Positions 1 to 64,000 of a stretch of 64,000 nucleotides of DNA are shown here, one piece after another. Position numbers and translations under genes: made by a program. The stretch covers positions 448,001 through 512,000 of the forward strand of contig CAVSOU010000007.1 in the NCBI GenBank assembly GCA_963729625.1, read 5' to 3'. The notes beneath the pieces are model-generated. The model saw only the letters and a list, made by a program, of their open reading frames with translations. It was not told the DNA's origin and searched no databases. The DNA is from an uncultured bacterium (GTDB lineage: Bacteria > Chloroflexota > UBA5177 > JANWHV01). Numbering within the stretch: the first letter of the stretch is position 1; the number at the start of each line of letters is the position of its first letter.

Positions 1-329
1 GCGGCGCCGCGCAACTGGGAGTCCAGCAGGAGAGCGGTCTCATGGTGCTGTCGGCGGTGGAGGGCGGTCCGGCCGCGCGCAACGGCCTGCTCCCGGGCGA
101 CATTCTCGTAGCGGCCGCGAAGTGGCCGCTCACCGACCATGAGGTGCTGCTTGGGGTGCTCCGGCAGTGTTCCGCCGGCACGCCGCTGCCGCTATCGATC
201 ATCCGCGCGGGCGCGCTGATGGAGGTCACGGCAATCCTCGGAGAGCGCGAGGCCGAGCCTTCAGGCCCGAACAGTGGGCGTTCGGCGGGAACCGGTGGGC
301 CCGAACACGGCTCAGCCAGGCAGCCGTGA
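1..329 (+). CDS. C-terminal PDZ domain of a probable HtrA/S1C-like protease (5' partial)
   Basis: VLSAVEGGPAARNGLLPGDIL...LSIIRAG is a typical PDZ pattern; TGA stop overlaps the next gene's GTG (GTGA). Confidence 0.65.
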   Translation, partial: GAAQLGVQQESGLMVLSAVEGGPAARNGLLPGDILVAAAKWPLTDHEVLLGVLRQCSAGTPLPLSIIRAGALMEVTAILGEREAEPSGPNSGRSAGTGGPEHGSARQP

Positions 330-970
330 TCAGAGTGCTGGTGGCCGCGGCATTTCCCACCGTGCGCGCCGGGCTCGCCGCCGTCCTGCGCGGCGAGCCC
401 GGCGTCGAAGTGGTTGGGGACGCGGCCGGCGCCGGAAAGCTCGCGGAGCTGGTCGCCACTCTGGAGCCGAATGCGGTGCTCGCGGAACTGGAGAGCGCGG
501 ACGACGAGATGGCCGACGCCGTGTGGCAGATCGCCGGCCGCAGCCTGGGCCCCGGTGTCGTGGTGGTATGCGACGCGACAGAGCGCTGGGCTCTCGACGC
601 GTTAAGGGCCGGGGTGCGCGGCGTGCTGCCGCGCGATGCCTCCGGCGGCGAGATGGCTGCTGCCGTGCTCGCCGCCGCCCATGGCCTCGTCGTGCTCGAT
701 GCTGCCTCGGTGCGGCCTCTCCTGCCGCGCGAATCCAGTCCCGTGGGCTCGGCGACCATGCCGGCCTTGAGCGAGGCGCTGACACCGCGTGAGCTGGAAG
801 TGTTGCGCCTGCTGAGCGAGGGTCTCGGGAACAAGATGATCTCGCGCCGCCTGGGTATCAGCGAGCACACGGTAAAGTTTCACGTCGGAGCAGTCATGGC
901 CAAGCTCAATGCCGGCAGCAGGACTGAGGCCGTAACGGTCGCGGCGCGGCGCGGGCTGATCTGGCTCTAA
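326..970 (+). CDS. NarL/LuxR-family response regulator (atypical receiver)
   Basis: GTG at 326 gives IRVLVAA...; C-terminal LTPRELEVLRLLSEGLGNKMISRRLGISEHTVKFHV LuxR HTH. Confidence 0.92.
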   Translation: MIRVLVAAAFPTVRAGLAAVLRGEPGVEVVGDAAGAGKLAELVATLEPNAVLAELESADDEMADAVWQIAGRSLGPGVVVVCDATERWALDALRAGVRGVLPRDASGGEMAAAVLAAAHGLVVLDAASVRPLLPRESSPVGSATMPALSEALTPRELEVLRLLSEGLGNKMISRRLGISEHTVKFHVGAVMAKLNAGSRTEAVTVAARRGLIWL

Positions 971-1046
971 GCGCTCGGGACACGATCGCAAAGCCATCGT
1001 CCTGCGGCAGCCGCCACCAGGCGCAACCGGTAGGTACAATGGGCGT

Positions 1047-1250
1047 GTGAGCATCTCGATCCGCGAATACCCGTCCTCCGACGCTGAAGCCGTGGCAAAG
1101 CGTACCTCATGCAAGGGACCGCGAGGCATGGTGTGGTAGCTGGAGTGCAGTTTGCGCGTATGGGTCCTCACCTGTTCGGCACGCTGCGCGCATCGGTGGC
1201 GCCGTGCGACGAACAGTGCGCTGCGTCGTCCTCGCGCATTCCGTACGTGA
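1047..1250 (+). pseudogene. Possible decayed GNAT acetyltransferase remnant
   Basis: TACAAT (1035-1040) 6 nt before GTG at 1047; reads SISIREYPSSDAEAVAK (GNAT-like start), TAG at 1137-1139, then in-frame LRVWVL. Confidence 0.25.
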
Positions 1251-1292
1251 GGCGTTGGATTGTGGCGTGCTGGCCGGCCCGGGAGAACTTCC

Positions 1293-1820
1293 CTGAGCAC
1301 GCATGAAACGAAAACGCCTACGGTACGCGTGCAGAAGCGGGATTGGCGCGGCAATGTTCGTCACGTCTGGCAGGGAGTCGTGCTCGCTCAGGACGCCGAA
1401 AGCCTGTTGCTTGAAGCAGTCTGGGAGGGGCCCGGCGAACCGGCGGTTGGCGAGCTCAGATTCGAGCGCGGCGATCGGTTTCTCGAATACTACTTCGTTG
1501 GGAAGAGCTATGCAATCTGGCGGATTGAGCGGCCGACCGGTGCACTGAAGGGCTGGTACTGCAATATCAGCAGGCCACTGCGAATGGAAGAGGGAATGCT
1601 CAGCTTTGACGACCTGCTTCTGGACGTGCTCGTCTATCCGGACGGCCGTTGCGTCGTCCTCGACCGGGACGAGCTGGAGCAGGCACGGCACAGCGGTCTG
1701 TCGGAAGCGGACACGCGTGTAGCCGAGTCGGCCCTGGATGCCGTGCTGGATCTCATACTCCACCAGCATCCGCCATTCGCGTTCTCCCATGCGCCGCGTG
1801 CGGTCGAGGACGACCGATGA
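1293..1820 (+). CDS. DUF402-domain protein
   Basis: FLEYYF...GWYCNISRP...DDLLLDVLVYPDG...LDRDEL motifs. Start uncertain: TTG 1260, or CTG 1293 with GGGAG 7 nt upstream. Confidence 0.85.
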   Translation: MSTHETKTPTVRVQKRDWRGNVRHVWQGVVLAQDAESLLLEAVWEGPGEPAVGELRFERGDRFLEYYFVGKSYAIWRIERPTGALKGWYCNISRPLRMEEGMLSFDDLLLDVLVYPDGRCVVLDRDELEQARHSGLSEADTRVAESALDAVLDLILHQHPPFAFSHAPRAVEDDR

Positions 1821-2333
1821 GATCGATCGCGACGCGATCTTCCGCTCGCGATAAGGTCATCGTCTGGCTGTGGCGTCGCCTGCCGTTCCCCGGGCCCGTG
1901 AAGGGCGCGGTCGCCTGGCTGGCCAACGTGCGCTTTGCCGTCGGCGTGGCCGCCATCATTCCTGATAAGGACGGCAGGGTCATGATGGTGAAGCACACAT
2001 ATCGGCGCGCTACCAGGGAGTGGGGGTTGCCCGGCGGATGGGCCAAGGGTGCGGGAGAGGTTGGAGCAGGCCCTGACGCGCGAGCTGCGCGAAGAGACAG
2101 GGCTGGAGATCGTGGTCGAAAGGGTCGTGGCCGTACACAGTGGGTTCGTGGTACCGCGCATGACCGTCTTTTACCTCGCCCGCATTGCCGGCGGGACATT
2201 CCAGCCCAGCGCCGAGGTATCGACCTACGAGTTTCGCTTTCCCCGAGAGATGTCCGGTTGGCTGGATGGGGAAAGGGAAGCAGCGATGCAGGCACTTGGT
2301 CCCACAACCGCCCGCGACGACCACAGGGACTGA
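1817..2333 (+). pseudogene. Nudix hydrolase with a 1-nt frameshift near 2051
   Basis: ATG 1817 frame reads ...WGLPGGWAKG; the +1 frame continues RERLEQALTRELREETGL. Removing one base restores the Gx5Ex7REUxEExGU Nudix box exactly. Confidence 0.85.
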
Positions 2334-2345
2334 CCGCCGTTCGCG

Positions 2346-4991
2346 CTACGACCGCTCATCGTGCCGATCGCCCAGATCGCCCAGCGCCTCCGCCTCGCCT
2401 CCGGGCACGCTGCTGCCATCCCCGGGCAGCTCGCAAGGTATCGGCGGTGCGTAGAGGGTGCGCACGGCTACGTCCAGCGGAAACAGTAGCAGCGCCAGCA
2501 GCGCTATGGTGGGCCAGATGTCGTCACGCGTCGAGTAGCGGGCGAGCCCAGCAGGGTCAAACGCTCCGGACGGCCTGTCGATCGTCGCCGCGCCACCGGC
2601 CGCGGCAATCGCGGCAAGCAGGTCCAGGTCCGGCTGCATGCCCCTGTACTCCACCGGGTAAGGCACGACGACTGCCGCGCTGGTCTGCCGGATGAGTGCT
2701 GAATTATCATACTGATCCAGGTTCACCTTGTACACGCCTTGCGGCAGGCTTGGCGCCGTGCCCGCGTAGTGGCCTGGAGCATCCTGGCTCAGCGTGAGCG
2801 TGCTCGAGTAGCCCGAAGCGCTCGTAATGGCCGCGCGAGTGGTTAGCAAGTTGGCGAAGCCGCCGTGCGGGGTCAGAGAGTCCACTCCTATCTGGAGACC
2901 CTGTCCAGTCACCTCCAGGGTCGGGTTGAGTGCCTGCGCGCTTACGTCCGGTAGCAGGCCATGCACGAGATCCGACCAGAACGGAGTCTCCTTCAGCCAG
3001 GTTTGCGCCCAGCCGGCCGTGGTACCGCCAGTCCACACGCTCACCTGGCCCAGGCCGAAGTGCCATTGCGCCAGCACGGGATCGCCGAGAAGCGATTGCA
3101 GGAGCACCTGCGCATTGACCTTGGGCGTGACGATATTGTACGCGTGGAGGTTCGGCAGCTTCGTGCCGACGAGCGACCGCAGCGCCGGGTCGTCCGCTGC
3201 CTGACGCACGCCGAGGTCGCCCTGGACGAGGGTGGGCCCGCTGCTGATGCGCGTCTCCAGCACCACGAATCGCGGGATATCGTGCGGATCGGAGGTTGCA
3301 TAGAAGCGACCATCGCCAAGGGTTGCCCAGTTCTGCAATTCGTCCACTTCGGCGTCGCTGCCGACGGCAATCGTGGAGAGCGTAATGCCGTTGGCCTTCA
3401 TCTGCGCTATGAGCGTGGTGAACGGCGCGTCGGTCTCCCCTTGTCCGTCAGTGATCAGGACGACATGTTTAAATGGCGCGTTGCTGTTGAAGAGATAGCG
3501 AGCAGCCCGACGCAGTGCGGGGTAGATCACCGTGTTGCCGAAGGCCTCCACCTTCTGAATCGCTTTCTTCGCCGTGCTCTGCTTTGCTGCGTTGCCGACG
3601 GTGCCGAATGGCACGACCACATGCGTCGTGTCGTCGAACGAGATCACGCCGAAGCTGTCGTTCGGTTGCAGATGATCGATCGCCTCGATCGCTGCGGTTT
3701 GCGCCATGCTCTCCTTCGAGACGCCCTTCATGAGCTCGCTCATGCTGCCCGATTGGTCGATGACCAGAATCAACCCAACGCCGCCGTGGCCGGCATGAGC
3801 TTCGGCAGTGCTGTCTACCGGGAGCATCTGTTCGAGGGGGGTGCCGGAGTAGCCGCCAATGGCGAAACTCTCCGGCCCGCCTGCCACCAACATGCCGGCG
3901 CCCTGGTCCTGCACCGCTGCATGGAGCGCGGTCACCGCTGACGGCGCCAGCGCTGAAGCCGGAATATCCGCCAGCACGACCGCCGCGTATGGAGCCAGGC
4001 TCAGTGCGGTGCGCGGAGCGTCGGCGGCTCGCTCGAGCGTGACCTGAAAACCGGCGCTCTCGAGCGTGTGAACCAGGGCAGAGGGTTCCGTCAGATCACG
4101 GGCCAGCACCAGGATGTCCGGCGCCGTCTTCGTCGTGGTAACTGCGTCGAGCGCATTGTTCTGCGGCACCGGGTCTCCCTGAGCCTGTGCCTCTACGTGG
4201 AACACGTGGGTGCCCGGGCTGCCCACCGTCTGCGCGAAGAAGAAGGTGTTGAGGCCGGCGTTGAGGGAGAGTGTTCGCTGACCGAGCGCGGCGCCATCCA
4301 GGGAAAGCCGCACGGTCGTGCTCATTGCCCGGTCGGCCTGGAGCCCGATCCGCAGAGTAATGTGCTCGCCCGTCTTGGTCGACGATGGAACGGAGGCATC
4401 GACGACCGAGACGTCGCCGCGCGGGATGGAGACTACCGGCACTACCGAGATGGGCACGCGCTGACCGGCGGCCTCCTGCGCGGCAAGCAGGGCGTCTCCC
4501 TCGGTTTGACGCCCATCACTCAACAGGACAATTCTGGCCGATCGACTGGCAGGCAAGCTGTCAAGCGCCAACCGCAGCGCTGCCTCGATGTTGGTGCCGC
4601 TGGGGTCTGCCGCCGGGAGCGGCGGCATCGTCTTCCCCGCGATCTGCCCCGACCAGGCGGGCTCCTTTCCAACAGAGACGATCGACGCGTCGTCGTCCGA
4701 AGTGCGCGCCGCGAGCGCCGAGCGCACCCATGTGGCTGCTGCGTCCTGGGCGGCTGGACTCAGCGTGCCGGACCGGTCGACGACAAAGACGACATCAACA
4801 CCGGCTGCAGCCCGGCTGACACGCGGTCCGGCCAGGGCAAGAACCAGCAGCAACGCGATGAGCACGCGAATCAGAAGCGCGACCATCGCGCGGAGCCACG
4901 GCAAGCGCTGGAGCCGCTCGCGACTCATTCGGTGCATGAGCAAGGCGATCGGCACAAGTACGAGCAGCACGAGCGGATGGGTTATCTCCAT
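2346..4991 (-). CDS. Membrane-anchored double-VWA protein with glutamine-amidotransferase-like domain
   Basis: MIDAS motifs VDRSGT and IDQSGSM; LLSDG and LITDGQ; GGPESFAIGGY segment; N- and C-terminal TM helices. Confidence 0.88.
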   Translation of the reverse strand: MEITHPLVLLVLVPIALLMHRMSRERLQRLPWLRAMVALLIRVLIALLLVLALAGPRVSRAAAGVDVVFVVDRSGTLSPAAQDAAATWVRSALAARTSDDDASIVSVGKEPAWSGQIAGKTMPPLPAADPSGTNIEAALRLALDSLPASRSARIVLLSDGRQTEGDALLAAQEAAGQRVPISVVPVVSIPRGDVSVVDASVPSSTKTGEHITLRIGLQADRAMSTTVRLSLDGAALGQRTLSLNAGLNTFFFAQTVGSPGTHVFHVEAQAQGDPVPQNNALDAVTTTKTAPDILVLARDLTEPSALVHTLESAGFQVTLERAADAPRTALSLAPYAAVVLADIPASALAPSAVTALHAAVQDQGAGMLVAGGPESFAIGGYSGTPLEQMLPVDSTAEAHAGHGGVGLILVIDQSGSMSELMKGVSKESMAQTAAIEAIDHLQPNDSFGVISFDDTTHVVVPFGTVGNAAKQSTAKKAIQKVEAFGNTVIYPALRRAARYLFNSNAPFKHVVLITDGQGETDAPFTTLIAQMKANGITLSTIAVGSDAEVDELQNWATLGDGRFYATSDPHDIPRFVVLETRISSGPTLVQGDLGVRQAADDPALRSLVGTKLPNLHAYNIVTPKVNAQVLLQSLLGDPVLAQWHFGLGQVSVWTGGTTAGWAQTWLKETPFWSDLVHGLLPDVSAQALNPTLEVTGQGLQIGVDSLTPHGGFANLLTTRAAITSASGYSSTLTLSQDAPGHYAGTAPSLPQGVYKVNLDQYDNSALIRQTSAAVVVPYPVEYRGMQPDLDLLAAIAAAGGAATIDRPSGAFDPAGLARYSTRDDIWPTIALLALLLFPLDVAVRTLYAPPIPCELPGDGSSVPGGEAEALGDLGDRHDERS

Positions 4992-5000
4992 CGATCGCCC

Positions 5001-6767
5001 TCACGTTCTCCTGGCATAGAACCACCACTCAGCGCTCAGTGCCAGCAGCGCCAGCAACAGCGCGAGCGGCCACGCGTCGGCCTGGATTTCGCCGGGACCG
5101 TTTGATCGCGCCCACCGCTCGCCGCCGGCCGCCACGATCGCCGCTCCAGGACTTGATGCGTTCGCGGCAAACAGCGCCTGTCCGCTAGTCCTTCCTCCGG
5201 TGCCCGCGGCAACCGCATAGATGCCCGGCATGGCAGCATGCACGGATTGACCGGTCTGCACGGCGCCTGACGGATCGATCACCGACGCGACGTCGCTGGG
5301 CAAGGATACCGAGTCGCCCACAGCCACGTCTGACGGTGGTTGCGGGAGGAGCCACTGCACGAGCCTGGTCATCAGCAGAGGAAAAGCGACGTTTTGCGCG
5401 AACGGGCTGTGACCGGCGTCGAACGGAAGCAGCACCGTACGCGCGCCGGACCAGCTTCCGGCTGCCAGGATCGGGCCGTTCTTGCTCCCGATCACCACGT
5501 GCGCCCAGGATGGCGTGCTGATCGAATCGCCGGTCACCGCCAGGCCGTACAGGTCCAGTCCCCGCACCAGCGGATCAGCCGTATCGATGGTGCTTGCAGC
5601 CAGAAACGCATTCGCGGACTTGACCGTGACGGAGGTCGAGGAGGGAGGTGGGTTGACGATCAGGAGCGGCATTGGCGGCATGCTGTCGGGTGGGAAGCCG
5701 TCAAGCACGAGGAGGTCGTAGCGCTGGTAACCGGAGTACCGGAAGTTGCTCGTGGGCATGAGCTGCACGGAAAGGCCCGGTATCGCGCGCAGCGCCACGA
5801 GCAGCCGGCCTGGGTCATCCGCGACAAGGAGAACCTTGAGCGGTGCGGGAGCCGGTACGAGCGCCCAAGCCGTATTGTCCGGCTCCAGTGCGTCCAACCG
5901 AAGGAGAGAAGCCTTCAGCACGCGCGCACCCGGTGGGATGGAAAATGTCAGATCGAGCGAGCCATATGCCGGAATAGAAAGGGCCTGCTGGCCCAGCGAG
6001 TGGCCATCTGCCCACGCCGCGAAGTCGTCTCGCCGCACCGACGCGGCGCTGCTGCGGACGCGGGCAAATGCCTGGCATTGGGCGTCCTTGGCCAGGCAGC
6101 GGACGGACAGCGCGTCGATGCTCTGATCGTTCAGGGAAGGGGCGCCGATCCTCTCAACTTCCAGTGGAAGGCCGCTACTCGCAAAAGAGGGGGTCTCTGG
6201 TGCGGCGACGTAGGTGAACCGTGGCGAGCCCTTTTCGGTCACGAGTCCGCGGGCAATGGCTGTGGCCCCGGCAAGGTCGGCGACGCCCTGCGACACGCTC
6301 AGCTGGCTGACCGCCCTGGCAAGGTCGATATTGCCCGGGATCTCGCCCACAAGCCGTGCATGCGGGCCCGCGAGGATCACGCTCATACTGTCGGACGATC
6401 CAAGTCGCGCGATCATGTCTTCGATGCGCCGCTGTCCTGCAGCGAACCGCGTCTCGGCCACATCTGTTGCCGCCATCGCTACGGAGCCATCCAGCACGAC
6501 GATCTCGTGCACGTGGGCCGGCTCTGAGAGACGTGGCCCGGCGAAGAGGAACGTCAGCAGCAGGACCGCAATCAACTGGAAGAGCAGCAGCGGCTCGCGA
6601 AATGGCAAGTGCCGGTGCGGCGTGTGGCTGATCGTTGCCAGGGCCTCGCTCCACAACCACGTGCTGGAAACGGCCTGGCGGCGGTGCCGTGCCCTCCACA
6701 TGTAGAAGGAAATGAGCAAAGGGGCCAGGAGCAATCCCAGAAGTGCAAATGGCTGGGTGAAGCTCAT
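5001..6767 (-). CDS. BatA-like N-terminal plus VWA-domain protein
   Basis: Starts MSFTQPFALLGLLLAPLLISFY (BatA-like); LDGSVAM; C-terminal WPLALLLALLALSAEWW; ATG overlaps the DUF58 stop. Confidence 0.85.
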   Translation of the reverse strand: MSFTQPFALLGLLLAPLLISFYMWRARHRRQAVSSTWLWSEALATISHTPHRHLPFREPLLLFQLIAVLLLTFLFAGPRLSEPAHVHEIVVLDGSVAMAATDVAETRFAAGQRRIEDMIARLGSSDSMSVILAGPHARLVGEIPGNIDLARAVSQLSVSQGVADLAGATAIARGLVTEKGSPRFTYVAAPETPSFASSGLPLEVERIGAPSLNDQSIDALSVRCLAKDAQCQAFARVRSSAASVRRDDFAAWADGHSLGQQALSIPAYGSLDLTFSIPPGARVLKASLLRLDALEPDNTAWALVPAPAPLKVLLVADDPGRLLVALRAIPGLSVQLMPTSNFRYSGYQRYDLLVLDGFPPDSMPPMPLLIVNPPPSSTSVTVKSANAFLAASTIDTADPLVRGLDLYGLAVTGDSISTPSWAHVVIGSKNGPILAAGSWSGARTVLLPFDAGHSPFAQNVAFPLLMTRLVQWLLPQPPSDVAVGDSVSLPSDVASVIDPSGAVQTGQSVHAAMPGIYAVAAGTGGRTSGQALFAANASSPGAAIVAAGGERWARSNGPGEIQADAWPLALLLALLALSAEWWFYARRT

Positions 6768-7705
6768 TGCACTAACCGCCCGCGGACTGCGGTGAACAGC
6801 ACTTCTTCCAGAGGCTGGTCCGTGAGCAGGCGGACGAACGGCGCATGCTGAACCAGGCTGGCTGCCTCCAGCTCGGCCGTCCAGTTGGCGAACCTCGCTG
6901 AATACGCCTTGAGCGCCGGCGCGTTCACATCGGCGAGCAAGGTGCCTCCCGTTTCGCAATCCACCAGATTCAACGCGCCCTCGATTCTCGGCCGCACCTC
7001 CTCGGGCGCCAGTACTTGAATGACAGCGGGCTCCAGCCCAATATGTCGCAGTGAGCCCAGGATCCCCTCAAGGCTCGAGGGCGATATCAGATCCGAGATC
7101 AGCACGCACAGGCCGCGACGAGGCTTGGAGCAGTATGAGCGGATGGCTGCTGCAAGATCCAGGGCACCCTGGGGCTTGAGATCCTCAAGCACAGTGAGCA
7201 GACGGCCGGTCTCGTTCTTCGCACGCAGGCGCGGCAAAACATGCGCGCTTTCCGCGCGAAGGAGCGTGATCATCACGCTATCGTAGCGGGCAAGCGCCAG
7301 GCAACCGAGTGCCGCCGCGATGCGCTGCGCGGTGCGGAACTTGGTCGGGGCGCCAAAGGCCATCGATGCGCTGCAGTCCACGAGGAGATGCAATGTCGTC
7401 GCCTCGGCTGCTTCGGTGAGCCGGAGCGTCAGCTGGCCGAGGCGCGCATACACATTCCAGTCGATGAGGCGGATATCGTCCCCGGGGCGGTAGTCGCGAT
7501 AGTCGGCAAACTCAACCGAATGCGCTTTCCGGACGCTGGAGTGCTCCCCCACGAAACCGGTCGTGCTGCGCCGGCCGACGCTCAGGCTGAGCCCTTCGAT
7601 CCGCTTGAGAAACGCGCTGCTGAGCAACGGCCCGCCGAGATCGGGGGTCGCCGTATCTGCCCAGCCACGCCACGCTTCACGACGAAGACGAGAAAGCCAA
7701 TTCAC
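6764..7705 (-). CDS. DUF58-domain protein
   Basis: EFADYRDYRPGDDIRLIDWNVYAR and LVDCSASM motifs; lies downstream of MoxR. Confidence 0.93.
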   Translation of the reverse strand: MNWLSRLRREAWRGWADTATPDLGGPLLSSAFLKRIEGLSLSVGRRSTTGFVGEHSSVRKAHSVEFADYRDYRPGDDIRLIDWNVYARLGQLTLRLTEAAEATTLHLLVDCSASMAFGAPTKFRTAQRIAAALGCLALARYDSVMITLLRAESAHVLPRLRAKNETGRLLTVLEDLKPQGALDLAAAIRSYCSKPRRGLCVLISDLISPSSLEGILGSLRHIGLEPAVIQVLAPEEVRPRIEGALNLVDCETGGTLLADVNAPALKAYSARFANWTAELEAASLVQHAPFVRLLTDQPLEEVLFTAVRGRLVQ

Positions 7706-7723
7706 CGGACACCTCAGCCGCTG

Positions 7724-8704
7724 TCAGTGCGGCACTTCGGGCACAGCGCCGACGATCTGATCCAGGATCGAGTCGACGGTGAGTCCGCGCGCTTCCGCCT
7801 CGAAATTGAGGCAAATGCGATGCCGGAGCGCCGGATGCACCGCTGCCCGCACGTCGTCATATGAGAGGTTGAAGCGGCCGTCCATCAGGCTGAAGATGCG
7901 GCCTGCCAGTGTGATGGCCTGTGCACCTCGGGGGCTGGCGCCTATGCGGATGTATTTGCGCGTCACTTCCGGCGCACCGGGAAGATCAGGCTGAGTAGCA
8001 AGCACGACGCGCACCGCGTAGTCCAGGACGTGGGAGGCCATAGGCACTTCGCACACCAGCCGGTTCATGGCGATGAGCGTGTCTCCCCCCGCGACGGGCC
8101 GCGAGATCGCAACGTCCGCGGCAGACGTGCGGCGCACGATCGTGGCGAGCTCGCCGCGGAACGGGTACGTCACGAGAAGCTTGAAGAAGAAGCGGTCGAG
8201 CTGCGCTTCGGGCAGCGGGTAGGTCCCTTCCATCTCGATGGGATTCTGCGTGGCCAGCACGAAGAAGGGCTCAGGTAGAGCGTGCGAGACGGTGCCCGCC
8301 GTTACGGTCCGTTCCTGCATTGCCTCCAGCAAGGCGCTCTGCGTCTTGGGCGTAGCACGGTTGATCTCGTCCGCGAGCACCAGGTTCGCGAACACAGGCC
8401 CTCCTTGGAATGTGAGACTGCGACGTCCCATCTCGTCCTCGGAGACGATATTCGTCCCGGTGATATCGGCAGGCATGAGGTCGGGTGTGAACTGAATGCG
8501 GCCGAACTGAAGACCCAGCGCACCGGCAAAGGCGCGAACAAGGCTCGTCTTTCCCAGGCCCGGCACTCCCTCGAGCAGGACGTGGCCGTTTCCGAGCATT
8601 GCCGTGAGCACGCCGCGGGTCACCGCCTCCTGCCCGACGATCACCGTGGAGATCTCCTGGAGGATGCGACGCACGCTCTCCTGGAATTCCTCAGGCGTGA
8701 TCAT
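7724..8704 (-). CDS. moxR: MoxR-family AAA+ ATPase
   Basis: GVPGLGKT Walker [60 protein letters not shown]. Confidence 0.95.
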
Positions 8705-10455
8705 GAGCCGGTGCCATTGCCGAAATACGCCTGCACCAGGGCCTGCTCATCGGGCGACAACATGAAAGTCTGTTCCGGCACGTACCCCTCCACAGTACCT
8801 GATCCGCCGCCACTGGGTCCTTGCAGTGCCTCGCCCGGCTCGGCGCCATAAGGCATGACGCGCACGAGGTCCGGACCTTGACCTCCTCCGCTGCCGATAG
8901 TCGCCTTTCCTTGCACTTCTATCGTGGTCGTGTGAGTGGGTCCCGACGACTTGCCGCCGCCTGTCTGCGGACTGTTGGGTGAAGATGGAAGCGATGAGCC
9001 CGACCGATTGTACGGCCGGCCGTCAGGCGAGTTATCGGCGCTGTTGCCGCCGCCAGTCCCTTGCTGCGCCCCGGCTGAGCCACGCTGTCCTGGAGACGTC
9101 CCGGAACCTCCGGGCTTAACGGTCTTCGTGCTGTTGCCGGGAGGAGTTTGGCCGGACTTGTTCTTCGGCGCAGAGGGATCGACGCCAAACGGGTTGGCTT
9201 GGGAGCTGCCGCGTTGTTGGCCGGATGCCTGCGAAGATTGCCGTCCGGAATGGCTCTGCGTCTGATTCTGACCCTGAGAAATTTGCGATCCTGCGGGCGA
9301 GCGGGGTGGCGCCTGGCTGGGTGATCCCTGAGCACCGTTGTCTAGCTGTTGCTGAACGCCCTGCTGCGGCTGATTGCTGTTGGCATTGGGGCCATGCTGG
9401 CCCTGGCCGGTGCCGCTATTGCCGCCCTTCTGGGACGAGCCCTGTGGACTTGCAGGGCTCGACTGGCTCGATCCAGCCGGCCGTTGAGATTTGCCGGAGT
9501 TGCCGGACGCGGGCGGCTGCCTGGCGGCCTTTGTGCTCTTCGACGACGCGGCTCCATTCAAATGCGCCACTTGCAACGCAGCGCCGGTAGTGTCTTGCGT
9601 CGCGGCATTGCCCGAGCTGGGACCTAGCCGAATCTGCAGCGACGACGACAGCAAGGGCTGGCTCGTGGCGACCGCGTGAATTCCCGTGCGCGCGCCCCCG
9701 TGCGGCAGCGCCGGCGCAACCTTCAAGGGTGCACGCACCGCGAGCCGCTGGCCGGACGTGGCTCGAGCCACGGGACCGGGCGACCTTATAGAAGTGTTTT
9801 GACTCGGGACGGCAGAAGATGCTGATTCGACGCCCGACGTTGTTTGCCCGGGAATCACAACGCTGAGCACGCCGACAAGCGCGACCGCGACTGCGAGGGC
9901 CCAAGGACCCTGTTGTCGCACGTCCATCGGTCGAGCCGGCAGCCTGCCGGCCAGATCCATGGCCCTGGCCACCTGGCGCCCAGCGAGAGAATGCTCGTTC
10001 GCGTTCGGGTCCTGCTCCAGGGCGGTGCCGAGCTGCTCGTGCAGCTCAAAACGGTGGTCGAGCCAGTACGCCGTCTCCTGGATACTGGGCTTGTTTGCGA
10101 TGCACAGCCAGATTCCGGCAAACAGGAAGAAGAGCGCGGGCGCCCAAACGGCAAGATCTGGCGCGGACGGCAGCAGGCGCGCCAGGAGAAAATGCGCTAC
10201 CACGACATACGATGAGGCAGCGAGCACGCCTCGAGCCAGCAGAACGAGCGAGCGTTGCCGCCACAGCCAGCGGCGATGTGGGTGAAGCGCGTCGGCCAGC
10301 GATCCGTGCATGGCGCGACTGGCGGCGGATGGCCGCAATCGCGGGATGCTGAGCAGGAGCTCCTGGAAATCCGAGTGATCGAGCGCGCCGGCAAGAACAT
10401 GCCGCAGTCGAACGCCGAGCGTGTCTGCAAGTCGTCGCCAAGCCAAAGCACTCAC
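8701..10455 (-). CDS. Membrane protein with long Gly/Ser/Gln/Pro low-complexity tail (first gene of the MoxR operon)
   Basis: TM segments, LDHRFELHEQLGTALE, disordered tail ending LVQAYF; stop overlaps the moxR ATG. Confidence 0.75.
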   Translation of the reverse strand: MSALAWRRLADTLGVRLRHVLAGALDHSDFQELLLSIPRLRPSAASRAMHGSLADALHPHRRWLWRQRSLVLLARGVLAASSYVVVAHFLLARLLPSAPDLAVWAPALFFLFAGIWLCIANKPSIQETAYWLDHRFELHEQLGTALEQDPNANEHSLAGRQVARAMDLAGRLPARPMDVRQQGPWALAVAVALVGVLSVVIPGQTTSGVESASSAVPSQNTSIRSPGPVARATSGQRLAVRAPLKVAPALPHGGARTGIHAVATSQPLLSSSLQIRLGPSSGNAATQDTTGAALQVAHLNGAASSKSTKAARQPPASGNSGKSQRPAGSSQSSPASPQGSSQKGGNSGTGQGQHGPNANSNQPQQGVQQQLDNGAQGSPSQAPPRSPAGSQISQGQNQTQSHSGRQSSQASGQQRGSSQANPFGVDPSAPKNKSGQTPPGNSTKTVKPGGSGTSPGQRGSAGAQQGTGGGNSADNSPDGRPYNRSGSSLPSSPNSPQTGGGKSSGPTHTTTIEVQGKATIGSGGGQGPDLVRVMPYGAEPGEALQGPSGGGSGTVEGYVPEQTFMLSPDEQALVQAYFGNGTGS

Positions 10456-10646
10456 CGCCTACCCAGCCGATATGCTTCATTCCTGCGGTACGGCACAACG
10501 TACCCCGTGCTCGAGCATGGAGCAATCTCCACCGCAAGAATGCCGACTCTCCCTTACGAGTCCAATATAGGTCGATTCCGGACACCTGCGCAGCTTCGCT
10601 GCGCGCAAACGGCATCGCGAGTGCAATCGGATATACACTACTCGAA

Positions 10647-10674
10647 ACACCACCATACCATGGTATGGTGGTGT
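10647..10674. promoter_or_regulatory. Perfect 28-bp palindrome in divergent intergenic region (candidate operator)
   Basis: ACACCACCATACCA|TGGTATGGTGGTGT, between the MoxR operon and the CGNR gene. Confidence 0.6.
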
Positions 10675-10749
10675 CTACTGCCTGTCAATGGGTCCGACTG
10701 GTCTGATATCATCGGGTAGAGAAACGCGCGTTGATGTGAGGATACGACT

Positions 10750-11316
10750 TTGGTGCTAGGGCTCGCCGAACGCATGCCGGAGGGTGTGGCGTTGATCGAG
10801 GAGTTCGTCAATACCGCATGTTTTGCCTATGACAGGGAAGAGTTGAGCAGCCCACTGCAAACTCAGGCATGGTTGGTTCGGAGGGGCCTGTTGGCCTTTG
10901 GAACGACGGTCTCGGCCGACGACCACGCGTGGGTCCTGACCGTTCGAGAGGCGCTTCGCGCTCACCTGCTGAGCCATAACGGCTGCCCGGCGCCCGACGA
11001 GGCGACGCGAGCGATCGATCGCGCGCTGGCGGCATCCGGCCTGGTCGTGCGGCTCGCCGCGCCGGACGAGTTGCAGGTGACACCGGTTGCCGGCGGCGTG
11101 GCGGGCGCGCTTGGACAGATCCTGGCTGTTATGGTCAGCGCAATTGTCGCGGGCGGTTGGTTGCAGCTCAAGGCCTGCCGAGACGAAACGTGCCAGTGGG
11201 CCTACTTCGATCGCTCGCGCAATCAATCCCGGGTGTGGTGCACGATGGCCGAGTGCGGGAACCGCAGCAAGACCAGGAGTTATCGGCGCCGACTGAGCGT
11301 CGCCCGGCAGACCTGA
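10750..11316 (+). CDS. ABATE/CGNR zinc-finger protein
   Basis: FVNT near the N-terminus; LKACRDETCQWAYFDRSRNQSRVWCTMAECGNRSK. Confidence 0.93.
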   Translation: MVLGLAERMPEGVALIEEFVNTACFAYDREELSSPLQTQAWLVRRGLLAFGTTVSADDHAWVLTVREALRAHLLSHNGCPAPDEATRAIDRALAASGLVVRLAAPDELQVTPVAGGVAGALGQILAVMVSAIVAGGWLQLKACRDETCQWAYFDRSRNQSRVWCTMAECGNRSKTRSYRRRLSVARQT

Positions 11317-11374
11317 ACTTCTTGCACAGGGTCCGATCGCCCCGCGTGGCTTGCCTGTTGCACGACGCGTCAGG

Positions 11375-11860
11375 CTACGCGCCGAGCGAGCGCACCACCT
11401 CCAACACTTCGTCGGCGTGCTGATCGACTTTCACTCGCGGGAAGATCTTCCGGATAACGCCCTGCCGATCTATGACGAAGGTCGTGCGGAGGATCCCCAT
11501 GGACGTCTTGCCGTAATTCGTCTTTTCGCCCCACGCCCCGTACGCCTTTGCCACTGTCGCGTCTGCGTCCGCCAGCAGAGGAAAGTTCAGCGAAAACTTG
11601 CCGGCAAACCTGGCATGGGAATCGACCGGATCGGGACTGACGCCCAGTACCACGGCCCCCGCGTCCGCGAATTGGCTGCCCAGATCGCGGAAGGCGCAGG
11701 CCTCCTTGGTGCAGCCCGGCGTGTCGTCCTTGGGGTAGAAGTACAACACCACCACTTGCTTGCCCTTGTAGTCGTCGAGAGAGATGGACTGGTCGTCCGC
11801 AGTGGGCAGCGTGAACTTCGGTGCGGCCTGGCCAGCGGCCGGAGTAGTTGCTGAGGCCAT
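11375..11860 (-). CDS. bcp: Thioredoxin-dependent peroxiredoxin Bcp/PrxQ
   Basis: VLYFYPKDDTPGCTKEACAFRD; RTTFVID. Confidence 0.95.
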   Translation of the reverse strand: MASATTPAAGQAAPKFTLPTADDQSISLDDYKGKQVVVLYFYPKDDTPGCTKEACAFRDLGSQFADAGAVVLGVSPDPVDSHARFAGKFSLNFPLLADADATVAKAYGAWGEKTNYGKTSMGILRTTFVIDRQGVIRKIFPRVKVDQHADEVLEVVRSLGA

Positions 11861-12437
11861 CGACAACCCCTTTCCGAGAACGTGATAGCGGCGACGATGA
11901 TTTCGCGCCCCTTATTGGCATCGCGCGTCATGCGAATCGAGCCGGACAAGCCGGGCGCGGAAAAGCCCACCTGTCCCATCCTCTCCCCGCACATATGGTC
12001 ACATGTTGCCGGATGCACGATTCACGGCTGTTGATTCCCATTCCACACTCCTCGCGCCACCCTGATCGTCGCGGTCCACTCCATGCGAGCCATACTGGTA
12101 GCGTACCGCTGCCGCGGTTTGCGGGTTGACTGGCCGCGAAACTCGAGACTTCGCATCCGGAGGGCCGAGATGAGCAGCTGGTGAAGCATCATGGAAGCCG
12201 GCAACCAGAGGAGCGCGAGGGACCGATCGGTCGCCGCGGCCGGCAGGAGGCGCCGGAATGCGTTACGGCGCGGCGCCTGGCGCTGGGCGCCGCATCTCAT
12301 GGATCGGAGCCCGGCAATCCGGCGGGGACCCATGCGGGCATGCGGGCTGGCGTGCGATTCGGGCGACTCACGTATACTGACGCTGCGGATCGTTGGTTGA
12401 GGAGATGTTTGACTGTCTCCGGCTGAGAGGGATTGTG

Positions 12438-15400
12438 ATGGCCGCGGAAGGATACTTTCGATTCCCGCATATCTGGCGGGATAGCATCGTCTTCGTCAGC
12501 GAGGACGATTTGTGGCGAGTTTCGGCCAATGGAGGCATCGCTGAACGGCTAACTGCCAATGTCGGGGAGGCCACGTTACCTCGGTTCTCGCCCGACGGCG
12601 CCCACATCGCCTTCGTGGGCCGAGAGGAAGGTCCGGCCGAAGTCCATGTCATGCCGGCCGAGGGCGGACCGAGCCGCCGCCTGACCTTCCAGGGCGCCAC
12701 TCCGATAGTCGTGGGCTGGACGGCCGACAGCGCCGAGATAGTGTACGCCAGCGAGGCGGAGCGGCCATTCCGGCGGGATCGCGTGCTCTTCGCCGTCGCC
12801 CTCGCCGGGAGCCAGCCTCGGCAATTGCCGTACGGCCCGGCGCTGGCCATCGCCCACGGCGCTCGCGGCGGCACGGTACTCGGACGAAACACGGCAGATC
12901 CGGCGCGATGGAAGCGATATCGCGGCGGTACTGCCGGCACGCTGTGGATCGATCCCGAGGACACCGGCACTTTCCACCCTCTTCTGCACCTCGACGGCAA
13001 TCTCGCCGGCCCATGCTGGGTCGGCGATCGCATCTTCTTCCTCTCCGATCATGAAGGGATGGGAAACGTCTACTCCTGTCTGCCCTCCGGTAAGGACGTT
13101 CGCAGGCACACGGACCACGACGACTTCTATGCGCGCAATCTCAGCTCCGACGGCCGCCGCCTGGTGTATCACTGCGGAGCAGAGCTTTACATCCTGAGTG
13201 CCGATGGGGATACCGCTCGACGAGTGCCGATTACGTATGCTGGCTCGCGCACGCAGCGAAGCCGCAAGTTTGTCTCCGCCGCGCGGTATCTCGATAGCTG
13301 GTCGCTCCATCCCGAAGGGCATAGCGTGGCGCTCACGACGCGAGGAAAGGCCTACAGCATGCCGAACTGGGAAGGAGCGGTCTCCCAGCACGGTGAGCCC
13401 GACGGCACTCGGTACCGATTGCTGACCTGGCTACACGATGGGAAACGCCTCGTGGGGTTGCGCGACAATGGCGACCACGAGATGATCGAAGTCCTCGCAT
13501 CCGATGGCAACGCCGCGCCCCATGCATTTCCGGGTCTCGATATTGGCCGCGCAATCTCGCTCCAGGCCTCGCCCACGGCCGAACATGTCGCGCTGAGCAA
13601 TCATCGCAATGAACTGGTGCTCGTCAATCTGGCAGATGCTGGAGTCCGCGTGTTGGATCGCAGCATGTATGAGCGCATCCATGGCATGGACTGGTCGCCC
13701 GACGGCAAGTGGATAGCCTACAGCCTCTTCCAGACTGCTCAGACAGCCTGCATCAAGCTTTGCAACATTGAGAGCGGCGAAAGCTGGCCTGTCACCAGGC
13801 CCGTCCGTTTCGACCTGCGGCCCTCTTTCGACCCAGAGGGACGATACTTGTATTTTCTCGGGTACCGCACCTACGATCCGGTCCGCGATAGCCTGCAGTT
13901 CGAAATGAGCTTCCCATCCGGCGCGCGCCCCTATGCTGTCACGCTTCGGAAGGACCTGCGCTCACCATTTGCACGTGACGCGCAGCCGCTGTGGAGCAAG
14001 GACGAAGCGAGCATTGAACGGGCGAAGCAGGACCTCGAGCAGTCCGAGCAGCCGGCTGCGCTCGCGATCGACCTGGACGGAATCGATAATCGCATCGTGC
14101 CGTTTCCAGTCCCCGAAGGCCGATACGGACGCGTGCAGGGCACGAAGCGAACGGCCATCTTCTCATCGTTTCCCATCGAAGGTACACGGAACAGGGAACG
14201 CATGCAGGCCGAGCCGGACGCGAAGGGATCGTTGGAGAAATACGATCTTGACGAGCAGCGCCAGGAGACACTGGTGTCCGGGATCACCGATTTCGCGATC
14301 GGCCCCGACCACAAGACGCTCATCTATCGGGCTGGAAACCGCCTGCGCGTGCTTCGCGCCGGCGAACGTCCGACGGAGCCTGAGAAGAACGAACGCGATA
14401 GGCCGGGCCGCAGGACTGGCTGGCTCGATCTCGATCGTGTCCGTGTGTCGGTCGTGCCCGCGATGGAATGGCGGCAGATGTATCGAGAGGCGTGGCGGCT
14501 GCAGCGAGAGCAGTTCTGGAATGCAGACATGTCGCAGGTGGCTTGGAACGCGGTATACGATCGGTACCTTCCGCTGCTCGATCGCGTGAACAGTCGTGGC
14601 GAAGTCTCGGACCTGCTCTGGGAGATGCAAGGCGAGCTTGGCACATCGCATGCCTATGAGATGGGGGGAGAGTATCGCAAAGGACCTCAATACGAGCAGG
14701 GGTACTTGGGAGCGGAGTGGGTGTTCGACCGTGAGGCCAGGGCATTTCGCATCACACGCCTGATTGCCGGAGACATCGGCGATCCCAGCGCGTCCTCGCC
14801 GCTGCTTGCCCCTGGGGTGAACGTCAACGTCGGCGACCGGATCCTGGCAATCAACGGCCAGCCGGTCGGCATCGCATGCAGCCCACAGCAACTGCTGGTA
14901 AACCAGGCGGACGCCGAGGTAGTGCTTTCTGTCGCCTCGGGCGAGAGCGCTGAGCCGCGCTTGGTCACCGTCAAGGCACTGCATGACGAGAAGCCCGCGC
15001 GCTATCGCGAATGGGTTGACGCGAACCAGCGGTTGGTCCATGACGCCTCTGGTGGACGCGTCGGTTACGTGCACATTCCGGACATGGGACCGAACGGGTA
15101 CGCGGAATTTCACCGAACGTACCTGCAGGAATACGACCGGGAGGGGCTGATCGTCGACGTGCGTAACAACGGCGGCGGCAACGTATCAGCACTCATCCTA
15201 GAGAAGCTTGGTCGCCGGCGTGCCGGATACGATTTCTCGCGCTGGGGTGCGCCTGAGCCCTATCCGGGGGAGTCGCCACGGGGACCGCTTGTCGCGCTTA
15301 CCGACGAACTGGCCGGCTCGGATGGCGACATCTTCTGCCACACGTTCAAGCTGCTCGGGCTCGGGCCGCTCATCGGCAAGCGGACGTGGGGAGGTGTTAT

Positions 15401-15704
15401 TGGCATCTACCCGCGCCACGCGCTGGTCGACGGCACGATCACCACGCAGCCCGAGTTCTCGTTCTGGTTCCTCGACGTCGGCTGGCAGGTCGAGAATTAC
15501 GGCACCGACCCGGATATTGAAGTAGACAACACGCCGCAAGATTGCGCGGCAGGGCGCGACGCGCAATTGGAGCGGGCCATACGCGAGGCGCTGGCGAGAC
15601 TGGAGCAGAAGCCGAGCATGGTGCCCAACCCGCCCCAGCGACCGAGTCGCGCTCGACCGCCGTTGCCGGCTCGTCCAAATGCGGACGGCACGAAAAGACC
15701 GTGA
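12438..15704 (+). CDS. Tricorn protease (S41, beta-propellers plus PDZ)
   Basis: [59 protein letters not shown]. Confidence 0.95.
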
Positions 15705-15736
15705 CGGCTGAGCGGCGCATCTCTTGAACGGCTGAC

Positions 15737-16657
15737 TCAGTCCAATCGCACGCGAGGGTCGAGAACCGCGTAGAGAATATCGACCACAAGGTTGGCCACG
15801 ACCACCGCGACCGCGCCGAATAGCACGGCGCCCATGATCAAGTTGGGATCGTCGTTACCGATGGCAATGGCCGCTACCTGGCCGATGCCCGGCCACGCGA
15901 ACACGTTCTCCACTACAATCACGCCACCCAGGAAGAAGGCCATGTCCAGTCCAATCTGGGTGAGGATTGGCGTCAGGGCGTTGCGTAGCGCATGCTTGCG
16001 TACCACCATCGGCCAGGGCAGTCCCTTGGCGCGCGCCGTGCGTATGTAGTCGCTGCTGAGCACGTCCAGCATGCTGGAACGGATCAGCCGCGTGTACCAC
16101 GCCGCACCCGACAGGCCCAGCGTGACCGCCGGCAGCACGAGCGCCATGGCGCTGTCGGCACCCCCAGCCGGGAGGAGCGTCCAATGCACGGCGAATATCG
16201 AGAGGAGCACCGGACCGAGCCAGAACGTCGGCGTGGACAGCCCGCAGAGCGCGAACAGGACGGCCATTCTGTCCGCGATCGAGCCATGGCGCAGGGCGGA
16301 CAGCACGCCGATCGGAATGCCTACCAGGAGTTCCACGAGCAAACCGGCAACAGCCAGCTCGAGTGTGTAGGGGGCGCGGTCGAGTAGCACCGAGGTGACA
16401 CCGGAACCCAGCGAGAGCGACGGCCCGAGATCGCCGCGAAGCAGGTTGCCGACATAGTGCACGAATTGCAAAGGCAGCGGTTGGTCAAAGCCATACTGGT
16501 GGCGGATGCCGGCCAGTGCCTGAGGCGTCGCGTGCAGTCCCCCGATAATGCGCGCCGGATCGGCGGGAACGAGGTAGCGAAGGACGAAGGTAATCGCGAC
16601 CACCCCGAACAACACGCCCACGCCCCAGATCAGGCGCCGGACCACATACACGATCAC
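15737..16657 (-). CDS. Peptide ABC transporter permease (DppB/OppB type)
   Basis: DYIRTARAKGL EAA loop, HALRNAL, ENVFAWPGIG; GTG overlaps the upstream stop. Confidence 0.93.
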   Translation of the reverse strand: MIVYVVRRLIWGVGVLFGVVAITFVLRYLVPADPARIIGGLHATPQALAGIRHQYGFDQPLPLQFVHYVGNLLRGDLGPSLSLGSGVTSVLLDRAPYTLELAVAGLLVELLVGIPIGVLSALRHGSIADRMAVLFALCGLSTPTFWLGPVLLSIFAVHWTLLPAGGADSAMALVLPAVTLGLSGAAWYTRLIRSSMLDVLSSDYIRTARAKGLPWPMVVRKHALRNALTPILTQIGLDMAFFLGGVIVVENVFAWPGIGQVAAIAIGNDDPNLIMGAVLFGAVAVVVANLVVDILYAVLDPRVRLD

Positions 16658-17589
16658 GGGATGCGCATTGTTGGGTCGAGGGCGTCGCGCAGCCCATCCC
16701 CTAGCAGATTGAAAGACAGCACGGTCAAGAACACGGCCGCCCCGGGGAACAACAGCAGCCAGGGATAGGCGAAACCGCTGCCCTGGCTGGCGCCTTCGGC
16801 GACCATCTTGCCCCAACTCGCGTCGGGAGGCTGAACGCCTATGCCCAGGTAGCTCAGGCTGGCCTCGAACAGCACTGCGGTGGCCACGCCCAGCGAACTG
16901 TAGACGATGATCGGCGACACAAGGTGCGGGAGAATGTGCCGAACGATGATGCCGGCGCCGCTCGCTCCGCTCGCTCGAGCAGCTTCGACGAACTCGCGCT
17001 CGCGCAGCGAGACAACCTGACCATGGATGATACGAGCCATGCTCGTCCAGCTCACCAGGCCGATTACCATAATGATCACCGGGATGCCCGGCGACAGAAT
17101 GGACACTAGCGCCACGCCCAGCAAGAGGACGGGAAAGGCCAGCATCACGTCCGTAAACCGCATGACCACCGTGCCGACAAAGCCGCGGTAGAACCCTGCC
17201 ACGGCGCCCAGGGTCACGCCGATGCCGACGGCCACGGCGTTGGCGACGATGCCCACGAGCAGCGAGACGCGAGCGCCCCAGATCAGCCGGCTGAGCAGGT
17301 CGCGGCCGTTGGCATCAGTGCCCAACAGGTATCCATTGGTGCCGGGTGAGAGCGGCGCTCCATCCAGGCTGATTCCATTGTAGAAACGCTGGTTGGGATC
17401 GTGTGGTGAAAGGTGCGGGGCGGCGACCGCCATAGCCACCAGAGCAAGTATGATGGCCGCGCCCGCCAGCGCCAGCCGGTCCTTGCGCAGTTGCCGCCAG
17501 AACAGCCACCAGAATCCGCGCGCGGGCGGCAGATCCCCTGACTCACCTGAGCCCACGCCGTCGTCGTCGCCGATATCGTACGTATGCAT
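16654..17589 (-). CDS. Peptide ABC transporter permease (DppC/OppC type)
   Basis: LLGTDANGRDLLSRLIWGARVSL, EFVEAARASGA, FNLLGDGLRDALDP. Confidence 0.93.
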   Translation of the reverse strand: MHTYDIGDDDGVGSGESGDLPPARGFWWLFWRQLRKDRLALAGAAIILALVAMAVAAPHLSPHDPNQRFYNGISLDGAPLSPGTNGYLLGTDANGRDLLSRLIWGARVSLLVGIVANAVAVGIGVTLGAVAGFYRGFVGTVVMRFTDVMLAFPVLLLGVALVSILSPGIPVIIMVIGLVSWTSMARIIHGQVVSLREREFVEAARASGASGAGIIVRHILPHLVSPIIVYSSLGVATAVLFEASLSYLGIGVQPPDASWGKMVAEGASQGSGFAYPWLLLFPGAAVFLTVLSFNLLGDGLRDALDPTMRIP

Positions 17590-17788
17590 GTATGGGTCTT
17601 CAGCTAGTGCATGAAGTCTTTCCGGGTCACGTGATCACGGCCTGTTTGACCAGAAACCGAGTCATCTCAACGCACAGAGCGGCTGTGCCGGGACGACGCC
17701 GGAAGGAGCGCGCCCCGCCTCAAGCACCGACTCGAGTCGGACCTCGCTTACCAGAACATGGCCCCGTGGATTCACGCCTCCCGCAGGC

Positions 17789-19438
17789 CTAGCCACCAAC
17801 CGCATAGTCCGCGTAGTTGAACGGCCACACTGGCGGGATGTAAAACCCGAGCAAACGCGAGCCATGGAAATCGTAGAGCACATTGTCGTAGAGCGGGACC
17901 CACGGCGCGTCGGCCATAACCAGCGACTCCATCTGGCGGTAGACCGTGAAACGCTTCGATGAATCCATCATCCCGCGCGCCCTATTCGCTAGAGTGTCGA
18001 CGCTGTGGTTGCAGTAGAATGCCGCGTTGCTGCCGCCGTTGCAGCTGAGAATCGGATCGAAGAAATCAGACGGATCGGGATAGTCCTGGCCCCATGGCGC
18101 AAGCACGAAGGGCCCTTCCTTCTGGGTATAGGCGATGGTGCTGTACCAGCTATCCGCGGACACGGGCTTCAGCTGAATCTTGATGCCGATCGCACCCAGC
18201 TCGGCCTGGATCTCTTGCGCCACCTTGTCGAAGTCACCGCTCTGCTGATATGTCAACGGGATGGTGAGGTCTCCCGGCTTGTAGCCGGCCTGCTTCAGGA
18301 GCGCGGCGGCCTTGCCGGGGTCGTAGCTGTAGTAGGTGAAGCTCGCATCGGCGCCCGGCATTGTCGGCGGCAGAATGCCGTTCATGGCAATGCCGCGGCC
18401 GTTGAGCAGCCGGAGGATGAAGGGCTTGTTGATTGCCATGTTGATCGCTTGGCGAAGCTTGAGATTGTCCTTGAACGGCTTCTGACTCATGTTAAAGGCG
18501 AGATACGTGACCTCGATGTCCGGCTCGGAGGCGAGGCCCTTCGACCATTTGCTGTCGTTCTTCAGGCTCAGGAAGTCGTTTGCGGTCACGAGATTGCCGG
18601 CAAGGTCGAGAGCACCTGCCTCAATACGCTGGATTTGCAGATGGTCGGACACATTGAAATCGATCACGACTTTGTCCACGAGAGGCACGCCCGTGCGAAA
18701 GTAGTTGGGATTGCGCGCCAACACCATTTGGCGGCCATGGGTCCAGCTTTGAAGTACGAATGGGCCCGTTCCCAGCGCGTGATCGCTGAACTTTGCCCCC
18801 CACTTCTCAACCCACTCGCGTGGAACAACCGAGCTGAACGGCAATGTCAGCACGTCGAGAAACGCCTGGTCCGGCTGTGAAAGTCGAAAACTGATCCCGT
18901 ACTTGCCCTTGACCGTGATCCCGGAGATGTGGTCGGACTTCTTGGTCCAAAATGCATCGGTGCCCTGAAGCGCGGACCAGAATGGACTTCCGTTCATGGC
19001 CGCGCTGGGCGTCCGTGGCGAAAGCGCGCGTTCAATTGAATAGCGCACGTCCTCGGCAGTGACTTCGCGATTTACCGGAGCCTGAAAATGCACGCCCTGC
19101 CGCAGCGTGAAGGTATACTGCAGGCCATCTGCCGAAACGACTGGCAAACTGGCGGCAAGCCGCGGCACGAGCTTCGTGCCGGCGCTGCCAGGTGCGGAGG
19201 CGAAGTCCAGCAGCCCTTCGAAAATCGCGTGTTCGCCGGTCCAGGCGAACGGGTCATAACCGACCGCTGGGTCAAGCGTGGAGAAGTCGGCATCAAATGC
19301 CGTGTGCAGCGTGCCGCCTCTTGGAAGACCGGCAGCCGCGGAGTGCGCGGGCGGGTGCACGCTGCCACCCAGCAGCGCCGACGCGACAGTTATCGACAAG
19401 AGAGCTCGCAGGCCGCGCGATCCCGGGATGCCGCGCAT
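17789..19438 (-). CDS. Peptide ABC substrate-binding protein (family 5, DppA/OppA type)
   Basis: GGAGG RBS, signal peptide, TLDPA, YTFTLRQGVHF, GTGPF, LRQAINMAINK, WGQDYPDP. Confidence 0.92.
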   Translation of the reverse strand: MRGIPGSRGLRALLSITVASALLGGSVHPPAHSAAAGLPRGGTLHTAFDADFSTLDPAVGYDPFAWTGEHAIFEGLLDFASAPGSAGTKLVPRLAASLPVVSADGLQYTFTLRQGVHFQAPVNREVTAEDVRYSIERALSPRTPSAAMNGSPFWSALQGTDAFWTKKSDHISGITVKGKYGISFRLSQPDQAFLDVLTLPFSSVVPREWVEKWGAKFSDHALGTGPFVLQSWTHGRQMVLARNPNYFRTGVPLVDKVVIDFNVSDHLQIQRIEAGALDLAGNLVTANDFLSLKNDSKWSKGLASEPDIEVTYLAFNMSQKPFKDNLKLRQAINMAINKPFILRLLNGRGIAMNGILPPTMPGADASFTYYSYDPGKAAALLKQAGYKPGDLTIPLTYQQSGDFDKVAQEIQAELGAIGIKIQLKPVSADSWYSTIAYTQKEGPFVLAPWGQDYPDPSDFFDPILSCNGGSNAAFYCNHSVDTLANRARGMMDSSKRFTVYRQMESLVMADAPWVPLYDNVLYDFHGSRLLGFYIPPVWPFNYADYAVGG

Positions 19439-19756
19439 CTCCATTTCCCTCCAAGTACCATAAGAAGACAAGAATACTAGCAATGATACAGACGCCACTG
19501 CTCCGGTCTGGAGCGGCGAACACCTCCAACTGCACTCCATGATAAGGGATTGGCGGTCGATTCCGTGTTCTGGCCGGCTCTCAGGCATTGTTGGCCCGCT
19601 TTGCAGGTCCGTTTGCCGCCGGCCTACCGAGCGCGCCAATCCCAGGCGCCCCTGATCACACGCGGCTCGCCGGCAGCATTCCGCCGGGCAGTTCGCGCGG
19701 ACCGAGGCGCGGAGCTCGCCAAGAGTTGGGTAGAATGGTGGTGTAGCTCGAGAAGT

Positions 19757-20035
19757 ATGGTGGAATTGTCACAGGACTCATCTGTCATCGTGTATGGCAC
19801 CGCTTGGTGCGGTGATTGTCATCGGTCGCGGCGGTGCCTCGATCGCCACGGCGTGCAGTACCAGTATGTCGATATTGAAGATCGGGCGGAGCTGCAAGGA
19901 CTGGTCGAGCAGCTAAATGGTGGTATTCGCAGGCTACCGACCATCGTCTTTTCAGATGGATCGGTGCTGGCTGAGCCATCAGATCGCCTATTGGAAGACA
20001 AGATCGCAATCCTGGGATTGACGGCGTACAACTGA
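19757..20035 (+). CDS. Glutaredoxin/mycoredoxin-like protein
   Basis: YGTAWCGDC...NGGIRRLPTIVFSDGSVLAEPS. Confidence 0.88.
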   Translation: MVELSQDSSVIVYGTAWCGDCHRSRRCLDRHGVQYQYVDIEDRAELQGLVEQLNGGIRRLPTIVFSDGSVLAEPSDRLLEDKIAILGLTAYN

Positions 20036-20310
20036 CTGCCGCGGCGTGCTCGGTGCCCATGAGCAACTGGCACGGCCGCCAGGTGAGGCGTGTCCGCGAA
20101 CGCCAAGCGGTTCATAGTACCGCAATCTGCCGTATGGTAGCGTAGGTACTCGATACGTGAAGACGCCGCGCGCAGGCGGTGCGGCTGTGCTTGTACAAAC
20201 GCAGGAGGGATGTAAATTAGGGCTTTCGGAGTTTCTACCCGGGTTTCAACTGCTACGGTTCTCATCCGGCCTGTCATCGTCTCGAATCTCTGGTTGCCCC
20301 AGGACTCATT

Positions 20311-21660
20311 ATGCACGTTCGTTTGCTGCAGTTAGCTCTCGTTATGCTCACTTCCCTGCTGTGCGCTCAAGGCTATTGCCCGAACGCGCGCACAGCATTC
20401 GCCGCTGTCGCCTGCTCGACACGGCAAGTCACATTCGCGGGCGCTGGCGATGCCGCTGTTGAGAGCAGCATCACAGCCATAGCGTGCGCCACATCGCGCA
20501 TCCGGTCGCTCCAACCCAAGTCGCCAGTCACGGTACGCTTTCTGGCGGCAGCCGCCCTGCGGACTGCCATCTCCCAGACCGCGCAAACGGAGCTCGCCTC
20601 CGAGTCCGTCGCCGGCGGCGCCGCGGCGTTGCACTTGCTCGGCGCGTTGACGACGCAACAGGATCTCGCGGCGCTCGATCGCGGCCAGTATTCCATTGCC
20701 AGCTCCGCCGACTATGATATGCGCACGAGAAGCCTGTATGTGCGCGCGTCCAAAACCCCCCTCACTCCTCTCGAGCGCGCCGTGATCGCACATGAATACA
20801 CGAAAGCGCTGCAGGATCAGTTCTTTGGACTGAGTGGGCTCCTCTCGAACGCCGAAAGCGCTGGCGGCTACAACACCGACTCCCTGCTGGCGCGGGAAGC
20901 AGTCGTGGAGGGCGATGCGTTTACCACGATGCTCAGCTATGCGGCGTCTTTCAGCCGGCCGGATCAGGTCACGTTCAACCAACAGATGCAGAACTCGGGA
21001 ACCACGATTTCGGACTTTGCGCACGATCGCATCAGTTTCCCCACGCAGCAGGGCACCGTGTTCGTCAGGTACCTGATGACCACCGCGGAAAAAGGGAAGT
21101 CGGGGCAGGCGGCGACTGCCGCTGCGGTTGCCGCGGTCAACCACGCGCTCACCAGTCCGCCAAGCAGCACGCGGCAAGTGCTCAACCCCTCTCTGTACCT
21201 GAAGCACGTGCAGGTGGGCGCGCTGCTGTCGGTTCCCACGATCTCGCTGGGTGCTCAGTGGAAGCGCACCAGCAGTGATGTGCTGGGCGCCTTCGCGGTC
21301 GCCGACCTACTCGGCCAACACCAGGCATCCGGGGCGAACGCGCAGACTGCGAATCTTGCTGCCGCAACGCTGCAAAGCGATCGCTGGTCGATGTATCAGC
21401 GTGCAAGCGATAGCGTGCTCGTGTGGCGTGCCCGCTTCGACTCGACGGCCGGCACTCATGCATTCGAGAAGGCGTTTCTCTCGTATACCGGTGCGCGGTT
21501 CCATGCCACGCTGGCGGCGGCCGCTCCCGTCGACTGGCATGCCGCCGGGTACGCGATGTCGCTCCGAGTACACGGCGCGAATGTCGCCCTGGCGATCGGA
21601 TCGTCACCGGACCTTCAGGTTGAGTGCGAGCAGGCCATTTCGCAGCTGGGACTCAGCTGA
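20311..21660 (+). CDS. Secreted zincin-like protein with degenerate HExxH
   Basis: Signal-peptide-like N-terminus; IAHEYTKALQDQFF...VVEGDA. Confidence 0.7.
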   Translation: MHVRLLQLALVMLTSLLCAQGYCPNARTAFAAVACSTRQVTFAGAGDAAVESSITAIACATSRIRSLQPKSPVTVRFLAAAALRTAISQTAQTELASESVAGGAAALHLLGALTTQQDLAALDRGQYSIASSADYDMRTRSLYVRASKTPLTPLERAVIAHEYTKALQDQFFGLSGLLSNAESAGGYNTDSLLAREAVVEGDAFTTMLSYAASFSRPDQVTFNQQMQNSGTTISDFAHDRISFPTQQGTVFVRYLMTTAEKGKSGQAATAAAVAAVNHALTSPPSSTRQVLNPSLYLKHVQVGALLSVPTISLGAQWKRTSSDVLGAFAVADLLGQHQASGANAQTANLAAATLQSDRWSMYQRASDSVLVWRARFDSTAGTHAFEKAFLSYTGARFHATLAAAAPVDWHAAGYAMSLRVHGANVALAIGSSPDLQVECEQAISQLGLS

Positions 21661-21882
21661 GGCGTGCCGCGGAGCGCACTTCGTACAGCGGGCGCGGGTG
21701 CCGTGCGAGCGCCGGTTTACACCATATCTCGTGGGGCTGGGAGTGCAGGCGGCACAGCGCTCACGCTCCCGGCTTATGTGGGTCCACGGCGATCCGGACA
21801 CGCGGCAGCTATGCCGGCTGTCCTGGAGGCAAGAGTCTATCCCTCCCGCCTCCAGCGCTGGGGCGACGCGTCCGGTCGCGGA

Positions 21883-22041
21883 CTACTTGCTCGATAGAAT
21901 ACGATTCAGGGTCGTGCCGCAGACAGGGCACTTGCCCTGCAGTGCAGGTCGCCCGTTCTTCATCGTCACCTGTTTGGCATCGACAATTGCGCGTTTGGCC
22001 TTGCACTTCACGCAGTACGCTTCGGGATTCTCGCCTGCCAT
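21883..22041 (-). CDS. DUF5679-like small zinc-ribbon protein (52 aa, not in the ORF track)
   Basis: Manual translation MAGENPEAYCVKCKAKRAIVDAKQVTMKNGRPALQGKCPVCGTTLNRILSSK*; AGGGGGAG RBS upstream. Confidence 0.9.
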   Translation of the reverse strand: MAGENPEAYCVKCKAKRAIVDAKQVTMKNGRPALQGKCPVCGTTLNRILSSK

Positions 22042-22467
22042 GCCAGATTCTCCCCCTATCGCCTCGTAGCGATCAAGACTAAGAATAGATGGACGGCTGC
22101 CGTCCTAGGTGCACCGGGACGCACGCGTCCCGGCCAGGGGAAACGCCAGCGGGAAGCCTGCCCCCCGCGCAGTGCCTGTTCCCTGTCCAAAGTGAATATA
22201 GCGAGGAAGCGTGTGCAGCGCACAGCGCGGCAGCAGGAAATAGGCGAGAAAAGCAAGATCTCCGGCTTGGCGTGTGCCGGAACCTGCGGTCTCGATGTTG
22301 ACACCGCTTCGACCTGGGGCTCGAGGATGTCGTGTCGCCGGCTCTGGCTTGGCCTCGGTGTGGTGTAACGGATTGAGATGGCCAAACGTTATTCCTGTAC
22401 AGTAGGACATTGGGTGCAGGGCCTTTGCCAGGGGGCGCGACCGCAAGGCTGTAACGAGGACAGGCAC

Positions 22468-24810
22468 GTGGAGCCGGATGACGTGACATCGCCGCAGGAG
22501 CCCACGCCAGTGACTCGTCGCGTCCGCAAACGCCTGTGGCGTGCGATTCGCTGGCTGCTGGCGATAGTAGCGATGCTCCTCGTTCTGCTGGCGGCGGGCG
22601 TGCTCGCGCTGTTCTGGGTGTATCCCCTGCCCGACAACCTGAACGCCTACCTGCCGGCTCCCAGCACTCGGATCATGGATCGCACCGGCAAGGTGCTGTT
22701 TGAAGTCGTAGGGCCCGGCGGCCGCAGGGTGACAGTAGCGCTGGATCACATCCCGGCCGCGTTGCGCCAGGCGACAATCGCGGCCGAGGACGCGTCGTTC
22801 TACCACAACCCCGGGATCGACGCCGGGGGCATCGTGCGGTCGTTGCTGCTTGACGCACGCCTGCAGACGCCTGCCTATGGCGGGAGCACGATCACACAGC
22901 AGCTTGTCCGCACCATTCTGCTCAGCCCCTCCGAACGCGACCAGCGCACGCTGAGCCGGAAGCTGCACGAGGCCTCGCTGGCGCTGCAACTATCCCTGCG
23001 GATGTCGAAGGACGATGTGCTCGCGCTGTATCTGAACAACGTCTACTATGGGAATCTCGCCTATGGCGTGGAAGCGGCGGCGGAAGCGTACTTCGCGCGG
23101 CCGGTTTCGACATTGGATCTGGCCCAATGCGCCCTGCTGGCAGGTATTCCCCGCGCGCCCACGTACTATAATCCGCTGATCTCGCCGGAAGCGGCGAGAG
23201 CCCGTCGCCGAGCGGTGCTTCGCCTGATGCTCAAGGACCGCTACATAACCGCCACGCAGGACCGGCTAGCCGAGGAGGAGCCGTTGGCATTGGCCGCGAA
23301 CGGCGCCGTCCTGCAGGCCCCGCACTTCGTGTACTACGTGGTATCGCAGATCGAACAGACGTACGGTCACGAGGCCCTCGAGCAAGGAGGGTTGCAGGTG
23401 ATCACCAGCCTCGACCTCAATCTGCAGCGGCAAGCCGAGGCGATTGTCCAGCAACACGTGGCCGCGCTGGGCAAGAACAACAACGTGCACGACGGGGCCC
23501 TGGTCGCGATCGACCCGAGCACCGGGCAGGTCCTGGCGATGGTCGGCAGTGCCGGCTTCTCCGATCAGAGCATTGACGGCGCAGTAAACGTCGCGCTCGC
23601 GCTCCGGCAGCCGGGGTCGGCGATCAAGCCGTTCACCTACGCGGCCGCGTTCGCGCGGGACTACACGCCGGCAACCGTCGTCGACGATGCGCCGACCGCG
23701 TTTCGGACAAAAGAAGGGCTGCCATACGTGCCACAGAACTACGATCTGCTGTTTCACGGCCCGGTAACGCTGCGGACGGCCCTGGCGAACTCGTATAACG
23801 TGCCGGCGGTCAAGGTCCTCGCTCACGTCGGCATGGCGGCCATGCTGGATGTCGCGCACGCCGCCGGCATAACTACAATGAACGACGTGCATCGCTACGG
23901 GCTGGCTTTGACGCTGGGGGGTGGAGAAGTGCGGCTACTGGACCTCGCCGACGCCTACGCCACTTTCGCGACCGGCGGCACGCACCACGATCCGGTCTCC
24001 ATTCTGCGCGTTACAGATGGCAGCGGACGAGTCCTCTACCATTGGCAACCAACCACCGGGCGCAGGGCAATCAGCCCACAGGTCGCGTATCTGATCACGA
24101 GCATTCTCTCCGATAACCTTGCCAGGATGCCGGAATTTGGAGACGGCAGCCCGCTCCTGCTCGACCGCCCGGCCGCTGCCAAGACCGGCACGACAAGCGA
24201 CTTTCATGACAACTGGACCGTGGGATATAGCCCAGACCTCACGGTAGGCGTGTGGGTGGGGAATGCCGATAATACTGCCATGCGTGACGTCTCGGGCATC
24301 AGCGGGGCGGCACCAATCTGGCACGACTTCATGGAGACGGCGCTTCGCGGCATACCGTGGCGCGAGTTCGCCGTGCCGCCAGGAATCGTACACGAGACGA
24401 TCTGCCCAGCCACGGGTCGGCCGCCCGACGCTTCGTGCACGAACCGGAGGGACGAGGTGTTCGTCGCCGGAACCCAGCCGCGCCGCGCGGCTCGCGCGAC
24501 TGCAACGCAAGCGGTCGTGGCATTGGGCGCTCCGCCGAATGGCGCTCAATACCAGATCAGCCTGTCCATTCCGTTGCAGTACCAGGCGATACCAGTCGAT
24601 GTGCAGTCAACTGCCATCGTGGCAGGAAGTTTGGAGATTCTCGTCGATGGGCGCCCGGCAGCACGACTGCCGGGGGAGAATGGGGAATGGTACTGGCATC
24701 TGCAGGCAGGCTCGCATCGCATCCTGGCAACCGGTCGCGATGCATCTGGGCGTCTCGTGCGAAGCGGCGTGGTAACAGTGCAGGTGGAGAAGCCGCAACC
24801 GCCCCCCTAG
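22468..24810 (+). CDS. pbpC: Penicillin-binding protein 1C-like (transglycosylase/transpeptidase)
   Basis: EDASFY, GGSTITQQL, RKLHE; SAIK, SYN, KTGT; C-terminal Ig-like domain; adjacent to alpha-2-macroglobulin. Confidence 0.88.
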   Translation: MEPDDVTSPQEPTPVTRRVRKRLWRAIRWLLAIVAMLLVLLAAGVLALFWVYPLPDNLNAYLPAPSTRIMDRTGKVLFEVVGPGGRRVTVALDHIPAALRQATIAAEDASFYHNPGIDAGGIVRSLLLDARLQTPAYGGSTITQQLVRTILLSPSERDQRTLSRKLHEASLALQLSLRMSKDDVLALYLNNVYYGNLAYGVEAAAEAYFARPVSTLDLAQCALLAGIPRAPTYYNPLISPEAARARRRAVLRLMLKDRYITATQDRLAEEEPLALAANGAVLQAPHFVYYVVSQIEQTYGHEALEQGGLQVITSLDLNLQRQAEAIVQQHVAALGKNNNVHDGALVAIDPSTGQVLAMVGSAGFSDQSIDGAVNVALALRQPGSAIKPFTYAAAFARDYTPATVVDDAPTAFRTKEGLPYVPQNYDLLFHGPVTLRTALANSYNVPAVKVLAHVGMAAMLDVAHAAGITTMNDVHRYGLALTLGGGEVRLLDLADAYATFATGGTHHDPVSILRVTDGSGRVLYHWQPTTGRRAISPQVAYLITSILSDNLARMPEFGDGSPLLLDRPAAAKTGTTSDFHDNWTVGYSPDLTVGVWVGNADNTAMRDVSGISGAAPIWHDFMETALRGIPWREFAVPPGIVHETICPATGRPPDASCTNRRDEVFVAGTQPRRAARATATQAVVALGAPPNGAQYQISLSIPLQYQAIPVDVQSTAIVAGSLEILVDGRPAARLPGENGEWYWHLQAGSHRILATGRDASGRLVRSGVVTVQVEKPQPPP

Positions 24811-24868
24811 CGGACGGACCGTCACGGGTGTCATTATAGAAACAGCATCGAAAGGATGGTGGTGTTCA

Positions 24869-27800
24869 ATGCGTAACCCGCTTCTTGCCCACTGCTCTCG
24901 CGCCGTCGTTCGACTCTCCGTCGCCGTCGTCTTGCTTGCCGGCACGCTCGGACAAGCCGGAACATCAGCAGTTGCTGCGCCATCGCTGCGTGTGACGAAC
25001 AGCACGCCAGGCGCGGGCGCGGTGGATGTGCCGACGACGAGCTTCGTGTCCCTGACCTTCGACCACACGATGGTCGCCCTGGGGGATGTCGGTGTGGCGG
25101 GAGCTCATGCGCCGGCTACGATCTCTCCGGCGACGTCGGGACAAGGCAGGTGGGTCAATACGAACATCTGGTCCTATCAGTTGCCTGCCGGCCTGGCGCC
25201 CGCTACGCGATATCACGTGGCAACCGCGCGCAACCTCGCGGCTCTTGACGGTTCGACGCTGGCCGTGCCGTATGCGTTTTCATTTGACACGCTGCGGCCG
25301 AACGTACAAACGACGGCGCCGGTGAACAACACGCTCCACGTGCGTCCTGTCGATAGCGTGCAGGTTGTCTTCAACGAGCCGGTGCGCCCGGCCACGGCAG
25401 AAGCGGCCTTCTTGCTACGGGTCAACGGGCACGCAGTGACAGGGAGATTCTCGTGGAATGGTCCCCTGTTGGCCACGCAATCGAACGGCAGCACCGCGGC
25501 GGTGCCGGCTTCCGACTCGGGCGCGCCCGCGCCAGCCAAGAACACCGTGATGACGTTCCACCCGACCAAGGCGTTCCCGCTGGGAGCCAAAGTCGATGCT
25601 TCCGTCGGTTCGGGGGTGCGTTCACTCGGCGGGCCGCTACCCATGGCGTCGGCAGTTCGGTGGCACTTCGGCGTCACCGGGTCGCTTGTCGTGACGGGCA
25701 GCACGCCGGTCAGCGGTGAAACAAACGTCAACACGGCCAACGGGATCACGGTGCAACTCTCCGCACCGGCTGATCAGAATCGCATGCAGAAGGCCATACA
25801 CATCAGCCCGACAGTTGACTACTCCTATGTGTATCTCGACGACTCCGGCACGAAGGTCACGATCAACGGCGACTTCCTGCCATCTACCAGGTACATCGTC
25901 AGTATCGCGCGAGGCGCAATTGGAACGGCCCGACAGTCGCTGTCCAGCCCATATGACCTGGCGTTTACCACGCAGCAGGCATCGCCGAGCGTTTCGCTGG
26001 TGAGCCAGGGACCGGGCGCCATGTACAACGCATATATCGGGGCCAGGGTCTATGCGCGCGCCGTGAACGTGCCAAGCTTCACGCTCAATCTCTACAGGCT
26101 GACGGCTTCCGAGTTTCAGCGATTGCTCGCCAACCCACCCTCCCGATGGGATGGATCTGCCCCAAACGGCGCACCGATGCTTGCAACGTGGCAGATCGGC
26201 TCGCAGGCAGCGCCCAACAAGTCGCTGCTGGTATCCCAGTCGTTGACTGCCAATGGCGCTCCGGTGCCGCCGGGTTACTACCTGGTCAACGCATGGACGG
26301 AGTTGAACGGCGCCGTACCTGCCGACCATCTGCTGATCCTGGTGACGCGCACGTCGGCCACGTTCAAGGTCGGCCAGAATCAGGTTTTCGTCTGGGCTAC
26401 CGATCTCAAGTCGGGAAAGCCCGTGGCTGGCGAGTCGGTTCGCGTGATTGACTCCAACACGTCGCGGGTATGGGCATCGGGCGTCACGAACCACGACGGC
26501 ATCTTCCAGCAGACGGTGCGAAGTGTGGCGGGCACTGACTCCCTGCTCCAACATTCCATGATGGCACAGCTGAGCGATGGCTCCGACGTGTCGGCTTGCT
26601 CGCTCGATTGGAACAGCGGGATCGGGCCATGGGACTACCAGCTGCCGTTCAGCAGCTATCTCCAGCCCATTCGCGTGCAACTGACGACCGAGCGACCGAT
26701 CTACCGGCCGGGCCAGACCGTCTACTTCAAGGGAATTGCTCGTCTCGACGCTGACGGCCGCTACTCCATGCCCGCGGCAGGTACCTCGGCCACTGTGACG
26801 ATTCAGGATCCTCGCCAGGGGACGGTCTACCAGCAACGCCTCCCGCTGGATAGTTTCGGTGGGTTCAGCGGCAAGCTCGCGCTCAGCCCGGCCGCGTCCA
26901 CGGGGTACTTCGATTTGAGCGCGAAGATCGGAGTGAGCAGCGCTGACGTCAGTTTCCAGGTTGCGGCATATGCAAAGCCAAACTACGCCGTGACCGTGAT
27001 CAGCGACCGAGGCGAAAACGCCAACTACACACAGGGCGAGAAGGTCGGTGTGCAGGTTCGCGCGCACTACTACTTCGGCGCGCCGCTCTCGAATGCGCCG
27101 GTCACCTGGGATTTGACGGAGAACGACTTTACGTTCTCCAGCGTTCAGTTCCCCGACTACAGTTTCGGGGACAACGATTATGTGGACCTCATGAACTACC
27201 AGGGATCGAACGGGCAGGAGGTGACGCAGGGGAGCGGCAAGACCGATAGTCACGGTGACTTCCACTTCGTGGTCCCCGCGAACATCAAGGCGACCTCGAG
27301 GAGCCAGCAATTCACGCTGGAAGCAATTCTCACCGGCCCAGACAATCAGCAGGTGGCACAGAGCACGCAAGTCGTGGTGCACAAGTCGTCCGTCTATATC
27401 GGGCTAAAGCCGGCAGGCTACCTGCAGATCGCGGGCAAGCCGAACGTGATCGGGGTGATAAGCGTCTCGGACGATGACAAGCACGTGGCGGCAGGCACGC
27501 CAGTCACGCTCAAGCTCTACAAGCGTGTCTGGCTCAGCAGCTTCGTGCGTGACAGTAGCGGCAACTACTACTGGCAGGACAGCCACAAGGACACGCTTGT
27601 GCGCGTCTCCTCACTGCACACCAATGGCCAGGGCAAGGCCGACGCGCTGATCACGCCGGCCGACGGTGGCGAGTACATCGTGGAGGCGATTGCTAGCGAC
27701 CCAGCCGGACGAACGTCGAGCAGCAAGTTGTCACTCTGGGTACTCGGGACCGGCGAGACGTACGTGCCGTGGCAGCCACAGAACAACGATCGGATCCGCC

Positions 27801-30523
27801 TGGTAGCGGACAAGCAAAACTACAAGCCAGGCGACGTGGCCCACATTCTGGTGACCGCGCCGCTGGCAGGCATGACGGCGCTGGTCACCGTGGAGCGCGG
27901 CACCGTGCTGTCTCACATGCTGCTCACCCTGCCCTCCAACAGCTCGACGATTAGCCTGCCGATCACAGGGCTCTACGCACCCAACATTTTCGTCTCGGTC
28001 ACGCTGGTCAAGGGTCCCGGCAAGGACACCAGTATTCCCGTCTGGAGAATGGGCTACGTCGCCCTTCCGGTGGACGTGTCAGCCCATACTCTTCACGTGA
28101 CGGTTCACGCCTCCGCTAGCAAGGCCGCGCCCGGGCAACGGGTGACCTTTACGGTTCACACAGCGGACAGTCAGGGACGCCCGGTACAGGCCCAGCTGGC
28201 CGTGAGCCTGGTCGACAAGGCCGTGCTGGCCCTGGCCGCGAGCCAGAACACGAGCCTGATGGATACGTATTACTCGCAACGCGATCTGGGCGTGGAGAGC
28301 GCGGCAACGCTCAACCTGTATATCGATCGTCTGAATCTGAATCAGACGGTTGGGTCGAAAGGCGGCAGCGGCGGCGGGGGCGGCCCTGCCGGCCCAACTC
28401 GAGTCAAGTTTCCCGATACCGCGTATTGGAACCCCTCGTTGGTGACGAACGCGGCCGGTAACGCATCGATCACGGTCACACTGCCGGACAATCTGACTAC
28501 CTGGACCTTCAGCGCAGCCGGCGGCACGCAATCGACGCTTGTTGGCGAGTCGACCATGGACCTGATCAGCACGAAGGACCTTTTGCTCGAGGCGGCTTTG
28601 CCGCGATTCCTCACGGTCGGCGACTCGACCATGGGCGGCGCCGTCGTAGACAACCTGACCGGCTCGACGCAGAAGGTGGCAGTGACCTTGCATGCCAGCG
28701 GGTCAAGCTCAGGCACCGACCTCCACGCCGCCGTCAGCGTCCCCGCGGGCGGCTCACAGCTCGTCCAGTGGCCGATCGCGGCGTCCGCGATAGGACCGAG
28801 GACATTTCTCATCTCCGCGCAGGCGGAAAGCAGCGCAGGCCTCGGTGACAGGCTCCAGGTAACCGTGCCGGTACACGCAAACAGCATTCCGGTCACCGCG
28901 GCGACCAGCGGCCTCTTCAGGACATCGGTCAATCAGCGTGTCGTCGTGCCGGCCGACGCGGTGCCGGGAGAAGGTGCGCTCACGGTCACCCTGTATCCAA
29001 CGCTCGTGTCCAGCCTGGGGCCGGCTACGAGCTTCCTGGCTCAATACCCTTATGGCTGCAACGAGCAGATCACCAGCCAGGTCTACGGGCTGGCCGAGGC
29101 CAACCGGCTGCCACGGTCCGTGAGCGGTGTGAATCCGAGTCTCGCCCAGAGCCTGGCGTCAAACGCGCGCGTGACCTTGCAAACGCTCTACAACGACCAG
29201 AACGGCGACGGAGGGTGGGGGTGGTGGCCTGAGGGCATGAGCGACCCCTTCGTCAGCGCGTGGGTGGTCGACGGCATGTTGACACTCCACAGCCTTGGCT
29301 ATCCCGTGGATACCAAGATCTTGAAGCGCGGTACGGCCTTCCTTGCAAGCTGGGCGCTTAAGCCAAGCTCATCGCCGACCTTCAACTACCTCGAGGCATC
29401 CACCTACACGTACGACCTGCAGTCGTACGTGGTCTACCTGCTCGGTCGTGCCGGCACGCCTGATCCTGGCCTTGCCTCGACGCTTTTCTCATCGAGGCAG
29501 AACATCCTGCCATTCGCGCGGGCCTACCTGGCCCTGGCCATCGCCCAGATGTCGGGTACTGGCGACCCGCGTGTGAAAGCGCTCATCGACGAAATAGGGG
29601 GCGCGGCGCAGCAGTTCGACAACCAGGCTCATTGGTCGGACAAATCACCGGACTGGCTGATGATGGAGGAGAGCGTCTCAGCTACGTCGGCCATCCTGGA
29701 CGCGCTGATTCGTCTCGACCCGAAGAATCCGCTGGTGGTGGCCGCCACGAGATGGCTGATGGTCCAGCAGCAGCACCAGGGCTGGTGGGGCTCGACCTTC
29801 AGCACCTCGTTGTCTATTCGTGCACTGGTAGATTATGCCGTGCGCAACCAGCCCTCCGGCGGGCCCAGCGCATTCAGCGTGCAGGTCGACGGCAAGACGA
29901 TCGGTTCGGGTTCCATCTCGGATGCCAATCGGGGCATGCCGCGCACCTTCTCCGTGCCGCTGGCAGCGCTGAAGGCCGGTGGCAGCACGGTGACCCTGCA
30001 GCAGCGGGGCGGAGGCGGACAGCTCGCCTATATCGTCTCGCTCGACACCTACCAGCAGGTCACCAAGGTGGCGCCGGTCGAGCACGGCATCATCGTGGGC
30101 CGGCAATACCAGGCCATAGCGGGAAGCCACAGCCAGGCCGGATCGGATGTGCGGGTGGTGCTGACCGTGACGGCGCCCGAGGATCTGTACTATGTCCAGG
30201 TCGAGGACCCGCTGCCGGCGGGCGCGGAGGCGGTCGATCCGTCGCTGCGCACTACGAGCATCCTGAGCAGCCTCACGTCGCAGACGAAGATCCCGGCCGG
30301 CACGTCAGACCTGAGCTGGTACGTCTCCCACGCGGAGCAGCGTGACGATCGCGTGGCCTTGTTCGCCGACTTCCTTCCCGCGGGCACGTATCAGTACAGT
30401 TATCAGCTGCACCTCACCAGCGCCGGCACGTATCACGACCTGCCGACGCAAGCGCAGCTGCTCTACTTCCCCGATGTTTACGGGCACGGCAGCGGAAAGC
30501 TGTACACAATCACGGCTCACTAG
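24869..30523 (+). CDS. Bacterial alpha-2-macroglobulin with N-terminal Ig-like domains
   Basis: TERPIYRPGQ, FPDTAYWNP, LPDNLTTW, thioester YPYGCNEQ, QNGDGGWGWW, EDPLPAGAE. Confidence 0.95.
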   Translation: MRNPLLAHCSRAVVRLSVAVVLLAGTLGQAGTSAVAAPSLRVTNSTPGAGAVDVPTTSFVSLTFDHTMVALGDVGVAGAHAPATISPATSGQGRWVNTNIWSYQLPAGLAPATRYHVATARNLAALDGSTLAVPYAFSFDTLRPNVQTTAPVNNTLHVRPVDSVQVVFNEPVRPATAEAAFLLRVNGHAVTGRFSWNGPLLATQSNGSTAAVPASDSGAPAPAKNTVMTFHPTKAFPLGAKVDASVGSGVRSLGGPLPMASAVRWHFGVTGSLVVTGSTPVSGETNVNTANGITVQLSAPADQNRMQKAIHISPTVDYSYVYLDDSGTKVTINGDFLPSTRYIVSIARGAIGTARQSLSSPYDLAFTTQQASPSVSLVSQGPGAMYNAYIGARVYARAVNVPSFTLNLYRLTASEFQRLLANPPSRWDGSAPNGAPMLATWQIGSQAAPNKSLLVSQSLTANGAPVPPGYYLVNAWTELNGAVPADHLLILVTRTSATFKVGQNQVFVWATDLKSGKPVAGESVRVIDSNTSRVWASGVTNHDGIFQQTVRSVAGTDSLLQHSMMAQLSDGSDVSACSLDWNSGIGPWDYQLPFSSYLQPIRVQLTTERPIYRPGQTVYFKGIARLDADGRYSMPAAGTSATVTIQDPRQGTVYQQRLPLDSFGGFSGKLALSPAASTGYFDLSAKIGVSSADVSFQVAAYAKPNYAVTVISDRGENANYTQGEKVGVQVRAHYYFGAPLSNAPVTWDLTENDFTFSSVQFPDYSFGDNDYVDLMNYQGSNGQEVTQGSGKTDSHGDFHFVVPANIKATSRSQQFTLEAILTGPDNQQVAQSTQVVVHKSSVYIGLKPAGYLQIAGKPNVIGVISVSDDDKHVAAGTPVTLKLYKRVWLSSFVRDSSGNYYWQDSHKDTLVRVSSLHTNGQGKADALITPADGGEYIVEAIASDPAGRTSSSKLSLWVLGTGETYVPWQPQNNDRIRLVADKQNYKPGDVAHILVTAPLAGMTALVTVERGTVLSHMLLTLPSNSSTISLPITGLYAPNIFVSVTLVKGPGKDTSIPVWRMGYVALPVDVSAHTLHVTVHASASKAAPGQRVTFTVHTADSQGRPVQAQLAVSLVDKAVLALAASQNTSLMDTYYSQRDLGVESAATLNLYIDRLNLNQTVGSKGGSGGGGGPAGPTRVKFPDTAYWNPSLVTNAAGNASITVTLPDNLTTWTFSAAGGTQSTLVGESTMDLISTKDLLLEAALPRFLTVGDSTMGGAVVDNLTGSTQKVAVTLHASGSSSGTDLHAAVSVPAGGSQLVQWPIAASAIGPRTFLISAQAESSAGLGDRLQVTVPVHANSIPVTAATSGLFRTSVNQRVVVPADAVPGEGALTVTLYPTLVSSLGPATSFLAQYPYGCNEQITSQVYGLAEANRLPRSVSGVNPSLAQSLASNARVTLQTLYNDQNGDGGWGWWPEGMSDPFVSAWVVDGMLTLHSLGYPVDTKILKRGTAFLASWALKPSSSPTFNYLEASTYTYDLQSYVVYLLGRAGTPDPGLASTLFSSRQNILPFARAYLALAIAQMSGTGDPRVKALIDEIGGAAQQFDNQAHWSDKSPDWLMMEESVSATSAILDALIRLDPKNPLVVAATRWLMVQQQHQGWWGSTFSTSLSIRALVDYAVRNQPSGGPSAFSVQVDGKTIGSGSISDANRGMPRTFSVPLAALKAGGSTVTLQQRGGGGQLAYIVSLDTYQQVTKVAPVEHGIIVGRQYQAIAGSHSQAGSDVRVVLTVTAPEDLYYVQVEDPLPAGAEAVDPSLRTTSILSSLTSQTKIPAGTSDLSWYVSHAEQRDDRVALFADFLPAGTYQYSYQLHLTSAGTYHDLPTQAQLLYFPDVYGHGSGKLYTITAH

Positions 30524-30551
30524 CGAACGGGCAGAATGCAGGCCTCCGCGA

Positions 30552-30590
30552 AATCCCGTCTCCCACCCACCCGCGCTGGGAGACGGGATT
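30552..30590 (+). terminator. 14-bp-stem hairpin downstream of alpha-2-macroglobulin
   Basis: AATCCCGTCTCCCA-11 nt-TGGGAGACGGGATT; no clear U tract. Confidence 0.6.
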
Positions 30591-30910
30591 GCGCGCCATT
30601 GGAGTCCTGGCGTCTCAGCTGCCCAGGTCGGGGGGTAGGGTCACGTTGCAGGCGGCACGGTGGTCATGGCCTCCCTGCTTGATGCATGCGCCGAGGCCGT
30701 CACGAGCCGCCCCTGAGCAGCTGAACACCGGCCGCTGCGAGGCGGACCGTGGAGCACCAGAAGATCGGGGTGCGGTTAACCAGCCTTGACCCGCCATGGC
30801 TGAGCTTGCCGTACAATACTCTCGTGGTCAGCTTGTCATTCTCCCATCCATGACCATGAGACAGCGCCACATCGGATGTATCCGGCAAATCCTCAAGGAG
30901 TATCCGCCCA

Positions 30911-33900
30911 GTGACTGGACACGATGCGAAGCCGCACCTCAGTGACGACGGCGCCACAGAGCGCACCGATCCGCTGACCGGCGCCCTGCCTCGCGAAGCG
31001 CTCGCATCGGTGTTCGACACCGCCCAGCACGTCGCTACCTCAATCGGCCTGCTGATGATCGACCTGGATAACTTCAAAAGCATCAATGATGCATTTGGCC
31101 ATGCAACCGGTGATGTCGTGCTCCAGACGTTTGCGGCGGATGCTCGCTCGGTGCTCCGTACGAATGATACGCTGATTCGCTACGGCGGCGACGAGTTTGT
31201 TGTCGTGCTGCCCAGTGCGTCGCTGGCCGCGGCACATGAGGTGGCCGAGCGCGTGCGGATCTCCGTTGCCGGTCACGCCATGCCGACCACGCCGCCCCTC
31301 ACAGTGACCATCAGTGTCGGCTGCAGCTGCACGGACGCCACCACACCGCAGCTCTCGCTCACCGACCTGCTGGCACAGGCTGACGGTCGTCTCTATCAGG
31401 CGAAACGGCGCGGGCGCAATCAGGTCGTTTCGGTCGAGGACGTACCGTCGGCTGCCGAAGCGGCGGAGGTGGCCGCCGACACGCAGGGGCGCTTGATCGA
31501 GCGCGACGGTGCGTTCACTCAGGCGCTGACCTGGCTTGACGCAGTGTTGGCCGGAGAACGGGGACTCCTGCGCGTCGTAGGCGCGCCCGGCGTCGGAATG
31601 TCCCGCTTCCTGGAGGCGGTGGCGCGCATGGCGCACTTACGTGGCTACCAGGTGCTGACGCTCACCGGCAGCCCGGCACTGCGCTTTCGGCAGTATGGGG
31701 CGCTTTCGGACGCGTTGAGCAGCGCGCCGAGTGGCGAGCAGCATGACGCGCACGAGCTGTTGGAGGTTCCGGCGCCAGGCGAGGCCAGGGGATTCCTGGT
31801 GATCCTCGACCGCGTGAGCGACATTGACGCGTCAACACTGGAGCTTGTCTGGCAATTGGTCGCGCATCCAGGCGCTGGGCGCATTGGAGTGGTCGTGGGC
31901 CACAACCCGGCGGCAGCGGAGGTAGGCCGGCTGCCGGACCTACCCGTCAGGGCTGAAGTGCTGTTGCAGCCCTTCAGCGTATCCGGATTGCAGGTGTGGC
32001 TGCGCACGGCGCTTCGCTGGGAGGCGCCAACCGATTTCAGCACCTGGCTGTATGCCCAGACCGACGGCTATCCCGCGCTCCTGCAGGCAGCGCTGCAGCA
32101 CGTGCGTGCTGATGGCCTGCTCATGCGCCAGTCCAATGGTTCCGGGTGGGACGTCAGTCCCCTGTTCCGGGAATACGACCTCCGAGGCCTGCTGCAGCGC
32201 GAGCGCGCGCGTGCCGAGGAGGCGAGCGAGCTCGTGCGGCCCTACGGGCTGCTGGTCGGGCGGACCGACGAGCTCCGCACGATCAAGCAATCGATCGCCG
32301 GGGAGCAGCTGGTTGTGCTGGCTGGGCACGGTGGCGTGGGAAAGACGCACTTGGCCCTGCAAGCGGCAGCCGAGGTGGGCCCGCTATTCGCCGACGGTGT
32401 GGTCGTCGTGCCGCTAGCAGCAACCACCACGGTCGAGTTCGTCGCCCTGGCGCTGGTGCATGCACTTGCGCTGGCCGTCGTCGGTCAGCAGGAGCCGTAT
32501 GCCGTCGCCGTCGAGTACCTGACTGCCCGTGACATGCTGGTGGTGTTCGATGGTGCCGAAGATCTGGCCGGTATTGGCGTGCTTGTCCACGGGCTGCTCG
32601 CGGCAGCGCCGAAGTTGCGGGTTCTGGCCACGACGCGCGACGCGGCAGTCATACACGCGAGATCCATCCTTACGCTGGGCGGACTGCACGATCACGACGA
32701 GATCGTCCGTGCCGATGCCGGGGTGGCGAGCGGCGCCGCGCTCCTCGCCGCGCTCGCTGAGTGCGCGCGCGCGACGCCGGCAAGCAACCTCTACCTACTG
32801 GCGTCGGGTCATGGTGTGCCAGGGACTCTGCCGGACGTGGCCACTGTAACGGCGATACGACGGCTCTGCCGCCTCGTGCACGGCTATCCACTGGCGATCA
32901 AGATGCTGGCCGGCTGGACGACCTTTTTTGGGTATGAGGAACTCGTTGAGCGCGTCACAGAGCAGTTTCAAACAGCTCCCATAGGCGAGGTGCTAGATGA
33001 CGATGAGCCCGAGAACTCTCCCTTGCCGACAGTGTTTGGCTTCTTCTGGACCTTGCTGGCAGAGCACGATCGGCGCTGCATTAGCGGCCTTGCGCTGTTT
33101 CGTGGCGGTTTCACTGCCGAAGCAGCGCGTGAGGTCGCCGGGGCCACACCGTTTCTGCTGGCTGCGCTGGGCGATCGCGCGTTCATTCAGAGCGATCGCG
33201 CAGGCCGCTATCACCTGCACCAGTTGCTGCGCCAGTATGCCTCCACCTGGCTGCAGCAAGATGCGGCAGCGACTGCAGAGCTCAAGCGACGCCACGCGCT
33301 CTGGTACCTTCGCCTGGCCGAGGCAGCAGCCGAGGACATGCGGGGTCCGCACTTCGGTGACTGGGTTGAGCGGCTGGAAGCCGAACTTGACAATTTGCGC
33401 AGCGCGCTGACCTGGGCCCTGCAGCACGCGCCGGGGGCGGGACTGCAAGCGGCCGTGGGGCTGATCGAGTTTTGGCTGGCCGGATTCAACGCACGCGAAG
33501 GCCAGTCGTGGCTGGAACTGACGATTGCGTGCGCGGAAGATAGTGCTGAGGGATTGGCTCCCACGCTGCGCATGACAGCGCTGGGGAGGCTGGGGCGTTT
33601 GGAACGGCATTGCGGTGACACAGATGCTGCCCGCCTCCATTTAGTCGCCGCGGTGGACATGGCTGATGGCGACCAAGCCGGGAGCGATCGCGAGCTCGCC
33701 TACAGCCTGAGCACGCTGGCCAACATCGAATCGGATTTGGCCGCGCATGGGAAAGCTGTCGACCTGGCGCGGGAAGCTATGAACCATGTGCGGCGGATCA
33801 GCTCGCCGAAGGAGGTCGCCTTCACTGCAAACATGATCGTCTGGCCCTTGATTTTTGCTGGCGCCCTCGATCAGGCAAGCCGCGTTGCGGACGAGGGCCT

Positions 33901-34603
33901 GCAGGCGAGCGCTGCATCTGGTGATCGCCGCTCGACCGCCAACCTGACGAATGCCCGGGCCACTATCGCCTACGCCGATCCCGCCAAGCATGACCAGGCC
34001 ATCGCGCTCCGCCAGCACGCCATCGACCTCTACCGCGAGCTCCATGACTGGAGCGGACTCTTGCTCGCGGTCAACGATCTGGCCAGAGCCTACACCGATG
34101 ACAACCGGCTCGACCTTGCCGCTCAGACCTTCGGAGAGGCCCGCCGCATTGGACAGCGGCTGAAGCAGCATCGTGCGATGGCCGGCGTGCTGAGCGGCAG
34201 CGGCACGGTCGCCAGCCTCCGAGGCGACACTGCCACGGCATGGGCGTTCTGGCATGAAGCTATGGAACTTGCCCTCGCGGCCGGCAACGTCGCGATCCTC
34301 GAGGAGTGTGAGATCGGCCTCGCGGACGTCTGGGCACGAGCCGGTTTCACCGAGCAGGCCGCCGTAGTGCTTGGCATGATTGGCCTGCAGCCCAGCGGCA
34401 AGCCATGGCTGCCGCTTCCGATTGAAAGGGTCAGTGCCTTGGTGCGGGCGGCGCTACCCGCGCCACGATGGGAGGCACTGCTGCGCCACGGCGCCGGCCT
34501 GGCGGCCACGGACGTGGCGCGCCTGCTGCTGTCACGCACCGGTCCACTCGACCTGCCCGGAACTATCTCGCTTGAGGCTGCGGGGTCCGAGCCCCCAGCC
34601 TGA
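30911..34603 (+). CDS. GGDEF - degenerate AAA - STAND NTPase - TPR fusion (putative diguanylate cyclase)
   Basis: DLDNFKSINDAFGH, RTND..GGDEF; GAPGVGMS; GHGGVGKT; LHQLLRQYA; ELDNLRSAL; helical repeats. Confidence 0.88.
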   Translation: MTGHDAKPHLSDDGATERTDPLTGALPREALASVFDTAQHVATSIGLLMIDLDNFKSINDAFGHATGDVVLQTFAADARSVLRTNDTLIRYGGDEFVVVLPSASLAAAHEVAERVRISVAGHAMPTTPPLTVTISVGCSCTDATTPQLSLTDLLAQADGRLYQAKRRGRNQVVSVEDVPSAAEAAEVAADTQGRLIERDGAFTQALTWLDAVLAGERGLLRVVGAPGVGMSRFLEAVARMAHLRGYQVLTLTGSPALRFRQYGALSDALSSAPSGEQHDAHELLEVPAPGEARGFLVILDRVSDIDASTLELVWQLVAHPGAGRIGVVVGHNPAAAEVGRLPDLPVRAEVLLQPFSVSGLQVWLRTALRWEAPTDFSTWLYAQTDGYPALLQAALQHVRADGLLMRQSNGSGWDVSPLFREYDLRGLLQRERARAEEASELVRPYGLLVGRTDELRTIKQSIAGEQLVVLAGHGGVGKTHLALQAAAEVGPLFADGVVVVPLAATTTVEFVALALVHALALAVVGQQEPYAVAVEYLTARDMLVVFDGAEDLAGIGVLVHGLLAAAPKLRVLATTRDAAVIHARSILTLGGLHDHDEIVRADAGVASGAALLAALAECARATPASNLYLLASGHGVPGTLPDVATVTAIRRLCRLVHGYPLAIKMLAGWTTFFGYEELVERVTEQFQTAPIGEVLDDDEPENSPLPTVFGFFWTLLAEHDRRCISGLALFRGGFTAEAAREVAGATPFLLAALGDRAFIQSDRAGRYHLHQLLRQYASTWLQQDAAATAELKRRHALWYLRLAEAAAEDMRGPHFGDWVERLEAELDNLRSALTWALQHAPGAGLQAAVGLIEFWLAGFNAREGQSWLELTIACAEDSAEGLAPTLRMTALGRLGRLERHCGDTDAARLHLVAAVDMADGDQAGSDRELAYSLSTLANIESDLAAHGKAVDLAREAMNHVRRISSPKEVAFTANMIVWPLIFAGALDQASRVADEGLQASAASGDRRSTANLTNARATIAYADPAKHDQAIALRQHAIDLYRELHDWSGLLLAVNDLARAYTDDNRLDLAAQTFGEARRIGQRLKQHRAMAGVLSGSGTVASLRGDTATAWAFWHEAMELALAAGNVAILEECEIGLADVWARAGFTEQAAVVLGMIGLQPSGKPWLPLPIERVSALVRAALPAPRWEALLRHGAGLAATDVARLLLSRTGPLDLPGTISLEAAGSEPPA

Positions 34604-34910
34604 TCGCGTGGTGGCCAGTGCCAACGCCTGCGTCTGCTACTCTGGCTTCTCGTCGTGGCTCATGCGGGCGCTGTGGCTCGCCGGCTCGAGGCGCGCAGGC
34701 ACCAGGATTCGAAGGCCCGGAACTCGGGTCCGTGTCCCCAGCCGCAAGGTAATGCGGGTGGTCGTGCAGGTACTCTCCATACTGGTCCGACGGAGATGTG
34801 GCACGGAATCGCTGGCCGATGGCCAAGCACGCTCGCTCCGATTGCCCAGGAGGACGCCACGGAGCGAAGCCGGACCACCGCGAAGCGAGGCGCTGCCGGA
34901 CGTCCGCGCG

Positions 34911-36248
34911 TCAGGCGACTTCCAGGCGTTCGCGCGCGTACCGCCGCAGCGTCTCCAGCAGGCAGTAGCGCGGCTGATCGCGCAGGTCCGCCTGCACTAC
35001 GGAGGCTTCGACCAGGCGCGCCAGCAGATCCGGGACCTCACCCGGCGCGAGCGGCGGTTCGGCGCAGACGGCTTCCGCCGATTCGAGCGTAAACCAGCCG
35101 GGAAACGCGGCGAGACGCAACCACAAGATGCGCTCAGGCTCCGTGAGCAGCTCGTAGTCCCAGTCCAGCATCGCACGCAGCGTCTGATGGTGCCCGGGCG
35201 AGCTCGGGCCTGTCGCATGGAGAAAATCGGACCTATCTGGTAACCGGTCGGCCACGACACGCACCCCCAGGCTGGCTACTCTCGCCGCCGCCAGCTCCAG
35301 GGCGTGCGGCAATCCGTCCAGGTGGGCGCAGATACGACTGACGGCCTCGGCGTTGTCCTGGGAGAGCACGAAATCAACCTGCGCGGCCCTGGCCCTCTCC
35401 ACGAAGAAGTGAATGGCGTCGACCGCGGCCAGGTCCTCCACACGTGGAAGAGGGTCGAGCGAGGGGACGGCAAGCGGTGCGAGACGGAACAGCCGCTCGC
35501 CGGGCAAGCCGAGGACGCGGCGGCTTGTCGCGAGGATCTGCAGCGTGGGGCATGCGCCTAGGAGCGTGCCGGCGAGCCGAGTGCACTCGTCCCGCACGTG
35601 CTCGCAGTTGTCAAGCACGAGCAGGAGCGTCCGGGGGCGCAGCGCCTCGACAAGCGCCTCGAGCAGTCCCCGGTCCGCGGGTGGGAGAATGCCGAGCATC
35701 TCGGCCAGCGCCTGGGGCAGCACGGCCGGCTCGCTCAGTGAAGCAAGCTCCAGGAGCCATACACCATCGCCGTAGCGGCCGCGCACGCCGGCCGCGACTT
35801 CAAGGGCAAGGCGCGTCTTGCCCACCCCACCAGGGCCTGTAATCGTGACCAGCCGGCCCTGCTGGAGCAGGGCCGCGGCCTGCGCGATGACCGGAAGGCC
35901 GATGTAGTCGTCGAGAGGTGACACCAGATTGCCTCGGGCGGGAGCCCGTTTCGCGGCCGGCCGCGCCTTCTGCACGCAGTCGCCTTCGCCGTAGAGCGCC
36001 GATGCCGGCCGGGGCTGGGTCACGCGCGCAAGTATCAGTAAGGCCGCGCGATCCGTCTCCGTGAGGTCGAGGGCCAGTGCCAGTCGGCCGGCGGTGTCTC
36101 GGTAGGGTTGGTGCACGCCTCTCTCGAGGGCGCGGACGGTCCGCTTGCTGACTCCGGCTCGTGCTGCCAACGTCTCCTGCGTCATTCCGCGGGCCAGCCG
36201 GTGGCGGCGCAAGACCAGCCCAAATGGTTCGACAACAACTTCACCCAT
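34911..36248 (-). pseudogene. XRE-HTH plus STAND ATPase regulator, C-terminally truncated
   Basis: FGLVLRRHRLARGMTQETLA HTH; GPGGVGKT; LVLDNCEH; LDGLPHALELAA; stops at LLETLRRYARERLEVA* with no TPR region. Confidence 0.75.
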
Positions 36249-36594
36249 GTGGCACCTCGCGGAGTGATGGAAGATGCCGATCGCCCAGACCTCGGTTGCG
36301 GTCGAGGATGGGCCTGCTTCCGCACGCAAGCAGCCCCTGCCGCATCTATGGTGCCATATCTCGCGCCGGCGTGGTGTTGACCTCACGTGCAACCTGGCTT
36401 GCACGCGCCGCTCCGACTGAATCAGCCACGGAATGCAGGGGCCGTGCCGAGAAGTGTTCGATGGCTTCGACAAGCGAAGGCGCTTGATTCAGCTCCGGTT
36501 GATGCCATGGACAGACAGTATTCGTGTGCGACGGCTCATTGGTGTCCGGCACTCTCCCGCAGTACGTGGGACGCGGGACAAGGGGCGATCGGAC

Positions 36595-39500
36595 TTAACC
36601 GGCGGCGTGTGCCAGGAGACGAGATCCGTGGCGCAGCGACTCCACGCCTGCGGCAATCGGCGTCTCCGCGATCTTCTCACTGGGCCGGCCAAGATAGTAG
36701 CCCTGAACGCCCTGCACGCCGCGCGGGAGCGTAACCCCTCCCGGGCCGCACTGCCGAACGAAGTCGAGCATCTCCCGTGTCTCGATGCCCTCGGCAATCA
36801 CGTAGGCGCCCATTCCGCTCGCGATGGAGATGATGCCCGCGAGCACGGCCCTCGCGGTCCTGTTCGTGAGTGCTCCATGTACCACGCCGCTATCCACCTT
36901 GATGAAGTCCATCGGAAGCTGGCTCAGCATCTCCAGCCCCGCGTTGCCGGCTCCCGTGTCGTCAAGCGCCAGCCTGAAGCCCGACCCGCGCAATCGCTTG
37001 GCATCACGCACGACCATGGCCAGACGCGCCATCGAGCGCTCCGTCAGCTCGAGCACGACACGCTCCGGTGCCAGCCCCGCTGCGCGCACGGCGCGCTCGA
37101 GGCTATCGTGCGCCAGCAGTCCGTGGTCGAGCGTTTGTGGCGAGATATTGATGAACAACAGCGCGTCGGGCGGAAGCTCCGCGGCCCTGCCCAGGATGGC
37201 GCGCCTGCAGACTGCGTCCAGGTCCTGCGCCCGCCCCATCTTTTCGGCGATATCGAATGCTTCCAGTGGACCGGCCAGGCCGAGCTCCGCGGGAGGCCTG
37301 GCCAGCGCCTCGTACGCAAACACGGTGCCCCGGGCCACGTCCCAGATCGGCTGGAACGCCACGCCCATGATCTGCTCGCTGATCAGTCTGTGTACGATCT
37401 GGCGCTGCGAGGAGGAGCTGATTGACGCACTGTCCTTCACCTCGTCGTACGTCGCGACTCTGTTGCGGCCACGCCGCTTTACGTCCTCTAGAGCCGCGCG
37501 TGCCTGTTGCTGCAAGGTGTCCGAGTCCGTATCTCCCATCGCGAGCGCGGCGACGCCGACACTCACGGTCGCTCCGGCCAGCCTCAGCTCGACTTCCCGG
37601 CGAAGGTGTTCCATGCTGGTGCGCGCCTCCGCGGGCCCGGTATGCGGCAGAATCAGGGCAAACTCGTCGCCGTGCACCCGGAAGGCGCGTGCCTGCCGGC
37701 AGGTATCCCGCAACATGCCGGCGACCTGCGTCAGGATGCGATCGCCGTGCGCCTGACCGCGCCGGTCGTTGATCAGCTTGAACTCGTCGACGTTTATCAG
37801 GGCCAAGGCGACTTGCTCTCCGTGGCGTGCGGCACGCTCGAGCTCTCGCTGCAGCTCTTCGCGGAACCAGCGATGGTTCCCCAGGCCGGTCAGGCCGTCG
37901 GTGAGGGCCGCGCGGGAGAGCTGGCGGTTCACACGCTGCAACGCAGCCATGCTCTCCTTGGTCTGCCTGACATATTGGCGCTGCACCCGGTGCATCATGA
38001 ACGCCGGCAAGGTGAACACGAGGGCGCCCAGATACCCTGTCTCGGCATAGGCGACGCCCAACAGGAGACCCACACCGCAGAGGGCCACGTAGTGCCCGGC
38101 GAGCCAGCGGTACTGGGCCAGCCAGGTTGAGCGTGCCTGCTCCCCCTCGCTCAGACTGAGCGCAGCGGCAACCAATCCCGTGTCGATCAAGAAGTATGCC
38201 GCCGCCGCCATCGCCCCCGGTGCGGCCAGTCCCGGCAAGGACCGCGCTGTGAGCGGGACGCCGGCGACTTGAATCAGCAACGCGGGCGCGAAGCCCGCCA
38301 GCACATGGGTGGCCCAGTTGTACGCCGCCCGGTGCAGGTGCTCGATATGCCGGCCACAACGGAAATGATGGGCGAGTGCGACCGCGGCGCTGACGCACGC
38401 GACGCCCGGAATGCCGCTCAGCAACGCGGCCGCAAACACGAGGCTGACGGACACGGAGACCGTGCCTCGCCCGTAGAGGTCGACCTGCGCCACTTCGGCG
38501 AGCACGGCCAGGGCCATAAAGAGCCAGATTGCCCCCGGCGCTACCTGTACACCTTGCCGCAGGCCGATCGCGGAGACGGCTGCCCCAGCGACGATCACGG
38601 TGGCGACGAACACCCATTGCAGCCAGGAGCGCTCGGCAGGCTCGCCGGGCAGCTGCGGCGGAGCGGGCGGGTTGGAGAGCTCGGGCTCCGCGCTCGCTTC
38701 GCCCGCTACATGGTCCGCCGGCATCCCCCGGCCCAGCGTTGCCGGAAGCGCGTTTGGCGCCTGAAGCGTTTCTGCGGAGGTGCGGCCCGGGTCGTGGGGC
38801 CCTGGCTTCGCTTCAATCCGTCCGCCAGGCACATCGGCCGCACAGACCACACAGTTCCGTCCTCTTGCCTTCGCCGCATAGCACGCCAGGTCGGCAGCTT
38901 GCACGAGGTCCCTGGCGTTCTCGCCGTCTTGCGGATAGCCCGCCACGCCCAGGCTCATGGTCACGCCTATGGGCTCGGCGCTGGTGGCCACCGTGAATCT
39001 CGCCGCCGCCACCGCCTGCCGCAGGCGTTCCGCCAGGGCCTCGGCCTCGGCAGGCTCGCGCTCGGGGGCGACCACGGCAAATTCTTCGCCGCCGAAGCGG
39101 CCGGCCACATCATATTCACTCGCGGTCTCCCGGATGACCCTGCCGATTCCTGCCAGCACCACGTCTCCTGCGAGGTGGCCGTACGTGTTGTTGATGTCGC
39201 GCAGCAAGTCGAGATCGGCCATGATCAGGGCCAGAGGCCTGCCGAAACGGCGGGCTCGTTCCAGTTCGGCGTCGAGCTGCAGGTTGAAGTGTCGCGCGTT
39301 GTCGAGTCCGGTCTTGCCGTCGATGTTTGCTTCATGTTTCAGCTGGGGAACCATCAGCGCTTGATAGATCAACACCAGCGGTGAGAGTGCCGCCACGGTG
39401 TACCAGGGCTCCACCTGCCAGAGCGCGGCAAGCACGAGGCCCATGAGGGCCATGACCAGGTCGAGGGTGACGCTCGTACTCTCCATCACGCCGGATTCGC

Positions 39501-40017
39501 GCCAGGACACTCCCCGCGCCAGGACCAGGGCGAGGCCCAGCAGCAGGTGGTTGAGGATCACATAGGCTATCGCCGTGAGCAGTCCGGCAGCCACGCGCGG
39601 CGGCACAATGCCGCCGGGGACGTCCACGTCGATCTGCAGGTCGAGCCATCCGGCTCCCAGGCCGCCAAGGCTGTACATGGAGAAGTTGAACGGCTGCAGG
39701 TACCAGCTGCGTAGGTGAGGGCTATCGACCCATCGCTCCCTGATCCACTCGATCGCGTGCGGCACGGCGACGAGGAGGATCACCAGGAGCGGCGGCAGGA
39801 GGAGGGCGCCGGCGAAGAAGAAAATGGGGCTGGCATAGAAGAGTATGTGATTCGGCGCTTCGGCCTTGAAGAGCTGCGCGAGGGTGGCGAACACGGCGAG
39901 CGCGGCGAACGTCTCCCAGGTCACCGGCGTCGCGCTGAACGAGTGCAGCGCCGCCGCGGACAGACCAATAGCCAGCAGCATTACGGAGCCCACGTAGGTC
40001 CAGGCCGGCTTCGACAT
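36595..40017 (-). CDS. Multi-TM sensor - GGDEF - second TM sensor - degenerate GGDEF - EAL protein
   Basis: Two hydrophobic blocks; RFGGEEF; RVHGDEF; YEALAR, LELTE, LDDTGAG, AEGIE, QGYYLGRP. Confidence 0.92.
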   Translation of the reverse strand: MSKPAWTYVGSVMLLAIGLSAAALHSFSATPVTWETFAALAVFATLAQLFKAEAPNHILFYASPIFFFAGALLLPPLLVILLVAVPHAIEWIRERWVDSPHLRSWYLQPFNFSMYSLGGLGAGWLDLQIDVDVPGGIVPPRVAAGLLTAIAYVILNHLLLGLALVLARGVSWRESGVMESTSVTLDLVMALMGLVLAALWQVEPWYTVAALSPLVLIYQALMVPQLKHEANIDGKTGLDNARHFNLQLDAELERARRFGRPLALIMADLDLLRDINNTYGHLAGDVVLAGIGRVIRETASEYDVAGRFGGEEFAVVAPEREPAEAEALAERLRQAVAAARFTVATSAEPIGVTMSLGVAGYPQDGENARDLVQAADLACYAAKARGRNCVVCAADVPGGRIEAKPGPHDPGRTSAETLQAPNALPATLGRGMPADHVAGEASAEPELSNPPAPPQLPGEPAERSWLQWVFVATVIVAGAAVSAIGLRQGVQVAPGAIWLFMALAVLAEVAQVDLYGRGTVSVSVSLVFAAALLSGIPGVACVSAAVALAHHFRCGRHIEHLHRAAYNWATHVLAGFAPALLIQVAGVPLTARSLPGLAAPGAMAAAAYFLIDTGLVAAALSLSEGEQARSTWLAQYRWLAGHYVALCGVGLLLGVAYAETGYLGALVFTLPAFMMHRVQRQYVRQTKESMAALQRVNRQLSRAALTDGLTGLGNHRWFREELQRELERAARHGEQVALALINVDEFKLINDRRGQAHGDRILTQVAGMLRDTCRQARAFRVHGDEFALILPHTGPAEARTSMEHLRREVELRLAGATVSVGVAALAMGDTDSDTLQQQARAALEDVKRRGRNRVATYDEVKDSASISSSSQRQIVHRLISEQIMGVAFQPIWDVARGTVFAYEALARPPAELGLAGPLEAFDIAEKMGRAQDLDAVCRRAILGRAAELPPDALLFINISPQTLDHGLLAHDSLERAVRAAGLAPERVVLELTERSMARLAMVVRDAKRLRGSGFRLALDDTGAGNAGLEMLSQLPMDFIKVDSGVVHGALTNRTARAVLAGIISIASGMGAYVIAEGIETREMLDFVRQCGPGGVTLPRGVQGVQGYYLGRPSEKIAETPIAAGVESLRHGSRLLAHAAG

Positions 40018-40206
40018 GTCCGTCCTTTCCCAGCTTGCACCAATGCGGGCCGGGAGCGCAACCCGGCCGCTTCAACAGGAGTTATCGGCAGAAGGTGACC
40101 CCTTCAGCAGCCGGAAGCGGCTGAGTAAGCGGCAGAGTTTAGGGCAGAGTTGGAGCGCTGCCCTCATCCGTTGCCCGCCTGCAACGGGCGCCGCTAGCGC
40201 ACGAGA

Positions 40207-40231
40207 CCGGGGCAGGGTGTGCCTGCCCCGG
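40207..40231 (-). terminator. 10-bp-stem GC hairpin between the S8 and GGDEF-EAL genes
   Basis: CCGGGGCAGG-GTGTG-CCTGCCCCGG; no U tract. Confidence 0.4.
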
Positions 40232-40276
40232 CCAAGAGACGAAACGCGGGATCGCGTAGCCGTTGCTTCGACTCGG

Positions 40277-41857
40277 CTAGCCCCAGTAGTCGCTGCCCCA
40301 GCTTGCTGAACCCCAACTGGCCGAACCCCAGCTGGCTGAACCCCAGCTGGCTGAACCCCAACTGGCCGAACCCCAACTGGCCGAACCCCAACTGGCCGAA
40401 CCCCAACTGGCCGAACCCCAACTGGCCGAACCCCAGCTGGCCGCCGGATTGCCGGTCTGAATCGAGGCTGCCGGGGCCACACCGACGTTGGCGCTTGCCG
40501 TGCTGGGGTTCGCTACAGCCGCCGCCACATTGACCTCACCGGCACCCACCCCGCTGGTCGAGGCCACCGGCGAGGCCGTGGCCGTCAGGCGGTACTTCAC
40601 CTGATTCGGGGTCAAGCCGGGTTGGGCCTGCAGCAGCAGGGCCACCGCCCCGGAGACCATCGGCGCCGCCATCGACGTGCCGGACATGCGGAAGTAGTTA
40701 CTGTTGACGATGTTCGCGGGATGAGCGGTCGCCAGCGTATCGGAGGGACTGGCCAGGACGCTGACGATGTTGACTCCTGGCGCCACCAGATCCGGCTTGT
40801 TCATTAGGGACGTAAGCCCCGCCGTCGTGGAGATCGGGATGGTGCCAAATGAGGAGAACGATGCCAGGGTGTCGTCGCTCTGGTTTACCGTACCCTGGTC
40901 GTTCACCGCGCCCACGGTGATCGCGAAGGGGTCGTTGGCCGGGGCGAACAGCACCCCGGCGTTGGTGTTCCCGTTGTTGCCGGCTGAAACTACCACTACG
41001 ATCCCGGCATTCCAGAGCGTTTCCACCGCGGCATCCAGCGGATCCACCTGGTAGCTGTCGGCCACGGTGCTGTTCAGCGACAGGTTGACCACCCGGATGT
41101 TGCCGGTCGTCCGGTTGTTATACACCCACTGCAGACCGTTGACCACGTCGGACACGGAGGCCATGCCCTGATCGTCACTGATCTTGACGTCGATGAGATT
41201 GGCCTGGGGAGCGACGCCGATATAGGCCCCGGCAGAGTTGGCACCGTTTCCGCCGATGATCCCGGCTACATGGGTGCCATGGCCGTAGGGATCACCGCCG
41301 AAAGTCGTCCTGCTATTGATAATCTTCATGGCGACCATGTGCTCTTCGATAGCCGACGCCATGCCGCTGTCCACCACCGCGACGCCAACTCCCTGCCCCT
41401 GATACTGGGACCAGAGGGAGCCGGCGCCAATGGACTGCGGATAGACGTCATTGAGCGTCGCCGCGTTGCAGCAGCTGTAGCTCGACTTGACCACCGGCGC
41501 GTCCAGCGACACCCAGCGCACGCCGGGCATGGCGGCCAGACGGGGCACCGACCGGGCCGGCAGCCGCACGGCCAGGGCGTGGATGATCGGAAGCCGGCGC
41601 GTCACACGAGCGCCCAGACCGTCCAGCCCCCAGTTGACGCTCTGCCCGGCGTCCCGCAGCTGCACGATCACGCCGACCTGGGCGTCGGGGTGCGCCGCAG
41701 CCAGCTGCAGTAGGGCGGGCTGGGCGCGCAGCGGTGCCGCCGCCTGCACCGGAGAGCGTCCTTGCAAGGGCAGGCAGGCCGCTAGGCCCAGCAGCAGGGC
41801 GACACACAATCTGGGCAGGCTAACCGACCGGTTCACTGTTCCATCTCGCGCACTCAA
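40277..41857 (-). CDS. Secreted subtilisin-family (S8) serine protease with C-terminal (ASWGS)10-DYWG tail
   Basis: Signal peptide, prodomain, catalytic VVDSG / HGTHVAG / MSGTSMAAP, SAGN oxyanion motif. Confidence 0.95.
   Translation of the reverse strand: MSARDGTVNRSVSLPRLCVALLLGLAACLPLQGRSPVQAAAPLRAQPALLQLAAAHPDAQVGVIVQLRDAGQSVNWGLDGLGARVTRRLPIIHALAVRLPARSVPRLAAMPGVRWVSLDAPVVKSSYSCCNAATLNDVYPQSIGAGSLWSQYQGQGVGVAVVDSGMASAIEEHMVAMKIINSRTTFGGDPYGHGTHVAGIIGGNGANSAGAYIGVAPQANLIDVKISDDQGMASVSDVVNGLQWVYNNRTTGNIRVVNLSLNSTVADSYQVDPLDAAVETLWNAGIVVVVSAGNNGNTNAGVLFAPANDPFAITVGAVNDQGTVNQSDDTLASFSSFGTIPISTTAGLTSLMNKPDLVAPGVNIVSVLASPSDTLATAHPANIVNSNYFRMSGTSMAAPMVSGAVALLLQAQPGLTPNQVKYRLTATASPVASTSGVGAGEVNVAAAVANPSTASANVGVAPAASIQTGNPAASWGSASWGSASWGSASWGSASWGSASWGSASWGSASWGSASWGSASWGSDYWG
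40292..40441 (-). repeat. 10 x 15-bp tandem repeat encoding ASWGS
   Basis: Units such as GCC AGY TGG GGT TCR; variation between units is synonymous. Confidence 0.95.
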
Positions 41858-42039
41858 TGGGTCCTCCTTTGCGCTCTACACCTGGATTGCGCGTGTGCAG
41901 GACGGCTCCCAGATTCATTTCCCAGGAGATACCATTCCTGCTCCACACGATTGTACTTTGGAGGCAAGGGCTCGAACACCCCTAAACGAGGGGGCACACT
42001 CTTGCTAGCCCGTCTGGGTCGTCGGTTGCATGGCGACGC

Positions 42040-42705
42040 CGATACGCGCGCGAGCGCGGCCAGCGAGGCGCGACTGGTGAAGCCGCAATCGGCGACGATG
42101 CCGGCCAGTCGACGCGCACCCACGACCTGCCGCACGCGGCGCGCGAGCACGGCAGCCAGGGCGGCTTCTCGGTGCCGGCCGCGCCCGAGCACGTAGGTGA
42201 TCACCTGGCCCGTGCCGGTATCCACGGCCAGGTAGAGGCGATAGCCGCGTAGCCGCCGACTGCGTCCACCCGCCCACCCTTTGAGGAAGCGCGTCAGCTT
42301 GCCCCGGCCCCAGTACGGCAGCTGGTGGGCATCCAGGGCCACCCACACCCGCCCGGAGCGGCTCGTCAGACTGGCCTAGTAGGCGGTTTCGACCGACCGC
42401 CGCACATCGTGGGCGGAGAATGCGCGCACACTCCGCGCCAGCGTGCGCGCACAGGGCAGGCGGCGCAGACCCAGCAGCACCGGCAGTAAGGGTTCCGCCA
42501 GCAGCCGCAAATGAAACGGCCGCCCGCTGCCCCGCCAGGCCAGCACCAACCAGAGCAACGCCAGGCTCAGACTGGAGAGGCCGCGCTTCGTCCGGGCCAA
42601 AAAGCGCTCCAACCCCAGCCCTTGCGCATACACCAAGAGCGCGGGCAGCGGCACGACGTTCGTTGGTCCGCTCGCCGACATCCGGCCGCTTGGTACACTT
42701 GCCAT
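42040..42705 (-). mobile_element. Degenerate DDE transposase fragment (IS4/IS1380-like), internal TAG, 3'-truncated
   Basis: ORFs 42376-42780 and 41854-42348 share a frame, separated by TAG at 42376-42378; LPCARTLAR, VALDAH, IVADCGF. No terminal repeats recognised. Confidence 0.65.
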
Positions 42706-42879
42706 GAGGGATCGCCTTCCTGGTTCCGGCTTTGATACTACCTTCCAGGATGCGCGATCCCTCCGTATTGCGAGGCTCAACTGTCCAATCTACGCTAGCA
42801 CTTTGGCGCGGCCTATCGCATCGGACGCCAGGCGGATGGGCACCGGCGTTATGACCAGGCCTCAGGCAGTTGGTTGCAT

Positions 42880-43404
42880 TTAGGAGCCCCAGTTGGCGTT
42901 TGCATGCACCGCTTGCGCGACGACGGTCGGAACCACCACCGTGGTGATGGCCTGGCCGCTCAGGCCCGACACCGTCGACGCCTGGTACAGCACGGTTACC
43001 ATATCGGTTGACAGCACCCTCGCCGTCACAGAAACGGCCACGGCCGGGCCGCTCACGCTCGCCGTGGTCACGACGGTGTATGTTCCGGGGCTGCCGTCGG
43101 CTACATAGGTGTACGATTCGTTCGCGCCGGTAAGCAGCTCACCCGTCACGGCGCCACCCTTAGGACCGTGGATAGCGTATGTGACGCACTGCACCTGCGA
43201 GCTTGCCGCCGATATCGTGGCGACGACCTGGATCAGTGTGGTGGACGAGCCGGACGCCGTGGGCGCGGAAACGAGCAGAATCGGGTCACGCCGGCTGGCC
43301 ACGGCGGCGTGCGCGCCCTGGGTCTGCGGGAGGATCCCGCCCACGGTGCCCGCCGCTATCGCCAGACCAGCCAGGATGCGTGTGATGCCTGTCAGCTTTG
43401 TCAC
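42880..43404 (-). CDS. Secreted beta-rich protein ending ANWGS (paralog A)
   Basis: GGAGG RBS; signal peptide ending AHA; clear paralog at 52926-53444. Confidence 0.88.
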   Translation of the reverse strand: MTKLTGITRILAGLAIAAGTVGGILPQTQGAHAAVASRRDPILLVSAPTASGSSTTLIQVVATISAASSQVQCVTYAIHGPKGGAVTGELLTGANESYTYVADGSPGTYTVVTTASVSGPAVAVSVTARVLSTDMVTVLYQASTVSGLSGQAITTVVVPTVVAQAVHANANWGS

Positions 43405-44071
43405 GTATAACCTCCATTACCGCCGCGGCACGAATGCATCCGTCTTGCCTTAACAACCCAGCCCGGGAGCGGCAGGCGGGGGCTAGCTGAATCCCGTCGC
43501 ACGGTGCCGGCCCTCCACGAGAACCCCCCGCCACGCGCGGGTGCCCCGTCCAGGACTGGCGCACGCATGCCGGGCTTCTGCCTGGTCCGGCTTCCAGCCG
43601 GTGTTGCTAAGGCGAGCGGCGGCTCCCACGGCTGCGGCGAGCCCGTGGTCACCACCTCGGCGCAGCCGGCAGGCCGCCCTCCCCGCGGGAAAGGGACGGT
43701 GTCCGTCCCTCGCGCCAAGGCCCCTTCCGCAGCACGCTCCCTGACCCCAGCACCCCGGGTTCCGGTCCGATGCACGATCTCGCACCAGGAGCCGCGGACA
43801 ATACGGTCGCGCAGCGCACTGCTTCGCTAGCGTAAGCCAGTATGGGCTCGGCGCACATCCTCGTTCGAGTAAGGCCGCACCTGGCCTGTTCAGGGGGGGT
43901 AGCTGGAGGCTGCGCCACAGTACCACGCACTCTCACCAGCCGCCGAAACCTTGAGCCATGCTACAAGTGGGCGGTGCGGCGGTGGCGGGCCGGGGTGAAT
44001 GGCGTGAGTGGCACGCCATACGTGCCATTGTGAGCCGTTACTTCCCATAGTACATTGGGCCGTGACAGGCC

Positions 44072-47000
44072 ATGTGCACAGTCATCGCGCTAGCACGGCT
44101 TGCGTGCCCCTTGCGAGGACGCGAAGCCTGGCGACGCTTGGCGTTTTTTGCATGCCGGACGGGCGTTCCAGCCATACGGGATCGGTCGTCGGCAACGAGC
44201 TGGAAGGATTGTGTCGTGAGCAGCCTGGCACGGTTTGTCAGTGCGTGCCATCTGAGAAGCTCTGAGTGCCGATCGTGGCGACCAAGGCCGGCCATTCCGC
44301 TGGCCGTGCTCATGGTGGTGATGCAAACGCTGGTGCCGCTCGCGGCGACAGCGCCACAAACCGCGCACGCCGACGACACGCCCTGTGTCGTGTCCAGCCC
44401 TGCCGATGACGGCAGTATCGGGACCCTGCGCACGATCGTCGGCCTGGGCGTGTGTCCCGAGATTACCTTCGACACCGCGCAGATGGGTGCCGCCACGATC
44501 ACGCTTACCTCCGGCCCGATCCAAATTGGCACGGGCGACAGCTCAAATCTGCAGACGGTGGCGATAGACGGCGGCAGCGGCGTGACCATCCAGGGAGATG
44601 ACGTAGACTCGATCTTTACCGTCACGACCGGCGGTATTCTGACACTCAATAACCTGACTATTAGTGGCTCCGGCGATAGCGCCATCTGCAACAATGGCAC
44701 GCTAAACGTCGAAGGCTCCGTCCTCTCTGGCAACAGCGGTTTGAATGGCGGCGGCGCCATCTTCAACGACGGGTCCCTCGGCGCCGTCGCCACGCTCACC
44801 GATACGGCCATCACGAGCAACGCGGCGCCCATGGGCGGCGCCATTTACAATTATGGCGACGGGGGTACGGTCACGCTGACAATTGCCAACAGCACGCTGA
44901 GCGGCAACAGCACGTTCGGCGGCTCCGGCGGCGCTATCTCCGACGTCGGCGGTCCCGGCGGCGCCATCTACAACGATGGCGGCGCAGGCGCTGTGACTGT
45001 GGCAATTGCCAACAGCACGCTGAGCGGCAACAGCGCGAACTCCGGCGGCGGCATCTACAACGACGGCGACGGAGGCACGGTGAGTGTGACGATCGCCAAC
45101 AGCACGCTGAGCGGCAACAGCGCGCTCGTGGTCAGGCGGCACAGGATTCCGATTGTCGGCGCCGGCGACGGGCTCTACAACACGGCGGATGGTGGCGACG
45201 CGTCCCTGGCCGTGCACAGCAGCATCCTCGCCGACGGCGCGACCAACGAGTGCGCGGGCGACAGCTCGATCACCGACGACGGCTACGACCTCGCGCTTGG
45301 GACGACGGACGGCAACGGCTGCGCCCTGGACTCCGGCGACGAGGACGTGTCCACGGACGACCCGAGCTTCAGCGGCGGCGAACCCACGAATGGCGAGCTG
45401 GCCGATAATGGCGGAGCGACCCAGACCATCGCACTCGGTCCTGGGAGCATCGCCATCGGCAACGGCGACTGTCAGGCGTACACGGACTCGACGAGCGAAG
45501 ATGTGTATGCGGCCGTCACCACGGATCAGCGAGGGGCCGGATACCCGCGCAAGGATCCTTGCGACATCGGCGCCTTCGAGGCCGCCGGCGATGCGGTAAC
45601 GGCAACGGACACCCCGACGGCCACGGGCACAGCCACCTTGACTGATACCTACACACCGAGTGACACGGCTACGCTCACCGAGCCACCGAGCGACACCCCG
45701 ACGGACACGGCCACGGACACGGCCACCACGATCGATACCTCTACACCGAGTGACACGGCGACGGACACAGCCACGGTCACCGAGCCAGCGAGCGACACAC
45801 CGACCGCGGCCGATACATCCACGAACACGTACACGCCGAGTGACACGCCGACGGGCACGGCCACGGCGACCGATACCTCTACACCGAGTGACACCCCGGC
45901 GGACACGGCCACGGTCACCGAGCTACCGAGCGATACCAGTACGGCTTCCAATACACCGGCTCCCACCAACACAGCAAGCGACACCCCGACTGTCATCGGC
46001 ACGGCAGGCTATACCCCAGCAGCTACGGACACGCCAAGCAACACAGCGACGGATACCTACACGGCCAGTGCCACACCGAGCAACACGCCGACCGTCACCA
46101 ATACGCAGACAGATACGCCCACCAGCACGTACTCGCCAACAGCCATGCCGACCGATACCCACCCCCCAGCGGATACCTCGACGGGCACAGATACGGCGAG
46201 CGTGACCGCGGTCGCCACAGGCACAGCCAGTAGTACGCCGGTCCCGACAGACACGGCCACCGACACGCCCGCTGACACCAGCACAGCCAGCGACACGCCA
46301 ACCCCTACGGACACGGCGAGCGGTACGCCTTCGGCGACTCACGCGCCCACGAGCACGGTCACCGGCACGCCGACGGATACGGCTACGAGCACGCCGACGG
46401 CTACGGCTACCAGCACGAGGACGGAGATGGCGGTCGATCCGCCGGTCAATCTGCCCACGAGCGCGCCGTACGTGCTGTCATCGCCAACCGCGACTGGGGC
46501 GGCCGTGACCTCGAGCACGGCTACACCAGCCGACACCGGCTCCGCCCTTCCGCAGTTCACCAGTACGGCGATGCCAACGGCCACTGGCAGCAGCGCCTCC
46601 GCGGACGCGGCCACCGCCGTGCCACCCGTCCCCACCCCGGCAGGGCACGCCTCGGCGCTGGCAACGAACGGGACCATGCCCGCAACGTTCCAGGGTGGTC
46701 CGGCGATGGCCGCGGTACTGAGCGGCTCCACGCAGATCGCCCTGCGCGTCGCCTCGGATGCCGTGGCCCGCGGACAGACCCTCACCTTGAACGCATCGCT
46801 TGAGTCGTATGGCGGCTCATTGACAGGCAGCGTGACCTTCAAGGAGGGCAAGCTGGTGCTGGGCACCGCCAGCGTGCACGACGGAGTGGCCTTCCTGACG
46901 GTGACCATGCAGGCTGTCGGCCCCCACCATATCGTGGCCGTATATGACGGCCCGCACGGCTTGGTGGTAAGCACGACACCCCTCTCCATCACGGTCGGGC

Positions 47001-47374
47001 GCGCACCGAGTGCGCTGAGCGTCTGGAACCAGAAGCACACGGTAGTGGGCGGGCGCAAGAACGCCTGCCAAGCGCTCATGAGTGCCGGTATCCCCTCGCA
47101 GTCGGGCTGCGAGGCCGTCTTCAGCACCTGGCTGCCCGGGGCCAGGGTCACCGATACGCTCAGCTATGCCGACGGCACGCGCCAGACCTACACCGGCACC
47201 GCCGATGGCACGGGGCATCTACAGCACGCATTCGTGGTGAAGTACGAGCCCTCGCTCCACGCGAGGCACGGGGAGCCCGCTACCAGGGCCTGGATCAGTG
47301 TGGTGGCTACGAGCAAGGATGGTACCGAGACCAAGTCGGCCTGCCTGCGCTTCGCCGTGCTACCCAAGTTCTGA
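44072..47374 (+). CDS. Large surface protein: Pmp-like GGAI beta-helix, choice-of-anchor-Q-like segment, Thr/Asp/Pro stalk, Ig-like domain (true start probably ~44217)
   Basis: GGAIFN/GGAIYN, IANSTLSGNS x3, LADNGGATQT..DQRG..CDIGAFE, GSVTFKEG...LGTASV. Confidence 0.85.
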   Translation: MCTVIALARLACPLRGREAWRRLAFFACRTGVPAIRDRSSATSWKDCVVSSLARFVSACHLRSSECRSWRPRPAIPLAVLMVVMQTLVPLAATAPQTAHADDTPCVVSSPADDGSIGTLRTIVGLGVCPEITFDTAQMGAATITLTSGPIQIGTGDSSNLQTVAIDGGSGVTIQGDDVDSIFTVTTGGILTLNNLTISGSGDSAICNNGTLNVEGSVLSGNSGLNGGGAIFNDGSLGAVATLTDTAITSNAAPMGGAIYNYGDGGTVTLTIANSTLSGNSTFGGSGGAISDVGGPGGAIYNDGGAGAVTVAIANSTLSGNSANSGGGIYNDGDGGTVSVTIANSTLSGNSALVVRRHRIPIVGAGDGLYNTADGGDASLAVHSSILADGATNECAGDSSITDDGYDLALGTTDGNGCALDSGDEDVSTDDPSFSGGEPTNGELADNGGATQTIALGPGSIAIGNGDCQAYTDSTSEDVYAAVTTDQRGAGYPRKDPCDIGAFEAAGDAVTATDTPTATGTATLTDTYTPSDTATLTEPPSDTPTDTATDTATTIDTSTPSDTATDTATVTEPASDTPTAADTSTNTYTPSDTPTGTATATDTSTPSDTPADTATVTELPSDTSTASNTPAPTNTASDTPTVIGTAGYTPAATDTPSNTATDTYTASATPSNTPTVTNTQTDTPTSTYSPTAMPTDTHPPADTSTGTDTASVTAVATGTASSTPVPTDTATDTPADTSTASDTPTPTDTASGTPSATHAPTSTVTGTPTDTATSTPTATATSTRTEMAVDPPVNLPTSAPYVLSSPTATGAAVTSSTATPADTGSALPQFTSTAMPTATGSSASADAATAVPPVPTPAGHASALATNGTMPATFQGGPAMAAVLSGSTQIALRVASDAVARGQTLTLNASLESYGGSLTGSVTFKEGKLVLGTASVHDGVAFLTVTMQAVGPHHIVAVYDGPHGLVVSTTPLSITVGRAPSALSVWNQKHTVVGGRKNACQALMSAGIPSQSGCEAVFSTWLPGARVTDTLSYADGTRQTYTGTADGTGHLQHAFVVKYEPSLHARHGEPATRAWISVVATSKDGTETKSACLRFAVLPKF
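45590..46420 (+). repeat. Degenerate Thr/Asp/Pro-rich coding repeats
   Basis: Recurring TPSDT/ATDT units (ACACCGAGTGACAC). Confidence 0.8.
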
Positions 47375-48099
47375 CGGCGGCGACTGCCTCCACTGTGACG
47401 TGCCGCAGCCCGACGCATGCTTCTTTGCGCGGAGAACGGTTTCACAACGGATGTCGCACTGCTTGCCGTCAAGGCGGAGGGCGTGACGGCGGCCGCACCC
47501 GAGATTCGCCCGTGCCGCATAGTTGTCTTCTGCATTGCTCATGCATCGACTTCATCTCTCTACTGCTTTGGAAGGCGCAATCTTCGTGGCTGTCGCCGGC
47601 CCGGTCAACGCACGCCTGGCAGGCTCCGTGCAAACGGCAGTCAGGCGAGCCGCTTGTAAAGCTGCTCACACGCCTCGTTGAAGCTCGTCCATACATCCAC
47701 AATGAACTGCGGTGAACCAACATCCTGGCACGAAGGCGGAGGGGTGGAGATCGCGATGCGGATGCGTAGCACGGTAATCGTCAGCCAGTAGCCCGGCTGC
47801 CTAGCCGCCAAGTACATTACCCGTACGCGGCAGCGGCCTCACCTACAGCCAGCACCGCAACACAGAGCGGGCGGCGCTCCGGCTCGGCAGTGTAGAATTG
47901 CCGCAGCGGCGGCGTTCCGGCCGGTGCCCGGCCAGAGACCGGACGCCGAAAAGAATAGCCTGGACACGTATCCTATACGATGGAGTAGTAGTTCGCGGTA
48001 GACTCGACAGTGACGGGGCTGGTAGGTGCGCCCTGGGCGGTCGGCGACGCACGTGCCGTCTGACCGTAGCAACTCTCAGTCTGCGGGAATGGTGCAAGG

Positions 48100-48483
48100 A
48101 TGTCGCGACAGATAGCAATCGCAGAAGTTGACGAGATGCTCCGCGCGCTGTTTCGCGAGTTCATCATCCTTGACGGATATGACCCACAGGTCGTGCAGCC
48201 GACCACGGATGCTGTGGCGGGGCTCGCCGCGATGGGCCCAGCCGTGCTGGTCCCGGGTGCGCGCCTGCAGGATACGGATCCCGGCTTGCGGCTGCTCCGG
48301 GCTATTTGGCGAGAGCCAGCGCTGGCTCACCTGCCGGTCATCCTGTGCACGACCGACGCGGACCGCCGACGATTGCCGCGCGAACACGGGGAGCAGCCTT
48401 GCTGCCAGCTGCTGCGCGAGCCGTTCAGTTTGGCCGAGTTCGAAACAGCATTCACGGCCGCGTTGGCTGCGGCGTCACCATAG
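48100..48483 (+). CDS. Stand-alone atypical receiver-domain protein
   Basis: IAIAEVD...GLRLLRAI...LAHLPVILCT...LREPFSLAEF; the expected phospho-Asp is absent. Confidence 0.75.
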   Translation: MSRQIAIAEVDEMLRALFREFIILDGYDPQVVQPTTDAVAGLAAMGPAVLVPGARLQDTDPGLRLLRAIWREPALAHLPVILCTTDADRRRLPREHGEQPCCQLLREPFSLAEFETAFTAALAAASP

Positions 48484-48613
48484 GAGGAATCGCGCTGCCA
48501 GGTGCCGCGCCCCCGGTCGCGGCGCCTACTCCCTGCCCGCTGGAGCGTTGGCGTGAAGCGGGAGGGCGTCAGGGCACCAGACAAGATTGCCACCATGACC
48601 ATGCGAGGCAGCC

Positions 48614-51600
48614 TCAGCTACCCTCGGGCCGGAGCTCAACCGTCGGCCGGCTGAGCCACTCGACGAGCTGCTCCGCCGGTAGCGGAACAGACAGGTAGAA
48701 GCCCTGGGCGCTGTCTGCCCCCAGGCCGCAGAGCTGGGAGTAGGTGTCACCATCCTCCACCCCCTCGGTAACCACATCCATTCCCAGCGAGCGCGCCAAT
48801 CCAATGGTGGAGGCGACAATCGTCTGGTCGCCCACATGCCCTTTCATCCGCTGCACAAACGTGCGGTCGATCTTCAGCTCTGTCAGCGGCAAAACCGACA
48901 GGTAGGCCAGCGACGAGTATCCCGTGCCGAAGTCGTCGATTGCCAGCCGCACGCCCATGCCGGCGAGTCGTTCCAGGCTCGCTTTCGTGCCCTCCACGTC
49001 GGCCATCACCACGGTCTCCGTTACCTCCAGGGTCAGGCGTTGCGCCGGGACACCATGCTGTGCAAGCAGTCGCTCTACGGTCGCGCACAGGTCGGGGTCA
49101 CGCACGTCACAAATCGACAGGTTGACGGCAACTTGCAGGTGCCACCCCTTGGCCGCCCACACTGCCCACTGCCGCAGCGCCGTATCGAGCACCCACTTCG
49201 TCAATGGGATGATCACGCCCGTCTGCTCGGCCAGAGGGATGAACTCTTCAGGCAGCAGCAGGCCGAGGTGAGGGTGCTGCCAGCGCACGAGGGCTTCGAC
49301 GCCGTAGACCTGTCCGGACGCGAAGTCCGTCGTCGGCTGGTAATACAGGCGCAGCTCACCGTGCTCGACTGCGACCCGCAAGTCAGACGCCAGACCGTGA
49401 CGCCCCCGATCGTGCCCGTTGAAACTGGGGTCGTAGAGCGCATAGCCAAGCTGCCCGCGTTTGGCCGCGTACATGGCCACATCCGCACATCCGAGCAGCG
49501 TAGCGGCATCCCGGCCGTGTTCGGGATATACGGCAAGGCCCACGCTGGCGCCAATGGACAGCGGATGGCCTTCCACCACAAAGGGCGCCTGCATAGCGGC
49601 GTGGATCTGCTGGGCCACCACCTGCGCGCCCGCTCCGTCCGCCCGTGGCAGCACGATGGCGAACTCATCTCCGCCCAGCCGCGCCACAAAATCGCTCGCG
49701 CGTACGCTACCGCGCAGGCGGTCGGCAACCTGCCGCAGCAAGGCATCACCCATCTGGTGACCAAGAGTATCGTTGACCTCCTTGAAGCGGTCGAGGTCGA
49801 GACTGAGCATGCTCGCGCACCCGGCATCCTGGTCCGCGCCTACCATGGCGTGTTCCAGGCGATCGAGGAACGCGATGCGGTTCGGCAGACCGGTCAATGC
49901 ATCGTGCTGCGCCATATGGGCCAACCGCGTCTCCAGCTGCTGCTGGGCCGAAATGTCGGTCTGCGATCCCGCGATCCGCACGGGCTCTGATCCCTCGCGC
50001 ACCACGGCCCCGCGGCACAGCATCCACCGGTAGCTGCCATCGCGGTGTAGCAACCGGTACCGGTACTCGACTCGGTCGGAGCCTACCGCGATCTGCTGGG
50101 CGATGCCGCGTTCGAGCGCGCCACGGTCATCAGGATGGACCAGCTCAAACCAGCTGCCGGGTACGGCTTCGACCTCATCATCGGCAAACCCCGCCATCTC
50201 TTTCCACCGCGCCGAGTAGTAGACGCGGTTATCGCGCAAGTCCCAATCCCACAGGCCGTCGTTCGTCCCTTTTGTGGCCACCGCGTACCGCTCCTCGCTC
50301 ACACGGAACGACTGGAGCAGCTCGCGCTCCAGTGCCGCCATCAGCAGCACGGACCACTGCCAGACGGCGGCGGCGTCCGAAATCGTATGGCTCTCCACCG
50401 GGCTCAGAAGGGCCAGGGCGCCCCAGTCGCGGTCGGCCGTCTGCAGCGGCAGCACCATGGGCACATAGAGTGTGGCGTTCGGCGCGGTTCGCTCGACGAC
50501 GTCAAGCGGAGGGAACGACTCCGGGGGACAGCACGCGCCGGCCTGTACAGTCGACCCGAGGTCATGCGGGTAGACACCGGCGATGGTCAGCTCGCCCCCG
50601 GGGGTGTCGTGCTGCCAGAGCCCTAGGCATCCAGCCACGGCAGGCGTGTCGCGCAGCCACGCCAGATCACGCACGCTCGCTTTGCCCGGTTGCAGCATGG
50701 CGAGGCTGGTGTGGTAGTTCTGGTTCGAGCTGACCTGCGCGTCAACCATGCTCTCTACGAAGGGTAGGCGCGCGGCATACAGCAATTCGGTGCGCAGCTC
50801 GTACAGAACATCGTTGACGCGATCCGTCACATTGCTCGGATGGTTGCCGGCGCCCAGCACGGCCAGTACCGCCCGTTCGAGCAGAAAAATGGCACGATTC
50901 GCCGCCTCGACGCCGTGCGCGCAGGCGCACAGGTGCCGGCACGCCCCATTGAGTTCCCCTGGTAACGGCAGCGGCCCGCCATGCAGGGCAACCTCCAGGG
51001 CGGCAATGCAGCGGTCGATAGCCGCGGATGCCGCGCGAACACCCTTGGCGAACGCCTCGGGCGCGTCGCCGCACACTTCTCGTGCCAGGGCCTGCCGAAG
51101 CACCGTTGCCCAAGCCCCCTCTGTAGCGCTATCCGGCTGCCACGTTCGCTGCCTGACGCCGAACGAGGAGCACCCGCACGATTGCCGATAGACCGGCTCC
51201 GACGGCACAAACACACGCTCCGACGGTACGTGCTGGCCCGCCAGCATGGTCAATACCAACCTGGCGGCCTCCGCGCCGAGTGCCTCGTTGTCCTGGTGGA
51301 CGGTGGTCAAGGCCGGTGCTGCCATGGCGTTGAGCGCCAGGTCGTCGAAGCCGGTTATCGCGAGGTCGCCGGGTATCCGGTACCCCGCGTCCTGCATGCG
51401 CGCCATCAGGCCCAGCGCGTTCTGATCTGTGGCCGCGCAGACGGCTGTGCAGGTCATGCCGGTAGCGAGGAGTGCCTCCGCGGCAGCAAGACCGCCGGGC
51501 TCGTTCATGTCCGGTGCGTCGAAGCATAGCCCTGGATCGGGCTCGATGCCCACTTCCCGCAGCGCGCCCACGTACGCCGCAAAGCGGTCGCGGGTATCCT

Positions 51601-52180
51601 CAAACGCGAGGCACCCCACGAAACCGATACGCCGGTGCCCATGGTCCACCAGGTGCCGCACTATTGCCGCCATTCCCGTCCGGTTGTCAGGGAACACGGC
51701 AGGTATACCGAGGTCCTCGTAGCCGGCGCAAACGCTGACCAGCGGCTTGCCGGACTGTTTGAGACGCTGCAGCGTGCCGCGACCCACGGCGTCGAGCACC
51801 ACGACATACCCGTCCACGAGGTCGCGCGCGTAGGGCACGTACGCTCTCGCGTCGCCCGCCACGGGGACCTCGCGCCACTGAGGGAGCGCCTGGATGCCGA
51901 TGACGCGTCCCCCTGCGTGTTTCGCGGCCCGATGCAGGCCGGCAATAACGTTGCCGAAGAACTCATCGCCGAGGGCAGTGGCGATGATCCCGATGGTCGG
52001 TTGCCGGCGATCAGCGCGACCGCGCGTCACACGCGTGGTCGACGGTCGCACGGCTTCTGCCGATGCGGCCGCGGGTTCCGGGCTGTCGCGCCGGCTTCGT
52101 AGCGTCCCGCGAACCGGACGCGTGCTCACCGGCGACTCTCGCCGCGTAGTCCCAGCCCTACGATGGCGGTGTCTTGCCAC
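48614..52180 (-). CDS. LacI-type ligand-binding sensor - PAS - GGDEF - EAL protein (start possibly 52129)
   Basis: HLVDHGHRRIGFV, GFDD, RQSCGC; DGLWDWDL; RASD..LGGDEF; VEALVRW, DDFGTGYSS. Confidence 0.92.
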   Translation of the reverse strand: MARHRHRRAGTTRRESPVSTRPVRGTLRSRRDSPEPAAASAEAVRPSTTRVTRGRADRRQPTIGIIATALGDEFFGNVIAGLHRAAKHAGGRVIGIQALPQWREVPVAGDARAYVPYARDLVDGYVVVLDAVGRGTLQRLKQSGKPLVSVCAGYEDLGIPAVFPDNRTGMAAIVRHLVDHGHRRIGFVGCLAFEDTRDRFAAYVGALREVGIEPDPGLCFDAPDMNEPGGLAAAEALLATGMTCTAVCAATDQNALGLMARMQDAGYRIPGDLAITGFDDLALNAMAAPALTTVHQDNEALGAEAARLVLTMLAGQHVPSERVFVPSEPVYRQSCGCSSFGVRQRTWQPDSATEGAWATVLRQALAREVCGDAPEAFAKGVRAASAAIDRCIAALEVALHGGPLPLPGELNGACRHLCACAHGVEAANRAIFLLERAVLAVLGAGNHPSNVTDRVNDVLYELRTELLYAARLPFVESMVDAQVSSNQNYHTSLAMLQPGKASVRDLAWLRDTPAVAGCLGLWQHDTPGGELTIAGVYPHDLGSTVQAGACCPPESFPPLDVVERTAPNATLYVPMVLPLQTADRDWGALALLSPVESHTISDAAAVWQWSVLLMAALERELLQSFRVSEERYAVATKGTNDGLWDWDLRDNRVYYSARWKEMAGFADDEVEAVPGSWFELVHPDDRGALERGIAQQIAVGSDRVEYRYRLLHRDGSYRWMLCRGAVVREGSEPVRIAGSQTDISAQQQLETRLAHMAQHDALTGLPNRIAFLDRLEHAMVGADQDAGCASMLSLDLDRFKEVNDTLGHQMGDALLRQVADRLRGSVRASDFVARLGGDEFAIVLPRADGAGAQVVAQQIHAAMQAPFVVEGHPLSIGASVGLAVYPEHGRDAATLLGCADVAMYAAKRGQLGYALYDPSFNGHDRGRHGLASDLRVAVEHGELRLYYQPTTDFASGQVYGVEALVRWQHPHLGLLLPEEFIPLAEQTGVIIPLTKWVLDTALRQWAVWAAKGWHLQVAVNLSICDVRDPDLCATVERLLAQHGVPAQRLTLEVTETVVMADVEGTKASLERLAGMGVRLAIDDFGTGYSSLAYLSVLPLTELKIDRTFVQRMKGHVGDQTIVASTIGLARSLGMDVVTEGVEDGDTYSQLCGLGADSAQGFYLSVPLPAEQLVEWLSRPTVELRPEGS

Positions 52181-52832
52181 TCGGCGCCGCCGACCCGCAG
52201 AGCTCGCGCAGGTCCATAGCGGCTTCCGGCAGGAGGCCGTAACATGCCTCTCATCCCCTTAATTCGCGAAGACTCCTGATCGCGTCTACTTCTTGCAGCC
52301 TACACCAACAGGGTAGCCATGATCACTCCCCCAACAGGGTTGGCAGGTGGAGCGGCGTTATTGCGGACGCGATTGGTCGCCGCTGTGCCACGCGGGAGTT
52401 GAACCAACCACTCGCCGCGCTCTGGCCGATGTCCGGATCGCCTGCGTCTGACGGAGCCACAAGGTTGTGGAGGCATGCGCTGACGGTGGACCGTGCTGTG
52501 CGCCTTCACGCCACGTGGACGTCTGATCGGCCATTGGCCAAGAGGCCCTACGCCGGCAGCGAGGCTGCGGCTCCATGTCGCACGTTTGCAGACCCGCGAG
52601 GCGTCGCCAGACTGGCTAGCAAGAGCGGGCCACCTCGTTCGGGTGATGTGTCGGTCAGGCGTCACGCCTACTATTGGGTTGGAGCGCGGACGTATCGCTA
52701 AGGAAGTGCTCACAACGCCGGCGTGATGGCCATGCAGACGGTGGCTGCGTTCGCCGCGCTCGTCCGAGGAGGGATACAGGTAGAAAGCCAGAGAGGGAAC
52801 ACTGTCCCGGTCGCGATTTGTGTCAAGAGCAG

Positions 52833-52895
52833 GCCAACTGGGGCTCCGCCAACTGGGGCTCGGTAAATTGGGGTAGCGACTACTGAGGGAACTAA
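52833..52895 (+). pseudogene. Remnant 3' end of an S8-type WGS-repeat tail
   Basis: ANWGS-ANWGS-VNWGS-DY-TGA-GN-TAA parallels ...ASWGS-DYWG* of the S8 gene. Confidence 0.75.
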
Positions 52896-52925
52896 CCCCG
52901 GATCTCGATGAAAGGGAATGCATGT

Positions 52926-53444
52926 ATGAAGAAGACAATCTCGGGCCTCGTCCGCGGCACGGCATGTGCGGTAATCGTGGCAAGTGGCCTGGCGGGGTTG
53001 TGGCAGCACACGCCCGGCGCCCATGCCGCCGTGGCCAGCCGGCGTGACCCCATTCTGTTGATTTCCACGCCTACGGCGTCTGGTGCCACGCTGACTCTGG
53101 TTCAGGTCGTGGCCTCCATCTCCGCGAACAGCACGCAGGTGAAAGGTGTCAGCTTCGCCATCCACGGTCCAGTCGGTAGCTCGCTGACGAAAGAACTCTT
53201 GACCGGCGCGGGCGAAACTTACACGTACACGGCGGACCGCGTGGACACCTCCTACTCGACCGTGACCACCGTTACCGTGAGTGGGGCGGCCGTGCCGGTG
53301 ACCGTGACCTCCAGTGTCCTGGCAACCGATATGCAGACGGTGCTGTACCAGTCGACTGCCGTGGCTGGCATGAGTGGCAAGGGTATCACCACGACGGTAT
53401 GCCCGGTCGCCCTGGCCAATACCAATGCCGGCTGGGGGTCGTAG
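52926..53444 (+). CDS. Secreted beta-rich protein ending AGWGS (paralog B)
   Basis: AAAGGGA RBS; shares GAHAAVASRRDPILL, AIHGP, ELLTGA, TDMxTVLYQ with paralog A. Confidence 0.88.
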   Translation: MKKTISGLVRGTACAVIVASGLAGLWQHTPGAHAAVASRRDPILLISTPTASGATLTLVQVVASISANSTQVKGVSFAIHGPVGSSLTKELLTGAGETYTYTADRVDTSYSTVTTVTVSGAAVPVTVTSSVLATDMQTVLYQSTAVAGMSGKGITTTVCPVALANTNAGWGS

Positions 53445-53504
53445 GCAGCCCTCACAGCGGCCGTGCAATAGCAGGTAGTGAAGGTAATGAACGGAGAAAC
53501 AATC

Positions 53505-53687
53505 GTGAGTGGACAGAGGAAGAATCGATCGTTGCCGGTGCTCTGGCGCCGGATCGCCGTGTTGGCCCTGGTAATTCTTGGCACAGGCCTCTTCATCAGC
53601 CAGCCGGCACATGGCCTGGGCGGCACGAATACGGCAGCATGTGCGACATGTCACGTCGACAAGCCGTCCGCCGGCTGGGGGTCGTAG
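53505..53687 (+). CDS. 60-aa secreted peptide ending CATCHVDKPSAGWGS
   Basis: GGAG RBS plus GTG; basic n-region, hydrophobic core, AHG cleavage site; same terminal codons as paralog B (GCC GGC TGG GGG TCG TAG). Confidence 0.78.
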   Translation: MSGQRKNRSLPVLWRRIAVLALVILGTGLFISQPAHGLGGTNTAACATCHVDKPSAGWGS

Positions 53688-53769
53688 GGGCCACAGCGAG
53701 CAGCTGCAATGGTTGGGTGCGCGGCTCCCGGCCGAAGCTGCGCTCGTGTACTGGACAGGCAACGCTCGG
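53681..53769 (+). repeat. Copy 1 of an 89-bp imperfect direct repeat
   Basis: Ungapped hand alignment with 54024-54112: 69/89 identical. Confidence 0.8.
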
Positions 53770-53798
53770 GGTGCGGCCTAGGCCGCACCCCGAGCGTT
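53761..53798. repeat. Perfect 38-bp palindrome
   Basis: AACGCTCGGGGTGCGGCCT|AGGCCGCACCCCGAGCGTT. Confidence 0.9.
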
Positions 53799-53875
53799 TG
53801 GGCTCGTGGTCAGACCGGCCGGCCGTGGCGCATCCGCTCTGGCCAGGGCCCGCGCAAATCCTGAACGCCTGGCAG

Positions 53876-54030
53876 ATGGCTCGCCGACATCCTGTGAGCA
53901 CATGGGCCACCGGTACCGGATACTTCCGGGGCGTTTCGCACTCGAGGGTAGTAGTTGCTTTGCACGAGCTTGGTGGCAACTGCAGCGACCGGGTAACTCT
54001 CGGAGCCATCGGCTCACTGGGTGGTCGTAG
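53876..54030 (+). pseudogene. Decayed tandem copy of the 60-aa WGS peptide gene
   Basis: MARR..GTGYF..HELGG resembles WRR..GTGLF..HGLGG; EPSAHW-G[t]GG-TCG-TAG resembles KPSAGWGS*; followed by the same 89-bp repeat. Confidence 0.6.
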
Positions 54031-54112
54031 GCGCCACACCGCGCGGCTGCGCCGGTTGGGGGAGCGACTGCCGGTCGCAGCAGTGCTAGTGTACTGAATA
54101 GGAAATGCTCGG
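54024..54112 (+). repeat. Copy 2 of the 89-bp imperfect direct repeat
   Basis: See 53681-53769. Confidence 0.8.
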
Positions 54113-54181
54113 ATCGCGGTGTACGCCGCGTCCCAGCCATGAGTTCTCCCGGGTGTTCGGAACGAGGTCGGACGAGCAGCC

Positions 54182-56989
54182 ATGTCACTACGTGCCCGGG
54201 CCTATGTCGGCAGCGTGCTTGGCGCCAGTGTCGCGCTGAGCGTGCTCGCGCTGCTTCGCTTCGCCCCAACGCTCGCGCTGTGTGAGACCTTTGCCGCCTT
54301 GACCGTCCTGGCCAGCGTGGCCCAGCTGTTCAAGGCCGAAGCCCCCAACCACGTGCTGCTCTACGCCAGCCCCATCTTCTTCTTTGCCGGTGTCCTGCTG
54401 CTGCCGCCCTTCCTGTTCGTTCTGTTGGTGGCTGTTCCGCACATGGTCGAGTGGGGTGTCGAGCGATTGCGGCACAGTCCTCACCTCCGTGCCTGGTACT
54501 TGCAGCCGTTCAATATCGCAATGAACTGGATATCCGGGCTGAGCGCGTACTGGCTGTACGCGCAGGTCAGTGGTGAGAACACCGCCAGCGTGCTTTCGAC
54601 CACCGTGCTCGCGGGTCTGGCCGCCGTTGCCTGCTTCGTCGTCCTCAACCACATCCTGCTGGGGCTGGCCCTCGCCCTCGCGCGTGGCGTGAGCTGGCGC
54701 GAGTCGGGCATGTTCGAGCTGTGGAGCCTGCTCACCGACCTGGTGCTGGCCTGCATGGGCCTGGTCGTGGCGGAACTCTGGCGGATACATCCCGCGTTCG
54801 TCGTGCCGGCCCTCGCTCCCCTGGTATTGATGTACCAGTCCCTGATGATCCCACGGTTGAAGCAGCAAGCCGAGATCGACGCCAAGACCGGTCTGTTCAA
54901 CTCCGGGCATTTCAAGACCATGTTTGGCGCCGAGCTGGCCCGGGCCACGCGGTTTGATCGGCCGCTCACGGTGATCATGGCCGACCTGGACCTGCTGCGT
55001 AACGTCAACAATCAGTACGGCCATCTCGCCGGTGACGTTGTTCTCGCCGGGATCGGCAAAATCATCCGTCAGACGATGCGCGAGTACGATATCAGCGGCC
55101 GATTCGGCGGTGAAGAATTCGTCCTGGTTGCCCCTGAAGCAGGTCTTACAACGGGCGAAAGCCTGGCAGAGCGACTGCGGCAGGCGGTAGCCGATGCTCG
55201 TTTTCCGATCGGGGCAGACGCCGCGCCGATCGGCGTGACGATGAGCCTGGGAGTAGCGTGCCACCCCCTGGACGGGAACACCGCGGAAACGTTGATCTAT
55301 GCAGCGGATATGGCGGTCCTCGAAGCCAAGACCAGGGGACGCAACTGCGTGGTGCGCGCCGCGGACCTGTCATGGGACCGCCGCGTCGCTCAGCCGGCCC
55401 CGCCTGAGCCCGATGCGGCCTCCGCCGGCGCCGTGACGCCGCAGCGATCGTCGCTGCAAGCAGAGGGGCCTCAGATACCGCCCGTCAGGCTCCTTGCGCC
55501 TGAAAGCCTGCGGAGCGCCTCTCCTCCCGAGACAGCCGAGCCAGCGTATCCAGGGACAAAGGCTCTGCCCCTGCGCGCAGGCTGGCTCGGCCAGGGCGCG
55601 GAACGCGATGGCGCGGATCGCGATCTGCCGGTGAGCAGCCAACGCGCGACGCAGGCGCCACCGCGTCTCGCGCGAATGCTTCCCCAGCCTGGGGTGGCCG
55701 TGGCCACGATGCTGCTGGCCATTGGCACAGTGCTTGCGGGGGTGCGGTACGAGGACATCTCGCTGGGATTGCAGCCCTTCGGCGAGATCCTCACGGCCGT
55801 ACTCCTGGCCGCCACACTCGTTCTGACTTACCGGTATCCGATTCATATCCGCCTGCACCTCAAGGTGCAGGTGTCTACGATGGTCTACTACCTGGTGGCC
55901 GCGCTGCTGCCCCTATCGTTGGGCATGGGTGTTGCGGCGCTGGGCACCCTGCTGGGCGAAGTATCCGTGCGCCGGCAGCGCAAGCTCTACCCGAGCGATA
56001 TTGCCACGGCCGTCGGCCGATGGACGGTGTTGGTGTTTCTGGGCACCTTGGTAGCACATGTGCCCGCACAAGGAGATGTCGCCCTGGCGCCGTTGGCGGC
56101 CTGCGCGGTGGTGCTGGCAATGGGCGACCTCCTCACGTTGCCGCTGATCATCGCATCGATAACCGGTGAGCGCCCGCTTCGCGTGCTGCGCGCGCTGGCC
56201 ACGGACACCGCCGTGCCAGATGGCATCCAGTACTTGCTTGGCTTCCTGGCGATTCTCGCATCCCAGCGCGCGGCGTGGGTACTGGTTCTCTGTGCGGTGC
56301 CTGCCGTTCTCGTTTACCAGGCCACGAAAGCCATGCATGAGGTGCAGGACTCCACGCACCATCTCCTGGAGGGCATGGCCGACACGGTAGACCTCCGCGA
56401 TTCCTACACCGGGGGTCATTCGCGGCGCGTGGCGGACTTCTGCCGCCGCATCCTGGATGAACTGGATCTCATGGGCCCCGATGCCGAGATGATCGTCTCG
56501 GCCGCGCGCGTGCATGATATCGGCAAAATCGCCATTCCCGACGCGATCCTCATGAAGCCGGGGCCCCTGACGGGCGAGGAGCGCGCCCAGATGCAGACGC
56601 ACGCGGAGCGTGGCGCCGAGGTGCTGGCCCGCCATCGAGATTTCCGGCATGGCGTGGCTGTTGTGCTGCACCACCACGAGGCGTGGGACGGCAGTGGGTA
56701 TCCGCGCGGGCTCAAAGGGCTCGCAATCCCGTTCGGAGCACGGTTGATGGCCGTAGCGGACGCCTTCGACGCTATGACAAGCGACCGGCCGTATCGCGGC
56801 GCGATGTCAGCAGCAAAGGCGGCAAGTATCTTGCGGCAGGGACGGGGTCTGCAGTGGGATCCTCAAATGGTCGATGCGCTGTTGCGCTGCATCGATGTTC
56901 AAACCGTGCTGGCCGAGCTCGCGGTGCTGCCGAGCCCCGACTGCACGACAGCCCAACGCCCCTCCAGCACGTCCGCGGCAGGCGCTTGA
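54182..56989 (+). CDS. Multi-TM sensor - GGDEF - second TM block - HD-GYP protein
   Basis: N-terminus paralogous to 36595-40017; REYD..FGGEEF; YTGGHSRRV, VHDIGK, HHEAWDGSGYPRGL. Confidence 0.93.
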   Translation: MSLRARAYVGSVLGASVALSVLALLRFAPTLALCETFAALTVLASVAQLFKAEAPNHVLLYASPIFFFAGVLLLPPFLFVLLVAVPHMVEWGVERLRHSPHLRAWYLQPFNIAMNWISGLSAYWLYAQVSGENTASVLSTTVLAGLAAVACFVVLNHILLGLALALARGVSWRESGMFELWSLLTDLVLACMGLVVAELWRIHPAFVVPALAPLVLMYQSLMIPRLKQQAEIDAKTGLFNSGHFKTMFGAELARATRFDRPLTVIMADLDLLRNVNNQYGHLAGDVVLAGIGKIIRQTMREYDISGRFGGEEFVLVAPEAGLTTGESLAERLRQAVADARFPIGADAAPIGVTMSLGVACHPLDGNTAETLIYAADMAVLEAKTRGRNCVVRAADLSWDRRVAQPAPPEPDAASAGAVTPQRSSLQAEGPQIPPVRLLAPESLRSASPPETAEPAYPGTKALPLRAGWLGQGAERDGADRDLPVSSQRATQAPPRLARMLPQPGVAVATMLLAIGTVLAGVRYEDISLGLQPFGEILTAVLLAATLVLTYRYPIHIRLHLKVQVSTMVYYLVAALLPLSLGMGVAALGTLLGEVSVRRQRKLYPSDIATAVGRWTVLVFLGTLVAHVPAQGDVALAPLAACAVVLAMGDLLTLPLIIASITGERPLRVLRALATDTAVPDGIQYLLGFLAILASQRAAWVLVLCAVPAVLVYQATKAMHEVQDSTHHLLEGMADTVDLRDSYTGGHSRRVADFCRRILDELDLMGPDAEMIVSAARVHDIGKIAIPDAILMKPGPLTGEERAQMQTHAERGAEVLARHRDFRHGVAVVLHHHEAWDGSGYPRGLKGLAIPFGARLMAVADAFDAMTSDRPYRGAMSAAKAASILRQGRGLQWDPQMVDALLRCIDVQTVLAELAVLPSPDCTTAQRPSSTSAAGA

Positions 56990-57151
56990 GACACCAGGCG
57001 GTAACAGTGCCGCTGCCAGCGCGCGCCGCGTGCTGCTCGAGTCCAAAGTCATACCCAATTGGGCATTGCGCTGCGCGGCAGGTCCGCTATGATGCGGTGG
57101 ACAGCGGAGTCATCTCTACTATTCGCGGGAAATCGACTTTGAACGCAGCAC

Positions 57152-59188
57152 ATGGCGACTGAATCGCCCTTCCGCGAGCGTAGCCAACCTCAAGCCGGCG
57201 GCACGTCCGTGCCCGCAAACGGGCGCGACGCGGCGCGACGCACCGCGCGAAGCCGCCGTGCCGAATCGTTCCGCGCTGAACCGGCGACGGACACGTCGCG
57301 CGTCGCCAGCAGCAAGCTTGGCGAGCTGCTGGTCGCGAACGGGAGTGCCACGAGCGACGGCGTGGAAGCGGGCCTGGACGAGCAGCGTCGCACCGGCGTG
57401 CGCCTCGGCGAGGCACTGGTGAGCCTCGGCTACGCCCGTGCCGATCGGGTGGCCCAGGCACTTGCCGCGCAATACGGTCTCGAGGCGCTCAGTTCACTCG
57501 AGTCATCCAGCGAGCGACCCACGTGCTGCACCACCGACGACACCTGGTACCAAACGCACCGCCTCGTTCCACTGTCTGTCAGCAATGGCATATTGCGCGT
57601 GGCTACCGCGGATCCGACGAATACCGCCTTGCTGGCTGAGGCCGCGCGCATTGCCGGGATGCCAGTTCAACCGATCGTGGCCACGAACCGCGACATCGAG
57701 CGGGCGCTTAACTCGCTGTTCGGTCTGCCGGACCTGTATAAGAGCGCCAACGACCTGCTTGAGCGCATGCCGGAAGACAGCGCGTATCAGGTGCTCAGCC
57801 GCGCCCAGAAGACCGCCATCCTCGGCGCACTCGTCGTCTGTCTGGCGGCGCTCCTGCTGGATACAACGGCCACCCTGATCGTGCTCATTACCCTGTTGAC
57901 CCTTCTGCACCTGGCTTCCTGTTTCTACAAGCTGTACCTGCTCAGCCAGGGCGTGAAAGCGGGGGAGACGATCTATTCCGCACCCGAAACCGCGCATCTG
58001 GACGATCGCACGCTTCCTGTCTACACGATCCTCGTCCCGCTGTACCGTGAAGCGGTCATGTTGCCGCAATTGCTCCAGGCACTGCAAGCCCTCGACTGGC
58101 CGAAAGCAAAGCTGGATGTGCGCTTGCTCCTGGAGCAAGATGACGTCCCCACCATCGACGCGGCATTCGCCGCGCGATTACCGGCCTATTTCACGTTTGT
58201 CATCGTGCCGCCCGGATTGCCGCGGGGCAAGCCCAAAGCATGCAATTTTGGCCTTGCCCACGCAAGGGGCAAGTACGTCGTGATTTTCGACGCGGAGGAT
58301 ATTCCGGAGCCCGACCAGCTCAAGAAGGTTTACGCGGCGTTCCAGCAGGCGCCGGCAGACCTCGGCTGCATTCAGTGCCATTTGAACTTCTACAACGCCG
58401 ACCAGAATCTGCTCACCCGGTGGTTCACGGCCGAGTATTCGGTGTGGTTCGACATCCTCCTGCCCAGTGTGCAGGCCGCGCGGGTGCCGGTGCCTCTCGG
58501 AGGAACATCGAACCATTTCAAACGCGATGTGCTCGAGCAGCTCGGGGCGTGGGATCCCTATAACGTGACCGAGGACGCCGACCTGGGAGTGCGCCTCTTC
58601 AAGCGAGGTTACCGCACCGCCGTCTTGACGTCGACGACCTACGAAGAGGCGAATCCGCGCGTCGGCAACTGGCTGCGGCAGCGTTCGCGCTGGATCAAGG
58701 GCTATCTTCAGACCTGGCTGGTGCACATGCGTCACCCGATTGTTCTGTGGCGGGAGCTTGGCCCGCGCGGTTTCCTGGGCATTCAGTTTCTCCTTGGCGG
58801 TACTGTGCTGGTGCTTCTGCTCAATCCACTCTTCTGGGCCCTGGTGCCTCTATGGTTCACCACGCGATCGGCGCTGCTGCTGCAGCTCTTCCCTGGTCCC
58901 GTCTTTTACCTGGGCGCCGCCGCCCTCTACGTCGGCAATATCCTGTTCATTTATCTTGCCATGGCGGGGTCGCTCGGACGCGGATACCATTCCCTCACCA
59001 AGTACGCGCTCCTCAGCCCGGTCTATTGGGTGCTCATGAGCATCGCAGCCTGGAAAGGCGCCCTGCAGCTGCTGAGCCGGCCACACTACTGGGAGAAGAC
59101 GAAGCATGGCCTTGCGCGCTACGCGGTGGTGCCAGCGGCCCTTCCGCCAGACGCGGCAGTGATACACAAGAAGTCGGGGACCCCGTGA
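57152..59188 (+). CDS. Processive GT2 glycosyltransferase with N-terminal MshEN/T2SSE_N domain
   Basis: KLGELLVANG...LDEQ and RLGEALVSLG...LAAQ; FDAED, VTEDADLG, RQRSRW; C-terminal TMs. Confidence 0.9.
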   Translation: MATESPFRERSQPQAGGTSVPANGRDAARRTARSRRAESFRAEPATDTSRVASSKLGELLVANGSATSDGVEAGLDEQRRTGVRLGEALVSLGYARADRVAQALAAQYGLEALSSLESSSERPTCCTTDDTWYQTHRLVPLSVSNGILRVATADPTNTALLAEAARIAGMPVQPIVATNRDIERALNSLFGLPDLYKSANDLLERMPEDSAYQVLSRAQKTAILGALVVCLAALLLDTTATLIVLITLLTLLHLASCFYKLYLLSQGVKAGETIYSAPETAHLDDRTLPVYTILVPLYREAVMLPQLLQALQALDWPKAKLDVRLLLEQDDVPTIDAAFAARLPAYFTFVIVPPGLPRGKPKACNFGLAHARGKYVVIFDAEDIPEPDQLKKVYAAFQQAPADLGCIQCHLNFYNADQNLLTRWFTAEYSVWFDILLPSVQAARVPVPLGGTSNHFKRDVLEQLGAWDPYNVTEDADLGVRLFKRGYRTAVLTSTTYEEANPRVGNWLRQRSRWIKGYLQTWLVHMRHPIVLWRELGPRGFLGIQFLLGGTVLVLLLNPLFWALVPLWFTTRSALLLQLFPGPVFYLGAAALYVGNILFIYLAMAGSLGRGYHSLTKYALLSPVYWVLMSIAAWKGALQLLSRPHYWEKTKHGLARYAVVPAALPPDAAVIHKKSGTP

Positions 59189-59303
59189 TGGGTGCTCGGC
59201 CCGATCGTCGAGTGCGGGACGCGAAGGGCAAATCCAGTCGATCGTCTGGCCCGGCCCCGCTTCGAACCTCGGGTTTCGCAGGCAGAACCGTGCCATTTTC
59301 GCT

Positions 59304-60944
59304 TTGGCGTTCGTGTTCTACCTCTTGGTCGCCCTCTATCTTCGCCGGCTAGACCTGTACATGCAAGACGCGGTTGCTCGCACGGCCCAGGCCTTCTCCG
59401 TCCTCTACTCGCGCGACCCGCACCTTGGCGCGCTGGGCTTCGTGTGGAACCCGCTGCCGGCCTTGCTGCAACTGCCCTTAATCACCGTTCTGCATACGGT
59501 TCGCCTCGACCCGTTGCTGGCGAGCAATATACTGACCGCGGGCTGCGGTGCGGCGGCCCTGTGCGTGTTGAACGCTTTCATGCTCCGCGCAGGACTCTCC
59601 TCCCGCCTGCGTTTGCTGCTCCTCGCTCTCTATGGCCTCAATCCAGTCATCGTGCTGTATAGCGCCAACGGGGAGAGCGAGGCGCTCTTCATCCTGCTGA
59701 TCGTGAGTCTGGTCACGAATTTCGTCGAATGGGCGGATACACGGTCCCTGCGCGCCCTGCTGTCCATGACGCTCATCTCCGCGCTGGCAGTGCAGGCCCG
59801 CTACGAATCGCTCGCACTGATCGCAGCGGTCGCAGCGGCGATCATCCTCACCTGTATGCCCCTCACCCGGCACATCGGCGTCTCGGCTGCCGCCCGGCGG
59901 ATGGAGAGCTACTCGATTGCGTACCTGGCCGCCCCAGTTTATTCCTGCGCGATCTGGGTCTTCTTCAACTGGATGATCGAGGGGGACGCCCTGTTCTTCC
60001 TGCGCAGCGCGTACAGCAATATCGCGGATACCGCTCAGTTCAGGTCGAATGCTGGAAGCTACCTCCATGGAGTGGTCTACTCCTGGCCGGGCGCATTCCG
60101 GTACGGCGCCCGCGAAATGCTCTGCATCTTCCCCGCGTTTGCCGTGATCCTGCTGCTCGCGTTGTTCCTGGCCATGGCACGGCGTGAGCGAGGGATTTCG
60201 TTGTTCGGTGTTCTACTGATTTCCCTGGCAATCCCTGGGTTCGAGATCGCGATGATCGAGCGGGGCGCTTCTTACGGCTGGCTCCGTTTCTTCATATATG
60301 TGATTCCTTTCTCGTTCCTGCTGCTCACCGTGCTCTGCCGGACAGTTCCCAGCTTGATTGGGGGGCGAGGCGCCAAACTCGTCTGGGTGCTGATTGTTTT
60401 CGCGCTGCTCAGCTCGGACGTTGCGAGCTGGATCGCCATGAATACGCCCTCCCTCGGTCGCGAAGAACGATACGTCACCTGCAAGATCTTGCACCCAGGC
60501 CGGATATCCAGCCACGACACGATTCGCGACCCCAAGGCGATCGATGCCGTGGTCCAATCTCTGCCGCCGGGCCGCGTCCTGCTCGATACCTACCAGGGTT
60601 TCGCCATCCCACTCGTTTCTCCCAATCCGACACGCTACGTGATAACCTCGGACCTTGACTTCTCGGCAATACTGCACCATCCCGCGGGTATGGTGCGCTA
60701 TATCCTCGTCCCTTACCCCGACGCGGTTGGCCTTGACGATAGTATCAACCAGCAGTATCCCAATCTGTGGGAACGCGGCAGCCCCTGGACGCGCTTGCTC
60801 CGCGACTTTCCGCAGACCTTCAATCATTGGAGACTCTACGCGGTGGTCGGCGTCCCTCCCACGGGGGCGCGCGACCGGCAACCTGCCCGTACGCAACCCC
60901 TGCCCGCCAGGAATACAACACCAGAACAGTGTGAGAATGGGTAG
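59304..60944 (+). CDS. Multi-TM GT-C/GT39-like membrane protein (5' end possibly frameshifted from ATG 59188)
   Basis: DAVAR...GFVWNPLP, NPVIVLYSANGESE, RYE, many TMs, soluble C-terminal domain. Confidence 0.75.
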   Translation: MAFVFYLLVALYLRRLDLYMQDAVARTAQAFSVLYSRDPHLGALGFVWNPLPALLQLPLITVLHTVRLDPLLASNILTAGCGAAALCVLNAFMLRAGLSSRLRLLLLALYGLNPVIVLYSANGESEALFILLIVSLVTNFVEWADTRSLRALLSMTLISALAVQARYESLALIAAVAAAIILTCMPLTRHIGVSAAARRMESYSIAYLAAPVYSCAIWVFFNWMIEGDALFFLRSAYSNIADTAQFRSNAGSYLHGVVYSWPGAFRYGAREMLCIFPAFAVILLLALFLAMARRERGISLFGVLLISLAIPGFEIAMIERGASYGWLRFFIYVIPFSFLLLTVLCRTVPSLIGGRGAKLVWVLIVFALLSSDVASWIAMNTPSLGREERYVTCKILHPGRISSHDTIRDPKAIDAVVQSLPPGRVLLDTYQGFAIPLVSPNPTRYVITSDLDFSAILHHPAGMVRYILVPYPDAVGLDDSINQQYPNLWERGSPWTRLLRDFPQTFNHWRLYAVVGVPPTGARDRQPARTQPLPARNTTPEQCENG

Positions 60945-61062
60945 CGGCCACCGAGCGTACGACGCTCCGTGGTGGAGAGTCTTGATCCTTTCCCATCGGG
61001 GGATTGCTCGGCAGTTGGTTGCCGCAGCAGAATAGTGCGGAGGTCGACCGGTAGTCTCGGGG

Positions 61063-63705
61063 ATGCAGAACACTATGCATGCAGCCAATTCGCCCCGCCA
61101 GCCACGCATCGGCGTGCTCAGTCCCTTCTTGGGCGACGAGTTCTTCGGCAATACACTGCTGGGCATTAACCGTGCCGCGCGGCAGGAGGGTAGTTGCGCG
61201 CTCGGGATCCAGACTCGGCCCCAATGGTGGCGCAATCATGAAACGACAGGCGCTGACTGCGGCCCCTTCATCCCCTATGCCATTGACCACGTCGACGCGG
61301 TCATCAGCATCACGGATGCTGCAACCGCCGACGACTTGCGGCAGCTACAGCTTTCTGGAAAACCGATAGTCACGATCTGCACCTTCTTGCCCGAGCTTGG
61401 CATTCCGGCAGTCTTCCCCGACAACCACTCCGGCATCTCCGCGGTCGTTCGTCACCTCATCGAACATGGCCATACGCGCATCGGTTTTGTCGGGTACATG
61501 CCCAATGATGACGTGCGGGAACGGTGGGAAGCCTATGTGGCCACACTGCGGAAGGCCGGTATTGAGCCCGATCCAAATCTTTGCTTTGAGGCTTCCGACT
61601 TGATTGAATCAGGTGGGGTCGTCGCCGCGAAAGCCCTGCTCGCCGCTGGGGTGCCCTGCACCGCACTCTGCGTCAGCACCGACCAGAATGCCCTCACGAT
61701 CATCTCGTGCATGCAGGAAGCGGGCTACAGGGTGCCGGAGGATCTGGCGGTTGTGGCGTTCGATGACGTGCAGGTCAGCGCGACCAGCGTGCCGTCGCTT
61801 ACCACCGTACATCAGTCCAATATTGAGATCGGTGCAGTGGCAGCCAGAATGGCGCTGGCACGACTGGCCGGTACGGATATCCCGCCTCGGAAGTATCTCG
61901 TTTCCTCCCAACCGGTTTTCAGGCAGTCGTGCGGCTGCTGGACTTTTGCCAGCGCGACGTCTCTCGCAATCGACAACAGCGATCGCATCCGCCACCGCAT
62001 CGAAGCGCTGCAGCATGCCCTGGTCGCCGAAGCGCTCCCGATCGCGGGCGAAGAGACAGTTGGCTATCCAGATGCGCCGCGTGCAGCTGCTGCGAGAATC
62101 GGGAGGGCACTTGCCAGAGTGGTGGCTGGCGGGCCTCTGCCCGCGCCGGGAGCGCTGAACAAGGCCTGGCGCGATATCTGCGCTGCCGGCACAAGCATTG
62201 AAGCTGTAAGCCGCGCGTTCGGTGTCTTGCAACGCGGTACCCAGGCTGTTCTCGAAACCGAACCCCACGACGCCTCCGCGCCGCTTCGGGTCCGGGAGTT
62301 CCTGGATGAGATGCGGACAGAGCTCCTGTACGCCGCGCGCCATCAATTTGTCGGGCGCGCCCTCGATCTAGAAACGATAAACGATCGAAACCACCAAACA
62401 AGCCTGCGACTGCTCGCGCCCGGCGACGGCAGCGCGCGCGACCTTGCCTGGCTCGCGGAAACGCTGGCTTCCGCGGGGTGCCTCGGCATCTGGCGCGACG
62501 ACGTGGTCGGCTCCGAGCTGATCATCTCCGGCATATTTCGACAAGGCAAAAGTGGGCTTGAGCGAATTGGCGATATCTGTAGCCCGACGGCATTTCCCCC
62601 TCTCGACGTGCTCGAGCCTGCGATGCGGGACAACCCGAACCAGATGATCATGATCGTGCCACTGCAAACCACCGACCACGATTGGGGCGCCCTGGCACTG
62701 CTGAGTCCGCCTGAGATTCAGGTGCTAACGGCCGACTCCGGGGTGTGGCAATGGACAGCTCCACTGATGGCCGCGCTCGCTCGCGAACGGCTGACACGGG
62801 AGCGTGAGCGCCTCATGCAACTCCTCGAGGAAAGCGAACGGCGGCGCACGCGCATGGAGCTCGAGCGCGAGCGTACAGAGAAGGACGTATACAGGTCGGC
62901 CGCGCTCCGCCTGGAGGACCTGAACCACCAGCTTGCGGAAACGAATCGTTTGAAATCAGAGCTGCTGGAACAATCCCAGACACAGGCCGCGGCAGCGCAG
63001 GATCTGGCCAGACTTCGCAGCGACTTCGTGGCCACGGTGAGTCACGAGCTCCGCACGCCACTTACGGCGATCGTCGGCTACGCGGAGCTGCTGCAGTCCC
63101 ATTGGGCGCAGCTTACGGACGAGGAGCGGCTTGAGCGGATCGATCGCATAGTCGCGTCGGCAAATCGCCAGCAACGACTGGTCGAAGACCTGTTGATCCT
63201 GAGTCGACTGGAGATCGGAGCCCTGGCGCCCAAAGTCAGGACTATACTGCTTGGCAGTCTGATCGAGCGCGCTGCGGACGAAGTGCGCTCAAGTTACCAT
63301 GGCCAGCAGATAGCCGTCGAAGGTCCCTCCTGGCTCCAGGTGCAGGCCGATCCTGACCGCTCCGTGCAGGTGCTCGTAAATATCATGGACAACGCCGCAA
63401 AGTACTCGCCGGAAGGCTCGCCCGTCCACATTCGCTTCGTGAAAGAAGGGGACACGGCCATTGTCCTCGTTCGGGACGAGGGCGCAGGTATTTCCGTCGA
63501 AGGGCGTGAACTCTTGTTCACTCGATTCGGCCGTGCAAGTGGCAGCCGGACGCGCGCCGGGCGTGTCGGCACCGGATTGGGCCTGCACCTCAGCCGGAGC
63601 CTTGCTCAAGCCATGGGCGGAGACCTCCGGCTCGAGTCGACCGGCCCCTCGGGGAGCGTGTTTCGCCTGACGCTGCCCCTGGCAGAGGACCGCCAGCCTG
63701 AGTAA
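61063..63705 (+). CDS. LacI-type ligand-binding sensor histidine kinase
   Basis: HLIEHGHTRIGFV, RQSCGC; VSHELRTPLT; NIMDNAAKYS, DEGAGI, GTGLGL. Confidence 0.92.
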   Translation: MQNTMHAANSPRQPRIGVLSPFLGDEFFGNTLLGINRAARQEGSCALGIQTRPQWWRNHETTGADCGPFIPYAIDHVDAVISITDAATADDLRQLQLSGKPIVTICTFLPELGIPAVFPDNHSGISAVVRHLIEHGHTRIGFVGYMPNDDVRERWEAYVATLRKAGIEPDPNLCFEASDLIESGGVVAAKALLAAGVPCTALCVSTDQNALTIISCMQEAGYRVPEDLAVVAFDDVQVSATSVPSLTTVHQSNIEIGAVAARMALARLAGTDIPPRKYLVSSQPVFRQSCGCWTFASATSLAIDNSDRIRHRIEALQHALVAEALPIAGEETVGYPDAPRAAAARIGRALARVVAGGPLPAPGALNKAWRDICAAGTSIEAVSRAFGVLQRGTQAVLETEPHDASAPLRVREFLDEMRTELLYAARHQFVGRALDLETINDRNHQTSLRLLAPGDGSARDLAWLAETLASAGCLGIWRDDVVGSELIISGIFRQGKSGLERIGDICSPTAFPPLDVLEPAMRDNPNQMIMIVPLQTTDHDWGALALLSPPEIQVLTADSGVWQWTAPLMAALARERLTRERERLMQLLEESERRRTRMELERERTEKDVYRSAALRLEDLNHQLAETNRLKSELLEQSQTQAAAAQDLARLRSDFVATVSHELRTPLTAIVGYAELLQSHWAQLTDEERLERIDRIVASANRQQRLVEDLLILSRLEIGALAPKVRTILLGSLIERAADEVRSSYHGQQIAVEGPSWLQVQADPDRSVQVLVNIMDNAAKYSPEGSPVHIRFVKEGDTAIVLVRDEGAGISVEGRELLFTRFGRASGSRTRAGRVGTGLGLHLSRSLAQAMGGDLRLESTGPSGSVFRLTLPLAEDRQPE

Positions 63706-63777
63706 TCGCGCTCCGTGGCGCGTACCCAAGTCGCACCTCGCCGGGCAGGGTACCTGCGGGCGCCGATGCCATATGGG

Positions 63778-64000
63778 TCAGTCGGCTGCAAGCAGTCCGC
63801 GGCCTGTCGAGCTAACGTAGCTCCCGTCGTGCCATCGCACGTGCCAGCGTTCACCCCATGCTTCCGCTGCGCGCGCGCAATCCTTGCAGTACTCGCCATT
63901 GCCCGACGGATCAGCCTGAGTGCCGCCGCACCGCTCGCAGACCCGCGCACCGCAGAAATCGCACCGACGCACATCACAGCACGAGCTTTCGGCATGACAA
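63778..64000 (-). CDS. Cys-rich zinc-finger-like small protein (probably 5' partial)
   Basis: Frame open to the window edge: CHAESSCCDVRRCDFCGARVCERC...YCKDC. Confidence 0.5.
   Translation of the reverse strand, partial: CHAESSCCDVRRCDFCGARVCERCGGTQADPSGNGEYCKDCARAAEAWGERWHVRWHDGSYVSSTGRGLLAAD

Follow-up and report, generated by a model that had tools for sequence, protein, structure and literature searches.

In Bacillus, subtilisin-type proteases cut the Phr pentapeptides off the C-terminal ends of their exported precursors, and the pentapeptide-repeat proteins, with their A(D/N)LXX units, form a right-handed quadrilateral beta-helix. In heterocyst-forming cyanobacteria, the pentapeptide RG(S/T)GR is present on PatS, HetN and PatX and, according to excerpts of two articles (PMC7761841, PMC12756182), it is this motif, not its carrier, that is the active element. 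In the LapG/LapD pair, as described in excerpts of PMC3032545, PMC3032553 and PMC4359373, the gene of an exported protease lies beside that of a membrane GGDEF/EAL protein, and c-di-GMP is coupled to surface proteolysis. The membrane module MASE9 (PF20972) has, in the excerpted text of its defining paper by Galperin and Chou (bioRxiv 10.1101/2021.11.05.467447), eight predicted transmembrane (TM) segments, of which two are short and form an intramembrane hairpin; it is polytopic, has short loops and is fused to HD-GYP, GGDEF or GGDEF-EAL, and its signal or ligand is given there as unknown.

The window, by which we mean the whole 64,000-nucleotide stretch of DNA that was analysed, contains two cassettes in which exported proteins with a tryptophan pentapeptide, A-x-W-G-S, are encoded next to membrane enzymes of c-di-GMP turnover. 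A reading made from the sequence alone had listed six carriers of this motif, of three types, and had placed each cassette upstream of, and co-oriented with, a gene for one of two paralogous multi-TM GGDEF proteins. The open reading frames bear this out for both gene arrangements and, exactly as described, for five of the six carriers; the sixth, ...AHWGS-stop up to 54030, is absent from any single frame and requires a 1-nt frameshift. The three types are the S8 protease, the small peptide and the proteins A and B, the last two being paralogues with 57% identity. The features, with the enzymes called sensors for brevity, are as follows.

36595..40017, minus strand: sensor 1, 1140 aa; MASE9-like TM module, GGDEF (GGEEF), MASE9-like TM module, degenerate GGDEF (HGDEF), EAL
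40277..41857, minus strand: S8 subtilase, 526 aa; leader, I9-like prodomain, catalytic domain, tail (ASWGS)x10-DYWG
40292..40441, minus strand: array of ten 15-nt units coding for ASWGS (TRF: period 15, 9.9 copies, 93% matches, 40296-40443)
41854..42780, minus strand: transposase (DDE_Tnp_1) remnant found with Pfam, between A and S8
42880..43404, minus strand: protein A; exported all-beta domain with a disordered C-terminal extension of ~15 residues, ending ANWGS-stop
52833..52886, plus strand: S8 3'-end remnant, ANWGS-ANWGS-VNWGS-DY-stop, within the ORF 52674-52886, which ends ANWGSANWGSVNWGSDY-stop
52908..53444, plus strand: protein B, paralogue of A, ending AGWGS-stop
53478..53687, plus strand: precursor of a small exported peptide, ending AGWGS-stop; predicted mature form ~23 aa, LGGTNTAACATCHVDKPSAGWGS-stop, with the cleavage site assigned by eye only
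54003..54030, plus strand: possible remnant of a second peptide gene (decayed 3' end); weak local match of 28 nt that includes a 1-nt insertion, reading EPSAHW in one frame, with the stop (54028-54030) in another
54182..56989, plus strand: sensor 2, 935 aa; MASE9-like TM module, GGDEF (GGEEF), second MASE9-like TM module, HD-GYP
57152..59188, plus strand: family-2 glycosyltransferase with N-terminal MshEN (Pfam: MshEN 6e-15, Glyco_trans_2_3)

Each of the systems introduced above resembles this locus in part. As in the Lap pair, an exported protease gene lies beside the gene of a membrane GGDEF/EAL protein, and the coupling of c-di-GMP to surface proteolysis is a logic perhaps common to both. 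However, the protease here is a serine subtilase, whereas LapG is a cysteine protease; unlike LapD, whose GGDEF-EAL part is degenerate, the sensors have neither HAMP nor a periplasmic domain and retain intact catalytic motifs, and apart from the GGDEF and EAL folds the components of the two systems are not homologous. The likeness to PatS, HetN and PatX, as far as the excerpted articles describe them, is that different proteins without other relationship carry one short pentapeptide at their C-terminus or close to it, and that the bacterium is of a multicellular type; the fact that the motif rather than its carrier is active there can be counted as a further likeness. The two motifs are unrelated, and the cyanobacterial peptides act on a cytoplasmic regulator, HetR; in the present locus the candidate receptor is a membrane enzyme, and the carriers of the motif are exported. 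The Phr system likewise has precursors that are exported, a pentapeptide at the C-terminus and a part for S8 proteases, but the receptor candidate of the present locus is a membrane module. Phr/RRNPP precursor genes are paired with cytoplasmic TPR receptors of the Rap, NprR or PlcR type; a Pfam scan of the genes neighbouring the carriers revealed no Rap/RRNPP-type receptor and no Opp system; the neighbours were membrane GGDEF/EAL/HD-GYP proteins, the transposase remnant and the glycosyltransferase. The pentapeptide-repeat proteins have the same five-residue period, and ANWGS and VNWGS fit their A/V-N/D-aromatic pattern on paper; the pentapeptide model has no Pfam match on the S8 protein of the window, and precomputed PF01469 matches are present on some S8 homologues only.

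The membrane module of the sensors is best called a divergent MASE9-like subfamily that lies below the Pfam threshold. It shares with MASE9 the polytopic architecture, the short loops and the fusion to HD-GYP, GGDEF or GGDEF-EAL outputs, and both TM modules of sensor 2 are nearest to MASE9 clusters in the ESM Atlas (0.95 and 0.91). A crude hydropathy scan has 6-7 peaks in residues 1-226, where MASE9 has eight predicted TM segments. The difference is that the modules in the window score no match to PF20972, either on the individual TM modules (up to E 5) or in the six-frame translated genome (up to E 1). Among 74 relatives found with a profile, 12 match PF20972 at E 1e-3 or better, some of them perhaps through a second TM module; among relatives with a single TM module, 2 of 22 match, in the same region and with 22.4 and 18.0 bits, below the cut-off of 24.3. 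The subfamily profile finds 1109 cluster representatives at E 1e-3 or better, and the outputs of the 74 relatives include GGDEF (63), HD_5 (28), HATPase_c (9) and EAL (3).

The cytoplasmic domains were identified with Pfam as two GGDEF domains and EAL in sensor 1, and as GGDEF, HD_5 and HD in sensor 2 (PF13487, E 5e-37). The active-site motif of the first GGDEF domain is RFGGEEF in each of sensors 1, 2 and 3, and sensor 1 has a degenerate HGDEF in its second; the HD-GYP motifs HDIGK and HHEAWDGSGYP occur in sensor 2 and likewise in its paralogue in a further cassette, C11. The second TM-GGDEF half of sensor 1 (residues 470-854) is 27% identical to residues 8-390 of sensor 2. The glycosyltransferase gene is co-oriented with sensor 2 and begins 163 nt downstream of it. 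MshEN binds c-di-GMP, and this protein may be an output under c-di-GMP control that only this genome has. The idea of a conserved output was dropped, as a search of 30 other loci found no homologue next to the sensors.

The S8 protein matches PF00082 (Pfam; E 1.9e-45) with 155.8 bits, the curated cut-off being 21.8. The motifs around its triad residues D163, H196 and S395 are intact (VVDSG at 163, HGTHVAG at 193-199, GTSMAAP at 393-399), and among 86 homologues these columns vary little or not at all. Its AF2 model has a pLDDT of 81 overall, which falls below 50 in residues 470-526; the tail itself has values of 26-36 and no regular structure, a low-confidence model that leaves a fold possible. 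Protein A is modelled with a pLDDT above 90 for residues ~40-158 and of about 50 for its tail, and such low values on both tails suit a linear motif better than a folded domain. The fold of protein A gave no match in the PDB with Foldseek at E 0.001 or better, and the best Z of a wide VIA-align search, 5.1, is within the stated noise of that tool. Neither A, B nor the small peptide matches a family in Pfam or NCBIfam. The leaders ascribed to all intact carriers were recovered, judged by eye and hydropathy, as a basic and hydrophobic N-terminus in four of four. Promoter and terminator scans of both cassettes yielded nothing above shuffled expectation. Public sequencing runs covered no more than small parts of the stretch; among them, a 263-nt contig from a metatranscriptome library matches 53068-53330, inside gene B, with six differences, which is not proof of transcription.

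The sequence-only reading had missed a third cassette as well as another copy of the small peptide (C10:421073-421288). The third cassette, C11, encodes an A-like protein ending VSWGS-stop, an S8 protein with the tail (VNWGS)n-DYWGS-stop and then a 947-aa TM-GGDEF-TM-HD-GYP protein, while the C10 peptide copy lies ~570 nt or more upstream of a multi-TM GGDEF-EAL gene of a different TM family. At the transposase remnant, positions 42050-42798 of the window are 91% identical to C11:630373-631119. The S8-like part of the remnant in cassette 2, which sits 22 nt ahead of gene B, comprises only ~62 nt, and these are 82% identical to the end of the S8 gene in C11.

Throughout the genome, WGS ends as such are not enriched, with 11 among 63,295 stop-to-stop segments of at least 50 aa versus 5-17 for permuted tripeptides, and 20 among 129,275 segments of at least 20 aa. 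Only six of the WGS-ending segments have a signal-peptide-like stretch, namely A, B, the small peptide, its C10 copy and the A-like and S8 proteins of C11, and all six lie ~1 kb or less upstream of a membrane GGDEF gene or in a cassette with one, in a genome of 5.4 Mb that contains only 21 GGDEF matches. This distribution disfavours the classical sorting tag that had been offered as the alternative: sortase and exosortase signals are spread over many surface proteins and stand ahead of a TM helix and a basic tail, whereas here the six leader-bearing ORFs are all in cassettes and the motif is the very C-terminus, with nothing after it. Tryptophan tails are found on only two of about nine S8 genes in the genome, both of which adjoin MASE9-like GGDEF genes, and none of the remaining seven has a GGDEF match within 10 kb. 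The link of W-motif carriers with membrane c-di-GMP enzymes is present in all cassettes of the genome.

A check of the neighbourhoods of TM-domain homologues extended this pairing across the Chloroflexota. Among 24 TM-module loci, a co-oriented W-repeat ORF ends 61-355 nt upstream in 15, one further locus has a three-unit remnant, and in two a MASE9-like HD-GYP gene stands between the sensor and the protease further upstream; the protease is absent from six, in two of which under 1 kb of sequence precedes the sensor. Kouleothrix aurantiaca, a cultivable species, is among the carriers of the pair. When xxWxx-array loci outside G000 were inspected, a MASE9-like c-di-GMP gene was directly downstream in five of seven. 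Because 119 of the 120 closest S8 homologues have 4-17 tandem xxW[G/N]S units, the repeat is a property of the family and not of this locus. Their tails end in WGS in 7/120 and in W in 13/120, DYWG lies within the last eight residues in 59/120, and a terminal D[YF]W cap is conserved in 73/120, so that a free WGS carboxy-terminus is not general. Lys51 of QLFK(A/V)EAPNH, the most conserved motif of the sensor, is kept in 11 of 11 pairs with Gly after the Trp of the unit and replaced in six of six pairs with Thr or Asn at that place; the correlation is not corrected for phylogeny and reflects at most about four independent changes, and this apparent covariation may serve as a lead. A joint fold of the TM module of sensor 1 with S8 residues 455-526 scored 0.00, with controls not run, and is neutral either way. 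A search of 401 genomes for a DNA pattern of five TGG at 15-nt spacing was discarded, as it was swamped by tandem repeats and its reversed-pattern control matched too.

Single xWGS tails, which the models predict to be disordered add-ons, were found in this genus and in one distant MAG. In four members of the A family, from two species and only 32-57% identical in pairs, the terminal WGS-stop is invariant, whereas the residues before the Trp differ (ANWGS, AGWGS, VSWGS, AVWGS); the C-terminal extension is absent from 11 distant homologues, and the tail was probably acquired once. It should be noted that the paralogous cassettes within the genome and the tails of the A family go back to few evolutionary events. 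In the congener G001, the A-like protein ending AVWGS-stop is encoded directly upstream of a sensor homologue, and in the distant MAG, L071, an unrelated 92-aa secreted ORF (SLVNWGS...FDVNWGS-stop) lies upstream of another. In 4 of 12 loci, the A family adjoins MASE9-like (TM2-type) HD-GYP/GGDEF genes without any tail; the tail is therefore not the sole link between the two, and their adjacency does not need the motif. The distant A homologues have a conserved Cys by the leader and, since an AxA site lies two to four residues upstream of it, cleavage by signal peptidase I is as possible for them as a lipoprotein reading. The three cassettes with S8 loss (cassette 2, C11 and G001) all have a tailed A-type protein: the gene is reduced to the remnant in cassette 2, is split over frames in C11 and was not found in G001 with the query used, which argues against a need for S8 in processing these carriers.

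We tentatively propose that the Trp motif serves the sensor as a recognition element outside the cell, a reading of the sequences that we regard as quite possible, if short of probable. The single xWGS tail would then be one copy of a Trp pentapeptide unit, x-x-W-G/N-S. Tandem copies of this unit form the disordered C-terminal tail in a large class of exported subtilases of the Chloroflexota, whose genes lie immediately upstream of those for polytopic membrane enzymes with a MASE9-like module. Presented by any exported carrier, the motif would act as a ligand or tether for the membrane module and would set the balance between the synthesis of c-di-GMP by GGDEF domains and its breakdown by EAL or HD-GYP domains in the cytoplasmic parts of the sensors. 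The ancestral carrier would have been the protease; in this genus, the A/B beta-domain protein and the ~23-aa peptide would have gained one motif copy at their free C-terminus and appear to be replacing the protease. The analysis shows the carriers with their leaders, the conserved pairing of the genes, the disorder of the tails and the intact catalytic motifs; that the motif touches the sensor, which way the signal runs and how c-di-GMP responds are inferences. The presence of the motif on unrelated carriers, three here and another in L071, indicates that it is portable, and the swap of carriers argues that the motif rather than proteolysis is the conserved working part. Against the proposal, the short predicted loops of the module leave little exposed surface for a ligand. 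The six sensor loci without the protease and the different TM family next to the C10 peptide copy also speak against it.

In the sequence-only reading, AxWGS was an exported signal, released or presented with help from the S8 protease and read by the TM domain. The link of the carriers to membrane c-di-GMP enzymes stands, but the tail ends and the S8 loss described above do not support the release of a pentapeptide by S8. In its full form, in which the protease cuts its own tail and the other carriers and a diffusible AxWGS pheromone is sensed by the membrane module, this explanation accommodates the array of identical units, which looks like multi-copy pro-pheromones, as well as the export of the carriers, the intact catalytic triad and the varying number of units (4-17) among homologues. 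It nevertheless appears unlikely: with tails that mostly end in DYWG(x) or W, the units share no common free end, pure release would leave the D[YF]W cap without a role, and S8 is a remnant, frameshifted or not found just where A-type carriers are tailed. Signalling might also run from the inside outwards, the sensor capturing or releasing the Trp-tailed protease and other proteins according to cytoplasmic c-di-GMP, as the Lap pair does in the excerpts of PMC3032545, PMC3032553 and PMC4359373; the protease gene is kept beside that of a membrane c-di-GMP protein, and the HGDEF domain of sensor 1 could serve as a receptor site. We consider this doubtful, since the GGEEF, EAL and HD-GYP motifs are intact and the sensors look like enzymes rather than receptors, with short loops only and no periplasmic output domain, and since the components are unrelated to LapD and LapG.

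A more passive role, in which exported proteins are held at the envelope by their Trp units, through the membrane interface or a wall polymer, and the sensor is merely co-regulated, would suit tails that are Trp-rich, disordered and C-terminal on exported proteins, and the A family loses its conserved leader-adjacent Cys as the tail is gained, which could be a change of anchor. However, a single five-residue unit would be a weak anchor, the motif is restricted to these carriers in 5.4 Mb instead of being spread over surface proteins, and the W-tailed S8 genes pair with one particular membrane module while other S8 genes do not, so that we give this role little credence. A last reading takes the single tails for relics without function, left when rearrangements fused fragments of S8 3' ends to neighbouring genes. 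It is suggested by the S8 remnant just ahead of gene B and the IS remnants in cassette 1, but it is very improbable in view of the retention of WGS-stop in the four divergent A-family members of two species, the variation of the residues before the Trp, as expected with selection on WGS, and the independent carrier in L071.

An extension of the recognition-element proposal, which we think improbable as a whole, is a two-input switch in which the two modules of sensor 2 and its paralogues would read the Trp unit and the A-family protein separately. The first MASE9-like module, driving the cyclase, would read the carrier-presented Trp pentapeptide, and the second, driving HD-GYP, would read the beta-domain of the A-family protein as the older partner; the modules would have been fused in this genus, and A would have gained the Trp unit and thereby made the protease dispensable. 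The basis offered for this switch is that tail-less A loci precede TM2-type sensors in four of the 12 cases. If it were true, a MASE9-type sensor would for the first time have a defined ligand, x-x-W-G-S, and this motif would also be a portable address tag that wires any exported protein to c-di-GMP.

Taken together, the results point to a hitherto undescribed signalling unit of exported Trp-motif proteins and membrane c-di-GMP enzymes, of which a literature search found no published account. MASE9-type membrane sensors are widespread, and a short linear motif that can be made as a synthetic peptide is a concrete candidate signal for the MASE9-like ones. Its carriers are a dedicated protease and, in the genome studied here, also small ones that are not proteases. 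To our knowledge, the Chloroflexota are a phylum with almost no characterised signalling, and the unit may have a wider role there in tying exported proteins to the c-di-GMP control of surface behaviour.

The source genome is a 5.4-Mb draft in 21 contigs, and the GC content of the window is 60-69%. Translation of the open reading frames confirmed the WGS-type ends that the sequence-only reading had assigned to five carriers (S8 protease, A, S8-tail remnant, B and peptide), and each of the two carrier groups (cassettes 1 and 2) indeed has a membrane GGDEF enzyme downstream in the same orientation:

36595-40017 (-), sensor 1: TM, GGDEF, TM, GGDEF, EAL
40277-41857 (-), S8 protease, 526 aa, C-terminus (ASWGS)x10-DYWG
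42880-43404 (-), protein A, C-terminus ANWGS
52674-52886 (+), short ORF (S8-tail remnant), C-terminus ANWGSANWGSVNWGSDY
52908-53444 (+), protein B, C-terminus AGWGS
53478-53687 (+), peptide gene, 69 codons, C-terminus AGWGS
54182-56989 (+), sensor 2: TM, GGDEF, TM, HD-GYP

A 15-nt period (9.9 copies at 40296-40443) lies in the S8 gene, and proteins A and B are paralogues with 57% identity. The leaders claimed for the intact carriers were found by eye and hydropathy as a basic and hydrophobic N-terminus on S8, A, B and the peptide. For the "decayed copy" extending to 54030, the resemblance to the peptide gene is limited to 28 nt at its 3' end, in which a 1-nt insertion puts EPSAHW and the stop in different frames. 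The predicted mature peptide (53478-53687 (+)) contains CATCH 10 residues before its AGWGS end, a CxxCH that resembles a haem-c attachment site and could reflect chance or a disulfide. About 75 nt past this gene, a perfect 38-nt self-complementary stretch (53761-53798; blastn self-match on the opposite strand) possibly marks where a transcript ends, but it was not among the calls of the terminator scan.

The GGEEF, EAL and HD-GYP motifs of the sensors are intact, and in sensor 1 the second GGDEF domain has HGDEF at this site. Pfam and NCBIfam assigned no family to the membrane module, and the MASE9 model matched nowhere in the source genome. A profile built from 25 modules retrieved 1109 cluster representatives at E<=1e-3, 602 at 1e-10 and 191 at 1e-30. 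Among the 74 long-enough matches of the 150 listed, a domain scan found GGDEF in 63, an HD-GYP-type HD domain in 28, a histidine-kinase ATPase domain in 9 and MASE9 in 12; of 22 relatives that have just one TM module, two had a sub-threshold MASE9 match on the same region. The nearest ESM Atlas clusters to both TM modules of sensor 2 are MASE9. We thus call the module MASE9-like, without claiming proven membership. MASE9 was originally described as a sensor domain embedded in the membrane, whose ligand is unknown (10.1101/2021.11.05.467447).

The pairing of Trp-unit carriers with this module is old and reciprocal. The N-terminal TM module of sensor 2 occurs in 4/21 genomes of the class (the unpublished genome G018 counted as a non-match), with a carrier directly upstream in every locus: three loci in the source genome, an A-like protein ending AVWGS about 120 nt upstream in its congener G001, an S8 with (ASWGS)n-DYWG in G008, and an S8 in G006, where the locus is split across contigs. 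The sequence-only reading had raised the question whether homologues of the sensor TM domain have neighbours with such units. An alignment of five modules yielded 24 loci from named public genomes (two being the G008 and G006 records again), spanning Herpetosiphonaceae, Roseiflexaceae, Kouleothrix, Anaerolineales, Ardenticatenaceae and others; a W-repeat ORF lies upstream in the same orientation, ending 61-355 nt away, in 15 of them, and a three-unit remnant in one. At two further loci the protease is separated from the sensor gene by a homologue of the TM-HD-GYP half of sensor 2, and at six no W-repeat protease was found, two of these having less than 1 kb of upstream DNA.

From the protease side, a search with the C-terminal 207 aa of S8 covered a phylum-wide sample of 91 genomes and gave matches in 11. 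Seven protease loci outside the source genome have xxWxx arrays, and a MASE9-like c-di-GMP gene is directly downstream in five; two of these five genes are TM-HD-GYP, and their membrane parts share 28-31% identity with the second TM module of sensor 1. A nucleotide-cyclase-like gene follows one of the seven, and neither kind of gene follows another, in which S8 is broken. The source genome has about nine S8 genes, and only the two W-tailed ones are near GGDEF genes.

Two tandem W-tailed ORFs precede one sensor homologue in a Roseiflexaceae MAG (L062, 3553-6647 (+)) and a Chloroflexia MAG (L079, 4701-6881 (+)). In an Ardenticatenaceae MAG (L082), a W-tailed S8 and the MASE9-like HD-GYP gene are separated by a 1021-aa ORF (1747-4812 (+)) with W/G-rich end units (VSWGGGYAWGGGYAWGG). 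At locus L091, downstream of an S8-like ORF with (QMRWD)n repeats (680-2506 (-)), a class III nucleotide-cyclase-like gene (1-1142 (-)) takes the place of the c-di-GMP enzyme. The S8-like ORFs of loci L093 and L094 end in seven-residue GGQTWTG/GGDTWTG arrays of different Trp periodicity, with no sensor in the 1.5-kb flanks.

The protease tail is a family trait. Among the best 120 of 7617 homologues with E<=1e-10 (8000 candidates scored), 119 have at least three tandem xxWxx units; the number of units is 4-17 (median 8), with the consensus [V/A][N/S]W[G/N]S. DYWG occurs within the last eight residues in 59, and 7 end in WGS and 13 in W; the named sources of the listed homologues are Chloroflexota. 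In the AF2 model (86 sequences), the prodomain and catalytic domain are confident (mean pLDDT 81) and residues 470-526 have pLDDT 26-36. Together with its near-universal presence, this suggests that the tail acts as a conserved, disordered array of linear motifs rather than as a folded domain.

The WGS ending itself is not over-represented in the source genome: in six frames it closes 11 of 63,295 segments of at least 50 aa, versus 5-17 for five permuted tripeptides, and 20 of 129,275 segments of at least 20 aa. The scatter over the genome that the sequence-only reading had taken to favour a sorting tag was not seen, since a signal-peptide-like hydrophobic stretch is present in just six WGS-ending segments: A, B, the peptide, its copy on contig C10, and an A-like protein and an S8 on contig C11. 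The last two form a third cassette, in which the A-like gene (ending VSWGS) is followed by S8 with (VNWGS)n-DYWGS and by a 947-aa TM-GGDEF-TM-HD-GYP paralogue, 64% identical to sensor 2; this S8 is split over frames (a pseudogene, or else misassembly). The C10 peptide copy has a tail identical to that of the window peptide and fuses window positions 52588-52708 straight to 53413-53792, so that the S8 remnant and B are missing and the self-complementary stretch is included. Downstream is a membrane protein in which a multi-TM part, of another TM family, is followed by GGDEF-EAL. Its gene (locus L002, 10857-14241; C10 421857-425241) consists of two overlapping frames of 601 and 574 aa, due to either a frameshift or an assembly error. 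As the genome has only 21 GGDEF matches, four separate carrier placements upstream of membrane GGDEF genes are far from random; it should be noted that paralogous cassettes within one genome are non-independent events.

Wherever a tailed A-type carrier accompanies a sensor-2-type enzyme, the protease either has decayed or did not turn up in the search: it is reduced to a remnant of about 62 nt in cassette 2 and split over frames on C11, and the 207-aa query found none in the 95% complete genome of G001. The only intact S8 is that of cassette 1, where an IS remnant lies between S8 and protein A. This fits a Trp motif that works on whatever carries it.

For protein A, AF2 predicts a compact all-beta domain (about residues 40-158, pLDDT >90) with a flexible end after it, and fold searches gave no clear structural relative. 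Homologues occur in 9/41 related genomes (with G018 again among those scored as lacking one). Of 15 aligned members, A, B, the C11 copy and the G001 protein (32-57% pairwise identity) carry some 15 additional C-terminal residues, the last of them WGS, which are absent from the 11 distant members; a Cys just after the leader is present in distant members and absent in the tailed ones. Judged from this alignment, the tail is an add-on that has been maintained and that probably arose in a single event. Tail-less members lie directly upstream of genes with a TM2-type module (the second module of sensor 2) at 4/12 loci in three genomes, and thus the association of A with sensors is older than the tail. 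A distant MAG (L071) has an unrelated secreted ORF of 92 aa with an internal SLVNWGS and a terminal FDVNWGS; a sensor homologue follows about 540 nt downstream.

At 57152-59188 (+), 163 nt after sensor 2, lies a family-2 glycosyltransferase that has MshEN at its N-terminus, and behind it a multi-TM protein of 546 aa (59304-60944). The glycosyltransferase is a possible polysaccharide output under c-di-GMP control; in the 30 other loci searched, sensors do not have it as a neighbour. A 1230-aa protein (30911-34603 (+)) joins a GGDEF-like region at its N-terminus to a large ATPase/TPR-like body and adjoins an HTH-NB-ARC/AAA protein (34911-36473 (-), Pfam scan). With a PBP-PAS-GGDEF-EAL gene (48614-52180), the window holds four or five of about 20 c-di-GMP genes of the genome. 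Between the two cassettes lies a 1100-aa exported protein (44072-47374 (+)) with a choice-of-anchor Q domain, long Thr/Asp/Pro-rich repeats and Big_3_5.

On our best reading, the Trp unit is quite possibly an extracellular recognition element, ligand or tether, for the MASE9-like module, and its recognition would decide how the cyclase and phosphodiesterase halves of the sensor are balanced. A lead favouring direct contact is Lys51 of QLFK[A/V]EAPNH, the best-conserved motif of the module, retained in 11/11 pairs with a W-G unit and replaced in 6/6 pairs with W-T or W-N, a count that ignores kinship and represents at most about four independent changes. We consider it improbable that the unit is an envelope anchor and the sensor merely co-regulated. 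For the released pheromone of the sequence-only reading, S8-assisted release is hard to reconcile with a protease that is decayed or missing beside tailed A carriers, if cutting of A, B or the peptide requires it, and the model is unlikely. Inside-out control of the LapD/LapG kind, with the protease as its target, would suit the S8-sensor neighbourhoods; we regard it as similarly unlikely. That the single tails are non-functional relics is very improbable.

The open-access literature and bioRxiv yielded no description of Trp-tailed carriers paired with MASE9-like c-di-GMP sensors. To this pairing the window contributes the Trp unit on non-protease carriers, the swap of carriers, and a small peptide that might be used as a reagent as it stands.

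Follow-up and report, generated by a model that had tools for sequence, protein, structure and literature searches.

In the 64,000-nt window (the whole stretch of DNA that was analyzed), a small open reading frame (ORF) of 60 codons was found that we consider, with about even confidence, to encode a young, lineage-restricted exported peptide with a single WGS unit from an undescribed protease-tail/c-di-GMP module. Its product would be a precursor of the Sec type, from which export and cleavage after AHG would release a 23-residue peptide; should cleavage not occur, the peptide would be anchored by its N-terminus. The functional part of the peptide would be the C-terminal AGWGS, a single copy of what would be a short linear motif, x-x-W-G-S. 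In this genome the motif is borne singly on the flexible tail of secreted proteins of ~175 aa and 6-10 times in the probably unfolded tails of S8 proteases. Genes ending in WGS lie directly upstream of membrane c-di-GMP enzymes, with a structured leader in common, and the small gene may have originated when duplication joined a "WGS-stop plus sensor leader" segment to a new 5' half that is signal-like, with later duplications in tandem (one copy having decayed) and to another contig, C10, where the copy is intact. We infer export, cleavage, a common reader of the WGS units and a monovalent role for the peptide: it would display a single unit outside the cell to the reader of the multi-unit protease tail, which may be a component of the envelope, the neighboring membrane sensor or the protease, and it may act as a monovalent ligand or competitor within the module.

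Table 1. Positions of the small ORF, its sequence elements and copies, and the genes considered with it. Positions without a contig name are those of the window.
Feature	Position	Strand	Remarks
Small ORF	53505..53687	+	GTG start, TAG 53685-53687, 60 codons
Signal-like region of small ORF	residues 1-37	+	read from sequence
Predicted mature peptide of small ORF	residues 38-60, 53616-53684	+	read from sequence
CATCH in small ORF	53640-53654	+	read from sequence
AGWGS in small ORF	53670-53684	+	read from sequence
GGAG, Shine-Dalgarno-like	53493..53496	+	8 nt before GTG of small ORF
3' flank of small ORF	53688..53800	+	two predicted hairpins
Decayed tandem copy of small ORF	~53870..54030	+	without hydrophobic core, without CxxCH
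Second leader copy	54031..54181	+	directly upstream of sensor gene
Second intact small ORF copy	C10:421106-421288		95% identical to window copy
ORF178, 178 aa	52908..53444	+	secreted, ends NTNAGWGS; no Pfam or NCBIfam match
ORF178 paralogue, 174 aa	42880..43404	-	ends HANANWGS; in intact cassette A
ORF178 paralogue	C11:63188-63709		ends NVSWGS
S8 subtilisin-like protease, 526 aa	40277..41857	-	Pfam Peptidase_S8 E 1.9e-45; tail SWGS(ASWGS)x9 DYWG
S8 protease gene	C11:61510-63075		split over three frames; tail TWGS(VNWGS)x6 DYWGS
S8 tail remnant	52830..52886	+	ANWGS ANWGS VNWGS DY stop, just upstream of ORF178
Sensor: membrane GGDEF + HD-GYP-type (HD_5) enzyme, 935 aa	54182..56989	+	downstream of small ORF
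Membrane GGDEF-GGDEF-EAL enzyme, 1140 aa	36595..40017	-	cassette A
Third membrane c-di-GMP enzyme	C11:58456-61299		
MshEN-GT2 glycosyltransferase	57152-59188		downstream of sensor

The frame named in the original prediction was confirmed, with GTG at 53505 and a TAG that ends at 53687, and it translates as VSGQRKNRSLPVLWRRIAVLALVILGTGLFISQPAHG followed by LGGTNTAACATCHVDKPSAGWGS. Five of the first 16 residues are basic, the hydrophobic core is 15 residues long and A-H-G occupies positions -3 to -1, which gives the N-terminus the composition of a Sec signal, as judged by eye, and the proposed division into a signal peptide and a 23-aa peptide holds as far as the sequence goes. The function of a dedicated signal precursor that was proposed along with it is a putative one. 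A twin-arginine signal was rejected, since the RR of the small ORF is RQ in the C10 copy. It is important to note that 97 ORFs of at least 30 aa lie within 7.5 kb and that chance frames are so abundant in DNA of 63% G+C that a 60-codon open frame alone means little. This plenty of open frames is in keeping with an alternative that we regard as a real but minority possibility, in which the small ORF is a non-functional by-product: recombination, illegitimate or homologous, would have acted repeatedly at the 15-nt units that encode WGS and at the sensor leader and copied a tail plus leader several times, and one of the junctions would have left an open frame with a hydrophobic stretch, which may be transcribed with ORF178 and does nothing. 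The in-frame GC3 of the small ORF speaks against this alternative in that it resembles that of real genes (0.74, versus 0.78-0.81 for the neighboring real genes). The value is 0.64 for the same-strand frame overlapping the small ORF (53399-54097) and 0.61 for the ORF of the decayed copy; the antisense ORF has a GC3 of 0.76, its third positions being common to the small ORF.

The small ORF and the upstream ORF178 gene have their last 19 nt, GCCGGCTGGGGGTCGTAGG, in common, the stop region included, so that both products end in x-x-W-G-S directly before the stop (AGWGS-stop in the small ORF). Upstream of this block, toward CxxCH, there is no similarity between the two genes (258 of 1000 shuffles reach the score), and downstream of it a weak similarity continues for ~30 nt (30 of 1000 shuffles). 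The small ORF also lacks the hallmark of the ORF178 family, a beta-rich domain of ~120 residues with AAVASRxDP after the signal, and we therefore consider that it shares the tail of the family without belonging to it. Within the family, the three genes of this genome end in NAGWGS, NANWGS and NVSWGS, and a homologue in a congener (G001), which has a sensor gene directly downstream, ends in NAVWGS. When ORF178 was compared with 5.8 billion protein clusters, nine proteins were identified at E <=0.001, and N-x-N/G-WGS formed the C-terminus in six of the eight database relatives that were not frameshifted. A profile search added 345 more distant representatives; the WGS end was present in seven of the 156 family proteins examined. 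A near-invariant single Cys in x-C-R-x-D-P was present in 120 of these 156, in a lipobox-like context in 42 of the 120, and Ser takes the place of this Cys in the WGS subfamily. In the AlphaFold2 model of ORF178, residues 40-158 form a beta-rich domain predicted with confidence (mean pLDDT 83), and the last ~14 residues, which include WGS, have pLDDT values of 54-63. No solved fold was matched by this domain, either with Foldseek against the PDB at E <=0.001 or in a wide VIA-align comparison (best Z 4.7), and searches of genome and metagenome collections with the ORF178 alignment and the S8 protein found nothing. Genome-wide, WGS is not enriched at ORF ends (15 of 100,427 stop-to-stop frames, versus 10-28 in permutations); six of these 15 frames are genes of the WGS set described here.

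The same unit occurs in repeated form in the tails of two S8 proteases whose genes neighbor the ORF178 paralogues, as (A/V)(S/N)WGS repeated 6-10 times, and the tail remnant upstream of ORF178 has 82% nucleotide identity to the end of the S8 gene on contig C11. For the S8 protease of the window, AlphaFold2 (14-row alignment) folded the catalytic domain and gave the tail a pLDDT of ~25, and no pentapeptide-repeat match to the protein was obtained in Pfam at E values up to 0.1. A complex prediction for the S8 protease (residues 125-526) and the 174-aa WGS protein (residues 33-174) had a score of 0.00 and was counted neither way. An S8 match at E <=1e-30 was present in 31 of 201 genomes of the phylum, and 22 of the 30 S8 loci examined had tryptophan-periodic tails, with units that included ASWGS, LNWDS, VSWDS, GSWTN, VAWNS, TWTGG, MRWDQ, NNSWS, GQWSG, GNSWS and the 7-mer SYSTWAG. 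Among the foreign loci with a tailed S8 gene that were fetched with their flanks, 10 of 16 had a same-strand GGDEF match downstream, and in five of those 10 the membrane domain of the sensor was matched as well. The gene between the S8 protease and the sensor encodes a membrane protein in three genomes (G191, G035 and G135) and an HD-GYP-like protein in a fourth (G076). Single-unit tails were not seen on the neighbors of tailed S8 genes in other lineages among the matches listed, a noisy list. Tryptophan-tailed secreted S8 proteases beside membrane c-di-GMP enzymes are thus common in our sample, and our literature search found no title on such an arrangement.

In the genome studied here, the small ORF, the genes of the ORF178 family and the S8 protease genes all lie beside membrane GGDEF/EAL/HD-GYP enzymes. 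Three such enzymes (Table 1), one closing each cassette, have an N-terminal multi-pass domain in common for which there is no Pfam match. Both intact copies of the small ORF are on the same strand as, and upstream of, a GGDEF gene, in a genome that has 23 GGDEF matches. No gene for a RiPP-modifying enzyme was present among the ORFs scanned between 36.5 and 59.2 kb, and no gene for a TPR-type cytoplasmic receptor was found beside the small ORF, whose neighbors are GGDEF/EAL/HD-GYP genes, MshEN-GT2 and ORF178.

The second of the two hairpins in the 3' flank of the small ORF is a perfect 19+19 palindrome (53761-53798), and both hairpins fold in all three copies of the flank, with five of 43 pairs changed on both sides in these three related sequences, a number too small for a statistical test. 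The distal part of the flank recurs before the C11 sensor gene, and for this reason we regard the flank as the leader of c-di-GMP sensor genes. A conserved double hairpin after the stop, its presence as a leader before the sensor genes and the position of both intact copies upstream of c-di-GMP genes would also be expected if the small ORF were a regulatory upstream ORF, in which translation of the short frame and the two hairpins control read-through into the sensor and the peptide is irrelevant. To this explanation we give the least credence: the small ORF is separated from the start of the sensor by 495 nt and the decayed copy, and in C10 the distance is ~570 nt; the amino acid sequence of codons 17-60 is conserved and not just the frame; and a search of positions 52000-54400 against Rfam matched no family, the only result being a chance microRNA match on the palindrome.

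The intact copy on contig C10 sits in a duplicated segment of 500 nt that corresponds to window positions 52588-52708 joined to 53413-53792. This segment lacks the intervening 704 nt, which in the window contain the body of ORF178 and the S8 remnant; the small ORF is intact in it, and ORF178 is reduced to an untranslatable stump of 11 codons. The presence of this useless stump implies that a segment of DNA was copied and not a gene, which is in line with the by-product explanation, as are the S8 tail remnant upstream of ORF178 and the fact that three copies of tail plus leader, one of them decayed, lie within 700 nt. The C10 copy is flanked by a chemoreceptor gene and by a membrane ORF of 601 aa that continues into GGDEF-EAL. 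The expectation that such a gene would be missed by annotation was borne out for the window copy, which is apparently uncalled, but not for the C10 copy, which was called as a 60-aa protein (P0010) by the gene caller behind the protein database.

Comparison of the window and C10 copies revealed differences at 15 of 324 nt, with six in the 60-nt spacer, seven in the ORF and two in the flank. All six spacer differences are upstream of GGAG: none falls in the 17 nt that lead up to the start, and the 43 nt further upstream contain all six. Within the ORF there are three non-synonymous changes (codons 3, 5 and 16) and four synonymous ones, and codons 17-60 contain no non-synonymous and three synonymous changes. 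For the whole ORF, dN/dS is ~0.27 (p = 0.08); for codons 17-60, a partition that was chosen post hoc in an ORF with seven substitutions overall, the Fisher p-value is 0.019, and the comparison of these codons with the spacer gives p = 0.003. Divergence is uneven along the duplicated segment, from 1.7% in the 121-nt block to 10% in the spacer. As far as two copies can be read in this way, the pattern favors the view that the hydrophobic core and the peptide are constrained. Both the absence of non-synonymous change from codons 17-60 and the invariance of GGAG and the 17 nt before the start, set against six changes in the rest of the spacer, count against a frame that does nothing.

A third copy was identified among longer proteins, as the first 60 residues of a 225-aa protein (P0158) that is encoded on a related metagenome record of 3362 nt and begins with an ATG at the position of 53487. 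It differs from the small ORF by K>T, R>Q, V>L and I>V, all in the n- and h-regions, and is identical to it from ISQPAHG to HVDKP, that is, over the c-region and the peptide up to DKP. The peptide is therefore the same in all three records (in P0158 up to DKP), and the changes in the h-region of the relative are conservative, neither of which would be expected of a by-product. After KP, the frame of P0158 appears to depart twice, through one-base differences at homopolymers, so that in the record of the relative the WGS tail falls outside the reading frame; this may be either an assembly error or real decay. A record of equal length encodes a frameshifted ORF178 with 92% identity (P0003). Read in another frame, the DNA of the small ORF is matched by the C-terminal part of P0158 (E 7e-11), from which it follows that the decayed copy arose by tandem duplication of almost the entire small ORF. 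The original prediction had mentioned a decayed copy without a clear CxxCH; that copy exists, and CxxCH is absent from it. Its tail reads EPSAHWGS-stop once one extra base is removed, and the tail with its 115-nt flank, at 54013-54134, has 75% identity to the small ORF over 135 nt. A direct protein comparison of the small ORF and the decayed copy within the window was not significant (720 of 2000 shuffles).

The three copies of the small ORF (window, C10 and P0158) are 91-95% identical, and the range of the gene beyond them is narrow. Among 40 related genomes no relative was found at E <1e-3 (best foreign E 0.001), the DNA had no match in four other genomes of the genus, and a search of 5.8 billion protein clusters returned only the C10 copy and the one record from a near relative. 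Nothing else of near length was present in the protein database, and a DNA pattern for the mature peptide had no match in metagenome contigs. One unpublished genome (G018) is included in the 40-genome search, in the search for ORF178 homologues and in the sample of 201 genomes used for S8 proteases, and none of the conclusions depends on it. Because the gene is confined to one species and a near relative, its tandem copy has decayed and its tail lies out of frame in the relative's record, we keep the by-product explanation at roughly a third of our confidence.

The original prediction also drew attention to CATCH as a possible site of heme attachment, and asked whether CxxCH or only WGS is conserved. 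WGS proved to be kept and CxxCH did not: the latter is limited to the three near-identical copies of the small ORF, with no instance in the decayed copy or in any tail of the family. Since it is WGS, and not CxxCH, that is conserved beyond near-identical copies, heme binding is unsupported. It is very unlikely, in our view, that the product is a mini c-type cytochrome or natural microperoxidase, with heme attached covalently at CATCH via System II and the peptide serving in redox reactions or as a heme carrier. Such a product would resemble c-type cytochromes and microperoxidases in having CxxCH in a predicted exported context in a genome with System II maturation genes, those for ResB (132 bits) and Cytochrom_C_asm/CcsA (125 bits) being adjacent on contig C9. 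A study of CcsBA in vitro (PMC8112865) describes heme attachment to peptides of 9 to 56 residues that contain CXXCH, with two thiols and the histidine as the sole requirements, and in combination with the System II genes this means that an exported CATCH could be a substrate. CATCH is moreover unchanged in the three intact copies, a faint resemblance to the NrfH N-terminus was detected (E 0.028, 14.5 bits, versus an NCBIfam cut-off of 134.2), and small cytochrome clusters are among the protein-language-model neighbors of the small ORF, at 0.82-0.84, with all neighbors below the 0.9 that marks a lead. Against these points, Pfam gives no family for the small ORF, and there is no cytochrome fold or family match; the mature peptide has neither a second His nor a Met as sixth ligand; the three copies are too alike for conservation of CxxCH to count; and the neighboring genes are for c-di-GMP and polysaccharide functions and not for respiration. 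CxxCH was counted 432 times in the six-frame genome and, as expected by chance, six times in the six-frame window (0.0008 expected in this peptide), a frequency at which one instance in a scanned window is to be expected. The heme motif is thus probably incidental, to judge from these counts and comparisons, and CATCH would most simply be an accident of young sequence, or else a disulfide or metal site.

Among known systems, the predicted architecture of the small ORF fits that of the Phr-type RRNPPA pro-peptides of Bacillota, which are Sec precursors of 40-60 aa with an informative C-terminal pentapeptide. These pro-peptides are described as being matured by extracellular subtilisin-like proteases, with some carrying tandem pheromone units (PMC11343458). 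However, there is no gene for a receptor of the Rap/NprR/PlcR type beside the small ORF, where membrane GGDEF/HD-GYP/EAL enzymes are found instead; the repeated units are on the protease's own tail; and the lineage is another one. A second likeness is to LapD-LapG, where a membrane c-di-GMP protein and an extracytoplasmic protease form a pair that involves a short tryptophan motif; a pairing of this kind is seen here in the genes. According to a report on that system (PMC4359373), the main anchor between protease and receptor is a single exposed tryptophan in a GWxQ motif, and a 7-residue peptide with this motif competes for the contact. In the Lap system, however, it is the receptor that bears the tryptophan motif, and its partner is a calcium-dependent cysteine protease, whereas here the tryptophan units are on an S8 serine protease and accessory proteins, and the membrane domain of the partner enzymes is multi-pass, unrelated and without a Pfam match. 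The locus belongs to neither of these two systems.

In a further and bolder reading, x-x-W-G-S would be an extracellular signal that is read by the adjacent c-di-GMP enzymes and presented in three formats: the S8 tail, the tails of the ~175-aa proteins (one unit each) and, as the minimal form, the 60-aa precursor. In such a scheme the S8 tail would carry the unit ten-fold, to be self-processed or to remain tethered, and CxxCH might add a redox or heme switch. We consider this an unlikely reading; were it true, the small gene would be the first dedicated precursor of a peptide-to-c-di-GMP circuit between cells outside Bacillota.

Pentapeptide-repeat proteins (PF00805) have an A(D/N)LXX pattern, and the WGS unit is similar to it in its five-residue period, with a small residue, N/S and a large hydrophobic center. 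In contrast to these proteins, the S8 protein has no pentapeptide-repeat match in Pfam and its tail has no confident AlphaFold2 fold, and no such helix could be built from one unit alone at the tip of a flexible tail. The single use of the unit at the ends of unrelated secreted products, one of them a 23-residue peptide, argues that what is functional is the five-residue unit and not a folded repeat domain. Synthetic xxWGS peptides or the small gene itself would be a simple reagent for probing the function of the tails. If the small ORF is instead a dead by-product, the locus still records how recombination at short coding repeats makes and destroys small genes.

When the DNA of the 5' half of the small ORF was compared with the 5' ends of the sensor gene, the S8 genes, ORF178 and the ORF178 paralogues in search of its source, all scores were within those of shuffles and no similarity emerged; an undetectable source is also expected for a chance frame. 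A scan for promoter and terminator consensus sequences returned 0 sites. Among RNA and DNA sequencing runs, three contained small shares of the stretch, in contigs corresponding to 52600-53051, 53068-53330 and 53880-54072, none of which includes the small ORF; the one at 53068-53330 is an RNA-library contig that lies inside ORF178, with six differences.

The secreted protein encoded by ORF178 belongs to a wider family of secreted proteins of ~150 aa with 345 representatives; proteins P0011-P0157 and loci L027-L042 are among its members. A single cysteine just past the signal, in the motif x-C-R-x-D-P, is nearly invariant across this wider family, and a second cysteine is absent from 113 of the 120 members with the x-C-R-x-D-P cysteine. 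The subfamily ending in WGS has a serine in place of that cysteine. It is as if an N-terminal attachment had been replaced by a C-terminal tag in the WGS subfamily.

The gene 3' of the membrane GGDEF and HD_5 sensor gene specifies a fusion of an MshEN domain with a family-2 glycosyltransferase. Since MshEN domains bind c-di-GMP, the region looks like a c-di-GMP-controlled polysaccharide locus. On C10, the contig carrying the second intact small ORF, a membrane ORF of 601 aa and a GGDEF-EAL ORF of 574 aa on the same strand overlap by ~150 nt and probably represent a single frameshifted gene. Three other genomes have a stand-alone membrane protein between the gene for the S8 protease with the tryptophan-repeat tail and the GGDEF sensor, and these proteins are similar by eye to the N-terminal domain of the sensor.

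A leader of ~115 nt follows the WGS stop codon at three sites, with two hairpins predicted in all three copies and some compensatory changes among them. Part of this leader also precedes the sensor gene of contig C11. It could act as a terminator, or serve the c-di-GMP sensor genes as a regulatory leader. A non-coding block of 121 nt is also shared, at 98% identity, by both small-ORF loci; the 60-nt spacer, at 90%, has diverged far more. Within the block, 33 nt are similar to part of a transposase-like ORF in cassette A.

That cassette appears to be split by an insertion sequence remnant, as the genes for the 174-aa WGS protein and the S8 protease are separated by ORFs that match a DDE transposase (PF01609, E 3.8e-7). 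In the C11 cassette, the S8 protease gene is spread over three reading frames, which hold, in order, the signal and propeptide, the Asp/His part, and the Ser part with the (VNWGS)x6 tail; given the two frameshifts that this requires, the gene is either a pseudogene or the product of an assembly error. Divergent from cassette A lies the gene for a secreted protein of 1100 aa, with a long low-complexity middle rich in Thr/Pro/Asp and a Big_3_5 Ig-like domain.

Coordinates of the features described in the text
Feature	Location	Strand
MshEN-glycosyltransferase gene	window 57152-59188	+
Membrane and GGDEF-EAL ORFs	G000:C10, L045:7857-11241	
Stand-alone membrane protein genes (~240 aa)	L081:10050-10780; L082:10070-10800; L083:9920-10650	
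Leader copies	window 53688-53800; window 54031-54150; L045:7290-7410	
121-nt block	window 52588-52708; G000:C10:420893-421013	
Similar to 33 nt of block	window 41985-42017	
Transposase-matching ORFs	window 41854-42780	-
C11 S8 protease gene	G000:C11:61510-63075 (L046)	-
1100-aa protein gene	window 44072-47374	+
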